A stretch of 64,000 nt of DNA from contig MQRK01218062.1 in assembly GCA_001938485.1 (NCBI GenBank), positions 6,643 to 70,642 of the forward strand, read 5' to 3'. The position numbers and the translations under genes were made by a program. This DNA is from Girardia tigrina (lineage: Eukaryota). Positions 1 through 64,000 of the stretch are shown here, piece by piece. The notes under the pieces are model-generated. The model worked only from the letters and a program-made list of their open reading frames with translations, made no database searches and was not told the DNA's origin. Within the stretch, counting starts at the first letter, position 1. Each line of letters begins with the position of its first letter.

Positions 1-180
1 TTTTGATTAGCATGATTTCATGCAACCGATTACATCATCATCATTTTTGTATTTATATACAGGTGAATTGATTATTAATTAGTGACCTGAAGATGACGGT
101 AGATCCGTCGAAATATATTGTCGTAAAATATATTTTTGTAAATAGATTCCAATTTGAAGAGTTTTTACAATATGAAACAG
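1..180 (+). mobile_element. Penelope-like element 3' pseudo-LTR fragment
   Basis: Contains a minimal hammerhead; flanks resemble the pLTRs that follow GIY-YIG ORFs at 10690-10790, 56460-56600 and 63110-63250. Confidence 0.65.
82..124 (+). ncRNA. Minimal type I hammerhead ribozyme
   Basis: gtgac-CTGAAGA-t-gacgg-tagat-ccgtc-GAAA-tata-T-T-gtcgt: full core, 5-bp stem II, palindromic ATATAT helix III, stem I gtgac/gtcgt. Confidence 0.85.
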
Positions 181-559
181 AAATAAATTTTCTTTTGAAA
201 ACCGTATTATATTTTAAGATTACCGGGAAAGAGAGACAAAATTATTGTTAAGAGAACATTTGACAGTTTATTAATTATTCACAAATTTGATCATCTCTAT
301 GGCGATCAATAGTGTGGCTTTCACTTAAATCTGTGAACTATCAGTGTTTTCTTCGCACCAACATTTTGGTACGAACGACACACATCACCACAAAACAAAA
401 TGAAATACAAGTGGGCACCCAACCAACAGACAGAAACTAAAAAATATCAATATCCAAACACAATTTTTTAACAAATGAAAAGACAGAAAGGATATAACAT
501 TCAGCAAACGTAACCAAATCATTAATTTGAAGTTAATATTTCAATCAGATTTTGAGCCA

Positions 560-1100
560 GATTAGTGGTTTGAATAGATTCTTTTCCTTTAGCAACTATG
601 ATGCCATCTCTATCAACAGATAAGACAATCTTTTACGGTTGGTGGTCTTTGTGATTAGTAATCGGCTGCTAACAGCCAAGATCCCCACCTTGTAACAACT
701 GGCTCCGGTGGACTTCCTATAATAGAGAATCTACTCTTATTTTTAATAGTAAGTGCTTTAATGCTTGATATGAGATTGCTGATGTCTTTACAATATAATT
801 TGATCATAAGAGCACAATTGTAAATTATTTCTTGATATATCCATCTTACGAAGATTGTCATCAGTGATTTGCATTATAAAATGGCATTTGGACTAGAATC
901 TATAGACCTGCAATCAATAAGAAAGCACAAAGATGGAGTAGAAATATCTCCGATCAGTGTATTGACATATTTTGGTTGTTAACATCAGATCTACACTTTG
1001 AAACTAAGGAGTTAGTAAGAAGCTCTTTAATACTTTGCTGATGAATTTTGTACAGTGGCATATCAGCTTGCATAGACGCTATAGTAACTTTATAAGCCTG
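560..1100 (-). mobile_element. hAT-like (DUF659/CGGBP-type) transposase remnant
   Basis: ORF 655-861 ends PPEPVVTRWGSWLLAADY, matching the PPEPxxTRWGxWL motif; surrounding frames are broken. Confidence 0.6.
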
Positions 1101-1500
1101 TTAACCCTCTGTAAAAATCGAAATGATATAGAATAAATATGACAAATACGTATTTTTTTAGTTTTTTTATCGTTACAAAAAATTTCAATGTGGTACTGAT
1201 AAATCATCACAACCTCCACTTGGTAGCCGATGTGGACGAATTCAGAAAAAAATATTGCTGATTTCTATTCACAAATTGATTCTGATGATGAATTTGATTT
1301 GGTGGATAATCAAGAACATGGGGAGTATTGCCGAGTTTTTGGAACAGTATCTATAGTCAGTACAGTCAAAAATAATTGTACTTATTGGTACAGTCAAAAA
1401 TAATTTTTTCATATTATTTTTTTTTACTTTTCATACATAAGTTATCAAATAATCTATGTTAAATAAGCTTATTTGAGCAAAAAATCGAGACTCAAAAGGT
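1101..1500 (+). mobile_element. Possible piggyBac-like 5' end remnant
   Basis: TTAA-CCCT terminus at 1101 followed by an acidic DSDDEFD-coding stretch; no partner end found. Confidence 0.25.
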
Positions 1501-1989
1501 TTATAAAATACGAAATTCAAAAATTATTGTTATTTTGTTTTAATAAGATGAAGACTAAAACACAAATATTCAAGTCGCACTCTTTAAATAGGAACGTTCA
1601 AATAGAAACTGATTACGTTATTGAGTTTTGAATAATTTTAATTTAAGCTATGAAATTTATGTTCATTTAATCTGATAATTGAACTTGAATAGTCCACCAA
1701 AGTTAATTACTGTATATTTTGGTGTATTTCAAAACATTTTTCGTAATCTTATATAACATTATCAGAAATTGAACCTTTAATCTATGATGTGTCGGTACTG
1801 GTAATTATATTTCGACGAAGACGATAACATTCTTATTGTGTTAACTATCGATGTAAATATTTGATTATATACGAATACCTTGTTTACTATGACGATTTCA
1901 TGACGAAATGGTCGGTGCTGCTACTTTTTTTGAAATGTATTTGTTACGGTCGGAGATCCATTAAATATTTAGACAACATTTATATTACT

Positions 1990-2256
1990 TAAAAAAAGTT
2001 TTAAAAACTACATTTTCATATGGACTAAAAAGAGGAAAATAATTTTTTTCTAGACATGTGAGAAATTTTATACCTAACCCAAAAACGTGGGGCGGATTTC
2101 TGAATTACTGCTATTTCCTCTTCACTGCTTTTTAGTAACAATCGATTATTTCTATGCCCCACGTTTTAGTTAGGTATAAAATTTCTCACATGTCTAGAAA
2201 AAAATTATTTTCCTCTTTTTAGTCCATATGAAAACGTGGTTTTTAAAACTTTTTTA
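1990..2256. repeat. Fold-back inverted repeat (MITE-like), ~100-bp arms, 62-bp spacer
   Basis: 1990-2093 is a near-perfect reverse complement of 2156-2256. Confidence 0.9.
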
Positions 2257-5200
2257 TTTATTATTATTTTCTTATTTTTTAGTAGTATTATTATACTACT
2301 TATTATTATAAGTAGTATACCAAGATTTAATTTTATAATTTATAAATTTTATATTTTAATTTAGTCCACATAAAATTAAAATTAATTAATTTGAATTTAT
2401 TAGAGCAATTTTGAAATGCAGAGATGCTAAAATCTCAAAATGTCAGGCAGAAGAAGCCTACATAAAAAATTTCAGAACGATCGGATGAGTGGAAGTGGTC
2501 TAAAGAAGTGTGTGAAAAGTGAAACATCACAAACAAACAGAAAGACAGACAGAACCCAAAGCAAGTTAAGTAAAACGTGGTAAAATAAAAAGAATTGCAT
2601 ATATCCAGGAAAGAAAAACACGATTGATACATATATAAAAGTTGTACCAAGACGAACCTAAAGACCAGGATTGAGCAACCGACCCTCTCCTGGGAACCCC
2701 TGTTGCCAGCCGTCCATAATCGCGATCTATTCCGAGAACAAACCATAGATTAATTCAATGAAGAATTCCAAAATTAGTGTCACGCGATTATTCACAATGA
2801 ATAACGGGTGATGTGACAGTAGTCATACGACAATCTTTCGATTGAAAATATAAGACATAACAGACAGTTAATGAAAAACCAACTAATAGAAGTAGTATGA
2901 AGACGCAAACCACCAATCACGATGAGATATACCAAATTCACACACATTACAGAACAGCAACTGGAATAAGCACTGCTATAAATGTAGCAACCTGCCCAAT
3001 AATGCTCAGAATCAAAAACACGCCAAAAACCAAAAACAAAACTGAACCAAACTGAAGCACAATTATTATCGCACAATTTTAACGAACCAATTCGGATACA
3101 TTTTTAAACTCCATTTTCTGAAGACACAATTTCTAAGCCAATTCTATAGACGCAGTTTTCCAAACGCAGTCTTTGACAATTCGTATTAATCTATGAACAT
3201 TTTCATCAGCGACTTTTTGATTGACCGACGAACAATCTAATCAATAGAAATAATTTCGACGACAAATATTCCTCCGGATACAGATCCTGTAGAGACCAAA
3301 TCGCAGTTTGATTGAAATGTAAATTTGACGAAGTTTTTAATTCTTTAATATATGTATTATATAATCATTTTGTTTCTTCGTATATATTCATTTAATAGAT
3401 AAATAATTTGAGTTTACAGTTTCATAGTTTTCTTTTAGCGTTAAGAAGTAGTTAATTTCCCGTCATCGTCGCTCCATCTTTCATAATAGATGTCCGAGGG
3501 GAGCATAGAAGTCGTCATCAAACGAACCGCGAGATGTTCTAGCAGGGAAGATAAATGCCGAATATAGCGCGCTAGAGAAATGGAGAATTATAAAATCTCT
3601 GATCAATTGCAAGAATAATCTATAAGGATTATAAAGAGATATGTAGAATCAGTCAGCTCAATAGTCAACGATCTGTGTGTTAAGAGAGGACCAATCAACA
3701 GACGACAGATACGATAGGGAGAGAGACAGTTATGTGATTTGCAAAAATTTAATAAATCTAGATTGTGTTCTTGTGACTTACCAATTTAAAATTTAATGTT
3801 TAATATTTGTGCTACTTAATGATTAAAAATTTAATGGTTAATATCTGTATTTAATAGTTACAATTTAATATTTGTTTTTCAGAATAATTATAATAATATA
3901 ATTGGATACCTAACTTTAGAAGCAAGTTAATTTCGGATGTCTAATCGAGTGATTACTAATATTTTATTGATGCTTATTTAAAAAAACTTAATCAGCATAC
4001 AAGTGATTCTCCACACATGTTATTAAAACATGATCAGGGTGCGTGGGGTAATCATTTCAAGAGGGTCACAATTCATATACTTACCTGAAGTATAAGCAAG
4101 GCATACAGCGGTATAAAATATTAAATTAGCCACAATAACAGTTATTCATCTCCGAGCGACTCTGAGCTAGTTGAGGGCCTATAGTCTATCCCAACTCAAA
4201 GCCTGAAGACGCTCCAGACCTGCCACTACTGGTGAGATGGCAGACGAAGGAGGCGTGTCCGATTCCCTTATACACAGCAAAGTTAAAATAATAAGTATTT
4301 AAATAAAATAATTAAAGTAAAGTAAAGTTGTCAGAAAAATCGTCTTTGTCAGTGATTATTCAGTGTTTTTTCGCCAAATGAACTTGTGAATCGATTTGTT
4401 TTTTGTGCCGATTTATCACGTGATTATTTCGGTGAGTGGCATGCATTTCAAATCAAATGCAATACAATTATGTAGGCATGTATGCTTTGTGTGTATTTGT
4501 GTGATATGTTTTGAAAATGATTGGTGCGTGTGTGTGTAGTGAATATTTTGTGTTTAATTTTCTGTATTTTTTGTCACAATAAAAAAATAATAATAAGAAT
4601 TTGAATTCTGTTTATTGGGTTCTTGATCAGAAGTTGTCATTAACACAAAACTTTATTTCTACAACAATTTAAGTTTTTTAAACAAATATTTTCATGGAAC
4701 TTTTGCACTTTCTTTTTACACAAACCATTATAAATAAGAATTGATTTAAATATAAATATGGTTATTGTATTTTTTACGAATTAAAATTCTTTACTTTTTT
4801 TAATAAAAAAATTATAAAGTGAATTTATTAAAATTTCCTCACAAATATTTTGTTGCGTCTTTTATTAAATTTCAATTTTATTGTACTATTAAATTTACCT
4901 GTTTCTCAATTAAATTTCCCAATTCTTTACAATCGCATTTTTCATTTCGTTTTCATAATAGTTTTAAAAATTACTTTAGATTTAGTAAAATAATGTTTTG
5001 AAAATAGAATTTAAAATCGCAATTTCGTTTCATTTAACAACTTTTAAATTACCCCTTTTTACATAAAAAATAAAATTATATTTAATATTCAATAACTTTC
5101 TTGATTGAAAATGGCCTGAAATAAAACAAATAAACAAGAATATTTTTTCAATGAAAAAAATTGTATGAAATGTATATGTCATCTGCCTGACGCTCGTTTA

Positions 5201-5365
5201 TACGAACAAATTTTTGAAATGACTAAAAATGACATTTCTAGTAAGATTTGATAAATCAAAATTCGTATATAACTTATCCGTGTGTTATAGATTTATTCTG
5301 CTCAATGGTTAATGAATTCCATATTATTTTATCATTATTTAATTTAAATTCTAAAAATTTTGAAA

Positions 5366-5553
5366 ATAATATGATATGTATACATCAGTGTAGTTTTTTG
5401 ATTTAATTATATTTGTGAAATCACATAGCAATTTTTATAATTTCACTTTTTTTCCAATTTTTCCGGTCCCAAATTTGTGAAATTATAAAAATTGCTATGT
5501 GATTTCACATGTATAATTAAATCAAAAAACAACACTGATATATATCATATTAT
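5366..5553. repeat. Inverted repeat (~80-bp arms) at the 3' end of the pogo element
   Basis: 5366-5446 pairs with 5477-5553; the ATAATTTCAC motif is shared with the pogo 5' end near 8370-8390. Confidence 0.85.
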
Positions 5554-5641
5554 ATTATTAATCCACCAAATAAAAAAAATTAGTATAAAAAATCCAATAT
5601 AATCATAACAAGAAAATCCTCAAATCATACAGTCATAAAAA

Positions 5642-8410
5642 TCATAAATCAAAATAATCGAAGAGTGTCTTTTGCTTTAAATTTTTGCTTCTAATTTGAT
5701 TAATAACAATTTTCAATCTTTTTAATATTCTAATTTCATTATTGCTATTTTGTTCTTGTTCCTCTAAAAAAATTATCAATGACATGTACATGCATTTGTT
5801 GCTTCTTTATAAGTCATGGGAATTATATGACTCTATGAAGAAGAAGATTCATGTTTCCAAAAATTCATCATTTAAATTGTTTGTTAATTCATCATTATTT
5901 AACTCAACATTTAGTTTATACTCTTCTCTATCTACAACCTCTTCAATAAAAATAAATTCTTCGACTGTCATTGGATCACTAACATTAATCTTCTTAATCA
6001 AGTCTTCTAATTCTTTTTCGTCCTTTCGAGCAATGCTTATCTTGTTTAGTGAACTCTATTCAGACTTGATACGTTTCGTATATGTGAAGGACAGGTTCAA
6101 TCTTAAAAATTTTGAAATAATTAATTTTAAAAATAATTTTAAAAAGTTATTTTCGGAAATAATTAAATATTAATTGTAGAGTAAAAACTTAAAATGAAAT
6201 TAATTGGGAGATAATGATTTTTTAAAATAAATATATAAAGATATATATATATATATATATATACGATAAATAAATATATAAGGATAATTATGTTTGTATT
6301 AATTTTAAAAGTTATTCCGAAAAATAAAATAATGAACTTTTTGTTGCCAGAGATGTAATTTAAAGAAAAACAGATCATTTTAAATTTTAAAGTCAGTTTG
6401 AAATTCCGCAAATTAAAGATTTGACAAATACTTCATTCTATACAGTTTCCGTAAAAAATAAAAATTAAAACTTTTATCATTAATGTATCGTAATAATAAT
6501 AATAAATTTGAATATTGTAAATTATTTTTTGTATTTACATTGTATTTAAAATTTGTATTGTATTTAAAATTGTATATTTTTGTATTTAAAATAATTGTAT
6601 ATAATAAAATGCCTTTAAATTGAAATTCTGATAATAAATAAAACGTTGAAATCTTTTATTAATTAAAAACGTTTTCAAAAATAAAATAACATTAAACTAA
6701 TTCTAAAGTAATAAAAAATCATTTTTGTTAATTTAGTAAAAATATGACTACAATAAATTATGTTGATTTAATTTAAATTAAATTGCATAAAATAGTGGGA
6801 TGTAAATTTTCAAAATGAAGAGAATAAAAAAATATTCAATTTTAAAATAGCTTATCAGTATTTATAATTTCATATTTTTATATATAAACAACAAAGACAA
6901 GTTCCACGACGAAAAATTGTTTAAATAATTGTTATTTGTGTTAGAAATAAAATTTTGGTGTTAATGAATCTTAATTTTGATCAAGAAATCAACAGTATGC
7001 TTCCAACAATTTTGAATAGTTTCAGCGGATACATCCTCCCACGCACTAACAACATATTTAATTGCTTGTAATAAATTAAGTTTATTATTAATAATGCCAT
7101 TATTATCTGCCAAAGAACCAAGTAGATAATTTAAAAATCTTTTTCGATATTTTCTTTTGAATGATGCAATGATTCGAGTGGTTGTAACCTCGCGGTTGTA
7201 TTGGGCAGCCAAACATGAACATTTATAGATTTTAAGTTCATATCATTAACATTATGTGGTGATTCGTTATCAAGAAATAATATAATCTTCTTATTTTCAT
7301 CTTTCTTGAAAATTTCATTATCAAATTTCTAAACCACTCTCTAAATATTAATGTTGTCATCCACGCTTTTGTATTTGATTTGTAAATGCAAAATAAGTTT
7401 TCCAAATAATTATTTTTAAAACATCGTGGGTTTTGAGACTTTCCTATGATGAGTGGCTCACATTTCACTGTTCCCGTTCCATTTGTACATAAAGTTATAG
7501 TTATGCACTCTTTATCTTTTTTATTACCAGTTATTCTCTTAGATGCTAATATTTTGTCAGGCTCTAATCGGTAGTAAACTGCTGTTTCTTCAAAATTATA
7601 AACTTCATTAGGATCGTATTGGCTTATTAAATTTTAGGAAATAGGTAAGGATTCATTAACAAGATTTTCATCTACCTTTCCTACCTCTCCGTGAATGTTT
7701 CGTTTTTTTAATCCCATGTCTTTGTTTGAAGCCTGTGAGCCATCCATCTGAAAAATTAATTCTTTCATTTTCCGGAATGAGTAATTTATCACATATTCTT
7801 TTTCCTTGATTAGAAATCATTTAATCAGTTATTATCAATCTCCCTTCGTTTGTATAAAACCATTCAATCAAATCTTTTTCTAATTGTGGATGCCTGATAT
7901 TACCAGTTATAAATGAATTTGGATTCACTATCTGGCTTATTTCGATATCAAATTGAGGAGAATTAACGATTTTAGGGACAGTCGATTGATCAATGGTTTT
8001 CTTAAATTCTTTCTTAATCCAGGAAACGAATTGTTCATGTGTTAGTTTCTTGTTAGCGTTGGAGTGTTTGTAGAGTTTTGCTATTTCCGCTATGGTGAGT
8101 GAAACATTGCACTTCTTAATATGGACCATGTTTTGATGGGTTCTGATTTGTTAAATTTATTTAAAAATTTTGAAAATAAGCAATTAAATTAAATTGATTG
8201 AAATATTTAAACAATGATGACAAATTATTTTTCAAAAGTCAAATAGTGCTCATCAAATTTAATTAGGTTAGTATGAAATTATCAAATTGTGAAATTAAAA
8301 AAAAATTTACGCCTAAAAACATAAGGACACATGATTTTTTTCCAAAAAAGTGGGAAATTGTCCAATTGTGAAATTATCGAGCGTGAAAATAGATAGAGCT
8401 GATAGAGTTA
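5642..8410 (-). mobile_element. Decayed pogo/Tigger DNA transposon
   Basis: CENP-B-type HTH (HPQLEKDLIEWF), PLIIGKSQNPRCFK, KAWMTTLIFREW and AWEDVSAETIQNCWKH motifs; acidic tail and terminal QKTLFDYF PIP-box at 5651-5674; many stops and frameshifts. Confidence 0.9.
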
Positions 8411-9189
8411 TATATAGAAAGTAAGCTAATAAAAAGAATGGAAAAGGGGTCGAAATTAGTGTAATAAAGCTTTTGAGTTATTGCTAAAGATTGTAATTCA
8501 AATTTTAAATCTCCAATCACTCCAATATTTTTCTAAACGATAACGAATTCAATCAACATTAATCGCCCATAATCACAGTTCATGAAATTCAATCACAATT
8601 TCAATGAAAATTAAATCAGCGCCGACTCCTAATTCATTTAAAAAACATTTAAACCATGTTTTAATATTAATTTTTTAAATATCTTTTTTTAAAAATTAAT
8701 TTCTTTTATTTATTACTTTTTTTAATTGATGTATTTTATTAATTTTAATTATTTAATTTTTTTTATATATTATACATATTTAAATTATTCTCAAAAAATC
8801 GGTGATAATAAAGTGTCCTCTGAAAATATAAATCTCCCAAATCCATAATCTAGAAAAAAAATCATAAAATAAATCGTGAAAAATTACACTCTTCGATTGT
8901 TCATGAATATTTTGAACTCGTAATTCTTACATAAATCAAAATGTACATTTTGACATCGAATTTATCAGATTTTGTGTTCGTATAATCGACAATAATAATA
9001 ATATAACAATTGGTCCCATCGTTTGTTTTCCCTAGCTGGAAATTAGAATATCATATTCTGATATTTCTATTTCTCCGCTATTTACCAACTGCTTGAGATC
9101 TCTTTGAATTCCTTCATTTACTAATCTAGTCAATAATTCTGGTTTCCTTTTATCATTCAACAACTTTTGGGAACAAACAAATCTTGACG

Positions 9190-9964
9190 CAACTTTTAAA
9201 ATTTGTTTTTGTTATTAATTTTAGAATCCATTTTTTTGTCTAAAATAGAGAAAAATATAAACTTGTTTCCTTGATACGAACCACTTATTTATCAAAGGTA
9301 CGTAGATGATATGTTTTCAATTTTAAAAATCGAAATCATGTTAAACCATTTCTTAATAACAGGAATTCCCTCCATTCCAGTATAAAATTTACCGTAGAGC
9401 AATAAGTACTCTACAATTCCTAGATTTACTGATAAATAGAAAATCTATTCGCTATGGAACTCAGATTTACAGAAAGAAAACTGACACGGGATTGTACACA
9501 ACTCCGATTAGTTTCTGTGAATATCGGTATTTAGAACACCAATTTGACACCTCATATTTTTATTAACACAACTGGTTTGATTGTCCTTAAGGCAATCTTT
9601 GTCAAAACTTTCATACGAGTGCATTCTAACTAAATTGATTTATGACTTAATTCTTATAATTTTTTAGCAAATGGAGAAATAAATAATTAATTAAAATATT
9701 TACTCAAAACTTATTAGATAAAAATTAAAATGATTATTAATTATTTAAAAAATAGTAATTAGATTTATTTATTAAAAATTGTCAAAGTAATTAATTTATT
9801 TAAAATTTTACAATTATTTTAAATTAAAAATAAATTTAAACATTACATATTTTTAGATAAGAAGAATTCAAATATTAATCATCCATCTGGGTAGGAGAGA
9901 CACATTTCCAAATCAACATACACATTCAAACACAAAACATCAAACATTCAAAATATTCCTCACA
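9190..9964 (-). mobile_element. One end of a TGT...ACA long-TIR element (Ginger/TDD-like) with a decayed Cys-rich ORF
   Basis: TIR 9870-9964 ends CCTCACA and matches the MITE at 31160-31593; inward ORF MHSYESFDKDCLKDNQTSCVNKNMRCQ starts ~9625. Confidence 0.6.
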
Positions 9965-10239
9965 ATAGGTTATAAAACAATATTAATAAATGTTTAATTT
10001 ATCGATCGAGGTCTTTCGTCAACACACATTAAACTGTTGAAAGTATCAGTAAAGTAACAAGTTTATTGAATAAAAATTGATGGTCAAAATCTTATATTGA
10101 AAAATTGAACTCGTAAAATATTAGATAAAATATTAAATGAGTTAACTAATGTTAATAGTAATTCTGACGAAATAACCACAGTATTTGCAATTTTTTTTAA
10201 TTCAAATATGAGCAATAACAACCCTCCTGAATCAAGTAA

Positions 10240-10790
10240 AATTTTATCAGTTCCTTATTTAGCGGGTTTTAAAAACTTTAAAATCATTGATTTTGAAAAA
10301 TATCATTCCAAATATGATGAATTTAAAATTAATATTTCAATAGTATAATATTATGCATGTGTTTAGTAATATATCCTCAACACCTTTCGGTTTATGTCCC
10401 GATCTCGTTTATGAATATACTTGTAATGCGTATAACACCACATACATTAGACAGACTTCCTGTCATCTCTGCAAACGGATCAAAAAGCATAACTGATTGG
10501 ATAATGGGAGCAATATTGGTGAAAATTGTGAAGAGAATGTCAAAGAAAGTAACTTTTAAACTCTATTTAATCGAATTAAAGATTATTTGGAGAGAGTGAC
10601 ATGTGAGGATTTATTAATAAGATCAATGGATCAAAGAATTAATATTAAAGTTCCACATTCAACTTCTTTGTTGAACAATTTCAGATAGAACCTGATGACA
10701 TTATTGATTACAAGTTATATAATTATATTGCTTTGTTAAATAAGCAACAGAATTAATGTTAATTGTAGTCTGAAGATGGCGGGCAATCCA
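10240..10790 (+). mobile_element. PLE 3' fragment: GIY-YIG endonuclease remnant plus pLTR, hammerhead truncated by a gap
   Basis: Frameshifted SVPY..., DLVYEYTCNA, TYIRQTSCHLCKRIKKH, DYLERVTCE; CTGAAGA-tggcgg-gcaat-cc at 10770-10790 runs into Ns. Confidence 0.85.
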
Positions 10791-11689
10791 NNNNNNNNNN
10801 NNNNNNNNNNNNNNNNNNNNNNNNNNNNNNNNNNNNNNNNNNNNNNNNNNNNNNNNNNNNNNNNNNNNNNNNNNNNNNNNNNNNNNNNNNNNNNNNNNNN
10901 NNNNNNNNNNNNNNNNNNNNNNTTGAAAATGGAATAATTATATTTATAGATAATTTTAGATAAATAATTAAAGCTTTGAAAAGTCGGAGTTCGATAAATC
11001 AAATTATCTATCTGTATATAAATAAACATTATTATTATCATTATTATAGAATAATAAATTATGGAATATTTGAAAATTTGATTATTTAGTTATTTTTTTA
11101 TTTATATATACATATTTGTATATATATATTTTAGAATAGTTAATAAATATTTTTCCCCAAATATTCTCGAAAATTAGGCTTATCTGACAAATAATACTAT
11201 AATAAACATATACCTTTTCGACAATCTCTTAAACTTGACGGGTGAACTGTAATTATTTTTTATATTTTAAGAAGTGCTATTCTAAAATAAAATTGCATAT
11301 TTTAAAATTATCCTGTATATTTATATTTATAGTAAAATTGTTATTCCACCTGAAAAAATACATTCGCACCTATTTATTATTTGTAGCTGTTATCATTATT
11401 TATTTTTAACCACAAATTCGCAAAACATCATATTTTGAAATTTAGTATGAAAAAAAAGATTTTTTTTCGTAATTTGCAGTAGAAATTTTTAAAATGTTTT
11501 TTCTATTTAAATAAATTATAAATCACAATATACCCTTGATTTAGAGAATACCTTATAAAAATTCTTACTGAACAAACATTTTACCGATCTTCTGCCTGGA
11601 AAAATCCTATGATCTTTTTTTTATAAAAAACAAAAAAATAGACTTTATTGTCTTAATTAAGTATAAAATATTTTTTAGCGATTTAATAT

Positions 11690-11975
11690 GAACTAGTAAA
11701 TCAAAATTTTTTTTAATCGATGCTTTATGCGAGCAGAGCTCTACTTGGCCAACAAAATTCGTGAAAATACTAACACATACACTAATCGTCTATTGTAATA
11801 TGTATGGAGAATTGAAAATTAAAATTTAGTTAACTTAATTTACTTTTTGTGATCAAATTTTCACATTATCATTTATCGTCATCGAAAATGAGTGAGTGTG
11901 CAAAGATAGGAGAAAATTGATTGAGTAAAACAAGGCTTTCAAAAACAGGTTTCTAAATTCTATCGATACCTATAT
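11690..11975 (+). repeat. Dispersed repeat, copy 1 (unclassified, non-coding)
   Basis: Reverse-complement match to 58167-58440 (gcagagctctacttggccaac...ttcacattatcatttat...ggagaaaattgattgagt). Confidence 0.8.
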
Positions 11976-12149
11976 AGAAAGGAAGTTAATATAAAGCATG
12001 GAAAAAATTTTACTATTAAATGAATTACTATTAAATGAAATCACAAAATATCATTGTTGTCATTCAAAATCTTTGATACAGTTATAAGATAATTTTAATT
12101 TTTAATTTAAAACAATTTTTAAAACAAAATAAACCAGTATAATAACATT

Positions 12150-12300
12150 GACAAAATTTCTTAATAAAAGTCCAGTCTTTTCAAATGAATTATTTCCAAA
12201 ACAAGTAATTAATTTCCATGGATCACCCGTCATCATCATGCAAAACAAATGATGAATAAAACTATACATTCATGTGAAATTAACACTGATACCGACTCGA
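12150..12300 (-). mobile_element. PLE pLTR with degenerate hammerhead (12203-12243)
   Basis: Minus strand aTGATGA-t-gacgg-gtgat-ccatg-GAAA-ttaa-T-T; first core C is mutated and stem II is mismatched. Confidence 0.6.
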
Positions 12301-12345
12301 GGTTTAATATTTTTTTCCAATTGCTATTGACCAATCATAAATTTT

Positions 12346-12361
12346 GGCTCTTAAGAGGGCC
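12346..12361 (-). promoter_or_regulatory. Replication-dependent histone 3' stem-loop
   Basis: Minus strand GGCCCT-CTTA-AGAGCC followed by AAAAT; canonical form is GGCTCT-TTTC-AGAGCC; one stem mismatch. Confidence 0.8.
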
Positions 12362-12680
12362 GTATTTCTTTCAAAGCCATTGGTATTCTTAGCCAACTCT
12401 CCAGACAGCAGCAGTTTCCCTCCCACCCGGATCTCTCTGCTCCTGATCGTCAACTTCTTGTTGTAGTGTGCAAGCCGACTGGCCTCGCTTACGATCCGCT
12501 CGAACACATCGCTCACGAGACTTTTCATGATCGAAATGGCTTTGCCGAAGATACCAGTGTCTGGGTGCACCTGCCACAGGCATAATTTTATCTTTTGTAT
12601 TTCTTCTTCGATTCTCGATTCCTCATTGTCGACAATCTCGATTCTGCTTTCCTAGATTCTCTTTCTTCTTTTACGGACAT
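12346..12680 (-). pseudogene. H2B: Histone H2B pseudogene
   Basis: [46 protein letters not shown]...LLLSGELAK; in-frame stop and deletion near 12590; C-terminal helix missing. Confidence 0.9.
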
Positions 12681-12962
12681 TTTACGATTGTTTTTGAAGA
12701 AGAAAAATGATAACACAACTTCCATTCCGGCACCGACAAGTGTTTTAATGAAACCATCCGACAGATAAAGATCGACTTGCATTCCAAATTCCTCATCGAT
12801 TTTAGAAATCATAATACAATCACAATTCGTTTTATTAGAAAGTAAAATTAAATTATTACTTTAATTGATTTTCATAAACTTTATTAAATGACAATGACAA
12901 TCTATCATTAATTCGTTTAAACAAACGAAAGAATCTAAACGATTTAAAAATTATTATATCTA

Positions 12963-14302
12963 TTAGGGTGAGTCATAAGTTGTGGGTCACTTTTTATTAA
13001 AAATTAAAATGTTCATAAAACAACGCACAATAAAGATTATGATTCGAAATAAAGTCCATTATGTTCAATACATTGTACCCAACGTTCTGCAAGTTGTTCT
13101 ATTCCGCGTCGATACCATGTTTTGTCTTTAGAAGCAAAAAATTCTCGACACCCATTATCGACGTCGTCGATATCGGAAAAGCTCCTTCCCTTCAAAAAAT
13201 GCGACATAACTCGGAAAAGATGAAAATTCGAAGGCGCTAAATCAGGACTGTAGGCAGGATGTGGAAGAAGTTCGATAGCTTCGAGTTCCTCTATTTTACG
13301 ACGTGTCAAAGCAGCGGTGTAGGGAGATACGTTGTCTTGTTGCAATATCCTCTGCTTTCGGTTTATCAATGCCGGATATTTTTTACCTAAAGCGGTATAC
13401 ATTCGATCTAGTTGATCAGTGTATAGTTCAGCGTTAATAGCTCTATTGTTTGCAACGAGTTCAAAGTGTANNNNNNNNNNNNNNNNNNNNNNNNNNNNNN
13501 NNNNNNNNNNNNNNNNNNNNNNNNNNNNNNNNNNNNNNNNNNNNNNNNNNNNNNNNNNNNNNNNNNNNNNNNNNNNNNNNNNNNNNNNNNNNNNNNNNNN
13601 NNNNNNNNNNNNNNNNNNNNNNNNNNNNNNNNNNNNNNNNNNNNNNNNNNNNNNNNNNNNNNNNNNNNNNNNNNNNNNNNNNNNNNNNNNNNNNNNNNNN
13701 NNNNNNNNNNNNNNNNNNNNNNNNNNNNNNNNNNNNNNNNNNNNNNNNNNNNNNNNNNNNNNNNNNNNNNNNNNNNNNNNNNNNNNNNNNNNNNNNNNNN
13801 NNNNNNNNNNNNNNNNNNNNNNNNNNNNNNNNNNNNNNNNNNNNNNNNNNNNNNNNNNNNNNNNNNNNNNNNNNNNNNNNNNNNNNNNNNNNNNNNNNNN
13901 NNNNNNNNNNNNNNNNNNNNNNNNNNNNNNNNNNNNNNNNNNNNNNNNNNNNNNNNNNNNNNNNNNNNNNNNNNNNNNNNNNNNNNNNNNNNNNNNNNNN
14001 NNNNNNNNNNNNNNNNNNNNNNNNNNNNNNNNNNNNNNNNNNNNNNNNNNNNNNNNNNNNNNNNNNNNNNNNNNNNNNNNNNNNNNNNNNNNNNNNNNNN
14101 NNNNNAATTTTTCCATAATTTTCTAAAATGTTTAAAAAATTAGAATGAACATAAAATCATGATTTTCTTAGAAATACTGAAACTTCAGTTTATGAGCTTT
14201 ATTACGATATACAAATTCAATTAAGATCGATTCGACAATTCATGTTGTAATTAAAGATAATTACTTTGGAAAGAGTGCCCCACAACTTATGACTCACCCT
14301 AA
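12963..14302 (-). mobile_element. mariner transposon (~1.3 kb, mostly in a gap)
   Basis: TIRs TTAGGGTGAGTCATAAGTTGTGGG / CCCACAACTTATGACTCACCCTAA, TA TSD; ORF 13037-14116 with QDN...HPAYSPDLAPSNFHLF (third catalytic D reads N). Confidence 0.95.
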
Positions 14303-14409
14303 TAATATAAATATATAATTATATAAAATGTTTATTTTATATAATTATATAAAAATAAAATTTTTTTTTACTTTTTCGATTTGAATGAAAATTTTAATTG
14401 ATTCCGAAA

Positions 14410-14630
14410 CTCCAATGTTTAGATGTTTTATAATAAACCTCTACTTTATAAATGTTATTTAGATGATTTTTTTGAGAAATATGAACCTGTAGTTCCATAT
14501 TTAAATTACATGAGCTCTCTACAATAGATGTGGTGTTTACTATTGAAGAAGCACATATGATCAGTTGTCTCATTTAGATTTTGTAGAATATACAGAAAAG
14601 AGCTTAGACTTACAAACAACTATCACTGAA
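14410..14630 (+). mobile_element. PLE reverse transcriptase remnant
   Basis: KPLLYKCYLDDFF ... VFTIEE ... LSHLDF correspond to the PLE RT YxDD, FTxE and LxFLD motifs; frameshifted. Confidence 0.5.
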
Positions 14631-16577
14631 GTACATTTGATCTCTGCTTGATGTGGTGCAATGAATTCCCATTAATTTGTATCTTCCTGTTCGTTTCTCG
14701 AACAGTGTGTAGCAAAGTAACTTGGTACGTTGAATGTGAAACATTGTACTTGATTATTCAGCCAAAGAGAACTTTTCGGAGGTTCCCATTCACCAAAACA
14801 CTACCTTCATTGAATCTTTACAGCCCTTTATATATACTAATACATTCACGTTTTTTAAGAACATTTGTTTTCATATTTGCAAAGAAGTTTAGTTCTCTAC
14901 CTTTGTAAAATTCTTATGACTTAATGCTTTTGTTGATCATTTGATAGACTGAAGTAATCTGCAAAAACCGAGTCGGCGGAAAAGTCAAACGCAACACAGA
15001 CGATGGCATGTTGCCAATGACTCGATGTTTAACGAGGTGGTCACTACCTTAAACTACCGATGAAGTTGGATACGGGAACACCCACCAAACAATTTGGTTT
15101 TTGGTTGTTTGATCGACATTTGCATTGATCTCCGAAGTTTCAAGGAACCTGTTGACTTTTTTAATTATAAGACGAGTGACATTCCAAACAGTACACAATA
15201 TATACCACAAAATTTCAAAATTCCACTAAAATTGAGTTTTTTTAAACAATTCACTTCTTGCTAATATAAATTTTATTTTAAGATTTCTTTAAGTTTTAGT
15301 TATTGTCTGCGGCCAAATACTTTTTAAGACCTCTAATGGTCAAACGCAACAAATTAGGCAACCAACTGAATAATTTTGAATAACATTTTCAAGAAGGTTA
15401 TTGAAAAATGTTTCTGTAGACATCAATATTGAACCCAAGAATCTCCTATGCTATCTCTTACTAACATTCAACATTAGAAGTCATATAAATTAAGGTTTAA
15501 GGTATTTTGCGAATAATTACTCTGTCCCTTATCATCAATAAAATAAAATTTACGGCAAATCCTTTGAAGTATTTATAAGATTTATTATCTCTTAACTTTT
15601 ACCGATTTTTGATTGAAGTTAAAATAGGAGTTAAGATAACCGATTGATATAAAATTTATATTATTTATTCACCCAACAATTACTTACTCCCACAAAGATA
15701 TGAAGGGCTGCCATACCATCAATCTACTTTGATAAAAATTGAAGTTTAGATTAAAATAATGATTTATTTAAATAGGAAACCTTTTTAATTTATCTTATTA
15801 TTTCGAATTTTGTTATATTACTGTGTCCTTGTGATAAATACATAAATAAAAAACATCAGTGGGGTAATATCGAAAATCAAGTGAAGCTATTGAAGCTACT
15901 ATCAACATTGGATCATTTTCAACTTGTACAAAACTAACTATTCTAAGCATTTCAACCTAAAATATCTTCGAAGCTTCTGAAGAATCTGAGATTGACTATC
16001 CTTTTTAAACCAAAACTGAAAACCACAATAATCTAACCTAGAAGTACATAAGTCCATTTGGTCTATAGAAGCAGGGATTGAACATTAAAAAAATGAATTA
16101 GAGTAAAAAGAGTAACATGGTTTTACAGAGTAGAATGGATGTTCAACGAATACCAAATTAGATTTATAGATATATTGGTGACCTATCTTGAGAGTCACTT
16201 ACCTGGCCTTTCAGTGCTATACTATGCGTAATTTTTGTCATCATTAGGGCGGGCAAAAGTCAATAAAGTCCAAATGGTATCGTGTAGCAGAAATAATGAG
16301 AGAAGCCCAAAAACACTCATAAATATTTACAGTGATATACCAGTCAAAGTTATTATGTCTGTTGGGGTTCCTTTTGGTGAACTTAAAATTTTGATATTTT
16401 TAAAAATCATATTTATATTTTAAATAAATTAAAAATAATGTTCGATTAATTAAAATGAAATAATTTTTTAAAATAAAAATCTTTTTAAATTCTTTAAAAA
16501 AAGAACAGGCTCATTCTTTAAATTTTTAGAAATAATTAATTGTTATAAATAACCTCTAAAATAAAGTTTACAAAATT

Positions 16578-18090
16578 ATGACTTCCAATTTGAATCATGA
16601 ACCTAATATGTCGACCATAACCAGGAACTCGGATCAGTTGATTGCTAGACTTCTACCGAAAAAATACCGGAAAGAAGACAATATTGAAACATTTATAGCA
16701 GCATGCTCAAGGTATTTTAAGGTGGCTAAAACACCAGAAAGCATACAAGAGATTTTGATAATTAGATTGCTTTCTCATGAACTTGTACCTGTCTACGAGA
16801 ATGTATCGGCGAGACAAAAAGATATGAAGCTCGGTTACGAGAAGCTTTTCAAAAGAAAAGCTATCTGATGGAGGATCTGATGGAGGCTGTAAATTTCGAA
16901 AGAACGAATGAATCAGCGGAAGAATACTTTGCAAAAGCAAAGAAACTTGTAGCAAAATTAGCAAAACATAATTGGTCGGAAGAAGAAATTGAAAAGAATC
17001 TTCTAATTCATGGGTCGCAGTACAGCGATGTCAACAAAGAGATCAAGTTTAGAGAGATAAAAGAAATAAAAGAAACAGGGCATAGACAGAGCGAATGTAA
17101 AAGAGAAAGGAAAATCACATGTCATGCATGTGGCGAGGAAGGTCATGTCCGACGGGAATGCAGGAAGGTAAGGTGTGGAAGATGTAATAATCCAGGACAT
17201 AGATCTGAGGAATGTTACACGAATTTGAATAAACGATATCAAGGAAGAACTGATTATCAAAGGAGAACCCAAGGAGATAGCCGAAAATTCTCAGATGCAC
17301 AAACGAAAACCTCAGGAAACAGGAACTCAGACGACTACAGAAGAGGGTTCGAAAGAGGAAGACAGATCACGATGATGGAGAAGGAAGAATACGGAGGAGA
17401 GCGAGAACATATAGAAAAAAACGAATCGTGCCGAGACGACGAGGAACCGATCTTGGAGTAAGTTTTCATGCGCATGAACCAGATCATATAAATTATATAT
17501 ATAGTAGTAGTAAAATAAATTATATAAATAAAATAAATAATAAAGTTGATATCAATAATATAAATGCTAAAATTAAGAAAAATAATCAAAAAGAACAAAG
17601 TGAACCAAAACCCCATCAGGAACCAGAAGTAAATCAGAAAGTCGTGAAATTTATAAAAAAATCATTTGGTGATAGAGAATTGCTAATAATTAGTAATTGT
17701 GAAAATGTTTCAATTACATATGATAAATTACAGGGCCGACCGAGTGTAAAAGTGAGAATTGAAAACATAGAAATCGAATTTTTACTGGATACGGGTGCAG
17801 CGTTGAACGTTACGACGGAAGGAATATTAAAAAACTTAAATAACATAAGGATGGAACAGACAAATCAGAGATTGACCGCAGCAAATGGACTAATAAAGCT
17901 AAAAAAATATATTTGTAATAGTGAAAAATTTGAGACCAGAGATGATCGGAGGAATACCATACTGTAGATAATTTCTTGGGTAAAAGTTTGGAGAGTAGAG
18001 ACAAAACGGACATAACGAAGATGGTGAGGAACTATCTGACACCCCTCATATACGTTTTGATGCAGGAAGCGCCACGAATAAGTGCAGCAG
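16578..18090 (+). mobile_element. Ty3/gypsy LTR retrotransposon fragment (gag + aspartic protease)
   Basis: Zinc knuckles CHACGEEGHVRREC and CGRCNNPGHRSEEC; protease FLLDTGAALN; frameshifts, no RT; possible PBS TGGTGACC at 16176. Confidence 0.9.
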
Positions 18091-19001
18091 TGAAAAGGAG
18101 TTTTTTCATGCTGAAAAATATTTTGTAACATAACAGCAATTTTGATGTGGAAAATGTGTAATACTAAGCAGTACAAAATTTTAACTCCATCACTTGAACA
18201 TTTTATACTCCATATGTTTTTATTACAGTTTATACTATAATCTTTCTTTTAATTCTACATTTCAAAGGTCATAAATCTATGAAAAGTCAACATTTTAATT
18301 TTTAGGCCAACAAATGGCCTCCATAGTTATCATTAAAAAGTATAAATTTTTGAGTTTGAGAATGCCATTTATTATACTCAAATAACCATAACATTTAGAT
18401 CTATATTTTATAATATTTTAAATCAAATAATTTTCAAAATTTGACTGAAAATCCGATGAAACTATTTTGTACCAGTAATAATAATCAGTATTTATTGTGA
18501 ATGTTCGCAGTTTCACACCTCCAAAGGGTCTCCAGATCGCCGTGTGTGATCTGAATCAACTATTCGATTATGTAAATTTGAGAAAAATCATTCGATTTTA
18601 AGATTTAATTATACACAGATTTACGATCGGTTTCTCATATTCTTTCAGACAATTTTTATCCAATTTCAATATTTTTGATTTTTATGGTAAGTGTAAAATT
18701 GTTTATTTAATAAATAATAGGAAAATATATTCGATTTAATTAACATTAATTATTTTTTTGAAATTTTTAGAGTTAGATAAAATAATTCTTAAATTACGGT
18801 TCAGGAAAGATTAAGGAAATCAATACTTTGAATGTCATGAGAATCATACCCTGATGCTCAAAGCTAAATTTTTTTTACTATTAGAGTAGTCAACGTGTTA
18901 ACAAAAATATTTGATATATTTGTACACAAGGGTGAATCCAGGAGGTAAAGGGGGTAATTACCCGCCTGGAATTTGAAATCTAAACATAGAACCATGTAGC
19001 G

Positions 19002-19304
19002 CAGAGGTGTCAAAGTGGCGGCCCGCGTCAGAAGTCTCACAAATCTAAATAGAACCACAAACAGTGTAATTTTACATAACAGTGACTAAATTTTCACTAA
19101 AAGCATAAACAGCTAGTGTTATCATAATACTGTAGCATGGTTTCTTTTAGAATAAATGTTTTTTTTTGAATAAATTTTTTCTTTTATACTTAGTTAAACA
19201 GTTTTTTCTGTGTTTGATAATGTACTTGACATTCCCATTGTGGCCCGCTGTTGCATTCCTGTTGTATCAAGTGGCCCGCACAGCAAAAAGGTTTGACAGC
19301 ACTG
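19002..19304. mobile_element. hAT (Charlie-type) MITE
   Basis: TIRs CAGAGGTGTCAAA / TTTGACAGCACTG; repeated GGCCCGC subterminal motifs; 8-bp TSD atgtagcg/ctgtagcg. Confidence 0.9.
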
Positions 19305-19449
19305 CTGTAGCGGGATTGAGGGTTTCATTGTTTACTAGAATTAAATAATCTAATGAGCTATGAGGCCATAATTTACGGTAATTTTTTGTTTTGAGACATT
19401 ATAAAAAATACATCAAGATTTCATACCAGAAATAATATATAATATAAAA

Positions 19450-19503
<54 letters not shown>

Positions 19504-20360
19504 NNNNNNNNNNNNNNNNNNNNNNNNNNNNNNNNNNNNNNNNNNNNNNNNNNNNNNNNNNNNNNNNNNNNNNNNNNNNNNNNNNNNNNNNNNNNNNNNN
19601 NNNNNNNNNNNNNNNNNNNNNNNNNNNNNNNNNNNNNNNNNNNNNNNNNNNNNNNNNNNNNNNNNNNNNNNNNNNNNNNNNNNNNNNNNNNNNNNNNNNN
19701 NNNNNNNNNNNNNNNNNNNNNNNNNNNNNNNNNNNNNNNNNNNNNNNNNNNNNNNNNNNNNNNNNNNNNNNNNNNNNNNNNNNNNNNNNNNNNNNNNNNN
19801 NNNNNNNNNNNNNNNNNNNNNNNNNNNNNNNNNNNNNNNNNNNNNNNNNNNNNNNNNNNNNNNNNNNNNNNNNNNNNNNNNNNNNNNNNNNNNNNNNNNN
19901 NNNNNNNNNNNNNNNNNNNNNNNNNNNNNNNNNNNNNNNNNNNNNNNNNNNNNNNNNNNNNNNNNNNNNNNNNNNNNNNNNNNNNNNNNNNNNNNNNNNN
20001 NNNNNNNNNNNNNNNNNNNNNNNNNNNNNNNNNNNNNNNNNNNNNNNNNNNNNNNNNNNNNNNNNNNNNNNNNNNNNNNNNNNNNNNNNNNNNNNNNNNN
20101 NNNNNNNNNNNNNNNNNNNNNNNNNNNNNNNNNNNNNNNNNNNNNNNNNNNNNNNNNNNNNNNNNNNNNNNNNNNNNNNNNNNNNNNNNNNNNNNNNNNN
20201 NNNNNNNNNNNNNNNNNNNNNNNNNNNNNNNNNNNNNNNNNNNNNNNNNNNNNNNNNNNNNNNNNNNNNNNNNNNNNNNNNNNNNNNNNNNNNNNNNNNN
20301 NNNNNNNNNNNNNNNNNNNNNNNNNNNNNNNNNNNNNNNNNNNNNNNNNNNNNNNNNNNN

Positions 20361-20555
20361 CTGTGAACAAGCCCTTTGATCATACCCTCTCTGTATTTTT
20401 CCTCACAAAAACTCTGTGGTGTTGTGTAAAGACCTGTATCTGTTGCCTTTCTGAATAATTCAGTTTTATAGCCCCCATTGCTGATGATGATTTTTTAAAA
20501 ATCGAAACATGTCCAATAGTTGTATTAAAAAAGCTTTAATCAAATTATATTTTCG

Positions 20556-20558
<3 letters not shown>
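20361..20558 (+). mobile_element. PLE 3' pLTR ending in (TA)n
   Basis: Hammerhead plus a tail duplicated at 23959-24018; bounded by (TA)n at 19456-19503 (across a gap) and 20559-20592. Confidence 0.75.
20477..20517 (+). ncRNA. Minimal type I hammerhead ribozyme
   Basis: attg-CTGATGA-t-gatttt-tta-aaaatc-GAAA-catg-T-C-caat: intact core, GUC cleavage triplet, palindromic ACATGT helix III. Confidence 0.9.
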
Positions 20559-20599
<41 letters not shown>

Positions 20600-22395
20600 A
20601 TAAATTATAACTAATAAAGTTTATTTAAAAGTATTAAAACCGAAATTTTTGATGTTAGAAACGACCGACGACTCCGTAATTTTAGATTCGAATTACTTAT
20701 AAAATAAAATTTATGAATTTTTATCAGCACTAAATCTGAAATATTATTGCGTTATATACATTACTCATTTTATTGTAATTTTATTAATAAAAGTCTTATT
20801 TCAAAGTTCTTTTGTCTATTTTGAATTCAGTATTTCTAAAAACGTAAAGAATGAATAAAATCTCCCATCGAAATTAGTCCAAATCATTAAAAATATAAAA
20901 TGGTTTTGTTGAAACGTTTTGAAAATATTAATAGAAACTTGTTCTTAACTTTAAGAAGTGAAATGTGTTTCATTTATAGTTAAAAGTTAAATTATATAGA
21001 CATAAAAGACTGTCAAAATTAAATTATCTTCACGGTAAACACAAAAGTGAACAAGAACCTAACAGTTCGTTTGTATAATTAAATACTGTGACCACATATA
21101 AAATCTATGGTCTTATTGTACTAATGACTGTTCAGAAATCAACAAAAGATACCTTTTACCAGACCGACTGATGCTGGTTTTAAAGTTTAGTATTTATTCT
21201 TCTAAAACTTGTTGATTTTAAATAAAAATTTATTCTTTTCATTTACATTTTCTTTAGGCATATTTCTTATTTATGAAGCACTTCCTAATACAATCATCAT
21301 TTGAAAAAATCGAAGTATAAATCATTAGTACAAACTCATGGTCCGACAAAATTGGTATAACTTAATAATACAAAATTATTAGATCAGATAAATTGATAAA
21401 AGGTGTTTTCAAATCAAAATAATATCAGACGTCTACAACAAACCGTATATTTAAAATAAAAAGCTTATTTCCATGGAATTCCTAATATACTCTCTACCAG
21501 GACATAGTACATTCTTTACTTCGCTGATAAGCTGAGATTTAAGTAATTCCAAAATTGTAAAATTTATTATATTATAAAGAAATTTATTGATTACAATTAG
21601 TTTAGAAAAAAGTATTTTATTGATTGAAATTATGAAAATTTTGGAAATCCGTAAAGATTGAGAAAATTTTTATGAATTACCATTAAGAAATCGTTTTTAC
21701 TTGTTTTTATTTCTTAAATCTTAATTCTATGTAAAACGATACAAGTATAAATAACACTCTTTTTAAAATAAAAAAAAAACATTTCATTACAAAGCACTTA
21801 CATAATAATACAATTTCTTAGTTAATATATATTTCGTATAAGGTTTGGTGCAGTCTCAAGGTTGCTCTAGAGACTGACCGGTGGTAGTAGAGTCATAATA
21901 CGGATCGTGTTGGACCCACTTTTCATTGTTCATTAGGTTATTGATATTAATTTGGCTCATTTTTTGAATAAATGTATTGAATTCGGTTTTCGAGAAATTA
22001 TAAAGAACAATAAAAGAATATATTCCAAATTTCAATAATAATTCGTTCGAAGTGATTAAAATCAAATAATTCGTTGAACCATTCCAAAATTCCCTTCAAA
22101 ACAAACATACTAAAAAATCGTCTCAATAACTGACTCGTTTCGAATAAATTCATTAGTATTTCAATCGAGCAAAACCAACCTCTCAAAACAATTGCAAAAG
22201 TTCAGTCTAGTAAATAATAAAATTTTTAAAACATTTCAATTGAGCGAAAATCATTTTTACGAAATTTCAAAAGTTTGTTTCAGTCACAACAATTTGTGGC
22301 GACAAAAATATTCAATTCAAAATTACAAAGTAAAAAAGGGATTTTTAAAGTCACAATATGAACATCACTCGCTCTGATTGTTCAACCAATCAGAG

Positions 22396-22990
22396 TGTGA
22401 GAAATATTTGGAATGTTGATGTTTTGTGTGTTGTTTGAATGTTTAAATGTTGTGTGTTGATTTGGGATTGTGTCTCTCCAATTCAGGTGGATGATTAATA
22501 TTTTAATTCTTATAATCTGAAACTAATTGATACAAATTTAGATTTAATATTCACATTTTTAATTTAGTATGATTGGAAATTTTATGATTTTATTTTTGTA
22601 AAATTTTAAATAATTAAATCAGATTAATATTTTTAAATAATAATAAACAGTAATTTTATTTTAACCAAATGATATTTAAAGTAAATATTTTAAATAAAAT
22701 ATAAAGTTTCAAGTTAGTTCAGATTTGTGATGAAAAGTATTAAACCTTGAGTGATGAATCTAAGTGATAGCAAAATTATGGATTGTCATAGAGATGATTC
22801 AAATTGTGAATGTAGTAAATCTTATACCAAATGTGTGAGTTCTCTTAACAAAGAGCAAGCCAATCGACATGAGTATTGGTAAATTCTGTTCATACTGGGC
22901 ACTCACATATAAGCTCAATTGGTCAATCCACAAATCAAGACATATAAGTCTTTGTCTAGATTTGAATCCAAATTTAAAATAATTCAAATT
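22396..22990 (+). mobile_element. End of a TGT...ACA TIR element with Cys-rich ORF
   Basis: TGTGAG-start TIR homologous to 31160; inward ORF MNLSDSKIMDCHRDDSNCECSKSYTKCVSSLNKEQANRHEYW* from 22754. Confidence 0.6.
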
Positions 22991-23467
22991 ATGTATTTGA
23001 ATTGAATTCTTTAATTATTTTTTTTAATCCTTTTTTTTAATTATTTTAATTTTCAAATATTTTTATGCATACATATCTTTTATATAACCATCAAACAAAG
23101 CAGAATGAATCAGCGATGTTGTCATTTAAACAAAACAATTAAAGAACGATCTGAAACCGTGTTGAATAGGATAGGAGATATTTGGAATATAAATAGAAAT
23201 AATGATGATTATAAATACAAGTTCTGGAACATATACTTTAGAAATAATGTTTCGAAATTTTAGTTATCACAATTTTTGTTGTACATAAATGGCATACGTC
23301 GATTTATATTTTCGTACTTTTTTGTTTATATCAATTAAAAAATATTTTATTCTCGATAGAAAACGTAACTTCGATTGAATTAAGGTAAACAAGAAAACTC
23401 TTTTTTTGCCTTAAACAGAAGCACCACAAAAATATAATATCAAAAAGATAAATGTTTATTAAACAAA

Positions 23468-23498
<31 letters not shown>

Positions 23499-23548
23499 NN
23501 NNNNNNNNNNNNNNNNNNNNNNNNNNNNNNNNNNNNNNNNNNNNNNNN

Positions 23549-23596
<48 letters not shown>

Positions 23597-23601
<5 letters not shown>

Positions 23602-23957
23602 TAACACTTTTTTATTTTAAATTTTTATTTAAAAACATGTTTGGTCACTTTTATGGTATCTTCAGTTCTATATTTAAGTAAAAAGTTATTGTTTATATAG
23701 TTAGATGACCATTAAATCCCAGTGCTACGCAAAAATACTCTAATATGATTGCATGAATTACTTTGCACATTTAAATTATGTTTATAAAACATTATTAATA
23801 TTGCTTCAGTAATTGTCCTTTCATAATTATGATCAAATTTATTAATCAAAACCCGAAAATCATTATCATATACCATTCTATGAATTTTATTTCGAGTTTT
23901 TTCTACTTGATTGGGTATGTTCTGCATTTCTAGTACGGTGGTGTTGTCAAATGCCAC
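23597..23957 (-). mobile_element. PLE 3' end: GIY-YIG C-terminus plus degenerate hammerhead (23631-23669), abutting (TA)n
   Basis: ORF 23712-23957 DFRVL...ERTITEAILI...NLNVQ; then CTGAAGA...aaa-catg-TT on the minus strand. Confidence 0.8.
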
Positions 23958-23958
23958 T

Positions 23959-24040
23959 ATCGAAACATGTCCAATAGTTGTATTAAAAAAGCTTTAATCA
24001 AATTATATTTTCGAAATACTAAACTTGCGTTCACAAGACT

Positions 24041-24045
<5 letters not shown>
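23959..24045 (+). mobile_element. 5'-truncated pLTR tail of the 20361-20558 PLE family
   Basis: 60-nt identity to 20501-20560, beginning inside the hammerhead (atcGAAAcatgtc) and ending in (TA)n. Confidence 0.8.
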
Positions 24046-24080
<35 letters not shown>

Positions 24081-24084
<4 letters not shown>

Positions 24085-24512
24085 CTAGAACTGATAATGG
24101 CATTTTTATTAATAACGAAAAGAAAGGACATTTTTGAATATTAAATTTATTCCCAATACATATGCGTTTCACCATTTCGGCATCTTCAGTGCAATGAAAT
24201 AAAGTGATTAATTGCTATTTATATAGTTGAAAACTATTACATCATACGTCTCAAAAACATGCTTTTTTTTCTTCTTAAAAAAAGAAAAGTATTTTAATGA
24301 TATTTTAAAAAACTTTAGTATGATTAGATGAATCACCTTGCACGTTTAAGCATTAGAGTTAGAAACAAATATTCTAATGCTTAAACGTGCAAAGTGATTC
24401 ATCTAATCATATTAAAGTTTTTTAAAATATCATTAAAAATACTTTTCTTTTTTTTAAAGAAGAAAAAAAGCATGTTTTTGAGACGTATGATGTAATAGTT
24501 TTTCAACTATAT
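24081..24512. mobile_element. Fold-back (inverted pLTR) mini-PLE with hammerhead at 24150-24195 (-)
   Basis: Arms 24221-24357 and 24373-24512 are reverse complements; each encodes the PLE ORF end LNVQ.DSSNH.KVF*; CTGAAGA-t-gcc-gaaat-ggt-GAAAC...GTA on the minus strand; flanked by (TA)n. Confidence 0.8.
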
Positions 24513-24601
24513 NNNNNNNNNNNNNNNNNNNNNNNNNNNNNNNNNNNNNNNNNNNNNNNNNNNNNNNNNNNNNNNNNNNNNNNNNNNNNNNNNNNNNNNN
24601 N

Positions 24602-24649
<48 letters not shown>

Positions 24650-26360
24650 CAGTATTTCTTAGTCTAGGTTTGCTTTTAAAATATTTAATGATATTGTTGA
24701 AATTTTATTTTCCAAAAGAAAAAGTAAAACGTGAAAAATGGAAAAGGATTCCTGGACATTGAACATGTCATAATTTCATGGTTTCAATGATGCGAAGAAA
24801 TAGATAAACTTTTTTTCTATGATTTTTTTGTTATATTATGCGACAAACCAAATAATATCGGATAAATATCACGCCAACAGGTCTCTGGCTTCTATTGCCT
24901 ACCAAAGTCATCATACTGTAAAATAAAACTTTAAATTTTGTTTCACTATAAAATTATCTAGCCAATTATACAAATACATAGAGAATATATTGACACCACA
25001 TCAAAATGTTAATATAGCAATACTGAACAAATTTAAATTTATTTAATGTATTCTTTATGTATTCTACACTAATAAAATAATAATTTATAGAAATTTAATC
25101 AAGAATAATTTCATAATACTCTTCGTTATTGGTTTACTATTAAATGTTATATTTGCAGTTATTTCATCATCACATTTCAAGTCGAAACTATACAAAGAAA
25201 TTTTTTGTCTATCTTGATTCTATCATTATTCTGCAACTGAAAATGACCACAAAAAGGTGTAATCAAAATTATACAAAATTATTCTTTAAAAAACATTTCC
25301 ATAATGTGCAGGGTATCTAATAGTTCAACCTATCAATGAAAAATCAAAGCCCGGAACAAAATATGAAAAAGATGGATTTTGACTGAATTCTACATGAACA
25401 TTAAGGATATTTAAATGAAAGTTATAATAAGGATAAGATAAATAATAAGTGTTTCAAGAAAAATTGTTCGAATAATCGTGATTAAAAATAGAAATAAGAA
25501 AACCAATTAGAACGATGGCAAACGATGAAAGACTTTCTGAGAGTTGTAATGACTCTAAATGTGATTGTAATAAACATTCATATGAGACCTGTCTCAAATT
25601 TCTTAATAATAAGTATAATATAATATAATTTAATAATATAAAATGCTATAATAAGATTTAACAAAATATTATCGATTATAAGCTAGAGTAGCTCTTTAGT
25701 TTTTTTATTAATTAATTAAATTCTATTTATAATTATTTGATTAAAAATAAAACAATTTTTTTCTTTAATGATTTGTAAAAAAATATAATATAAAGCAAAT
25801 AGCGACTGTGATACGGCTCAGTTTAAAGCACCTTCAGAACCTTAACGTTGAAGCAGCCTTCACCAACCATATTTCAGTGCACATTTGGCATCAATTACTA
25901 ATCGATTAGAAACTGTGCCACGTCTGAATTAATTAATCATTTAAAAAATATGCACATTTTTTGCACTAGTGCAAACAGCAGTGGAAAGCAAATCGGTTGA
26001 TTTTTTTTATAACAAAATTTATTTTTCTTCTTATAAAATATTGCGAAAGGATAAAAAATTTTTTTTTCTTCTGATAAAATCAAATTGTCCGCGACATTCA
26101 AATGTTCATAAATGTGAACCTGTTTATCAGAGAGTATTGTTTAATTTTGTGTCAATATTGACTGTTTCTATCAGTCATTATCAGATCAAATCGTTATTAT
26201 GACTTTTGATCTTATTTGTAAAAAATGTCATGTTAGATTACATCATTCAAAGTTTATTAATAATAATTTGAACTTTATTAAAAATCAGTCGGTTAACTTG
26301 TTGGATAATAAATCACGGTGAGGTTTATTATAAAGTTTAAAAGCGGCCAAATAACATTTT

Positions 26361-26864
26361 TCAAGCATAATAAATAAATAAATAATAAATTATCGAAATG
26401 ATATACTGATCTTCTTTGCGAATGTTAAGAGAACTAACATTGATTATAACTTTTATTACAAATACAATTCGGATCATCTTTGGGACAATCTCTAGTAGAG
26501 TTTTCATTCGCAGACATCGTTCAGATAGATTCACATATCCTATATCCAATTAACTGACTCAATCTGGCACTTAAAGATTCTTTTCAAATATTCATTGGAA
26601 ATTTGAATGGGTTAAAATTAAAATTAAATATTTCCAAAAATATTAATTCGTTTTATTTATTTTAAAATTTAAAATAAAATAATTCAAAGAATTTTTTTGA
26701 ATTTTACAACGATATTAAATTTTAAATTTATTCTAACATTAAATCTTAATTTAAATTAAATTAGTATGAAAATATTAATCAGCCCTCTGAGTAGGAGAGA
26801 CACAATTCCGAATTGACACACAACATTCACACGCAAAACATCAAACATTATAACATCTATAACA
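26361..26864 (-). mobile_element. End of a TGT...ACA TIR element with Cys-rich ORF
   Basis: TIR 26770-26864 (ctctgagtaggagagacacaattcc...); inward MSANENSTRDCPKDDPNCICNKSYNQC from ~26517. Confidence 0.6.
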
Positions 26865-27999
26865 ATTCGATGAGCGAAGAGTTTTCTAACTGAAGCGGCC
26901 AAAAGTCTGAGCCTTGATTATCCAAACTTTCCGACGTTTATAGAATAATTATTTAAAAAGATAATCTTTAAACACAATCTTGTTTTATTGATTTAAACTA
27001 GAAAAATTATTATATAATGTAATCTTAATTTTCCTCATTTTAAAGAAACAAATTTATTTAAATCATTATTTTTCATAAAGACCTGAAATAAAATGTTCGT
27101 TAAATAGAAAAATAAATCTTTTCCTAAGCGATAACAAAAAATAATTTTGAAAATTCTATTCCAGGAAAAAATGTTTCTGTCTTGAGAGCAGTTTTTGGGA
27201 AATTTCATCATGTATAATGCAACAGCATAATGAATCTCTAAACCTTGTCTTCATATCCTTCACGAAACCTGTTATAAAGAATCAGCTTAATATCAATCTT
27301 TCCATTTCAGATTTAAATGATTGATAAATCACCCACATAGTGGCGTTGTGACGCATATTTTCATCCCTGGGTTCATCTCATTAATTTCTTAATATATTTA
27401 TCATTAAAATTAAGATAAAAACATATATATTATATAAAAACATATAATATTAATATTTATAAAAATGCAAAGTTGTTTATTTGCCTAAAATTGCCAAAAT
27501 TTTGTTTATATTAAAAAATTGTAAACGTTCATAATGAAATACATTTTTCAAAAGCGATTTGTTTTAATAATTCGTTAATTTCAAAGCCCAAATTCAAACC
27601 TTATAATTTTTTTAAATGTTGAAAAGTGCTCATCAATTCGTCAAAAAAATCGGTGTTCTGAAAATAAACAGCACTCACCTACGCATCATTTTTTATGTTT
27701 GTTTACCGGAATTTCTAATGATTAAATGACAAATCGATTAGGATTCAAAATGGGAATAAATCAATCGAGAATTTCTTCGCAACTTATGTGGAGATTCATC
27801 TGATTTTTTGAGAACCTGTCACTGGTTTCTGGTCGTCTACAACGATTACTGTGCGGTGGGGGCTTGACGTTTATAAATTTATACTTGGGTATAGTACCAA
27901 ACTATGACATTCTACATGAGATGCAAATTGCAAAAATTTTACTGACTAAAGATAAAAAATGTTCCCCGTAATTAAAAAATACTTTTGTTAAAAATCATA

Positions 28000-29100
28000 G
28001 AAATCGACAAACTAACATAGAAATTGCAATTTATTTTTATAAACCTTTCAGTTCATTCACATGCAAACGTCAATTGTTTATGCAATTTAAACGTTGTTGT
28101 GCAGAATAATTCTATAGTTCATCTTGTCAATGTCTTTGGCATTAATTTCTTGCATAATTTAATTTCACTTTTACAAATTTTTGATCTCTGAATTCCTTGT
28201 ATTCTGCTTGGCTTCTGGGACCAAAAAGTTTTCAAGGTCTTCATGGATAAAGTTGAAATTTATTGTTTATTCTAAATTTCTAAAATCACGTTCAGAGCAT
28301 TGCATGTCAGAAAACCATATATCAGACCAGTTTGATGCTATGAAGTCACAAATCAAACACAGTTGATTATTATTCGACTGAGTTAAAATATATGTTAGAG
28401 GGCATAGATTGCTCTTGAATTCCATCTGGCATTATGCAATGATGGCAGACTTTTGAAGCTTACAGCTGGATAGCTGCCATTCACCTTCATGTATCAGTAA
28501 CTTTGTTCCAAGTGCAAAAAGTCCATATAATCTGTCCATTTATTAGTCTTCACTTTATAATTTTTTTTCACCTTGCTTAAAGCCTGATTTTAATTTTTCA
28601 TAGTTTTTTTGCAGGTTTTCAATAAATTTGTAATGTATTTCTGGTGATGAGCTTTTTCTTCGTCTATAATTTCATTTATTGTATGTTTCAAAATTGTGTC
28701 TAGCACATGATGCTGACCATTAATCAATTAAAATGGTTCAAGATTTTTTCTTTGAAGTTGGCTCACAACTACATTTTTACTCCCAGTATTAACACTTGTG
28801 GTATCAGATATCATAACTTTAATACTACTCCATAGTTGAAATTTATTTAGCACTTCAACTATTCCAATGTAAATACTACTAGCTTTTCCATTGCCAAGTT
28901 TTAAAATGGCTAGCTTGAACTCCTTTTCTGCATTTTTTAAAATCAAGACTTGATACTCATTTCCGGATATTCTTTTACCGTTAAAATGTAACACCAAATC
29001 ATCATTTTTAAATGATTAATCAAGTGCCTTTCCATTTTTTAACCTTCTGACATTGTAGCTCTATAAACCCCAGATTCAGATGGTGTTTGCATATTAACAC
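28000..29100 (-). mobile_element. hAT-superfamily (hATm-like) transposase remnant
   Basis: LHFNGK...SDTTSVNTG...HHVLD...LPSLHNARWNSRAIY motifs; stops and frameshifts. Confidence 0.65.
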
Positions 29101-31159
29101 CGCATTTATCGACTTTGTTGAATTCATTCGATATATTGAAACTCAAGACGAAGTATTAAATCTCTATTTCGTGAGACAGAATTAAACATGAATAAAGTGA
29201 TTAGAATTGATAATATCAAGGCAGTATTCCACCGTTTAAATATTTCTTTAACAAACTAGAAACTGAGAAATTGGTTTGCTGGGTTGATAGAGACGCTGAT
29301 TCCTTCAAAAAGATCGATCACTATTGGCACCACGAATAGGATCGCTTTCACACTGAGTCCTGTAGGACAGTAAATCGTCTCATTAAAAATTCTCTTCAAG
29401 GGAGGTGCATCTCGGGGACCAGGTACGCTCGAATTTTCCCTCTAGAAATCAATAAAAGCAAAATCTTTTTTACAAATATTTTTCTACAATTGATTTTTTC
29501 CCTTCTTTTTGTCATTATCATTCAATAAGTGTCCTTTAATTGTACCACTTGACTTTGTACCAATATTTGACAAAGAATTCAGTTAACAAATGAAGGTATA
29601 ATATTTACCTATTCCAAATTTTAATTATTTCTTTTCAACTGTACGAATTACTTTTAATTTTCTCCAGATTGTTTTCTGTATTCCCTGGTATGCTCGCAAT
29701 CCTTGTCCTACAACTTCAAGACTTTCTATTCCTTGATCTCTTTAACATTGACAATGATTTGATGCTCGATCGACTTTTTTACATGGACTGGATTCTCTAT
29801 CTTTCCAAATAATATTAAAATTACCACTGCACGTTATGTTATTTTAAAAAGATATAATTGATTTTTAATTATCTTTTTGCTATAATTTAGCATTTAAATA
29901 AAGATTTAAAATTTCATTTTTAAAAAAAATACCCTTTTAAATTTTGTCCGGGTTTTTGAGAACTTGATAACCATTCGATGTTTCTTTATTTGGTATTTTA
30001 CTGTTATATAAAATAATATATAATCAAATAATTAGTCAAATAATACTTTATTATTATGCACCTATAAAAAAAGACGAAAATATAATTCATTTGAATTCAA
30101 ACCGGATAATTAAAACATAAGTTGTTTGAAAGATAATCTTGCCAATTTGGTGAACATAATACATCCATTCACAAAATAATAATAATAAATTTTCAACAAA
30201 AATTTAATTTGATACTGAAGTTAATTTAAATTGGTACCAAAAATGTAATCAAATCACCGAACATTATCACTGTATTAATAAAACATTATTGTAGAGAGTC
30301 GAGAGATGAAAGTCATTAAAGAATGTCTGAAAATGATACCTAAATGAAGCATTTTTTAAAAAAGATAAGGGGTTGTTTTTTGGTAAGGCAGATCAGCATC
30401 ATCATCATGTCTACCTTAAAGGGTTTGAAGAATTAAAAAAGAAAAAGAATAATACAACATCATTTAATGGATTATTCTAATTAAAAACTTTTTTAAAATC
30501 ATAATAATAAATAAATAATTATAAATATTTTGGAAATTTTAATTATTTTACTAAAAACAAATAAAAAAATATTTTATAATTTAAAAAAATTTTTGATCAA
30601 TAAATTCCCTCAACAAAAATGAAATTCATTTCAAAATTACAATAAAAAGATTTTTAAAATGATAAATTAATAAAATATTCAATTTCATGTTTTTTCAAGA
30701 TTAAAAAAATAAATTCAGTTTAATATAGGGTGTCCAATATATTATTTCGTTTTTTCATTAATAACGGTGTTGCGCAATTCGATCGCAAAAGTTAATGTAC
30801 GATCACCACATGTTTGATTTTCAAATTTTTGGATTAATATTTAGACAAAATGTTTTTTACATGCATACTATTAAAAAGAAAATGTTATGCTGGAACTACA
30901 TACATTAATTAAGCATTAAAACGAAAACAAAAATTTCTTTATTATATGTAGGCACGAAAAAAATTTTCAAATATTTTAGAAATTTCTGGTAAAAATAGAC
31001 ATTCTATATAGACATTGGAATTTACTAATATTATAATTTAATTTGTATTATCGTGTGACCACTTTTATATTGTCCGCGACCACACTTTTGATCGCAAATC
31101 CCTGTGTGAGAATAGCTGCTCTAAATAACACAATTAATCAACAAGGCTGCAATCATTAG

Positions 31160-31593
31160 TGTGAGGGATAATTTGGAATGTTGTAAGTTTGTTGTTTGTA
31201 TGCTGTTTAGATTTGTGACTCTCCTACTCAGATGGGATTGATATGTTTATTGATTGATTATTTGAATCTAATGAANNNNNNNNNNNNNNNNNNNNNNNNN
31301 NNNNNNNNNNNNNNNNNNNNNNNNNAATTTTAATAATATTTTCAGTAAATGATTTTAACTTATTAAATGTAATATATTTTAAAAATTAATGTTTATTTAA
31401 AAAATTATGTAATGACTTTTATCCAATAAAAATTATGAGAAATTTAAATTTATTATTAAACTTTCCCATTCATTGATTTTTTAGATTTGAATATATAAAC
31501 AAAAAACTATATCAATCCCATCTGAGTAGGAGAGTCACAAATCTAAACAGCATACAAACAACAAACTTACAACATTCCAAATTATCCCTCACA
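31160..31593. mobile_element. Complete non-autonomous TGT...ACA element (MITE, Ginger2/TDD-like)
   Basis: Perfect ~85-bp TIRs TGTGAGGGATAATTTGG.../...CCAAATTATCCCTCACA; 5-bp TSD ATTAG on both sides. Confidence 0.9.
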
Positions 31594-32780
31594 ATTAGTA
31601 TTTGAATTTTTGTTTAAACTTATTAGTAATAAGTTATTACAATTTATTAAATTAAAATTTAAATTGGTTTTACAGGGAAAATTATTGGAATTCTGTAGAA
31701 AATTGTTTTTGCGCAAATGAAATGAGTGTTGATTAATGAGTTTAAACTGTTATACGGGTATTAAGATATATGATATATTAAAAACTGCTGGATATAGTGA
31801 AAGTATTAGTCTACGAAGAGTAGAGCTATTGTCCAAGGAGTTCAAAAGTAGTTGCTAGTCATTTATTAATTACTCATAAAAGCTTTTGGACATAAATTTT
31901 GTCTCAAAGTTATTAATACAGTCAATTGCTGTATATACGTTTTTTCCTTCTGTTTGTGAATAAAAGAAAAAGGGATGTTTGTATATGATTATACTTAATT
32001 CTGTGAATTATATTTGATTAACGAAATGAACGAGGTACTGCTTTATATGTATTATTAGCATAAAATTGTTCACATTCAGATAAAATATTCCAATTTTTGA
32101 TGTTGAAAAAGGTAGAATACGGTTATTTGAATGAACTTTGTCTGATAATAAAATGAGTGATTGTTAAATGTTATATTGTACGGAACATTGATTCTCAATT
32201 CACTCAAAGGTAGTGGAGTTGCGGCAAATTGCAGTGTTCGATAAACATTATGATCCACGATATTTTTGTTCGCAACATTTTGACGAGCTACTTGTTTTGT
32301 ATATACAATTTTACTTCTATTTCCTTTTCTTTAATTTCCAGAACCTCGTCGTTTTTACCCGAAGAAACGTGAAAACTATTCACAATGGTTGAAATAATAA
32401 CCTCTTCCCAGAAGAAAATCTATTCATAAATAGTATTACAAATGGAATATAAGTTATTATATTTTATTTATTACAGAAAAATATTAATAGCCCAGCAAAT
32501 ACGTTCAGCAACTTTTATGCAGGACATAGTCGTATCTTAGAATGTTGTATAAGTATTGGATACGAGTGATACGATGAATGTAATACCGAAATAATGACTT
32601 TTCCAAAGGTTTATTCAAAGTTAGATAGTATTTTAAAGTTTTTAAAATTTTTCTTATTGGAAAAATTTAATTTGAAAAAAATCCATTTAGCTGTGCTTAA
32701 AAAAGATGAATCATGGCCTTAAACGTTTTTACAGATTATTTTTTTAACTGGATTTTGCAAACTTAAGAATTTGATTAATA

Positions 32781-34067
32781 TTGGGTTGGCCAAAAAGTCA
32801 TTGCGTTTTTGAGTACGTCCTAATAAAAAGCTTGAAAATATAAAACGATGTGATAAACTTTAAATTCAATTATATATCCTGAAACCTTAATTTTCAGACT
32901 ATATTTATAAAAAATATTAATTAATTTTGTTTTAATTTATTACTTTACTGTCAATTACAAATGGAAAATCAAAATGAGCATATTCGTCATGTTTTGTTGC
33001 ATTATTTTCACAAAGGGAAAACCGCTGTGCAAGCTCATAAGAAGATATGTTTTGTATATGGTAGTGACTCCTTAAAACTTCGACAGTGTCAANACTGGTT
33101 TTCTAAATTTCGTTCTGAAAAATTTCATCTGAAAGATGCACCACGCTCCGGTCGACCAGTTGAAGTTGATGGCGACAAAATAACAGCACTGATCAAATCT
33201 AATCCACATATGACGATAAGAGAAGTTGCAGAGACTCTGGAAATATCAAAATCAAGTGTTAAAAGTCATTTAAAAAAACTTGGATTCGTCAGTAAACTCG
33301 ATATATGGTTACCACATGAACTAAAAGAAATTCATATGGTGAAACGTATAGACATTTGTGATTCCCCTTTGAAGCGAGAACAAAGTGATCCATTTTTGAA
33401 GCGCTTGATAACGGGTGACGAAAAATGGATTGTTTACAACAATGTGGAACGCCGACGATCATGGGCAAAACGTGGTGAGCCTGCCAAAACGATCCCAAAA
33501 GCAGAAATTCACCACACCAAAAGAAGGTTATGCTTTCCGTCTGGTGGGATTTTAAAGGAATTGTGTTTTTTGAACTTCTTCCGAGGTATAAAACCATCAA
33601 TTCAGGCAGATATTGTGATCAGCTGGAGAAATTGGCTCATTCAATTCAACAGGAACGTCCTGAATTGGCAAATCGAAAAGAAGTTGTAATTCAGCAGGAT
33701 AACGCAAGACCACATACACGTTTGACCACTCACCAGAAACTCTTATCACTGGGTTGGGAGGTTTTGCCGCACCCACCGTATTCTCCAGACTTGGCCCCAT
33801 CGGATTTTCACTTATTTAGATCACTGCAGAATTCCTTAAACAGAAAAACATTCACCAGTAATGATGACTTCAAATCGTTCCTAGACGGCTTTTTTGCTGA
33901 CAAAGACAAAGGTTTTTATGAATCAGGAATAATGAAGCTACCGGAAAGGTGGAAGAAAGTGATTGAAAATAATGGACAGTATATTGTGTAAAAATATTTG
34001 TGCATCCATGTCATTTTTTGATAATAAATATTTTAATAAAAACGCAATGACTTTTAGGCCAACCCAA
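32781..34067 (+). mobile_element. Full-length mariner (DD34D) with a frameshifted transposase
   Basis: TIRs TTGGGTTGGCC.AAAAGTCATTGCGTTTT, TA TSD; ORFs 32961-33689 and 33530-33991 with WLPHEL, TGDEKW, QDNARPH and YSPDLAPSD; frameshift near 33515. Confidence 0.97.
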
Positions 34068-35534
34068 TAATTTATGAAAACCAACAAATATATTTTCTTT
34101 TGTCACATGTTATTTCAATCTTAATTATAATAATTTAATTTTTAATGTTAGAAGCGACAATCAACTCCGTACAAAGAAAGAAAAAAACATGCAAAATAAT
34201 ACCAAAAATAACAATATAAATAATGAAACAATAAATATTCAAATAAAATGTGCACTGAGTAACATAAGAAAAGAATATTTACTTTATTTTTGCTTGATTT
34301 CTTCTTTAAATATTGCAATTACTTATTAATGTTCCGCCCGATCACCAGGTCGCTCCGAAGACCGGACAGTGGTAGTGCTAGTGTGGAAGTATCGGAATTG
34401 AAGCTCGAGGATTTCGTGTTCGTACGTGGTCAATTTTAAATATTCAGACTGATCGTCACTTTTTTATTATTATAATTTTGAACTTATCAATAATTTTCAA
34501 AGTCGTAGAAATCAAATATAATTATCAAAATATCTCGAAAAAATTTCACGAATTTCTGAAAACGGTTTCAATGTTTCCAGTTGCTCAAAGTATCTATTGA
34601 ACATACTTTTCATAAAGAACCATATCGATGAGAATTAAAAATTATGTCATGCAAATCCAAATCAAAAACATTATTTTAAAAATAAATTTCATTTAAAAAT
34701 TGGAATAAGAAAATTCTAATTTTCGGCCTAGACAAAAGATGGGGTCACTGGTACTACAACAAAAATGTTCATAAATAATTATATCCAACTAAAATCAATC
34801 TTTAGCTCGCTGCTTCATTTAGTTTGTGTCAGTCAGTCATTGAAAGAAAACAACTTTTGCATTTCTACAAACATGAATCAAACTTAATCTTGTGCAGCGA
34901 ATAGATATTTGTTTTCGAAAAATAAAACAAACGATGAGATAAATATCAAATCGAATGATCTTGATGAGAATTGTATGCCTTCTTTATCATCATTAAAATA
35001 TTAGATAACTTAGTTTAATCACAGTCGTATGAGCATTTTTGATGATGATAATCCACACCGTCAAAATAAGGTAACCACTCAGAAATACTTCATATAATTT
35101 ATGAATTGCTAATTGATAATAGACGAATGACTTTACTTAAAACAGCTGAGGCAATTTAAACCAAATCACTTCTTTACATTTTGCTTAGATATTTGTGAAT
35201 GCCAAAGCTCCGACCAGATGGGGTTAAACTTATTCTATCGACAACAAACGATATCGTCTTATCGTTTTGAAAGAGTGTTTGCAATCATTATACGCGGACA
35301 TAATACTGCTTTATTTTAAAATACCAGAGACAATGGAGTTGTCGAAACAGTGAACAACTCCTTACAAATAGAACCCAAAGAAAAAGATGTATTTCTTGTC
35401 CAACAAGATCATTGCCAGATATTGTTGTATAAACAGTAAACTTCACACCGATTACTTGAAAAAAAGAAAATCGAAAACTATTTATTATTATTAGATTATT
35501 CAAAAAGGATAAATTTTTATTAAGTATCGTTGTA

Positions 35535-36756
35535 AGGTGTGTCCATTAAAAAAGTGCACAAGTTTTAAAACCATCATAACTTTTTAATTAGATCTTCAAA
35601 TTGACGGAAATCTGAACAAAGACTAGATCATAATAACATAATAACTATTTTATTATATCAAACTATTAAGGCCATAAGAGTTAGCAAGCATTATTCTTGT
35701 CTAAAATTTGCAAATAATGTCCTAAAATATAAATTGTTAAACTGCTTTGCTTTAGTTTTGATTCTGCGAATCAACTGGTCTTCAGAATCGGCAGTCCAAC
35801 CCTTTTCATAAACCTTCTTTAAATGAGCCCAAAACTTTTATATGGGCGTATTTTGGGAGCACAAGGTAGATTCGAATCTTTTTTGAGAAATGGAATTTTG
35901 TTGTCCTCTAAGCACTTCAGACTTGTTTTGGCGTTGTGACAAGAAGCATGATCTGTCCAGAAGATGAAGTGATCAGCTGGGTATTTCTCATTCAGATAAG
36001 GAAGCAAACGCTTCGTTAAGCACTCGGAGATATAAATATCCAAATTAGAAGATACAGATTTCCATTTCCTGATGTACAGGTTTGAAATGCCTCGTCTGGA
36101 AACAGTTGCCAAAACCAAAACTTTTACTGTGAATTTCTCTCGAAATTTAAGGCGGATATTATCAGGTACATCACTGAACTTCTTTTGGTCCACATAATAA
36201 CCCGATGTCATTGCTCCGGTGAGTGTAAAATATGACTCATCATCAAGGACAAAGTCGGTTTTGGTCTTTTCCACAACAATTTTAGCGAGATTTTGCAACC
36301 TGGCTTTCTGGCGAATAATCTGTGTCGGAGTAACCTTTGGGGCTTCTTTCCTCTTTAGAAACACTATGTTATTAGTCTTGAGCATCTTATGCACGTAAGA
36401 CTTTGAAACATTCATTTCTCTACCTAACTTTCTCACACTTTGTCCAACAGTCAAAGTTGCACGCTGCAGAAGTCTCTTCCTTTCGTCTGGCGTCATTTTA
36501 ACAGGTTTCCTTCCACTTCCTACTTTTCTTTCAATACTGCCGGTCTTCTCATAGCGTTGTATTATTGCATATATACCTCTTCTGGAAAAATGAATGCCAG
36601 TAAACTTTGTCACAGTCTCACTTTTACTGTGCGTTTTGCAAAAATTGATTATATCTTCATGTGGTTTTAAAATCATTATAATTGTCTCTAAAATAAAACA
36701 TATTAAACCAAAAATTTTAAATACCTGCTTTACTATTTCTAACCTATTAAAACAAA
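35535..36756 (-). mobile_element. Tc1-like DD37E (ITmD37E/TRT-type) transposon, copy 1, lacking 5' TIR
   Basis: ORF 35819-36676 FVLDDESYF...FWTDHASCH...PCAPKIRP; 37 residues from the second D to E (IEKFW in copy 2); TA + AGGTGTGTCCA terminus. Confidence 0.9.
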
Positions 36757-36859
36757 AATTTGTTTCTTAGCAATCTAAATCAAGATTGTAACGGATATTC
36801 AATGCTACAATATTTTGCGTAAATAATAATTTGGGCTGGAAAGGGTTAATGCAATTCTA

Positions 36860-36916
36860 AAACCACACACACACGCAGCACCAAAGTAAATAACAACATT
36901 CAAAATATTCCTCACA
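36860..36916. repeat. Isolated TIR fragment of the TGT...ACA family
   Basis: aacattcaaaatattcctcaca is identical to the end at 9943-9964. Confidence 0.6.
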
Positions 36917-38108
36917 ATAATAATAGCAAAAATTCAAACAGTATTAATATTAATGATAATAAATCTATGTATTCCATACTTAATAAGTTATATATTATAT
37001 AAATATGCTAATTGATAGCTTGATATCATAATTATAAAACTATGACATCTTCTCATTAACCAAACTTAAACGTATACATCGTAAAAAATTAATATTAAAT
37101 ATTGATAATAACAGAGGTCCATTGGTGGTTGTATGCCACCGTTTATATTTGCATTAATTCCAGTGTCTTAGAGGTCTAATAAAATATAAAACTATGATGA
37201 TATACTGTAGAGGTGTATATGAGCTTTTGTGTAAAATGAGCTCAGTAAAACAAAAAAACAACAACTCATACACCACTATGTAATCATAATACTTATTGAT
37301 TTGACAAAGCTGCGCATTAGTTCTGATGATCAGTTTTTAGATTTTAAGACAAATTTGATCGTGTTTCCTGAGGGGTAAATAGATTTATATTGTGTATTAA
37401 TATTTTTTGTATCAATGTGTCAATTATTTATGCGCGTCAGTGATGTTTTGATATGTTGATACATTTTACTCACACGATTTTCGGGTTATCAAATCAACTT
37501 TATTTTCAGAAGTATGAAACGTCCTGGAAGACTTTTATTCAAGTTGATATGACTCCAAACTTTCTTCTGAGCCTCTTTTCGCTTTTCATTATCATCTATT
37601 ATTATCATATGTTTGCTGAATCAAGTATATCACTGTCGATTAACTTAGAAACAACTATTCTTCCAAAAGTGAATTGTTAGTGATTTTTTATTGTATTATT
37701 ATATAATTGTTTATTAATAATATTAATATTATGAAAAAAATTGAATATTGGATTTTTTTTACATCTTGTAGTAGAATCTTGATTTTAATTAAGAAATATA
37801 AATAAATAATATTTCAATATTATATTTCTGAAACGTGTTGATTTTCAATCGACGAAAAAACTATTTTGTATTAAATATTGAATGATATGGAAAGTTCTTT
37901 TGGTTTTCATTACCAAATAAGATCAAGCATTTTCAACGTAGGATGAGCCGTTATTTGAATTTGAAGTTACAAAAGAGATTCCATTTAAAAAGACTCTTAG
38001 CATGGTTTACATGGGTCATTTCAATGGACGTTAAAACAAGTTAATCTATCTAAATGATTAGATTTCAGGTCTAACAAAAGAAATTCGTTCTAATGTTTAC
38101 TGAAAAAA

Positions 38109-38522
38109 AGTTAACCTTGGATATACTACTCCAACCACAACGTAACCCTTTCAGGATCCTATTTTAGTTTCACCTATTCCTTTTGAAATGACTCATCGTA
38201 TGGTTTACTATAATATTCCTCGCAAAAATCTATGAAAGATGCTTTAATATGAACACAGAAAATTATGGAAGTTTACCTTGGATATACCACTTCAACCAAA
38301 TCATTAACCTTTCAGGGCTCTATCTGAGTTTCACTTATTCTTTTTGAAAATACTAATGGTATGTTTTACAATCATATTCAACAAAAAAACATAAAAAAGA
38401 GGCTTTAATATGGTTTCACATGCCTTTGCTCACTCGACCAAAATTATTGAAGTTTACCTTGGATATACTACTCCAACCACCATATAACCCTTTCAGTGCC
38501 CTATCCGAGTTTCCCCTATTTC
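38109..38522 (+). repeat. Tandem repeat, ~2.4 diverged units of 160-180 bp
   Basis: agtt(a/t)accttggatatac(t/c)act(c/t)caacca...aacc(c)tttcag recurs at ~38109, ~38270 and ~38450. Confidence 0.85.
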
Positions 38523-39799
38523 TTACCACACAAAACTGTTAAAAGTTGTACTTAAAACGAAAACGTAAATACGTTCTTGGATGATTGTTTTTTCTCTACC
38601 AAAACGAAATATTTTATAAAAGAAGAATTACGATTATATATTTTATTGAGGAAAGTGTATATTTTGTTTTAAAAAAAATCGTTTTTAATTTTAGAATAAT
38701 TATATTTAATTTTTTCTTATTAAAATTGTAATAAAATTTTCTTTTCAAATGGAAATGAGTCTGGTTTTCCATATGTAATTAAAAAGTGCAAATTATTATT
38801 CAGATTTGCTTCAATCCGTATTTCAGTCCTGTTCCCAAAAGTCTCTCTTCGCCCTCGCCAGAGATTTCGTCCTCAAATGGGACCATTAATTTGTTTGACT
38901 TTACCAAGCCGAATTGATTTATTTTTGATGATTTATTTTAAACATGTTTCCTATGTTTATTCATTTATCGTTCTCTTTACATTTATTAAAAATCGCAAAA
39001 TTATTATTTATAAATAAAAATATTATTAATAATAATATTTATAAATTAAGATTTGATAAAAAATTATTTATTTAATATATTCAATGTTGTGTTTATCATA
39101 TCCAAACAAAAAAGCGTGGTGGTTGACCTGAAACGATACCAATTCATATATCGATGGCTCTGTTATTATTTTTGGCAGAATTGCCAAATTTTGTGTATAT
39201 ATAAATTTATATTATTTTTATTTATTATTTTTCTTTTAGTGTTTTTATTTCAGTCAAAAAAATTGGACATTGACAAATTAAATAGACAAATTTAATTAAA
39301 AAGAACATATATATATATATATATATATATGTAATAATGAATATAATATCAATGAAATAAGAAATATAATATATAAATAATATATAAATTAATAAGGTAC
39401 ATAAAGAAAAACGATAAATCTTTCAAATAATCAAAAACGCTATTTGGAACTAAAAATATTAATTAATCTTAAAATTTTCATTTTTTTCTAGTTTTATTAC
39501 AGTGGATTTTCCATCATCTCGAGGCAAAATTTTCAACAATTATACCACCTTATAAATATAAATATACAATCAACGTGTGTAATAGCTAATGAAATACTTT
39601 CAACAAAGGTGAAGAGAGACTTGTCTAAACATTAATTGATGGATAAAGTAATTTGATCAATAATGCCTCCCTGGAGACCCTCTCCCAATAATTTTGAAAA
39701 TTACTGCACAGTAACTGAACTTTTGCATACGAAGGAGACAATAGATAAATTAATAAATAAAAATTCAAGGAATAGATGAATTAAAACCTGAAAGCATCT

Positions 39800-40290
39800 T
39801 ATGGAGATTCAAATATTGGAAACAATTTTTTTGTTCCCTATTCAGCAGATTTGAAAAAAATTAACTCATGTATTTAAAAATCAATTGATCAAAAGACCTT
39901 AAATTTAAAAATCATATCGAAATCTCACAAAATTCAAAGTATGTTTAGATTTAAATCTCCAACTCCTTTTAATTTATGCTCCAATCTTGTTTACCAATTT
40001 TCTAGTAATGCGTGCAATGCCAGATACATTGGAGAGACTTGTCGTTATCTCTGTATGCGGAGCCGAAGCACAGACGATTGGATAATGCCAGTTTTAAGGT
40101 CAAATGTGATGATGCTGTGCAGTAATTTTAAAAATTATTGGGAGATCATCTCTTGTGAGGGATTATTTAACAAATCACTTTATCCTTCAATTAATGTGCA
40201 AACAAGCCTCTTTTCCACTTTGTTGAACGTATATAATTAACTATTACACAGGTCGATTACATAACAACTATTTATATTTTTATATAAAGT
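39800..40290 (+). mobile_element. PLE GIY-YIG remnant
   Basis: FVPYS...; ORF 39941-40240 NLVYQFSSNACNARYIGETCRYL...NYWEIISCEGL...PSINVQ. Confidence 0.85.
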
Positions 40291-41517
40291 AGTACAATCG
40301 ATGAATATTATTTTTTTATTAATTAATAATTAAAGCTTTTATATTACATTATTTATTGAAAAGTTTTTAATAAGTAAGTATTCCATGAAAAAATAACCAT
40401 ATTAAAATAAGCCACAAAAACTAGATCACAGATCAGCAATAAAAGCTTCATAAAAAAGCACTTTAAGTAGAAATATGACATTCACAAACTGTGAATCGCA
40501 TCCCTGTGCTAACATAATAATATATTTGGTAAATAAATAAATTATCAATGATAACAAAAACACATATATATTATTCATTAAAGTAGAAGGACAAAAAGTA
40601 TTACAAACAAACATAAATGAAAAAAATATCAACGTGTTTATGAGTACTTTCATTTAGAAATTGAAAACTGGAAGTACTCTCATGTACATATTATATACAA
40701 ACAGTATACTAAAATCTTTCCCCTCAAAGTATTTTCTGCAAAACATAACACATTATATCAATCATATCTTTACAAAATGTTCATTTGCAGGAAGCGTTTT
40801 CTTGTTGTTCTTCTTTCGTTGAATCTTTTTGTTGAGAGTACTTTTGCGACTCCTTGATCAATTTTCAAACGCTAATGCTGCCCATCAAGTTTTCTTTCCA
40901 ATCATAATCATTTCGTCCACAGTTTGGTCTCATTCATTTCTCCTACGCTCATTCAAAGGTATGGAAAAGAACCTCTTCTCCGTCTTCCGCTTCACAATCA
41001 CAAATTCTAGCCCTAAAGTTGTTAGTTTATAAATAGTTTATAATCCAAATCAATTAAGATTAAATGGGGTCAAAAACTTTTTATTTTCATTTTTAAATAA
41101 ACTCTTACAAAAATTTTTAAAATCAAATCAAAATAAAATTTTTTATAATCAAAATTGATACATTTCTTTTACTTTTTAAATAATAAAATTTTATTAAATA
41201 AAATTAACTTTTCTTTTATCTTATTTTTTAAATAATTTTAATTCTAAAAATTTTTTTAAAAAATATATTAAATTCTCAAACATTCAGTTGGACCTGTATT
41301 GCTGAACACTTTCAATACTCAAATAATAAAACTTAACTGTTAATCGTCCTATAACTAATGTTTTAGGATCATACCCTTGAAAGTAAGTAACTTGGTCTTC
41401 TTCCAATAAAAATGCAAAGTTCTAGCATGAAAATTAATTAATTCGAATCAAATTTAATAAATAAATCTTTATTATGATTTCTTACTTTTATCAAAAATAA
41501 CGATTATTTACTTTCAG

Positions 41518-41626
41518 TTGAATCGCTACAAGTGTCGTCCTTTTCAACCTCAAAATTAACAAATTTTTCTCTCTTTCAAATCGTGAATCTCGACAACCAA
41601 CCGACTTTATTGGTCGTATCAAACAA
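41518..41626 (+). CDS. Sema5: Sema5-like exon (start of Sema domain)
   Basis: tttcag|...ESLQVSSFSTSKLTNFSLFQIVNLDNQPTLLVVSN|gtatgt; phase 1 to 2. Confidence 0.7.
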
Positions 41627-44600
41627 GTATGTTTCGCATTGATTGTAATAAATAAGTCGATATAAACGATTTAATGCCGATATGTAATCATAAAATATGA
41701 TTCAAACTTCCAACCTATTTTCATAAATTGATTAGAGTTTTATTAAGTTGTGTTAACAGTTTCAAGACGACTTTTTCTACAAAACATCTGAAAGTGGAAT
41801 AGTAAGTTATTGAACAGAGGAGCAATCTGCTGATAACATATGCGACTAGAGGTATGTAGTGTGACGGCAGCATGATCATAGCGTGATCGAAATAGTAACA
41901 GACAAAATATGCTAAATAAATCCCCTGGTAAACGTATTTGAAAAGTTCACTCTTGCGTTGAAATCTATTAGATTAAAAATTCCCTGTAGGCGTGAAACAG
42001 TCAATAGATAATAATCTTGCCTCTTTCAAAGGACATTATTTTTAATGTTAAAAAAATAAATAAAATGAATAATAAAACATAAAAAAACAAACAAAAATTT
42101 ATGGAAACGATACATTTTCTTTTAAATAAAATCGTAATTATTATCATTATTATTATGAAATATCATTTTTGTCTGTCTAACAAAATCGAGAGAAGAAATA
42201 AGTTATTTCGAAAATTTACAAAAAATATAAATAAAATTTGAAAAAAAATAATAAAAATCTCAATGAAATTTGGTCTGGATCAAAAAACAAACTTTGATGA
42301 TCCACAAATATTACCGTTACAAAATGTATGAGAAAGTAAATAATGTGTATTTTTGCTTAAATGTCGGTTTATTTTCTGCCGAGATTAACGGATTCAGTCC
42401 GAATAAATGTCAATTGGCAGAGTGTGCTGGACAATTAATAAGGAAGATGGCGATTTTATTAACGGGAAAAATAGGGAAAAGAAAAACAAATCTGTATAAA
42501 TCTGGAAAAATAATTTGAAAAGAAATCTGAAAATCATTTTTTCCTTGTTTTTCCATTTAAAAATTTATTAAAAAAATAATAAAATAAAATTTATAAATTA
42601 GGTACTGACATTAATTTTTCATTAATTAATTTATTAAAATCAATCTAATTTCTTAAAATTGAAATGAAAATGATGAAATTTTTAGTTTAATTAATCTTTT
42701 GAAAGTTTGAAAATTCAATTTACTTTTTTAATTGACAAAATATCGATTTATTTTAGAAAATTACATTTATTATTATGAACTAGAAAAAGATCCGTCATAT
42801 ATGACGAAAGAGCTGAATGTTCTTCTTTGAAAGTTTCTGTTTTAATTTTAAAATCGTAATACTATTTAGAATCAATTTAAATATTTTCTTCTGATTTTAA
42901 AGAAAAATATTAATCAACAGAGAACAATGCACGATTCTGAAATGTATTTGAAATGTTTTTATACATAAAAATAACTTAAACAAGCGCAATGATTAGGATT
43001 GGCATAATTTTTAACCTCAAAGAAATCCATCTCAAGAGCAGAATAAAGATCACTGAATAAAGATCTGCGCAACATTCCTCTATGGATGCGAGAGTTGGAC
43101 AATAAATCAGAAGAGCATGAATAGACTTAAAGCTTTTGAAATGAAATGCTACAGGAGAATGCTGAAGATCACATGGAATAAAAAAGACAAACGACTTTAT
43201 CTAGAGGAGAGTGATAGAAATACTAGGTAAAAACCAGAATCAATAGAAGAGACCATCAAGAGAAGGAAGCTGGAATTCTACGGACATCAGATAAGAAAAC
43301 AAGCACTAGCAAAGGTTATGATTGAAGAAAGAATGAAAGGAGAGAGAACAAAAGGAAGACCAAAGAGACAATGGACAAACGATTTAAAAGAATGAAGTGG
43401 ATCGAACATGAAATATCTTAGAAAAGAGCTTCAAGTAGAGAGATGTGGCGACGGCTTGTGCGTAATTGGGTGCCCCACGGCCCAACGGATAAGGTCCAAA
43501 AGAAAGAAAGAAAGAATAAAAATTCAATTTAAGTTCTTTAAAATTTTCATCCAATATTATTTAAAAATTTTTCAAAATTCTATCAAATATTTCAATTTAT
43601 TTATTAATTTTGGCTTTACTTTTAAAATTATTTTATTTGCTTTTTAGTTTTTGAAATTTTAATTTTTAAAATCAATTAAAAGTTTATTTCAATTTAATAA
43701 TATAATAATATAAAATAATAATAATATATGATTTTTCAAACTACTTTCCAATAAATATTCTAATTTAAATTTAAAAATAATTATAAAAAAAACATTCATG
43801 AATATTAACATATTTGTTTTAGAATTTTAATATATATAATGCTTTTTAAAAAGAGAATGAGTATGAACATTAAGAGAAAGAACATTAAAATTTCTCTGGA
43901 AGACCGAGACAAAATTACTCATAAAATTTAGGGATTATGAGGTAAATTATAGTGCTGAAAAACTAATGTTCTGAGATGAAGTTGATTTTGAAAAGTCTGC
44001 ACAACCAAAAATGGAAGTTCTCTCGTAGGTACTTCTGCATATGCAGATGTTCCTGCAGTAAGAACTAAAACATTTCTGTTCTCGAGTCCACGAATAAAAG
44101 TCAATTGCTTTTTATACGAAATTCATGGCAAGGCATTAAAAATTGATGATTTTGAAGCTGTACTTGAACTGAAAAATGTTTGTCAACAAACGGACATTGT
44201 AAATCCTGTGTTTTTGTTATGGATAATGCGAGAATACTTGATTATTCTGGATTAAAAGATATAGTAAAAAAACTTAATTTGGCAATTGGATTCCTCGCCC
44301 CATATTCAATAATAGAGAATAGAATAATAGAATTAATAGAGAAATAATAACCTAAAAGAGAATTGTTTCTTAAAATGGAAAAAAATGCTGTGCCAATTTG
44401 AGTTAGAAACGAAGAAGAATTTAAAATGTTTATTGAAGAAGGCTTCGCAGTAATAAATGTATCTGATTGTGATGGGTATTTTAGGAAGATGCTTTGATGT
44501 CATGAAAATTGAAAAGGCAGAAACAATTGTCGACTATTTTTTTGTATTAAAAAGAAAATACTTAGCAGCAGAAAGTTCGTGAGGGACCCAAACTGAGTAA

Positions 44601-47600
44601 AATTTTTTGTAATGAAGTTTTTCACGCAAAATTTTGTGGACTGTATTTTTGCCTAAAGAAAGTCCATTTTCAATATAACGCTCCAAAAATTTGGAGCTTC
44701 ATCAATCACTTCTTTGACTGCTTTAATCTTTTCATCGTCTATTAATGACGGCCTGCCACTTCTTGATGAATCGTCGAAGGACGTCCGCTTTTCTTTTTCA
44801 AAATCAGTCAACCATTGTTGAATAGGTTTCAGTGCTGGGTGATTTGCGTCTTCCCATGTCTGCTGAAGTTGCTGAAGAATTTTTGAAGCAGAGAATCCTC
44901 TTTCACTTTGAGTTAGAACAAAAAAACGTTGGAAACATTTATTTGGTTCCATTGTTAAAAACCGTTTGATTTGAATTCGCTGCACTTTTAAAATTTCAAT
45001 ACTTCAATAAAAGAAAATTTTACTTTTTTTCTAATTTTATGCTTTGAAATTTTAACACAGTATTTATGACAGTCTGAATAATATTCAGTCCAAATGTGGT
45101 TAAATTTGGTAAAATATTAGTGTGTTTTTAAAGGCCACCTGAGGACTTTTGGGGCAGCCTAAGTATTTGCATTTTAATAATATAATTTTAATTAATATAA
45201 TTTTAAAAATTGTTTTAAAATCTGTCATTATAGATTATTTTTGACTTTCATCCAACAGTTTTTATTCATATACAATTCTCTTCACTTCATACATAAAACA
45301 AAGTGGATTTTTGAGAACTAAAACAATAAAAACAATAAAAAACAATTTTAACGCTACACTAATTTCACTTTAGAATTCTTGAAGTCATTATCTTTTGTGA
45401 ACCTGTTCATACATTGATAAATTATTGAGTGACGTTTAGAAAATATACCACACAATGGTCGTCCGTCATTGCTAGGGTTCAATGGATTCTATCACTTACT
45501 TGATGTTCTTCCATCCCAATCTCTCGACCATTGAAGTCATTTCAGTAAAAAAAGTTAAAATGTAGAGAAAAAGAAAGTAAAAGATTTAATGTTACGTTTT
45601 CATTTATTAAATATTTATTAGTAGTAAAAAAATTTTATTCTTTTAATTTTTACTATTGAAATTTTTATTTAGCAATACTATTGCAGAATTAGACTGTGAT
45701 ACAATGAAGCTGATTAGAAATTACACATATGAGATGTGCCCTCCTGGGAAAGTAAGAATATAAATAATTTTATATTTACGTACTGTGTTCGGTTAGTACC
45801 TTGACTACCTAATGTATGGAAAGGATCAGCCAATTTCTACATGACGAAATATAATGCTTAGAAGCTTATGTTTCCCCAATATATATTAAAAAAGCCTATT
45901 TAAAAATTGTTTTATTTGATTTACTTATGTTGAACTTAATGCTGCTATGTACTCTAACTTTTTCCTCCATGTCTTCATTAGCCCACTTGATAGAAAGGAA
46001 TTTCGAACAGTCTTCAAAGAAAAGGATCAAGATAACCCCTGTGACATTCTGACCACGTAAGGGAATAATGTGTACTAAACTTATATTTGGTTGAAAGTTG
46101 TCAAATATTTCCTTAATTAAAATTAAGTCAAGCATATTTGTAGGCTTCAATGTTTGACTTCTTCAACGAAATATGTTGATCATTTAAGAACCAAAGGAGA
46201 GAAGTTTGGTTTTTGATTCTTGAATATTTACGCCGCAATGGCGATATAGATCCTGATATTTACGTTTTGTTTCATCCACTGAAGAAGCACATCCATTGAG
46301 GAGCATATTTCGTAATAGAGATGACTGGTGACAATTAACGCAGAGTACTTTTTGAATACATTATGTATAATAATAAAAAAACTATTTATTTAATAAAAAT
46401 ATTTACAGGAACATGTTTGTGAAGAAAAGATAATAATTAATCATTTGTCAGAGATTAGTATTTTGGATCACAAAATGTTTTGGCTATGTTATGTCATATA
46501 TAAAAATATCTTAACTAGTCCCGCACATACCAATTGCTTAGTTCCAAAGGTAAACATTTTTCTCATTGGAAATATAAAATTCGTCAAATGGTTTCTTTTA
46601 GAACAATATTTTAACGGAAAGCCTAAAATGGCAGAAAAGTGGATTTACCTCCAACAATCCAAACTTCAAGACCTTGAGTGTGAAAACTAGTAGCCACATT
46701 TTCATAGGATCTTTCGTTGATAACTCACTTCGAATTCTAAGGACAAAACTTCCAGATATTTCCGGTCAGATAGACGTTTCAAGTGATTTGGAAACTCCGA
46801 TTGCCGAGTTTTATTTTGAAAGTAAATCCTTAATCATAATCAATAAACTGTTTGTAAATAGTCTTGCTTTATTTTATATTGTTTTTTATTATTGTACAAT
46901 ATCTTCAAAGCAATTTGTGATCAGATCAATCAGTATTTTGTAAAAAGGTGAATATTCAGATTCTATTGGATTCAGTTTGAAAATCGAATTGATTAATTTT
47001 TTGAAAAAAAAATTTTTTTTGAGATTTTTTTTGTTTGAATATTAAAATTTTGTCACAACTGAATATTTCAATGACAAATTGAATTGTGCTCTTATATCTA
47101 GAAAATGACTATAAGGAACTTAAGGCAATAAAGTGTAGAGACTATAATATATAAGAAAATTTGATAATCCTAAACAGATATATCATAAAATATTTTCATT
47201 CACAGAAAAATTATTTTAAAACTTATATTGAAATATTTTAAAAACATTAAGTTTGTTATGGTTTCGTATCCAATCTCACTAGAGGTTGAAAGTGTACTAA
47301 AAGAATACGAAAGAAGACAAACACTTGTTTTAACAGCCGAAGACACATTATGACTACAAGGGAGGAAGGAGGTTGTGAATAGGAAAAAAGGAGGATTTTT
47401 ATCAGTTGAGATTGGAGATATTTAGGAGTGCTAAATCACATGCTAGTGTAAAATTGGAATAAACATAAACTATGATCGAAAAATGAGTTTGTATTTAAAT
47501 TAATTTTTCTGTAATGGAAAATGTTATTTTTGTATCATTTTATTTATTTATTATACAAATATAATAAAGTACAAGTGATTGATATTGTTTAATAAAAGTT

Positions 47601-50600
47601 ATTAAATTAAAATTTATTAAAATAATCTTATTTTATGTTTTTTTTAATAATGAAAAATAGAGGTTTTACTAAAATTTTAGAGATGTTATTTCTAAATAAA
47701 CTATCGGTTATCTGTTTGAATGGTCATTGTCGTAACTTCATAACAGGAGATACCATTTAAAGTACTTTGAATTAATTGATGTTTAACTTGATATCGAGTC
47801 ACCCGTAGGAGGGTATCGGATTGCAGTTGATCGGGGCCCTGTTTACCGACCAGCCGCGTATGCTCAGACTTTTCAGACAAAAATAAATAAAATATCTTAA
47901 TCATATTTTTTCATTTGATCTTGGGATCGAGTTTGAATGATATAATTTAGTTATTTTAATCATCAGTCATTTACTCCAGTGGTTTTAATTATATAAAATT
48001 ATTTATATATATATAATATTATGTAATATTTATAATATAATATATAATATAATATAATAAGAATATAATATATAATATAATATTTATAAATATAATATTT
48101 AACTTTATTATATCCATAAACGTTTTGAGTTTTTCATAGTTTAATAATAATGTCAAAATAAATCGTATGTAATAATTTATTTGTTATTTAAAATTCTTTA
48201 TGATAAATTATTTACAAATTTCGTTTTCGAAAAAGATTGTTTATTTAAAAATATATTTACTAATTATATATTTTGACGTATTTACCGTTATCAGATATCT
48301 CATTAGAAGTTTGTGACTGCTTATATCATAAAAATAAACTTGATCTTTTCTTTTATTTTATATCATGTCTTACAAGTTTTCCTAAGCTCAAGAATACGAC
48401 TTTTACCGTTTTTTGTACTTTGATACAGAATTAACGAGAAATACCTTCATATTACAACCCAAACATTGTTTTTTTAAAGGTTTCAATAACTTAGAAAACG
48501 GGCAAATACCTTAAGTATTCTTCCTAATCATTAGACTGCTTTCAAAAAGGAGAGTGATCATAATCCTTGTTTTATTTATAAAAAATCTATCAAGCTTAAC
48601 AATTTCAAACATAATTATTTTTAATATTGAAGTAATTTAAAACATTTTTCTCGACATTATATATCAAAAATTCAAAAAAAGCAAGTTATAATGCAAAATA
48701 TTTACTGAAAATTTAATATAAAACAACATTAAAAGTTGAGTAAATAAAAATATCACTTAAAAAAAGAAAGTTTCATTAAAATTGAAATAAAATTTGTTTC
48801 AACGTGTTTCTTACAGCAAACATTTGATACGTTTAATGAGTTTAAAAAATAAACAATTGATTAAATAAACAATTTTATGAAGAAATTGAAACTATAATAA
48901 ATTATAATTATAATCGAAATAATATACATTTTTTAAAAAAAATCATAAAAATTTTATAAATTTAAACCATTCAAAATAAATATTTTTATTATAAAAATAG
49001 AAAAAAAATAGAAATCAATTTATTTTCAGAATATTTTTGTAACTATTAAAGAAAACAGTTTCTTGTTAATTAAATTTAATTTCAGAAATTAATTTTAAAT
49101 TTAATTAATTTTTAATTTAATTTTAAATTAATTTCTAAAATTTAATATTTGAAGCGCATAAAATATAAAAATCCTTTCATTAAAATAATAAGAAAAGAAA
49201 CAACTGATATATCTTTGATTCGAAAACCTTCATCCCAAGGTACGGATCCTCAAACATCCAAGGTCGTGAAGACTCGAACAAGGGTATGGATCTCCAATTG
49301 AATTTTTGTAGTTTTAAATACATATGAAATTCTAATATTCCATTTTTCATATTTTTCTCGATTATTAAACTATTACAATAAAATAAAAAATAAAATAAAA
49401 TAGACTACTTATAAAAAACGATTTATTTTTTAAAATATTTATATTATTATTTTTCATTAAATTAAATTCAAATATTTTTTTATTTAGAAATTATTAAAAA
49501 GTTCAAAAAATATATCTTTTTTATGTACTAAGTTTACGTAAAAGATGTGAAAGATTTATAAAATTAAAAGTAAATTTAAAATTAGTTTGTTTAAATGGTG
49601 AAATGTTATATTATAAATTACAGTTTAGATAGTAAAATATTGCGCAGTTATGGCAGTATTGTGCAATTTGTAATTTATTTATATGTACAAGAACATTGAC
49701 ACTGAAAAATGGTTGTCTTCTTTTCCTTCTTTTTTTATACCGATTTTATATTATGATTTTGAGAGGATTCTGAATTTATACCTTTACACGTATATAAATT
49801 CCCAATAATGATAAAAAATATAATATAATCCTGTTAAGTTATTAACAAAATCGATTTAATAAAATGACAAAAATAATATTAAATGTCACATTTAAATGAA
49901 ATAAATCATAAATATTTTTTAGATAGTAATATTATTTTCATAAATAAATCACATTTGAAATTAATATTAATTTACTTTGAAAATTATTTTTTTCTATATC
50001 CACCAAAAATAATTAATAATATTTCTGCATTAATTAATAATATTTATTTATTTTATTTTTATTTATTTTTCATAAATAAAAAAGAGATTTTTATAAAAAT
50101 TTTTCATATATTAAAATTAAATTAAATTATATATAAATATAAGTAAATGAAAAATGATGTGAAGCGGCGGAAAGTAAAACTCGGCATCAATTAGTGGAAA
50201 ATATATTTTCTATTTATCTTTCAAACAAGCAACATGTGTTGTTAATATATCAATCAATAATGCGATTTTTATATTATATTATATTTTTCGTACACTTTTA
50301 AATATGAAAATTAAGAAAAAAAATAAAAAATTTCAGTTTTATTATTATTAGCATTTACAAAAAAATTTTTTATAAATATGTTTTGAAAAAATATTTAAAA
50401 ATTTTACATTTGGAAAGAATTCAAATTATTATTGAAATTAAATAAATTATGCAAAATAAAAACTGCACAAAATAAATTCAAATTCATTATCTGTATTTGA
50501 AATACTTATCAATTAAATAAATAAAATAAATAAATATAAAAAATATATTTTAATAAAATATAAATGAAATAAAAAGTAAAATGCATACTGATTTCATTTA

Positions 50601-53600
50601 TATTAATTATAATATTTAATGTTTATGTGAGGTATGTTTTAATTGTAAAAAAATAATATTTTCAGAAAATGCTGAATTTCTGGAAGCTTTTCAAACAAAT
50701 AATGAAGTTTATTTTGTTGTTTCCGAACCGGTTTCTGCTAAGAGTCATAGTATTACTGAGTGTCTAATGTCTACCGATAGCAGAACAATTTATGTTACGA
50801 GGATTATAAGAATTTGCAAGAAAGACGAAGGAGGAGTTGTTGGACATAACGAAATTAATTTCGGAACAGCTGCCAAAGCAAATTTAATTTGTCCAATCGG
50901 TGTCGGAAAAGATCAATTTTTATATGCCCGGGCATTAAGTGCAACGTGGGCCAATTCCAAATTATATATTCTTTTCAAAAACCAGAAGTAATACATATAT
51001 AATTAATTTATTTAAAAAGTTCATTATCAAGTAATTGAACTGCATGAAAGTAAAAAAAACAACATTAATGCACAAAATTAACAAAAAATAATAACATATT
51101 ATTTAATTTAATAATTAATTAAATGTAAAAAGTATATTTAAATAATTTCAAAAAATTATAAATTTTAAAACTTTATTATTTATTTAAATATATAATTTTA
51201 AAAATTCATAGTTTAAAAATTTTTATCTTTTTTTAATAATTATTAGTTAAAATATTAGTTATTATTATTATTAGTTTTTTATATCAATAAAAAATAATAG
51301 TTTAACATTATTTGTTTGAATAATTTAAATTCTTCTGACAGAAAAAAAATAATAAATAAATTACTAAAACATTTCAGAAATTTATGCAAATGTGTAAAGC
51401 TTTCCTCATTTAATCAGAAAAAAATATTTATTCATTTTTTTAATTTCATTTATTTTTAATAATTATTAATTAACCTTTTATCGAAAAATAAAACTCAAAT
51501 ATTTAAACCTATATTAAAATCGATAAAAAATATAAATTAATTTTTTTTACAATTTAAAAATAATTTATCTTTTTTATGGATTTTTTTATCGAGGTTTAAA
51601 TTGTTTTTTAATAAAATATATTTTGGTATATTTTTGAGAATTAAAAAAAAACATTTGACTCAATAAATACCACGATCAATTTAAACAACATCGACTGATA
51701 GAAAGTTAAATGCCAAACAATGAAAAGTAAATTTCACATGTCACATTAAATAAAAGACTTAAAAATCGATATTTTATCTTATATTTTATTGTTATAATTT
51801 TTATTTTTATTAGAAATTCTCCTGAAGGAAAAGTGTTGTGTTACTATGATAATTTTGCATTTATTAAAGCGTTCAATGGACCGATGAGACCACCATGGAT
51901 TTTTCCAAATTCTCAAAAGAATGACCAAACAATTAAGAATCCTTTACTGGATGTGGTAATTTGTTTTCATCTTGTTCAAAACTGCACGTAAAGTTATAAT
52001 TTTACTAGTGCAAAAAGCTTGAGAAAGGGTCCTTGACCGATGATCAACGCACAGTAGCGGCATCACTTTCAGTGAATGGCCTGTACAGAGATCTAAATAT
52101 TATTCCAGTGACAGAAAACCCGTTAATAAACATAGGTTCACGAAGAGTCTCCATGATAAAAGCTTTTGAGACTGGAATTGATGATTCGTCAACGATATTA
52201 ATTTTAACAGACAACAGATTCTTAGAAATATATAGTCATAATGAATATCATGAAGTTTGCGGAGTAGGTTCCTTCGAATTACGAGAGGATGAAATAGTTC
52301 ACCAAATAACGGGGTCAAACATCGATTCAGTAAGTGTCATTGAATTTCGTTTAAATATTCATTTTTTTGTTTAAATATATACATAGTTGTCGGGATCGGG
52401 AAAAAATAAATTACGAAAAAGAATTCAAAGCTTTGAGTAAAAATTTTGACACAAATTTCGAGCGGATGATCACTAAGCAATTAAACCCATGCTTAAATAT
52501 ACAAAGTGATTTATCTAAACATGTTAAAGTATTTTAAAAAATATGGAAAGTATTTATGGTGTAACAGTCAGAAAACCATTTAAATGACTTGTAATTTTGT
52601 TTAAATATTCATTTTAAATGATGATACCTGTAAAGGCGAAACTTGTTTTACGAAGTAAAATTATTGATAAATGGTATTGTTGTTTTATCTAAGTTGACAT
52701 TAAGCCTTATTAAAAACGATATAATATTAGGTTGGTCGAAAAATAATGGCGGTTTTGGGACACAAACTTCAAAGACGTGCAAATTCACAGAAACAAAAGT
52801 TTATTAATCAAAACATGAACCGTTGGCATCAATACATTTTTGCCAACGAGAAACAAGTTGTTTTATTCCATCAGCATAAAATGCATCGGTTCTCGAAGCG
52901 ACGAATTCTTGGAAGGCATTTTGAGCATCATTNNNNNNNNNNNNNNNNNNNNNNNNNNNNNNNNNNNNNNNNNNNNNNNNNNNNNNNNNNNNNNNNNNNN
53001 NNNNNNNNNNNNNNNNNNNNNNNNNNNNNNNNNNNNNNNNNNNNNNNNNNNNNNNNNNNNNNNNNNNNNNNNNNNNNNNNNNNNNNNNNNNNNNNNNNNN
53101 NNNNNNNNNNNNNNNNNNNNNNNNNNNNNNNNNNNNNNNNNNNNNNNNNNNNNNNNNNNNNNNNNNNNNNNNNNNNNNNNNNNNNNNNNNNNNNNNNNNN
53201 NNNNNNNNNNNNNNNNNNNNNNNNNNNNNNNNNNNNNNNNNNNNNNNNNNNNNNNNNNNNNNNNNNNNNNNNNNNNNNNNNNNNNNNNNNNNNNNNNNNN
53301 NNNNNNNNNNNNNNNNNNNNNNNNNNNNNNNNNNNNNNNNNNNNNNNNNNNNNNNNNNNNNNNNNNNNNNNNNNNNNNNNNNNNNNNNNNNNNNNNNNNN
53401 NNNNNNNNNNNNNNNNNNNNNNNNNNNNNNNNNNNNNNNNNNNNNNNNNNNNNNNNNNNNNNNNNNNNNNNNNNNNNNNNNNNNNNNNNNNNNNNNNNNN
53501 NNNNNNNNNNNNNNNNNNNNNNNNNNNNNNNNNNNNNNNNNACAGCAATATGTTAATAATGGCTATAGGAATATACAACTAGGCATAAGATTTCAAATAA

Positions 53601-54162
53601 TATCTAACACTAATGCATTTAAACTTATATACATATCAAAGTAGATAAACAAAGTATAAAACTAAAAAATCGCCATTATTTTTCGACCAACCTAATATAA
53701 TATAATATAATATAATATAATATAATATAATATAATATAATATAATATAATATAATATAATATATAATGTATAAAATATTTAATATTAATTTTTCTAGAA
53801 TATCCTAATATTCGTATCCACAAATGAAAGAATGATAAAGCTCAAAGTAAACTGCGGAAATTTTAACACTAAAGCATCATGCTTGAAAGATTCTCCTAAC
53901 ATATGTGGATGGGATAAAAGAACCTTGACTTGTACATCTTTAAACGACAGAGTTGATGTTACGAATTGGGAACGAAGTTTGTGTAGAAATCAGTTGCACA
54001 ATTCTATATGGAGTGCTTCGCAAATTTGTTTCATAAATGATTCTCAAATCTCGTTAAAATGCGTCTGCAATTATTGCACAAATGAATCTCAATGCAAAAA
54101 CAAACAGAAAATTAAAATAACAAATTGTTCTGGTAAGTAAAATTAATAAATAAACTTATCGA

Positions 54163-54194
<32 letters not shown>

Positions 54195-57100
54195 GTTATT
54201 TTAAGGCAAATTAGTATTCGTCTAAAATATATTTATTGAAATACATTTTCATATCTGTATATAAAAATTAAAAATTAGATGCACAAGGTTTTTCCTGCGG
54301 AATCATTTTTAATAATCCATAGTAATAGTTATGTAGTTTTATTTTGTCTTATTTTTATATATTTTTTCATACATTTACTGTTTTTAGGAGGTTTAATATA
54401 GTATTGAAGAGGGAATTGTGATTTAAATAATAATTGTATTATTTTAATGGTACGATTGTATTAGCGATAATTGTATATTTAAATATGATTTTCACTGTTT
54501 ACAGCTAAAGAAGAAATTAATAACCCGATCAATATTAAATAATATTATATATTAAAAAATTATTTTAAAAATATTATAAATAATATTAAAAAACGGATAC
54601 AAGATATTTTATAAGTTTAATTTTTCAAATATTTTGATAAAATGATTTGAAGAAATTTTAAGTTAATAAAATAGTTAGTAAATTAAGTTAAAAAAACGAA
54701 ATAAATGGATTATTTAAAAATTATTTTTTTAAAATTTTATATAGAGTAAATTGATAACATTTGAACGAGTAATAAAAATATGTATAAATTTTAACAAAGA
54801 TTCAAAGAATAAATATTTTTAGAATGAAGTAAAAAAATAAAACATAAAATATTTAACTAGAAAAAACCAATTAAAAATAAATAAAAATATTCAAAATAAA
54901 GGTCAAATGAAAATGTCGATTTTATATTAAAAAAAATTTGAAAAATAAATAATATCAAAATATTTAAATGTAAAATTTTTTCTTTGCTTTTTAAATTTAA
55001 TTAATTGGTTTTTTTAAATATTTAATTTAATAAATTATACATAAATCATAGTTTCAATGAAGTTTACAATATCTTTTCTGAATTTTGACATGAATATGAT
55101 TATATTTACTTGATGCTCCTTGGAAAATTATTATAAAGAAAGTCTTTTTACTTCTAATTCATTAATTAAAAGAGAAAAAAAGGATAAACCGAAAGAAAAT
55201 TTTCAGTCGACTGGGGAAAGAAATCGAAGAGTGATTTATTTGGGCCGCTTCAAACTTTATAAAAAGAAAGAAAATTCTTTTTTAATTGTTCATTAATTTA
55301 TATCATTTGCCTGTCTCAGTAAATATCATTTTGCATTAAAAGGAAACGTTGATTGCCTTTGATGTCCATGTGGCAATCGTCGACCGGTATCCTATTCCAC
55401 CAACAACTGCTTTTGCATGGAAATTAACATTGAAGCCAAATCTTTTTTTTGATAATTAGACGCAATTTTAGACGTCTTTTTAACAACAAAAAATACATTT
55501 CGATGTGTATTTTTTCAATTTTTTGTCGATTTTACATTACAAATTATTTTTTTAAAAATGTTTTAATAAGAAAAATAAAAAATTTTGTCTATATAAAAAT
55601 TGTTTTTATTTTTATTGAAAAATAAAAAATAATTTCATTTTGTTTCCCAACAAAGAAATTCTGTCTGTTATTTTTACCGTCCCCCCTCGAGAAAAACCAA
55701 AGAAAAATAATAAAAATTTAATCTTTTCTTTCTTTTTCTATTTTATATAAACGAATTTCATTATCGAAATAGTAAATCATTTTTGTTATCGAAATAAGGA
55801 TGACATAAAAATGTCAAAAGTTTGAATTTTTTATTTAATTAAAATTTATTTTTTATTATTTATTAAAATTTATTGAAAAATATATTTTTGATTTGTTTTT
55901 TTAACGTAAATAATACGAAAAAAATTTTAAAGATTGAATTGTTTTTAATTATTATTTTTAATTTTTATTTTAATTAATTATTTTAAAAAATAAATTTAAA
56001 ATGAATGATTAAAAAATTCATTAGATAAAATTTAATAAAAAATAAAAGATAATAATATTCAATTGTTAAGGATTTTAATTCATTTTCTTAATTATTTTTT
56101 TACATCATAAAAAACAAATAATCTGTATTTAAATAAATAAAAGACATCTGTTTTTAATCTGTTTTTTTTCCAAGGAGTTATTGAGACCGGTCAATGGAGT
56201 GCTTGGAGCTCATGGTCGAAATGTTCAGGAGAAACGAAACATAAAAAACGACAAAGACTATGTACCAGTAAAATTCAATGCGTTGGAAACGGAGAAGAGT
56301 TCTTGCGTTGTTCCGATCCAATTAATGATGGTTTGTTATAAAAGTTTCTTTAAATTTATTATAAAATGCATATATATATATATATATATACATATATATG
56401 TTGATTTAAATATTTGAAAAATTATTATGAATTATCTTTAAGACTTAAAACGATCATCAAAATTTAGTGCGATTAATTTCAACGGATCAACCATCATCAT
56501 CAAGCGAAACTAGATCAATACTAAAATACTGACCTTTATATATCGAAAGTTAGTTTACATAATCATTGCATAATTATTACAACATCAGAATATTTTCAAT
56601 AAAGTAGAAGAGGATTGTGTTTACACGTTGATTTTTGGATCAAGAGTCTTAATCGTCAGTGCTTCCCACGTCCCCCTCTCCCAGTAATTATAAAATTGTG
56701 AAAACAAAATTTTAAAGTTACTTAAATTTACACAATCTAAACATTTCATTCTATGTTGAGCAATATAACTATCACCCTCTTTTCGATTATGTTCCTGAAT
56801 CCATTTACAGAGATGGTGACAAGTCTCTCCAATGTATGTGGCGTCACACCCATTACATTTTAACTGGTAAACTAAATTTGAACGTAAATCGTTATGAGTG
56901 GTTGATTTACTGCTAAAAATACTTCTTTCTTTACTTGACTTAGAAAGGATTTTCATAGTTTAATAAATTATCTTTGTCAAATTTTATAATCAAATTCTTG
57001 AATAACTTGAAATCCTCAGAAAAGATACCTTTAAAATTTAATCACAACATAAATTAATCGTTTCACACAAGGAATTTTGGTGAAAAAATTTACAATATCA

Positions 57101-60100
57101 GAAGAAACCAGTAAGTTATTCCTCGATTCAAGATTAGAAAGCAGTTCAAAAATTCAAAACTATCCCGGCAAGTATTTTGATGATCGCTTTTCGTCCTATA
57201 TATATGTTTTATATTAACATATAGATTTGTATGACAAGTATTCCTATGATCCATATAAGCTAGTAAATAATGCGCATTTTCTAAATACCATTTTGAAACA
57301 AGTGTACCATAAACAAATACAAGTAAGCGAAATAATCTTTCATTCATTAACTCGCATTAAAGTTTTTGTTTTCATTGCACCAACAGATAATTTTGTTAAA
57401 AGTTTTAGTTTAATAAGTAAATCTCTAATAATCTCTCATCGTTTATTTTTAATACGAAAAAGACAATTATCTAAGAGATTAATGCGGCAGAATTTGTATC
57501 ATGGAGGGGCTGGATATTTATGTTCATCAGCATCATTCTTCTCAAATGTAGATTCAAAACTCATAAAATTTAGAAAATACAGAGACAAAAGGAAGAAGCC
57601 ATTTTACCTTCCATTTATCTTGGAAGAGAGATCTCAGATGTTTCTAATGATTTTCCTAGTCACTAGTCAGTCACCTAGAATCTCGCTGACCGGATGTTTA
57701 TCACTTAAAATATTATTACTGTGACTTTATTTCAACTTATTCACTATTTAAAGTCAGTCTTTGTACCAAATATTCGATTCATTGACTGGTCAAATATTCA
57801 AATTGAATATATGAGAACGCTATTGCATTAATATTGTAATGCGGCTCATCACAAAATGGTGGCTGCCAAAAATTAATCTTCAAATCGGTTAAAACATATT
57901 GCATCACGCATCAAAAAGAGAGATGTAAACAGCACATTACAAACATTAGTTACAGTGTAACTATATCAACGAAGGTTTCTGCCATTGCGGTTAAGACCAT
58001 TTAATTATATCAGATTCTATTATTTGTCTACTTCAGCGAATATCTGTCCAGAAATGGTTTACCAAGTTTATATCAGATGTCAGTGCTTATCTCTTCACAT
58101 TACTGATCATGTTTTTATGTTTTAAATTAGCTTGCTTTCTATATATATATATATATATATATATATTCATGGAATTTAGAAACCTTTTTTTGAAGGCCTT
58201 CAACTCAATCAATTTTCTCCTGTCTTTGCACATCTACTCATTTTCGATGACAATAAATGATAATGTGAAAATTTGATCAAAAAATTAATTAAGTTAACTA
58301 AATTTCAATTTTCTATTTTCCAAACATTTTACAATAGACGAGACGTGTATGTGTTACTGTTTCCACGAATTTGGTTGGCCAAGTAGAGCTCTGCCCACAT
58401 AAGGCATGGATATAAAAAATTGTTTTTGATTTACAAGTTCAATGAAAATTCGAGTTAATAAATCTCACATAGTTCTTTCAATTGTGAAAAAGTAAGTTAA
58501 GACCTAGATAAGTGTTATCAACGCTAAACTGAACGAGAAATACTTCTTTATGACAAGCAACCCTATCGTCTCAGTGATTTCAGTTTCAGGACAGAATATG
58601 TACAGTAGAATGTTTTAATATTAACATGACCTAAGAAACACGGGCTGTTAATTACCTTGATTACATTACAACATAACGTTTATTTAAACGAAAAATTATG
58701 TCACGGAGAAAAATTTCAGGTCGTCAGCTTGCAGAGACGTAGCTCCCAGTGGGCATATTTCGGATCGGGTTCCAGCATCGTATCTTTGCTCGGTCGACAG
58801 TCCAGAAAAGGCTTCCGTTCTGACGTGATTAGTCTTTCAGTCCGTGTTTGATATATCGTCTGATCGTTGTTCTTTTCCCCGAGCGCGGCAGGATCCATTT
58901 GTTGTCATGTATTGTCATTTCAATCTCGACTAGGTTAAGTTAATAACCAATTTGTATCGTAGCCATTTGTTCAATCGATTTTATTTTATGGACACTTAGA
59001 CCTCGTTAATTAGGCCCTTGGGGTCACTGAAGGTCCAGAGCGTGCTGCAGAACGTTGTATTAACAGTGCCGGTTATCCCCTTTCGGATGTTTTTATACTG
59101 CAAGTCCAGAGCGGTCCATAATAGGACGTTGAGTCAGCAGGGTGTTTACTTCTTGTCCCTGAAGTTTATCCATCGATATGAACGGTGCCTCGAACATAAG
59201 TAAGGGTCTAATTGCGTTTTGGATGCTGAGCATCCTGTCGAGATTGAATGATCAGATCGTCTGCTGAAAAGCAATTATTTTCTTCAAGGAGAAATTAAAC
59301 TGCCAGAAAAGAACATATCAAATATCAGTTCTTATCCAATTGGAATACAGTGATTGACGAAATTGCAGAAGATACTCCCGTTGCTTGAAGTAGGTCCCGC
59401 GGATAACGATGGTCCAACCCTGAATGATATATCAACCGCCCAAACTATTCTGCACAAATTTAACAGGAGTAGTTCAGGCTTATTAATACACAATATACTG
59501 AGTAGACACTAAAATATGCACACAGGCAACATTTATTATTTCAATCTCGCATCACGCGTGCACTAATGTGACAAAGTCCACCAAGAGGGTCGTAGTTCCA
59601 GAATGCGCACAACATTTTAACAGCATTCTTTAATGTCCCCCTCCGCAAATGACGCACTCAAGATTACAGCCAATAACAAATTTCAATAGTAATCTCAAGT
59701 GTTCACCAGAATGCGTACAACATTTTAACAACATTCATAGTTACTACCGCCATTTACCAGCGCTTAATTGAATTTCTTCACATTGACATTCATGGCACTG
59801 GGCAGAAATCACATTGCGTCAAAGCCGTTCACCAGCCATCGCAATGCTTTTTGATTACATTGAGAAATTATTATAATTATAAATTATTCTAAAATAATAA
59901 AATCAATGACAAATATGCATAAATTAATAATAAAAAACAACTCCTATATATCAGAAGTAAAGAATCTTTTGAAACCAAATTCAGATTTCCTTTACAAGTG
60001 AATAGGCCAAAACTTAGTGTCTGATTCCCAAAGTCAACAAGCAAATTAATCTTGTCCAACTATTCCTTAATTAAAAATGGTTCATAATTCGAATACAGAA

Positions 60101-63055
60101 TATAAAGAGATTTGTGTGAGATCATCAAGTTATTTAATTTACATAATTATAGAGATTTATTGTTTTTCAATTCAATTATTTTGTTTTCACTCAGTACCAT
60201 AGAAAAATTTTACATCGGTTGATTTCTTTTCTTATTATTTCATCCTTTTCCCTTGTCTCTATCTATTATCTAAAGTTCTTTTTCTCTTTCCGTTCAGTGT
60301 GAGATTAAAAACAGTTGAGGCCCATAGGTAGTTAAAATTTAGGAGCCCCGACGAGAGTACCAGATCCATATCACAATTTGCGAATTTAACCGTCAAGTAC
60401 TTTCTTAGTGTTTGTAAGTAGTTTAGCCTATTTTTTTCACTGTCAGTCGCGTAGCCGCTAGCAACGTAAAGGTTGATATGTTGTAATCAGACACCGATGC
60501 CGTGCGATTTTCATTGGCGGCGGCGCACTGGGTTACTTTTACTGTACTATTTTTGGCAGTAAGTAACAATTCTGGAGTTGAGTAAATTTGAGTCAATCAT
60601 AAAAGAAAAAGAGTAACATTTTGACAGTAAAATGTTGATGAAAAAAAGTTTTGTTAAAATTAATGACGATATTTTTGAATATTCATTAATCCACAAAATA
60701 CTTGATTAGTTGGTTTTTCATTATAAGGTGTGTCCACTAAAAAGTGCACCATCATAACTTTTTAATTAGATCTTCAAATTGACGGAAATCTGAACAAAGA
60801 CTAGATCATAATAACACAATAACTATTTTATTATATCAAACTATTAAGGCCATAAGAGTTAGCAAGCATTATTCTTTGTCTAAAATTTGCAAATAATGTC
60901 CCAAAATATAAATTGTTAAACTGCTTTGCTTTAGTATTGATTCTGCGAATCAACTGGTCTTCAGAATCGGCAGTCCAACCCTTTTCATAAACCTTCTTTA
61001 AATGAGCCCAAAACTTTTCAATTGGGCGTATTTGGGGAGCACAAGGTGGATTCGAATCTTTTTTGACAAATGGAATTTTGTTGTCCTCTAAGCACTTCAG
61101 ACTTGCTTTGTCTTAGTGACAAGAAGCAAGATCTAGCCAGAAGATGAAGTGACCAGCTGGGTATTTCTCATTCAGATAAGGAAGCAAACGCTTCGTTAAG
61201 CACTCGCTGATATAAATATCCGAATTAGAAACTACAAATATCCATTTCCTGATGTACAGGTTTGAAATGCCTCTTCTGGAAACAGTTACCCAAACCAAAA
61301 CTTTTACTGTGAATTTCTCTCGAAATTTAAGGCGAATATTATCAGGTACATCACTGAACTTCTTTTGGTCCACATAATAACCCGATGTCATTGCTCCGGT
61401 AAGTGTAAAATACGACTCATCATCAAGTACAAAGTCGGTTTTGGTCTTTTCCACAACAATTTTAGCGAGATTTTGCAACCTGGCTTTCTAGCGAATAATC
61501 TGTGTTGGAGTAACCTTTGGGGCTTCTTTCCTCTTTAGAAACACTATGTTATTAGTCTTGAGCATCTTATGCACGTAAGACTTTGAAACATTCATTTCTC
61601 TACCTAACTTTCTCACACTTTGTCCAACAGTCAAAGTTGCACGCTGCAGAAGTCTCTTCCTTTTGTCTGGCGTCATTTTATCAGGTTTCCTTCCACTTCC
61701 TACTTTTCTTTCAATGCTGCCGGTCTTCTCATAGCGTTGTATTATTGCATATATACCTCTTCTGGAAAAATGAATGCCAGTAAACTTTGNNNNNNNNNNN
61801 NNNNNNNNNNNNNNNNNNNNNNNNNNNNNNNNNNNNNNNCTGCCGGTCTTCTCATAGCGTTGTATTATTGCATATATACCTCTTCTGGAAAAATGAATGC
61901 CAGTAAACTTTGTCACAGTCTCACTTTTACTGTGCGTTTTGCAAAAATTGATTATATCTTCATGTGGTTTTAAAATCATTATAATTGTCTCTAAAATAAA
62001 ACATATTAAACCAAAAAATTTAAATACCTGCTTTACTATTTCTAACCTATTAAAACAAATATTTAAATTCCAAATTTACGAAATTAAATAATATTACATT
62101 AAAAAGTTATGATGGTTTTAAAACTTGTGCACTTTTTTAGTGGACACACCTTAGTTAGGATTAATTTATTAAATTATTTTATTAATTTAGTATTTCACTC
62201 CGGATGGACGCAATGGTTCAGTTCAACGAGTGCTAACGTGTTCAATAGCTTCCGAGCCAAATGTATTGTCAATAATTTCGTGTCAATTCCAAGCATCGAA
62301 ACGAGAGAAATGTTTTGCGGAAATTCTTGTCCGAGTAAAATATAAAATATAATTGAAATATTTTATAAATCACCCAAAACACGAAAATTGTTAATTCCTG
62401 GATCAAACAGTGCCACTGATTCCCCTTTAACATAAGATTGCAGTAGTTTACATCTTGTCATTCTTCTAACAAAAATTGGCAAATAAACTTAAGAAAATTT
62501 ATCGAATTCCTCAGCAAAGTATAAACAAAATGAAGAGCCCCATATTTGGATTTATAAATAAATCTCCAAAAATGTCAAATTATTCTCTGTTGAAGTACCC
62601 TAGAAAAAAAAAGATTTTTTCCTTCTTTTACTTTCATAAACCGAAGCAATTTCGATAATTTCGTGCCAGGTTTTATATTTTCGCATTTCGTTTACTAAAA
62701 ATTGTTTTTTAATGGGACAGTTTGTTTTTTGTTTTCCGTGTCAATTATATTCGTATTCTTAGACAGAAGTTTTGGTCTTGCAAATTATATTATTTATGTC
62801 GATTGGAAATTAGAAAAATCGCAAAATTCAATATAAAAACATCATTTGTTTTAAAAAAAACAAAAATAATAGTTAAAATAAATGTTCTTTTATTTGTAGA
62901 TAATGTAATGAAGTGGACGAAATGGTCCGACTGTGGAGCGTCCACCATCCAATATCGCTTGTTAAATTGCTCAAAACTTTCTGAATGTCCTACGGAAAGA
63001 ATCCAAATTCAGAATTGCGAGTCCAATTCCCCCAGTAAATTAATGAATGATCAAA
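41518..63055 (+). CDS. Sema5: Class-5 semaphorin-like gene (Sema + PSI + TSP1 repeats), partial, 11 exons, ~708 aa visible
   Basis: Exons 41518-41626, 45673-45751, 46409-46549, 46602-46821, 50666-50987, 51814-51955, 52009-52329, 53799-54132, 56175-56330, 62191-62334, 62900-63055 (or 63034). All have AG/GT ends and phases join without stops. Sema motifs EVYFVVSE, TRIIRICKKDEGG, TAAKANLICP, LCYY...FNGP; PSI domain; WSxWSxWSKC TSP1. Confidence 0.88.
43040..43516 (+). mobile_element. RTE-clade LINE 3' fragment
   Basis: FLYGCESWT...LKAFEMKCYRRMLKITW...RRKLEFYGH...GERTKGRPKRQW; ends in an (AAAG)n tail. Confidence 0.88.
43840..44530 (+). mobile_element. IS630/Tc1-like transposase remnant
   Basis: LMF*DEVDF ... 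MDNARI ... FLAPYS ... ENCFLKWK; heavily decayed. Confidence 0.65.
44565..45163 (-). mobile_element. 5' half of a mariner
   Basis: TA+CTTAGGCTGCCCCAAAAGT terminus; ORF 44653-44985 (DDSSRSGRP) followed by WVPHEL at ~44575. Confidence 0.85.
45673..45751 (+). CDS. Sema5: Sema5-like exon
   Basis: tttag|NTIAELDCDTMKLIRNYTYEMCPPGK|gtaaga; phase 2 to 0. Confidence 0.75.
46409..46821 (+). CDS. Sema5: Sema5-like exons 46409-46549 and 46602-46821 (52-bp intron)
   Basis: EHVCEEKII...HTNCLVPK | NNILTESLKWQKSGFTSNNPNF...FYFE; canonical splice sites. Confidence 0.8.
50666..50987 (+). CDS. Sema5: Sema5-like exon (Sema core)
   Basis: NAEFLEAFQTNNEVYFVVSE...TRIIRICKKDEGG...FGTAAKANLICP. Confidence 0.9.
51814..52329 (+). 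CDS. Sema5: Sema5-like exons 51814-51955 and 52009-52329 (53-bp intron)
   Basis: GKVLCYYDNFAFIKAFNGP... | CKKLEKGSLTDDQR...ILILTDNRFL...; AG/GT ends and phases fit. Confidence 0.85.
52727..53695 (-). mobile_element. mariner (Hsmar1/cecropia-like TIR) in a Sema5 intron, mostly in a gap
   Basis: TIRs TTAGGTTGGTCGAAAAATAATGGCG, TA TSD; C-terminus FYADGIKQLVSRWQKCIDANGSCFD*. Confidence 0.92.
53696..53768. repeat. (TAATA)n microsatellite
   Basis: Pentamer run directly after the mariner TIR. Confidence 0.95.
53799..54132 (+). CDS. Sema5: Sema5-like exon (PSI + degenerate TSP1)
   Basis: NCGNFNTKASCLKDSPNICGWDKRTLTC (PSI) ... WSASQIC...KCVC...ITNCS|gtaagt. Confidence 0.9.
56175..56330 (+). CDS. 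Sema5: Sema5-like exon (TSP1), missed by the ORF track
   Basis: GQWSAWSSWSKCSGETKHKKRQRLCTSKIQCVGNGEEFLRC; phase 1 to 1. Confidence 0.92.
56465..57900 (-). mobile_element. Decayed PLE (N-term, RT thumb, GIY-YIG, pLTR) with degenerate hammerhead at 56467-56506
   Basis: ORF 56621-56956 VYQLKCNGCDATYIGETCHHL...EH...IAQH; ORF 57090 SKWY motif; tTGATGA-t-gatgg-ttgat-ccgtt-GAAA-ttaa-T-C. Confidence 0.88.
58167..58440 (-). repeat. Dispersed repeat, copy 2, adjoining (TA)n
   Basis: Reverse complement of 11690-11975. Confidence 0.8.
58699..59573 (-). mobile_element. Possible solo LTR
   Basis: GC-richer island bounded by TGTCAC...GTGACA; minus-strand TATAAAA ~59095 and AATAAA ~58982; no TSD. Confidence 0.35.
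59735..59858 (-). pseudogene. 28S: 28S rRNA fragment (up to helix 69)
   Basis: Minus strand aaagcattgcgatgg...ttgacgcaatgtgatttctgcccagtgc..tgaatgtcaatgtgaagaaattcaa..aagcgc.ggtaaatggcgg.agtaactatga matches conserved eukaryotic LSU rRNA with several substitutions. Confidence 0.92.
60726..62151 (-). mobile_element. Tc1-like DD37E transposon, copy 2, with both TIRs
   Basis: TIRs AGGTGTGTCCACTAAAAA.GTGCAC, TA on both sides; near-identical to 35535-36756; premature stops at ~61488 and ~61113; IRPIEKFW. Confidence 0.95.
62191..62334 (+). CDS. Sema5: Sema5-like exon (atypical TSP1-like repeat)
   Basis: SGWTQWFSS...SFRAKC...FCGNSCP resembles the WTPW...RFRxTC repeat of class-5 semaphorins; phase 1 to 1. 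Confidence 0.8.
62900..63055 (+). CDS. Sema5: Sema5-like exon (TSP1)
   Basis: KWTKWSDCGASTIQYRLLNCSKLSECPTERIQIQNC; donor at 63034 or 63055. Confidence 0.85.
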
Positions 63056-63109
63056 GTAATTATTATTTTAAATGTTAATAAATTGAAATAAAATTGGCAA
63101 GTTATTAAT

Positions 63110-64000
63110 ATCAAAACTTGAGAGCCAATTAAAAACGTTTATTAATTTCGACGGTTTAACCGTCATCGTCAGAACAAATGATTTTTCAAACGAAATTTAC
63201 TTATATAGTGCAGTTAATGATTATGCAATCAATACGTAATCAGTACATCATTTAAAAACTCTCAACAAAGTTGTAGAGAGTGCAGTTTGAATGTTAATTT
63301 TAGGATCCAAAGATCTAATATATAACGCTTCACACGTCACTCTCTCCCAATAATTTTTAAATTGAGTGCACAGAATTTTAAAGTGTTGTGAATTTATATC
63401 TCCTTTACATTGTCTTCTATGTCCTGCAATGTTACTTCCACCTTCATTACGACTGTGTTCCTGGATTCTCTTACAGAGATGACGTGAAGTCTCTCCAATG
63501 TATGTGGCGTTACACCCATTACATGTATATTGGTAAATGAGATCCGAACACAATCCCAATGGCGTTGGAGTTTTATTGCCGAACATGTTTTCAATTTTCT
63601 GGGTACGGGATATTACTTTTTAATTTTGAAACATTCATAATTAAAAAATTAAACAAAGTTTCAACCTTGGATTGAAGTTTAAATTTATTAATTTTCTTTC
63701 TAATTCCATGCTTTGGACCATACTTTAATATATTTAATTCATCATCGGTTAAATCAATGTTACTTAAGTTTAAAACAGTATTTTTAACATTAAATTTAAA
63801 AACACCAAACAATTTCNNNNNNNNNNNNNNNNNNNNNNNNNNNNNNNNNNNNNNNNNNNNNNNNNNNNNNNNNNNNNNNNNNNNNNNNNNNNNNNNNNNN
63901 NNNNNATAACAAAAATCACCACTTACATTATTAAGGAGGTTTCGATTGATTGTCAGAAGTCTGATAATTTCGTTTCGTCTTTGCTTTTCTTTTTCCAACA
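63110..64000 (-). mobile_element. Internally deleted PLE (N-terminal region joined to GIY-YIG, no RT) with pLTR
   Basis: 63591-63998 VLNLSNIDLTDDELNILKYG; 63248-63586 IYQYTCNGCNATYIGETSRHLCKRIQEH...ERVTCEALYI...PKINIQ. Confidence 0.9.
63135..63176 (-). ncRNA. Minimal type I hammerhead ribozyme
   Basis: tgtt-CTGACGA-t-gacggt-taa-accgtc-GAAA-ttaa-T-A-aacg: intact core, 6-bp stem II, palindromic ATTAAT helix III; ~70 nt after the GIY-YIG stop. Confidence 0.88.

Follow-up and report, generated by a model that had tools for sequence, protein, structure and literature searches.

Putative self-cleaving hammerheads, mostly decayed, in the end regions of fragmentary Penelope-like retrotransposons of Girardia tigrina

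Results and discussion

Fragmentary Penelope-like retrotransposons (PLEs) in the window, a stretch of 64,000 nucleotides analysed over its full length, bear at their ends about a dozen small RNA motifs that are predicted to cleave themselves and the majority of which are decayed. The motifs are best explained, with a probability of roughly 0.85, as standard type I pLTR hammerheads of Penelope/Poseidon-like elements, carried by independent 5'-truncated or internally deleted insertions from at least seven families and decaying together with these elements. Hammerheads are an ordinary, well-described PLE feature (PMC4209133), and the window thus adds examples of a feature described across animals in 2014, from a genome that holds many PLE families and in which the presence of about twelve remnants within 64 kb points to a very high copy number.

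Hammerhead motifs and their anatomy

A sequence-only reading of the window had listed at least eight hammerheads. All eight were present where it had placed them, and the number was an undercount, with four more remnants recovered (52618+, 48294-, 39523- and the half copy 23959+). Copies are named here by the position of C3 of CUGAnGA.

82-124 (+), intact hammerhead; C3 87; ATATAT in helix III; cleavage predicted after 119; lacks a visible coding part
10770-10790 (+), 5' half of a hammerhead; first box intact; 85 nt past an endonuclease end
12203-12243 (-), decayed hammerhead; C3 12239 replaced by A; stems broken; ATTAAT
20477-20557 (+), intact hammerhead and short end adjoining (TA)n; C3 20481; ACATGT; triplet GUC
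23631-23668 (-), decayed hammerhead; C3 23665; G12 replaced by C; stem II broken; ACATGT
23959-24045 (+), 3' half of a 20481-family hammerhead; 60/60 nt identical to 20501-20560; adjoins (TA)n
24157-24193 (-), nearly intact hammerhead; C3 24189; core perfect; stems of 4+4 bp
39495-39527 (-), heavily decayed remnant; C3 ~39523; assigned by position only, 69 nt past an endonuclease end
48257-48302 (-), probable decayed relative of the 87 copy, tentative; ATATAT; 3-nt loss in the core
52615-52650 (+), decayed hammerhead; C3 52618 replaced by A; ACTTGT; 84 nt past an endonuclease end
56467-56507 (-), decayed hammerhead; C3 56503 replaced by U; stem I of 2 bp; ATTAAT
63136-63176 (-), intact hammerhead; C3 63172; ATTAAT; triplet AUA; predicted cut after 63140

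The three copies that had been considered catalytically intact (82, 20477 and 63135) are exactly those picked by a strict descriptor (87, 20481 and 63172), and are intact by sequence, with stems I and II of 5 and 5 bp in 87 (triplet AUU), 4 and 6 bp in 20481, and 4 and 6 bp in 63172. The cut predicted for 20481, after 20513, is the site given before; in the same copy, 3/4 bases of the 5' strand of stem I coincide with a fused antisense reverse transcriptase (RT) fragment. The CUGAnGA and GAAA boxes are perfect in 87, 20481, 24189 and 63172 and have a single change in 12239, 23665 and 56503. The extra base between positions 9 and 10.1 is U in 8/8 parsed copies, the H of the NUH triplet is never G in these, and every window copy has four bases between A15.1 and U16.1. 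All three intact copies have G-C as the G10.1-C11.1 pair; it is G-U in 24189 and 56503, and broken in 12239, 23665 and 52618. A 6-nt palindrome had been described as usual in helix III, and perfect 6-mers are indeed found in 6/7 listed copies with a visible site and in 6/8 parsed copies, with 24189 (ACGCAT) and 52618 pairing at 4/6 positions.

The context of the copies varies. The flanks of 87 align on both sides with group A 3' ends, the upstream one running off the window, and 10770 is cut by a 132-N gap (10791-10922) that hides its second box. Copy 12239 sits in a pLTR piece (~12165-12299) without a PLE coding part, and its alignment score with 63172 or 56503 was reached by 0/500 shuffles. 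The element ends of 23665, 24189 and 56503 adjoin (TA)n at 23596, 24081 and 56389, respectively, and 56503 carries two CpG-type changes in stem II. Among the copies overlooked earlier, 23959 has an end ~30 nt longer than that of 20481, and 52618 was recovered by a model search at E 0.028. For 48294, which has no adjoining coding part, kinship with the 87 copy is supported by a model E of 0.14, an alignment score reached by 1/500 shuffles and a similar peptide. Pairwise alignments of 39523 were not significant, with 83 and 90 of 500 shuffles equally high.

Penelope-like coding remnants and element ends

The coding remnants in the window are the following.

9209-10685 (+), decayed RT-thumb-GIY-YIG fragment, P0002-like; stops and frameshifts; interrupted at ~9531-9978
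20363-20479 (-), RT fragment; 39/39 residues identical to P0011
23733-23946 (-), frameshifted GIY-YIG C-terminal fragment, P0013-like
24221-24512 (both arms), inverted duplication of an endonuclease C-terminus and 3' UTR, P0016-like
39589-40309, two P0003-like endonuclease fragments in inverted orientation; 39589-39717 (-) and 39791-40237 (+)
52367-52534 (+), GIY-YIG C-terminal fragment; nearest P0016 at 50%
56588-57173 (-), P0005-like endonuclease and short RT piece, joined by internal deletion
63251-63815 (-), open 123-codon GIY-YIG domain, P0001-like; Pfam E 2.8e-6

Five hammerheads had been noted just downstream of a GIY-YIG end, and measured from the last endonuclease codon 10770, 23665, 24189, 56503 and 63172 lie at 85, 68, 119, 85 and 79 nt, respectively; the endonuclease remnant of 24189 comprises 15 codons only, 14/15 of them identical to P0016. 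A motif or its remnant follows 7/9 endonuclease C-termini in the window at 68-119 nt, and of the other two C-termini one enters a gap and the second is truncated. Six different RT-endonuclease proteins are nearest to the six listed copies that adjoin coding sequence, and copies 87, 12239 and 48294 have no coding part alongside. RVT_1 was found in 6/6 and, at the C-terminus, GIY-YIG in 3/6 of the relatives scanned, and the order of RT followed by GIY-YIG is kept in the fragments at 9209-10685. At 63251-63815 the RT is deleted and GIY-YIG is joined directly to an N-terminal PLE segment (63627-63815).

An element end reads endonuclease C-terminus, UTR of 68-119 nt, hammerhead and short end, in many cases at (TA)n. 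Measured from C3, (TA)n lies at 69, 77, 107, 108 and 114 nt, and these distances form two classes separated by 30-40 nt, in agreement with the optional tail of such elements (PMC8557442, PMC11167929). With ends in inverted orientation, targets of (TA)n and tails of 30-40 nt, the elements are evidently truncated Penelope/Poseidon-like copies, a clade assigned by motifs. The Penelope/Poseidon diagnostic (as defined in PMC8557442) was seen by direct reading of the 63172 and 56503 domains as well as of relatives, and the CX2-5CxxC linker finger, a Neptune and Nematis trait, was absent on inspection of P0001-P0004, P0008, P0011-P0013, P0016 and P0026.

Inverted copies occur at 20477, 24221-24512 and 39589-40309. 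The first of these (20477-20557, +) is the inverted 5' copy of the P0011 element, and its RT fragment enters an 857-N gap (19504-20360) of a size that fits the rest of the element. In the second, the codons lie at 24308-24352 on the minus and 24378-24422 on the plus strand, and the plus arm meets an 89-N gap (24513-24601) just short of its hammerhead position; a MITE reading of this block was rejected because it encodes a PLE endonuclease end. The P0003-like plus copy ends before its hammerhead position. No full-length pLTR-ORF-pLTR tandem element is visible in the window, in which three gaps may hide further copies.

The integrity of the motifs follows that of the coding parts: 20481 (39/39 residues), 63172 (open domain) and 24189 (14/15) are intact or nearly so, and in 56503, 23665, 39523 and 52618 both are decayed. 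The same arrangement was found elsewhere, with a hammerhead past the endonuclease end in 6/9 related PLE loci (L001-L009). Of the nine, L001 and L008 are short contigs and L009 had no match. They belong to a set of 51 loci, the remaining 42 (L010-L051) being weak RT-motif matches from prokaryotic records at E 5e-6 or worse.

Relation to known hammerheads

The motifs had been taken for minimal hammerheads dispersed in the pLTRs of several PLE families. The type I fold, the location at pLTR ends and the plurality of families stand; the form is a 6-nt-palindrome variant and not the strict 4-nt one. The strict minimal hammerhead (4-nt ACGU) has the core, bulged base, dimer logic and PLE context in common with the window copies, but every one of these has two extra palindromic bases and so falls outside the strict definition. 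The closest likeness is to the PLE hammerheads from Drosophila, rotifer, shrimp and Oikopleura in PMC4209133 (Fig. S3), which are also type I with a bulged base and G10.1-C11.1, have a stem I of 3-5 bp, a stem II of 5-6 bp and a 6-nt palindrome, and occur solo at truncated PLE 3' ends, in several families per genome and with an additional copy on the other strand. Three Drosophila rows of that figure agree with the 87 copy in having AUAUAU and a U after it, whereas AUUAAU and ACAUGU are absent from its 56 rows as read from machine-read text. Unlike in that set, where 29/56 motifs carry ACGT by our own count, 6-nt palindromes are the rule across all families seen in the window; motifs outside the window, in related loci, have ACGT in 6/7 cases. 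Canonical type I hammerheads (Rfam; 6-bp helix I with loop contacts) differ from the window copies, which have a stem I of 3-5 bp and match no Rfam hammerhead family.

The Poseidon element PAc of Anolis carolinensis (PMC11167929) resembles the window elements in its RT and C-terminal GIY-YIG, the CxxC inside the core, the pLTR hammerhead with an ATG at the base of stem II, the AT-rich targets and the two end points ~30-40 nt apart. The PAc ORF begins at stem II, whereas the window has no full-length ORF, and two tests of an ORF start inside the window motifs gave no support for it. Non-LTR retrozymes (PMC7229834; bioRxiv 10.64898/2026.07.22.740005) also carry type I hammerheads related to those of PLE pLTRs, but are tandem non-coding repeats of 150-450 bp, whereas the window copies are solo and attached to coding remnants. 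Among 62 tandem-repeat rows the only unit in this size range (161 nt, 38108-38412) lacked a hammerhead, and the retrozyme reading was rejected.

Covariation and folding

Stems I and II had both been said to differ between copies. This does not hold for stem II, where GACGG/CCGTC, intact or decayed, recurs in 4/5 aligned copies and a single copy, 20481, accounts for all two-sided changes. Covariation throughout is confined to stem I, which has two-sided changes at 4/4 pairs, and in the palindrome two-sided changes preserve self-complementarity at 2/3 pairs. On the A3 alignment 88% of cells were paired and 9/12 pairs showed a two-sided change, a count from five related sequences aligned by design; 0/500 shuffles reached the structure score, and slid controls scored lower. 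With stem I one column out of register, 70% were paired, which was not significant. Monomer folding energies were no better than those of shuffles (z -0.98 to +1.17), and in the three intact copies the double-hammerhead fold lay 5.5-10.4 kcal/mol above the predicted best dimer fold.

Origin of the copies and partner choice

All complete copies span the cleavage site and thus were copied from RNA that was uncut or religated. As the anole element suggests (PMC11167929), reverse transcription would start on uncleaved RNA at either of two sites downstream of the hammerhead, so that every truncated copy would carry one hammerhead, and an inverted second cDNA would yield head-to-head arrangements. 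A helix III of a single pair closing four bases cannot support cleavage, which implies that PLE hammerheads cleave as dimers, with two copies swapping strands and pairing through the palindrome; the activity of such dimers is low and probably needs the protein of the element (PMC4209133). By geometry, stem I of the dimer would also form across both RNAs, and a partner would therefore have to match in stem I and palindrome, in practice coming from the same family. As the solo copies have no same-family cis partner in the visible sequence, even the intact ones are probably silent, and all copies are most likely neutrally decaying relics.

Stem I pairing between families amounts to 0-1 bp even where the palindromes match. 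With stem I forming across both RNAs, partner choice would thus rest on stem I together with the palindrome, and drift explains this pattern. Heterodimers are predicted to be inactive, mainly because stem I cannot form across families. Co-resident families with a common palindrome but different stem I separate both contributions to partner choice and so allow the function of PLE hammerheads to be tested more sharply.

Alternative roles of the motif

It is unlikely, although compatible with the explanation as standard pLTR hammerheads, that the motifs persist chiefly because they bind protein or have a dual coding role (promoter, start codon, initial codons), with cleavage dispensable. A9-U-G10.1 forms an ATG in most copies, the shared stem II reads M-T-x-x-P-S-K in frame, and a TATATA lies 33-39 nt upstream of 5/10 window copies (1.6% by chance). 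The ORF of the anole element begins at stem II, mutation of its ribozyme leaves insertion in vitro normal, and the cut site coincides with no read ends (PMC11167929). Against this role, the covariation of stem I and the palindrome is that required by a catalytic dimer. On N-terminal profiles no peptide read from the internal ATG of the motif exceeded 3.3 bits, a score surpassed by the best of 600 random controls, and among 11 candidates the 53-residue peptide starting at position 93 had no relative.

Selection of stem I and palindrome for self-recognition, preventing cross-cleavage or co-packaging between families, is still less probable. The pairing matrix is diagonal, with a mean of 3.1 stem I pairs with self and 0.41 across copies (23 pairs/56 cells), and nearest-neighbour formation energies of the three intact copies were +1.2 to +2.6 kcal/mol as homodimers and +6.0 to +11.3 kcal/mol as heterodimers. 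The fold requires self-pairing anyway, however, and eight copies, half of them decayed, are too few. A permutation null puts the cross value low (0.7% of 5000) but is biased, because the excess on the diagonal forces a deficit off it, and the value is unexceptional under a null that keeps composition only (23% of 5000).

That the palindrome alone is a family-specific pairing code, as had been proposed from sequence, is very doubtful. The three perfect and one imperfect 6-mer types, the two-sided changes that keep self-complementarity, the three different palindromes of the three intact copies and the differing palindromes of some same-genome families (Adineta, Nematostella and Aedes; PMC4209133 Fig. 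S3) would fit a code. However, two palindromes are each common to different families: ATTAAT to the P0001-like and P0005-like families (endonuclease fragments 56% identical), and ACATGT to the P0011 and P0013-like families (70/164 identical). Unlike palindromes pair at 3 to 5 of 6 positions, with ATATAT pairing 5/6 with ACATGT via a G-U pair. Copies with identical palindromes form a stem I of 0-1 bp in 7/8 directed pairs, the exception being 12239 with 56503 (3 bp), the prevalence of ACGT outside the window speaks against a code, and in Fig. S3 five pairs of same-genome families have ACGU in common. Among titles and abstract openings no published palindrome code or heterodimer test was found, which is weak evidence of absence.

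Equally improbable is a role of the double hammerhead as an RNA-RNA dimerisation signal, whereby two element RNAs on a dimeric PLE protein would prime on both (TA)n strands and insert head-to-head, with palindrome and stem I deciding the pairing. If true, a dimer that chooses RNA partners for twin priming would account for the inverted ends that PLEs typically have; the evidence is weak. The block 23596-24045, in which a P0013-like half and a P0011-family half lie head-to-head and both carry ACATGT, would then be the footprint of a heterodimer allowed by the shared palindrome. The cross stem I pairing of the halves is 0-1 bp, and it is unremarkable for two halves to share one of four palindromes by chance. 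As the P0013-like half is decayed (frameshift, broken core) and the other matches its sister copy at 60/60 nt, it is likelier that one (TA)n hotspot received two separate insertions.

Significance of the motif matches

A hammerhead descriptor was run at several stringencies against 127 local dinucleotide shuffles, replacing an earlier one that took no account of the bulged base and scored stem II too low. The strict form of the new descriptor had 3 matches in the window and 0 in each of the 127 shuffles. With the core intact and no palindrome required there were 4 matches (shuffle mean 0.04), with one core mismatch allowed 4 (0.14), and at the loosest setting 6 (3.3 per shuffle). The decayed copies are therefore not significant by motif alone and rest on position or homology. 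The idea that the motifs are chance matches in AT-rich DNA, to which the loosest setting, an Rfam scan empty of hammerheads and the weakness of 39523 and 48294 taken alone might lend colour, can practically be dismissed given the 0/127 shuffles with strict matches and the fixed spacing from endonuclease ends; chance is ruled out for the intact and endonuclease-anchored copies and is possible for 48294.

The model search gave 37 matches at E up to 10, including the five training copies, 52618 and 48294; the other 30 had E 0.7 or worse, among them 24189 (E 0.86), and 23665, 10770 and 39523 were not recovered. A U3-A8 core variant at 43575, a single match in pure A/T sequence, was rejected. The Rfam scan of the window had no hammerhead family among its 9 matches at E up to 10, and the microRNA-like matches at 24247-24429 correspond to the inverted PLE end.

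Hammerhead motifs in the window

The eight hammerheads of the sequence-only reading, which had given the low coordinate of each, were all found where it placed them, and its count was raised to twelve motifs or remnants, of which three are intact, one is nearly so, one is hidden by a gap and one is a half copy; the other six are decayed, two of them tentative. Motifs are named by the window position of C3 in the core CUGAnGA; residues follow the usual hammerhead numbering and cleavage sites the NUH rule.

Hammerheads (read from the sequence) and further matches or remnants, with the nearest related RT-endonuclease protein and identical residues.
87 (+), hammerhead
10770 (+), hammerhead; P0002, 89/136
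12239 (-), hammerhead
20481 (+), hammerhead; P0011, 39/39
23665 (-), hammerhead; P0013, 39/52
23959 (+), 3'-half copy of the 20481 motif, 60/60 bases identical
24189 (-), hammerhead; P0016, 14/15
about 39523 (-), remnant assigned from position only; P0003, 32/44
48294 (-), model match
52618 (+), model match; no protein closer than 50%
56503 (-), hammerhead; P0005, 85/122
63172 (-), hammerhead; P0001, 94/124

A strict descriptor, requiring a core without changes, at least 4 pairs in stem II, at least 3 in stem I and a palindrome, matched the window only at 87, 20481 and 63172, the same three copies that had been read as intact, and gave no match in 127 shuffles preserving local dinucleotide content. 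Removal of the palindrome requirement added 24189 (4 matches vs a shuffle mean of 0.04) and permitting one core change added 56503 (4 vs 0.14), while the loosest setting was at chance level (6 matches vs 3.3 in shuffles). For 63172 the descriptor favoured a different register, in which helix III has 2 nt; the 6-nt one, which agrees with the other copies, was adopted. An Rfam scan of the window yielded no matching hammerhead model. A model built from five copies, which regains those five by construction and whose E-values are rough, gave new matches at 52618 (E 0.028) and 48294 (E 0.14).

Association with Penelope-like elements

The motifs are further members of the known hammerheads of Penelope-like elements (PLEs), and as such a real, ordinary feature. 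Seven of the nine endonuclease C-termini in the window have a hammerhead or remnant 68–119 nt downstream, including the five (10770, 23665, 24189, 56503 and 63172) already noted just behind a GIY-YIG end; the remaining two end just before the expected motif, the mirror arm at 24422 running into a gap and the 40237 copy stopping at 40309. Pfam GIY-YIG matches the open frames 63248-63619 and 56621-56959 with scores above the curated cut-off.

PLE coding remnants, mapped with related proteins as queries.
9209-10685
20363-20479
23733-23946
24308-24352, with mirror 24378-24422
39589-39717, paired with 39791-40237
52367-52534
56588-57173
63251-63815

At three places a 5' copy is inverted, as is typical for PLEs. 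One of these copies is the 20481 motif, which runs antisense to an RT fragment matching P0011 at 39/39 residues, with three bases shared at the junction; the 857-N gap behind this fragment may hold the rest of the element, being about its expected size. (TA)n adjoins five element ends, 69, 77, 107, 108 and 114 nt from C3. End lengths form two size classes 30–40 nt apart, and the two copies of one family differ by 30; this agrees with the optional tail reported for PLE ends in PMC8557442, which PMC11167929 accounts for by two reverse-transcription start sites. Two internal-deletion derivatives, in which 63627-63815 is joined to 63251-63625 and 57058-57173 to 56588-57043, have kept the endonuclease end and hammerhead, with the RT largely or entirely gone. 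A short PLE RT fragment at 14429-14623 (+) stands isolated, without an associated hammerhead, and at 23596-24045 halves of two families, both with ACATGT and of apparently different ages, lie head-to-head between two (TA)n runs.

The nearest protein is a different one for each anchored copy, which makes at least seven PLE families. In a tree of 34 rows (a 15-residue fragment excluded, three rows with less than half of the columns filled, three reference rows lacking the endonuclease), starred branches backed the family pairings of 10770, 56503, 39523 and 23665, and 63172 and 52618 did not resolve. The CCHH motif is present and the linker finger absent, which by the definitions in PMC8557442 is the Penelope/Poseidon pattern, assigned from motifs rather than named reference elements.

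Nine contigs in bacterial and archaeal genome bins (L001-L009) encode clear PLE relatives (E 5e-31 or better); these eukaryote-type elements most likely reflect eukaryotic contamination. Behind the endonuclease end, six of these contigs have a hammerhead, making seven motifs in total, two of them showing a U3-A8 core variant, and one locus has the inverted arrangement. Their palindromes are ACGT in six motifs (three from one bin and near-identical) and ACTGCAGT in one. PMC4209133 describes PLE hammerheads throughout animals, with several families per genome and most of the motifs being solo copies from truncated PLEs; the monomer tested showed no activity and dimers showed weak activity. By our count of its Fig. 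S3, ACGU occurs in 29/56 rows and is common to five same-genome pairs, other pairs differing, and palindromes of 6 nt are present in Drosophila, Adineta, shrimp and Oikopleura. PMC6765202, PMC7229834 and bioRxiv 10.64898/2026.07.22.740005 were also drawn on.

Covariation and upstream sequence

In five equal-length copies, which are few and related, 88% of cells were paired, with two-sided change at 9/12 pairs; 0/500 shuffles were as high and every slid control was lower. Covariation was uneven between stems. Stem I changed on both sides at 4/4 pairs in these copies, and stem II had a single sequence in 4/5, departures being unpaired or G-U changes of the CpG-decay type and the only compensatory difference that of 20481. 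The claim that both stems differ between copies stands for stem I, and for stem II only between three broad groups. One possible reason for the shared stem II is dual coding: A9-U-G10.1 reads ATG and the shared stem translates as M-T-x-x-P-S-K, which resembles the anole element of PMC11167929, whose ORF starts at stem II; neither of two tests in the window copies supported it. TATATA starts 33–39 nt upstream of C3 in 5/10 window copies (87, 23665, 24189, 56503 and 63172, across families) vs 1.6% of random positions and 0/7 outside motifs, one of which has it at 43 nt. A TATA-like box at such a constant distance would place a start site at about stem I of the hammerhead.

Partner choice and function

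The proposal that palindromes could act as family-specific pairing codes is not supported in its palindrome-only form, the palindromes here being neither family-unique nor orthogonal. ATTAAT is found in 63172 and 56503, whose endonuclease fragments are 56% identical, and in 12239; ACATGT is common to the P0011 and P0013-like families (70/164 identical); and unlike palindromes pair at 3 to 5 of 6 positions. In the published dimer model, a double hammerhead with swapped strands, one RNA would supply the core and the 5' stem I strand and the other RNA the cleaved strand, and by this geometry stem I must match between partners too. Stem I pairs averaged 3.1 with self vs 0.41 across (23 pairs over 56 cells, of which a single cell has at least 3), and the three intact copies had 4–5 pairs with self vs 0–1 across. 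Formation energies from folded monomers, tertiary terms excluded, were +1.2, +1.4 and +2.6 kcal/mol for homodimers and +6.0, +7.6 and +11.3 kcal/mol for heterodimers; from these energies and the cross pairing, heterodimers are predicted to fail, which would not credit the palindrome. Cross pairing as low as this arose in 0.7% of cases under a diagonal-biased null and in 23% under a composition null, and selection for the exclusivity is at most a possibility. Compensatory drift is enough to explain stem I exclusivity, and the combined stem I and palindrome rule is a testable consequence of the dimer, probably unselected.

Hammerhead integrity tracks coding integrity across copies, as expected under neutral decay after insertion. 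Same-family motifs in tandem on one strand were absent from the visible window sequence, the only close same-strand pair being 24189 and 23665, from different families. All complete copies span the cut site, which implies that the template RNA was uncut or religated and agrees with PMC11167929, in which ribozyme mutants insert normally in vitro and cleavage requires protein. Judging from exon strands, the intact 63172 seems to sit inside a host gene in antisense orientation, in which case transcripts of that gene would not fold into the ribozyme.

Surrounding region

The window (26% G+C, ten N gaps) is animal-type and repeat-rich and contains transposase pieces of Tc1/mariner and pogo-like type, one remnant each of gag-protease and H2B, and PSI/thrombospondin-matching exons.

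Other features.
1992-2255, 5365-5559, 31160-31593, 38108-38524, three long MITE-like inverted repeats and a 161-nt tandem repeat
7238-8150, pogo-like DDE_1 remnant
12390-12600 (-), histone H2B remnant cut short ahead of its C-terminal helix (Pfam E 1.2e-7, PDB E about 1e-24)
12954-14310 and 32770-34079, mariner-like elements with inverted ends
16560-18248 (+), LTR retrotransposon remnant, fragmented gag (zinc knuckle) and aspartic protease
35527-36766 and 60718-62153, Tc1-like DNA transposon copies, 95% identical
about 50620-63078 (+), scattered exons matching semaphorin weakly (E about 0.5), with thrombospondin-like repeats and a PSI match that lies at the cut-off

The scattered exons suggest a host gene, which we tentatively take to be semaphorin-5-like, holding three PLEs in its introns. 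The H2B remnant shares the orientation of the 12239 hammerhead and precedes it by about 90 nt, upstream of a pLTR piece (12165-12299, -) and with PLE coding sequence absent. A PLE may have captured it as host RNA, or the two may be neighbours by chance.
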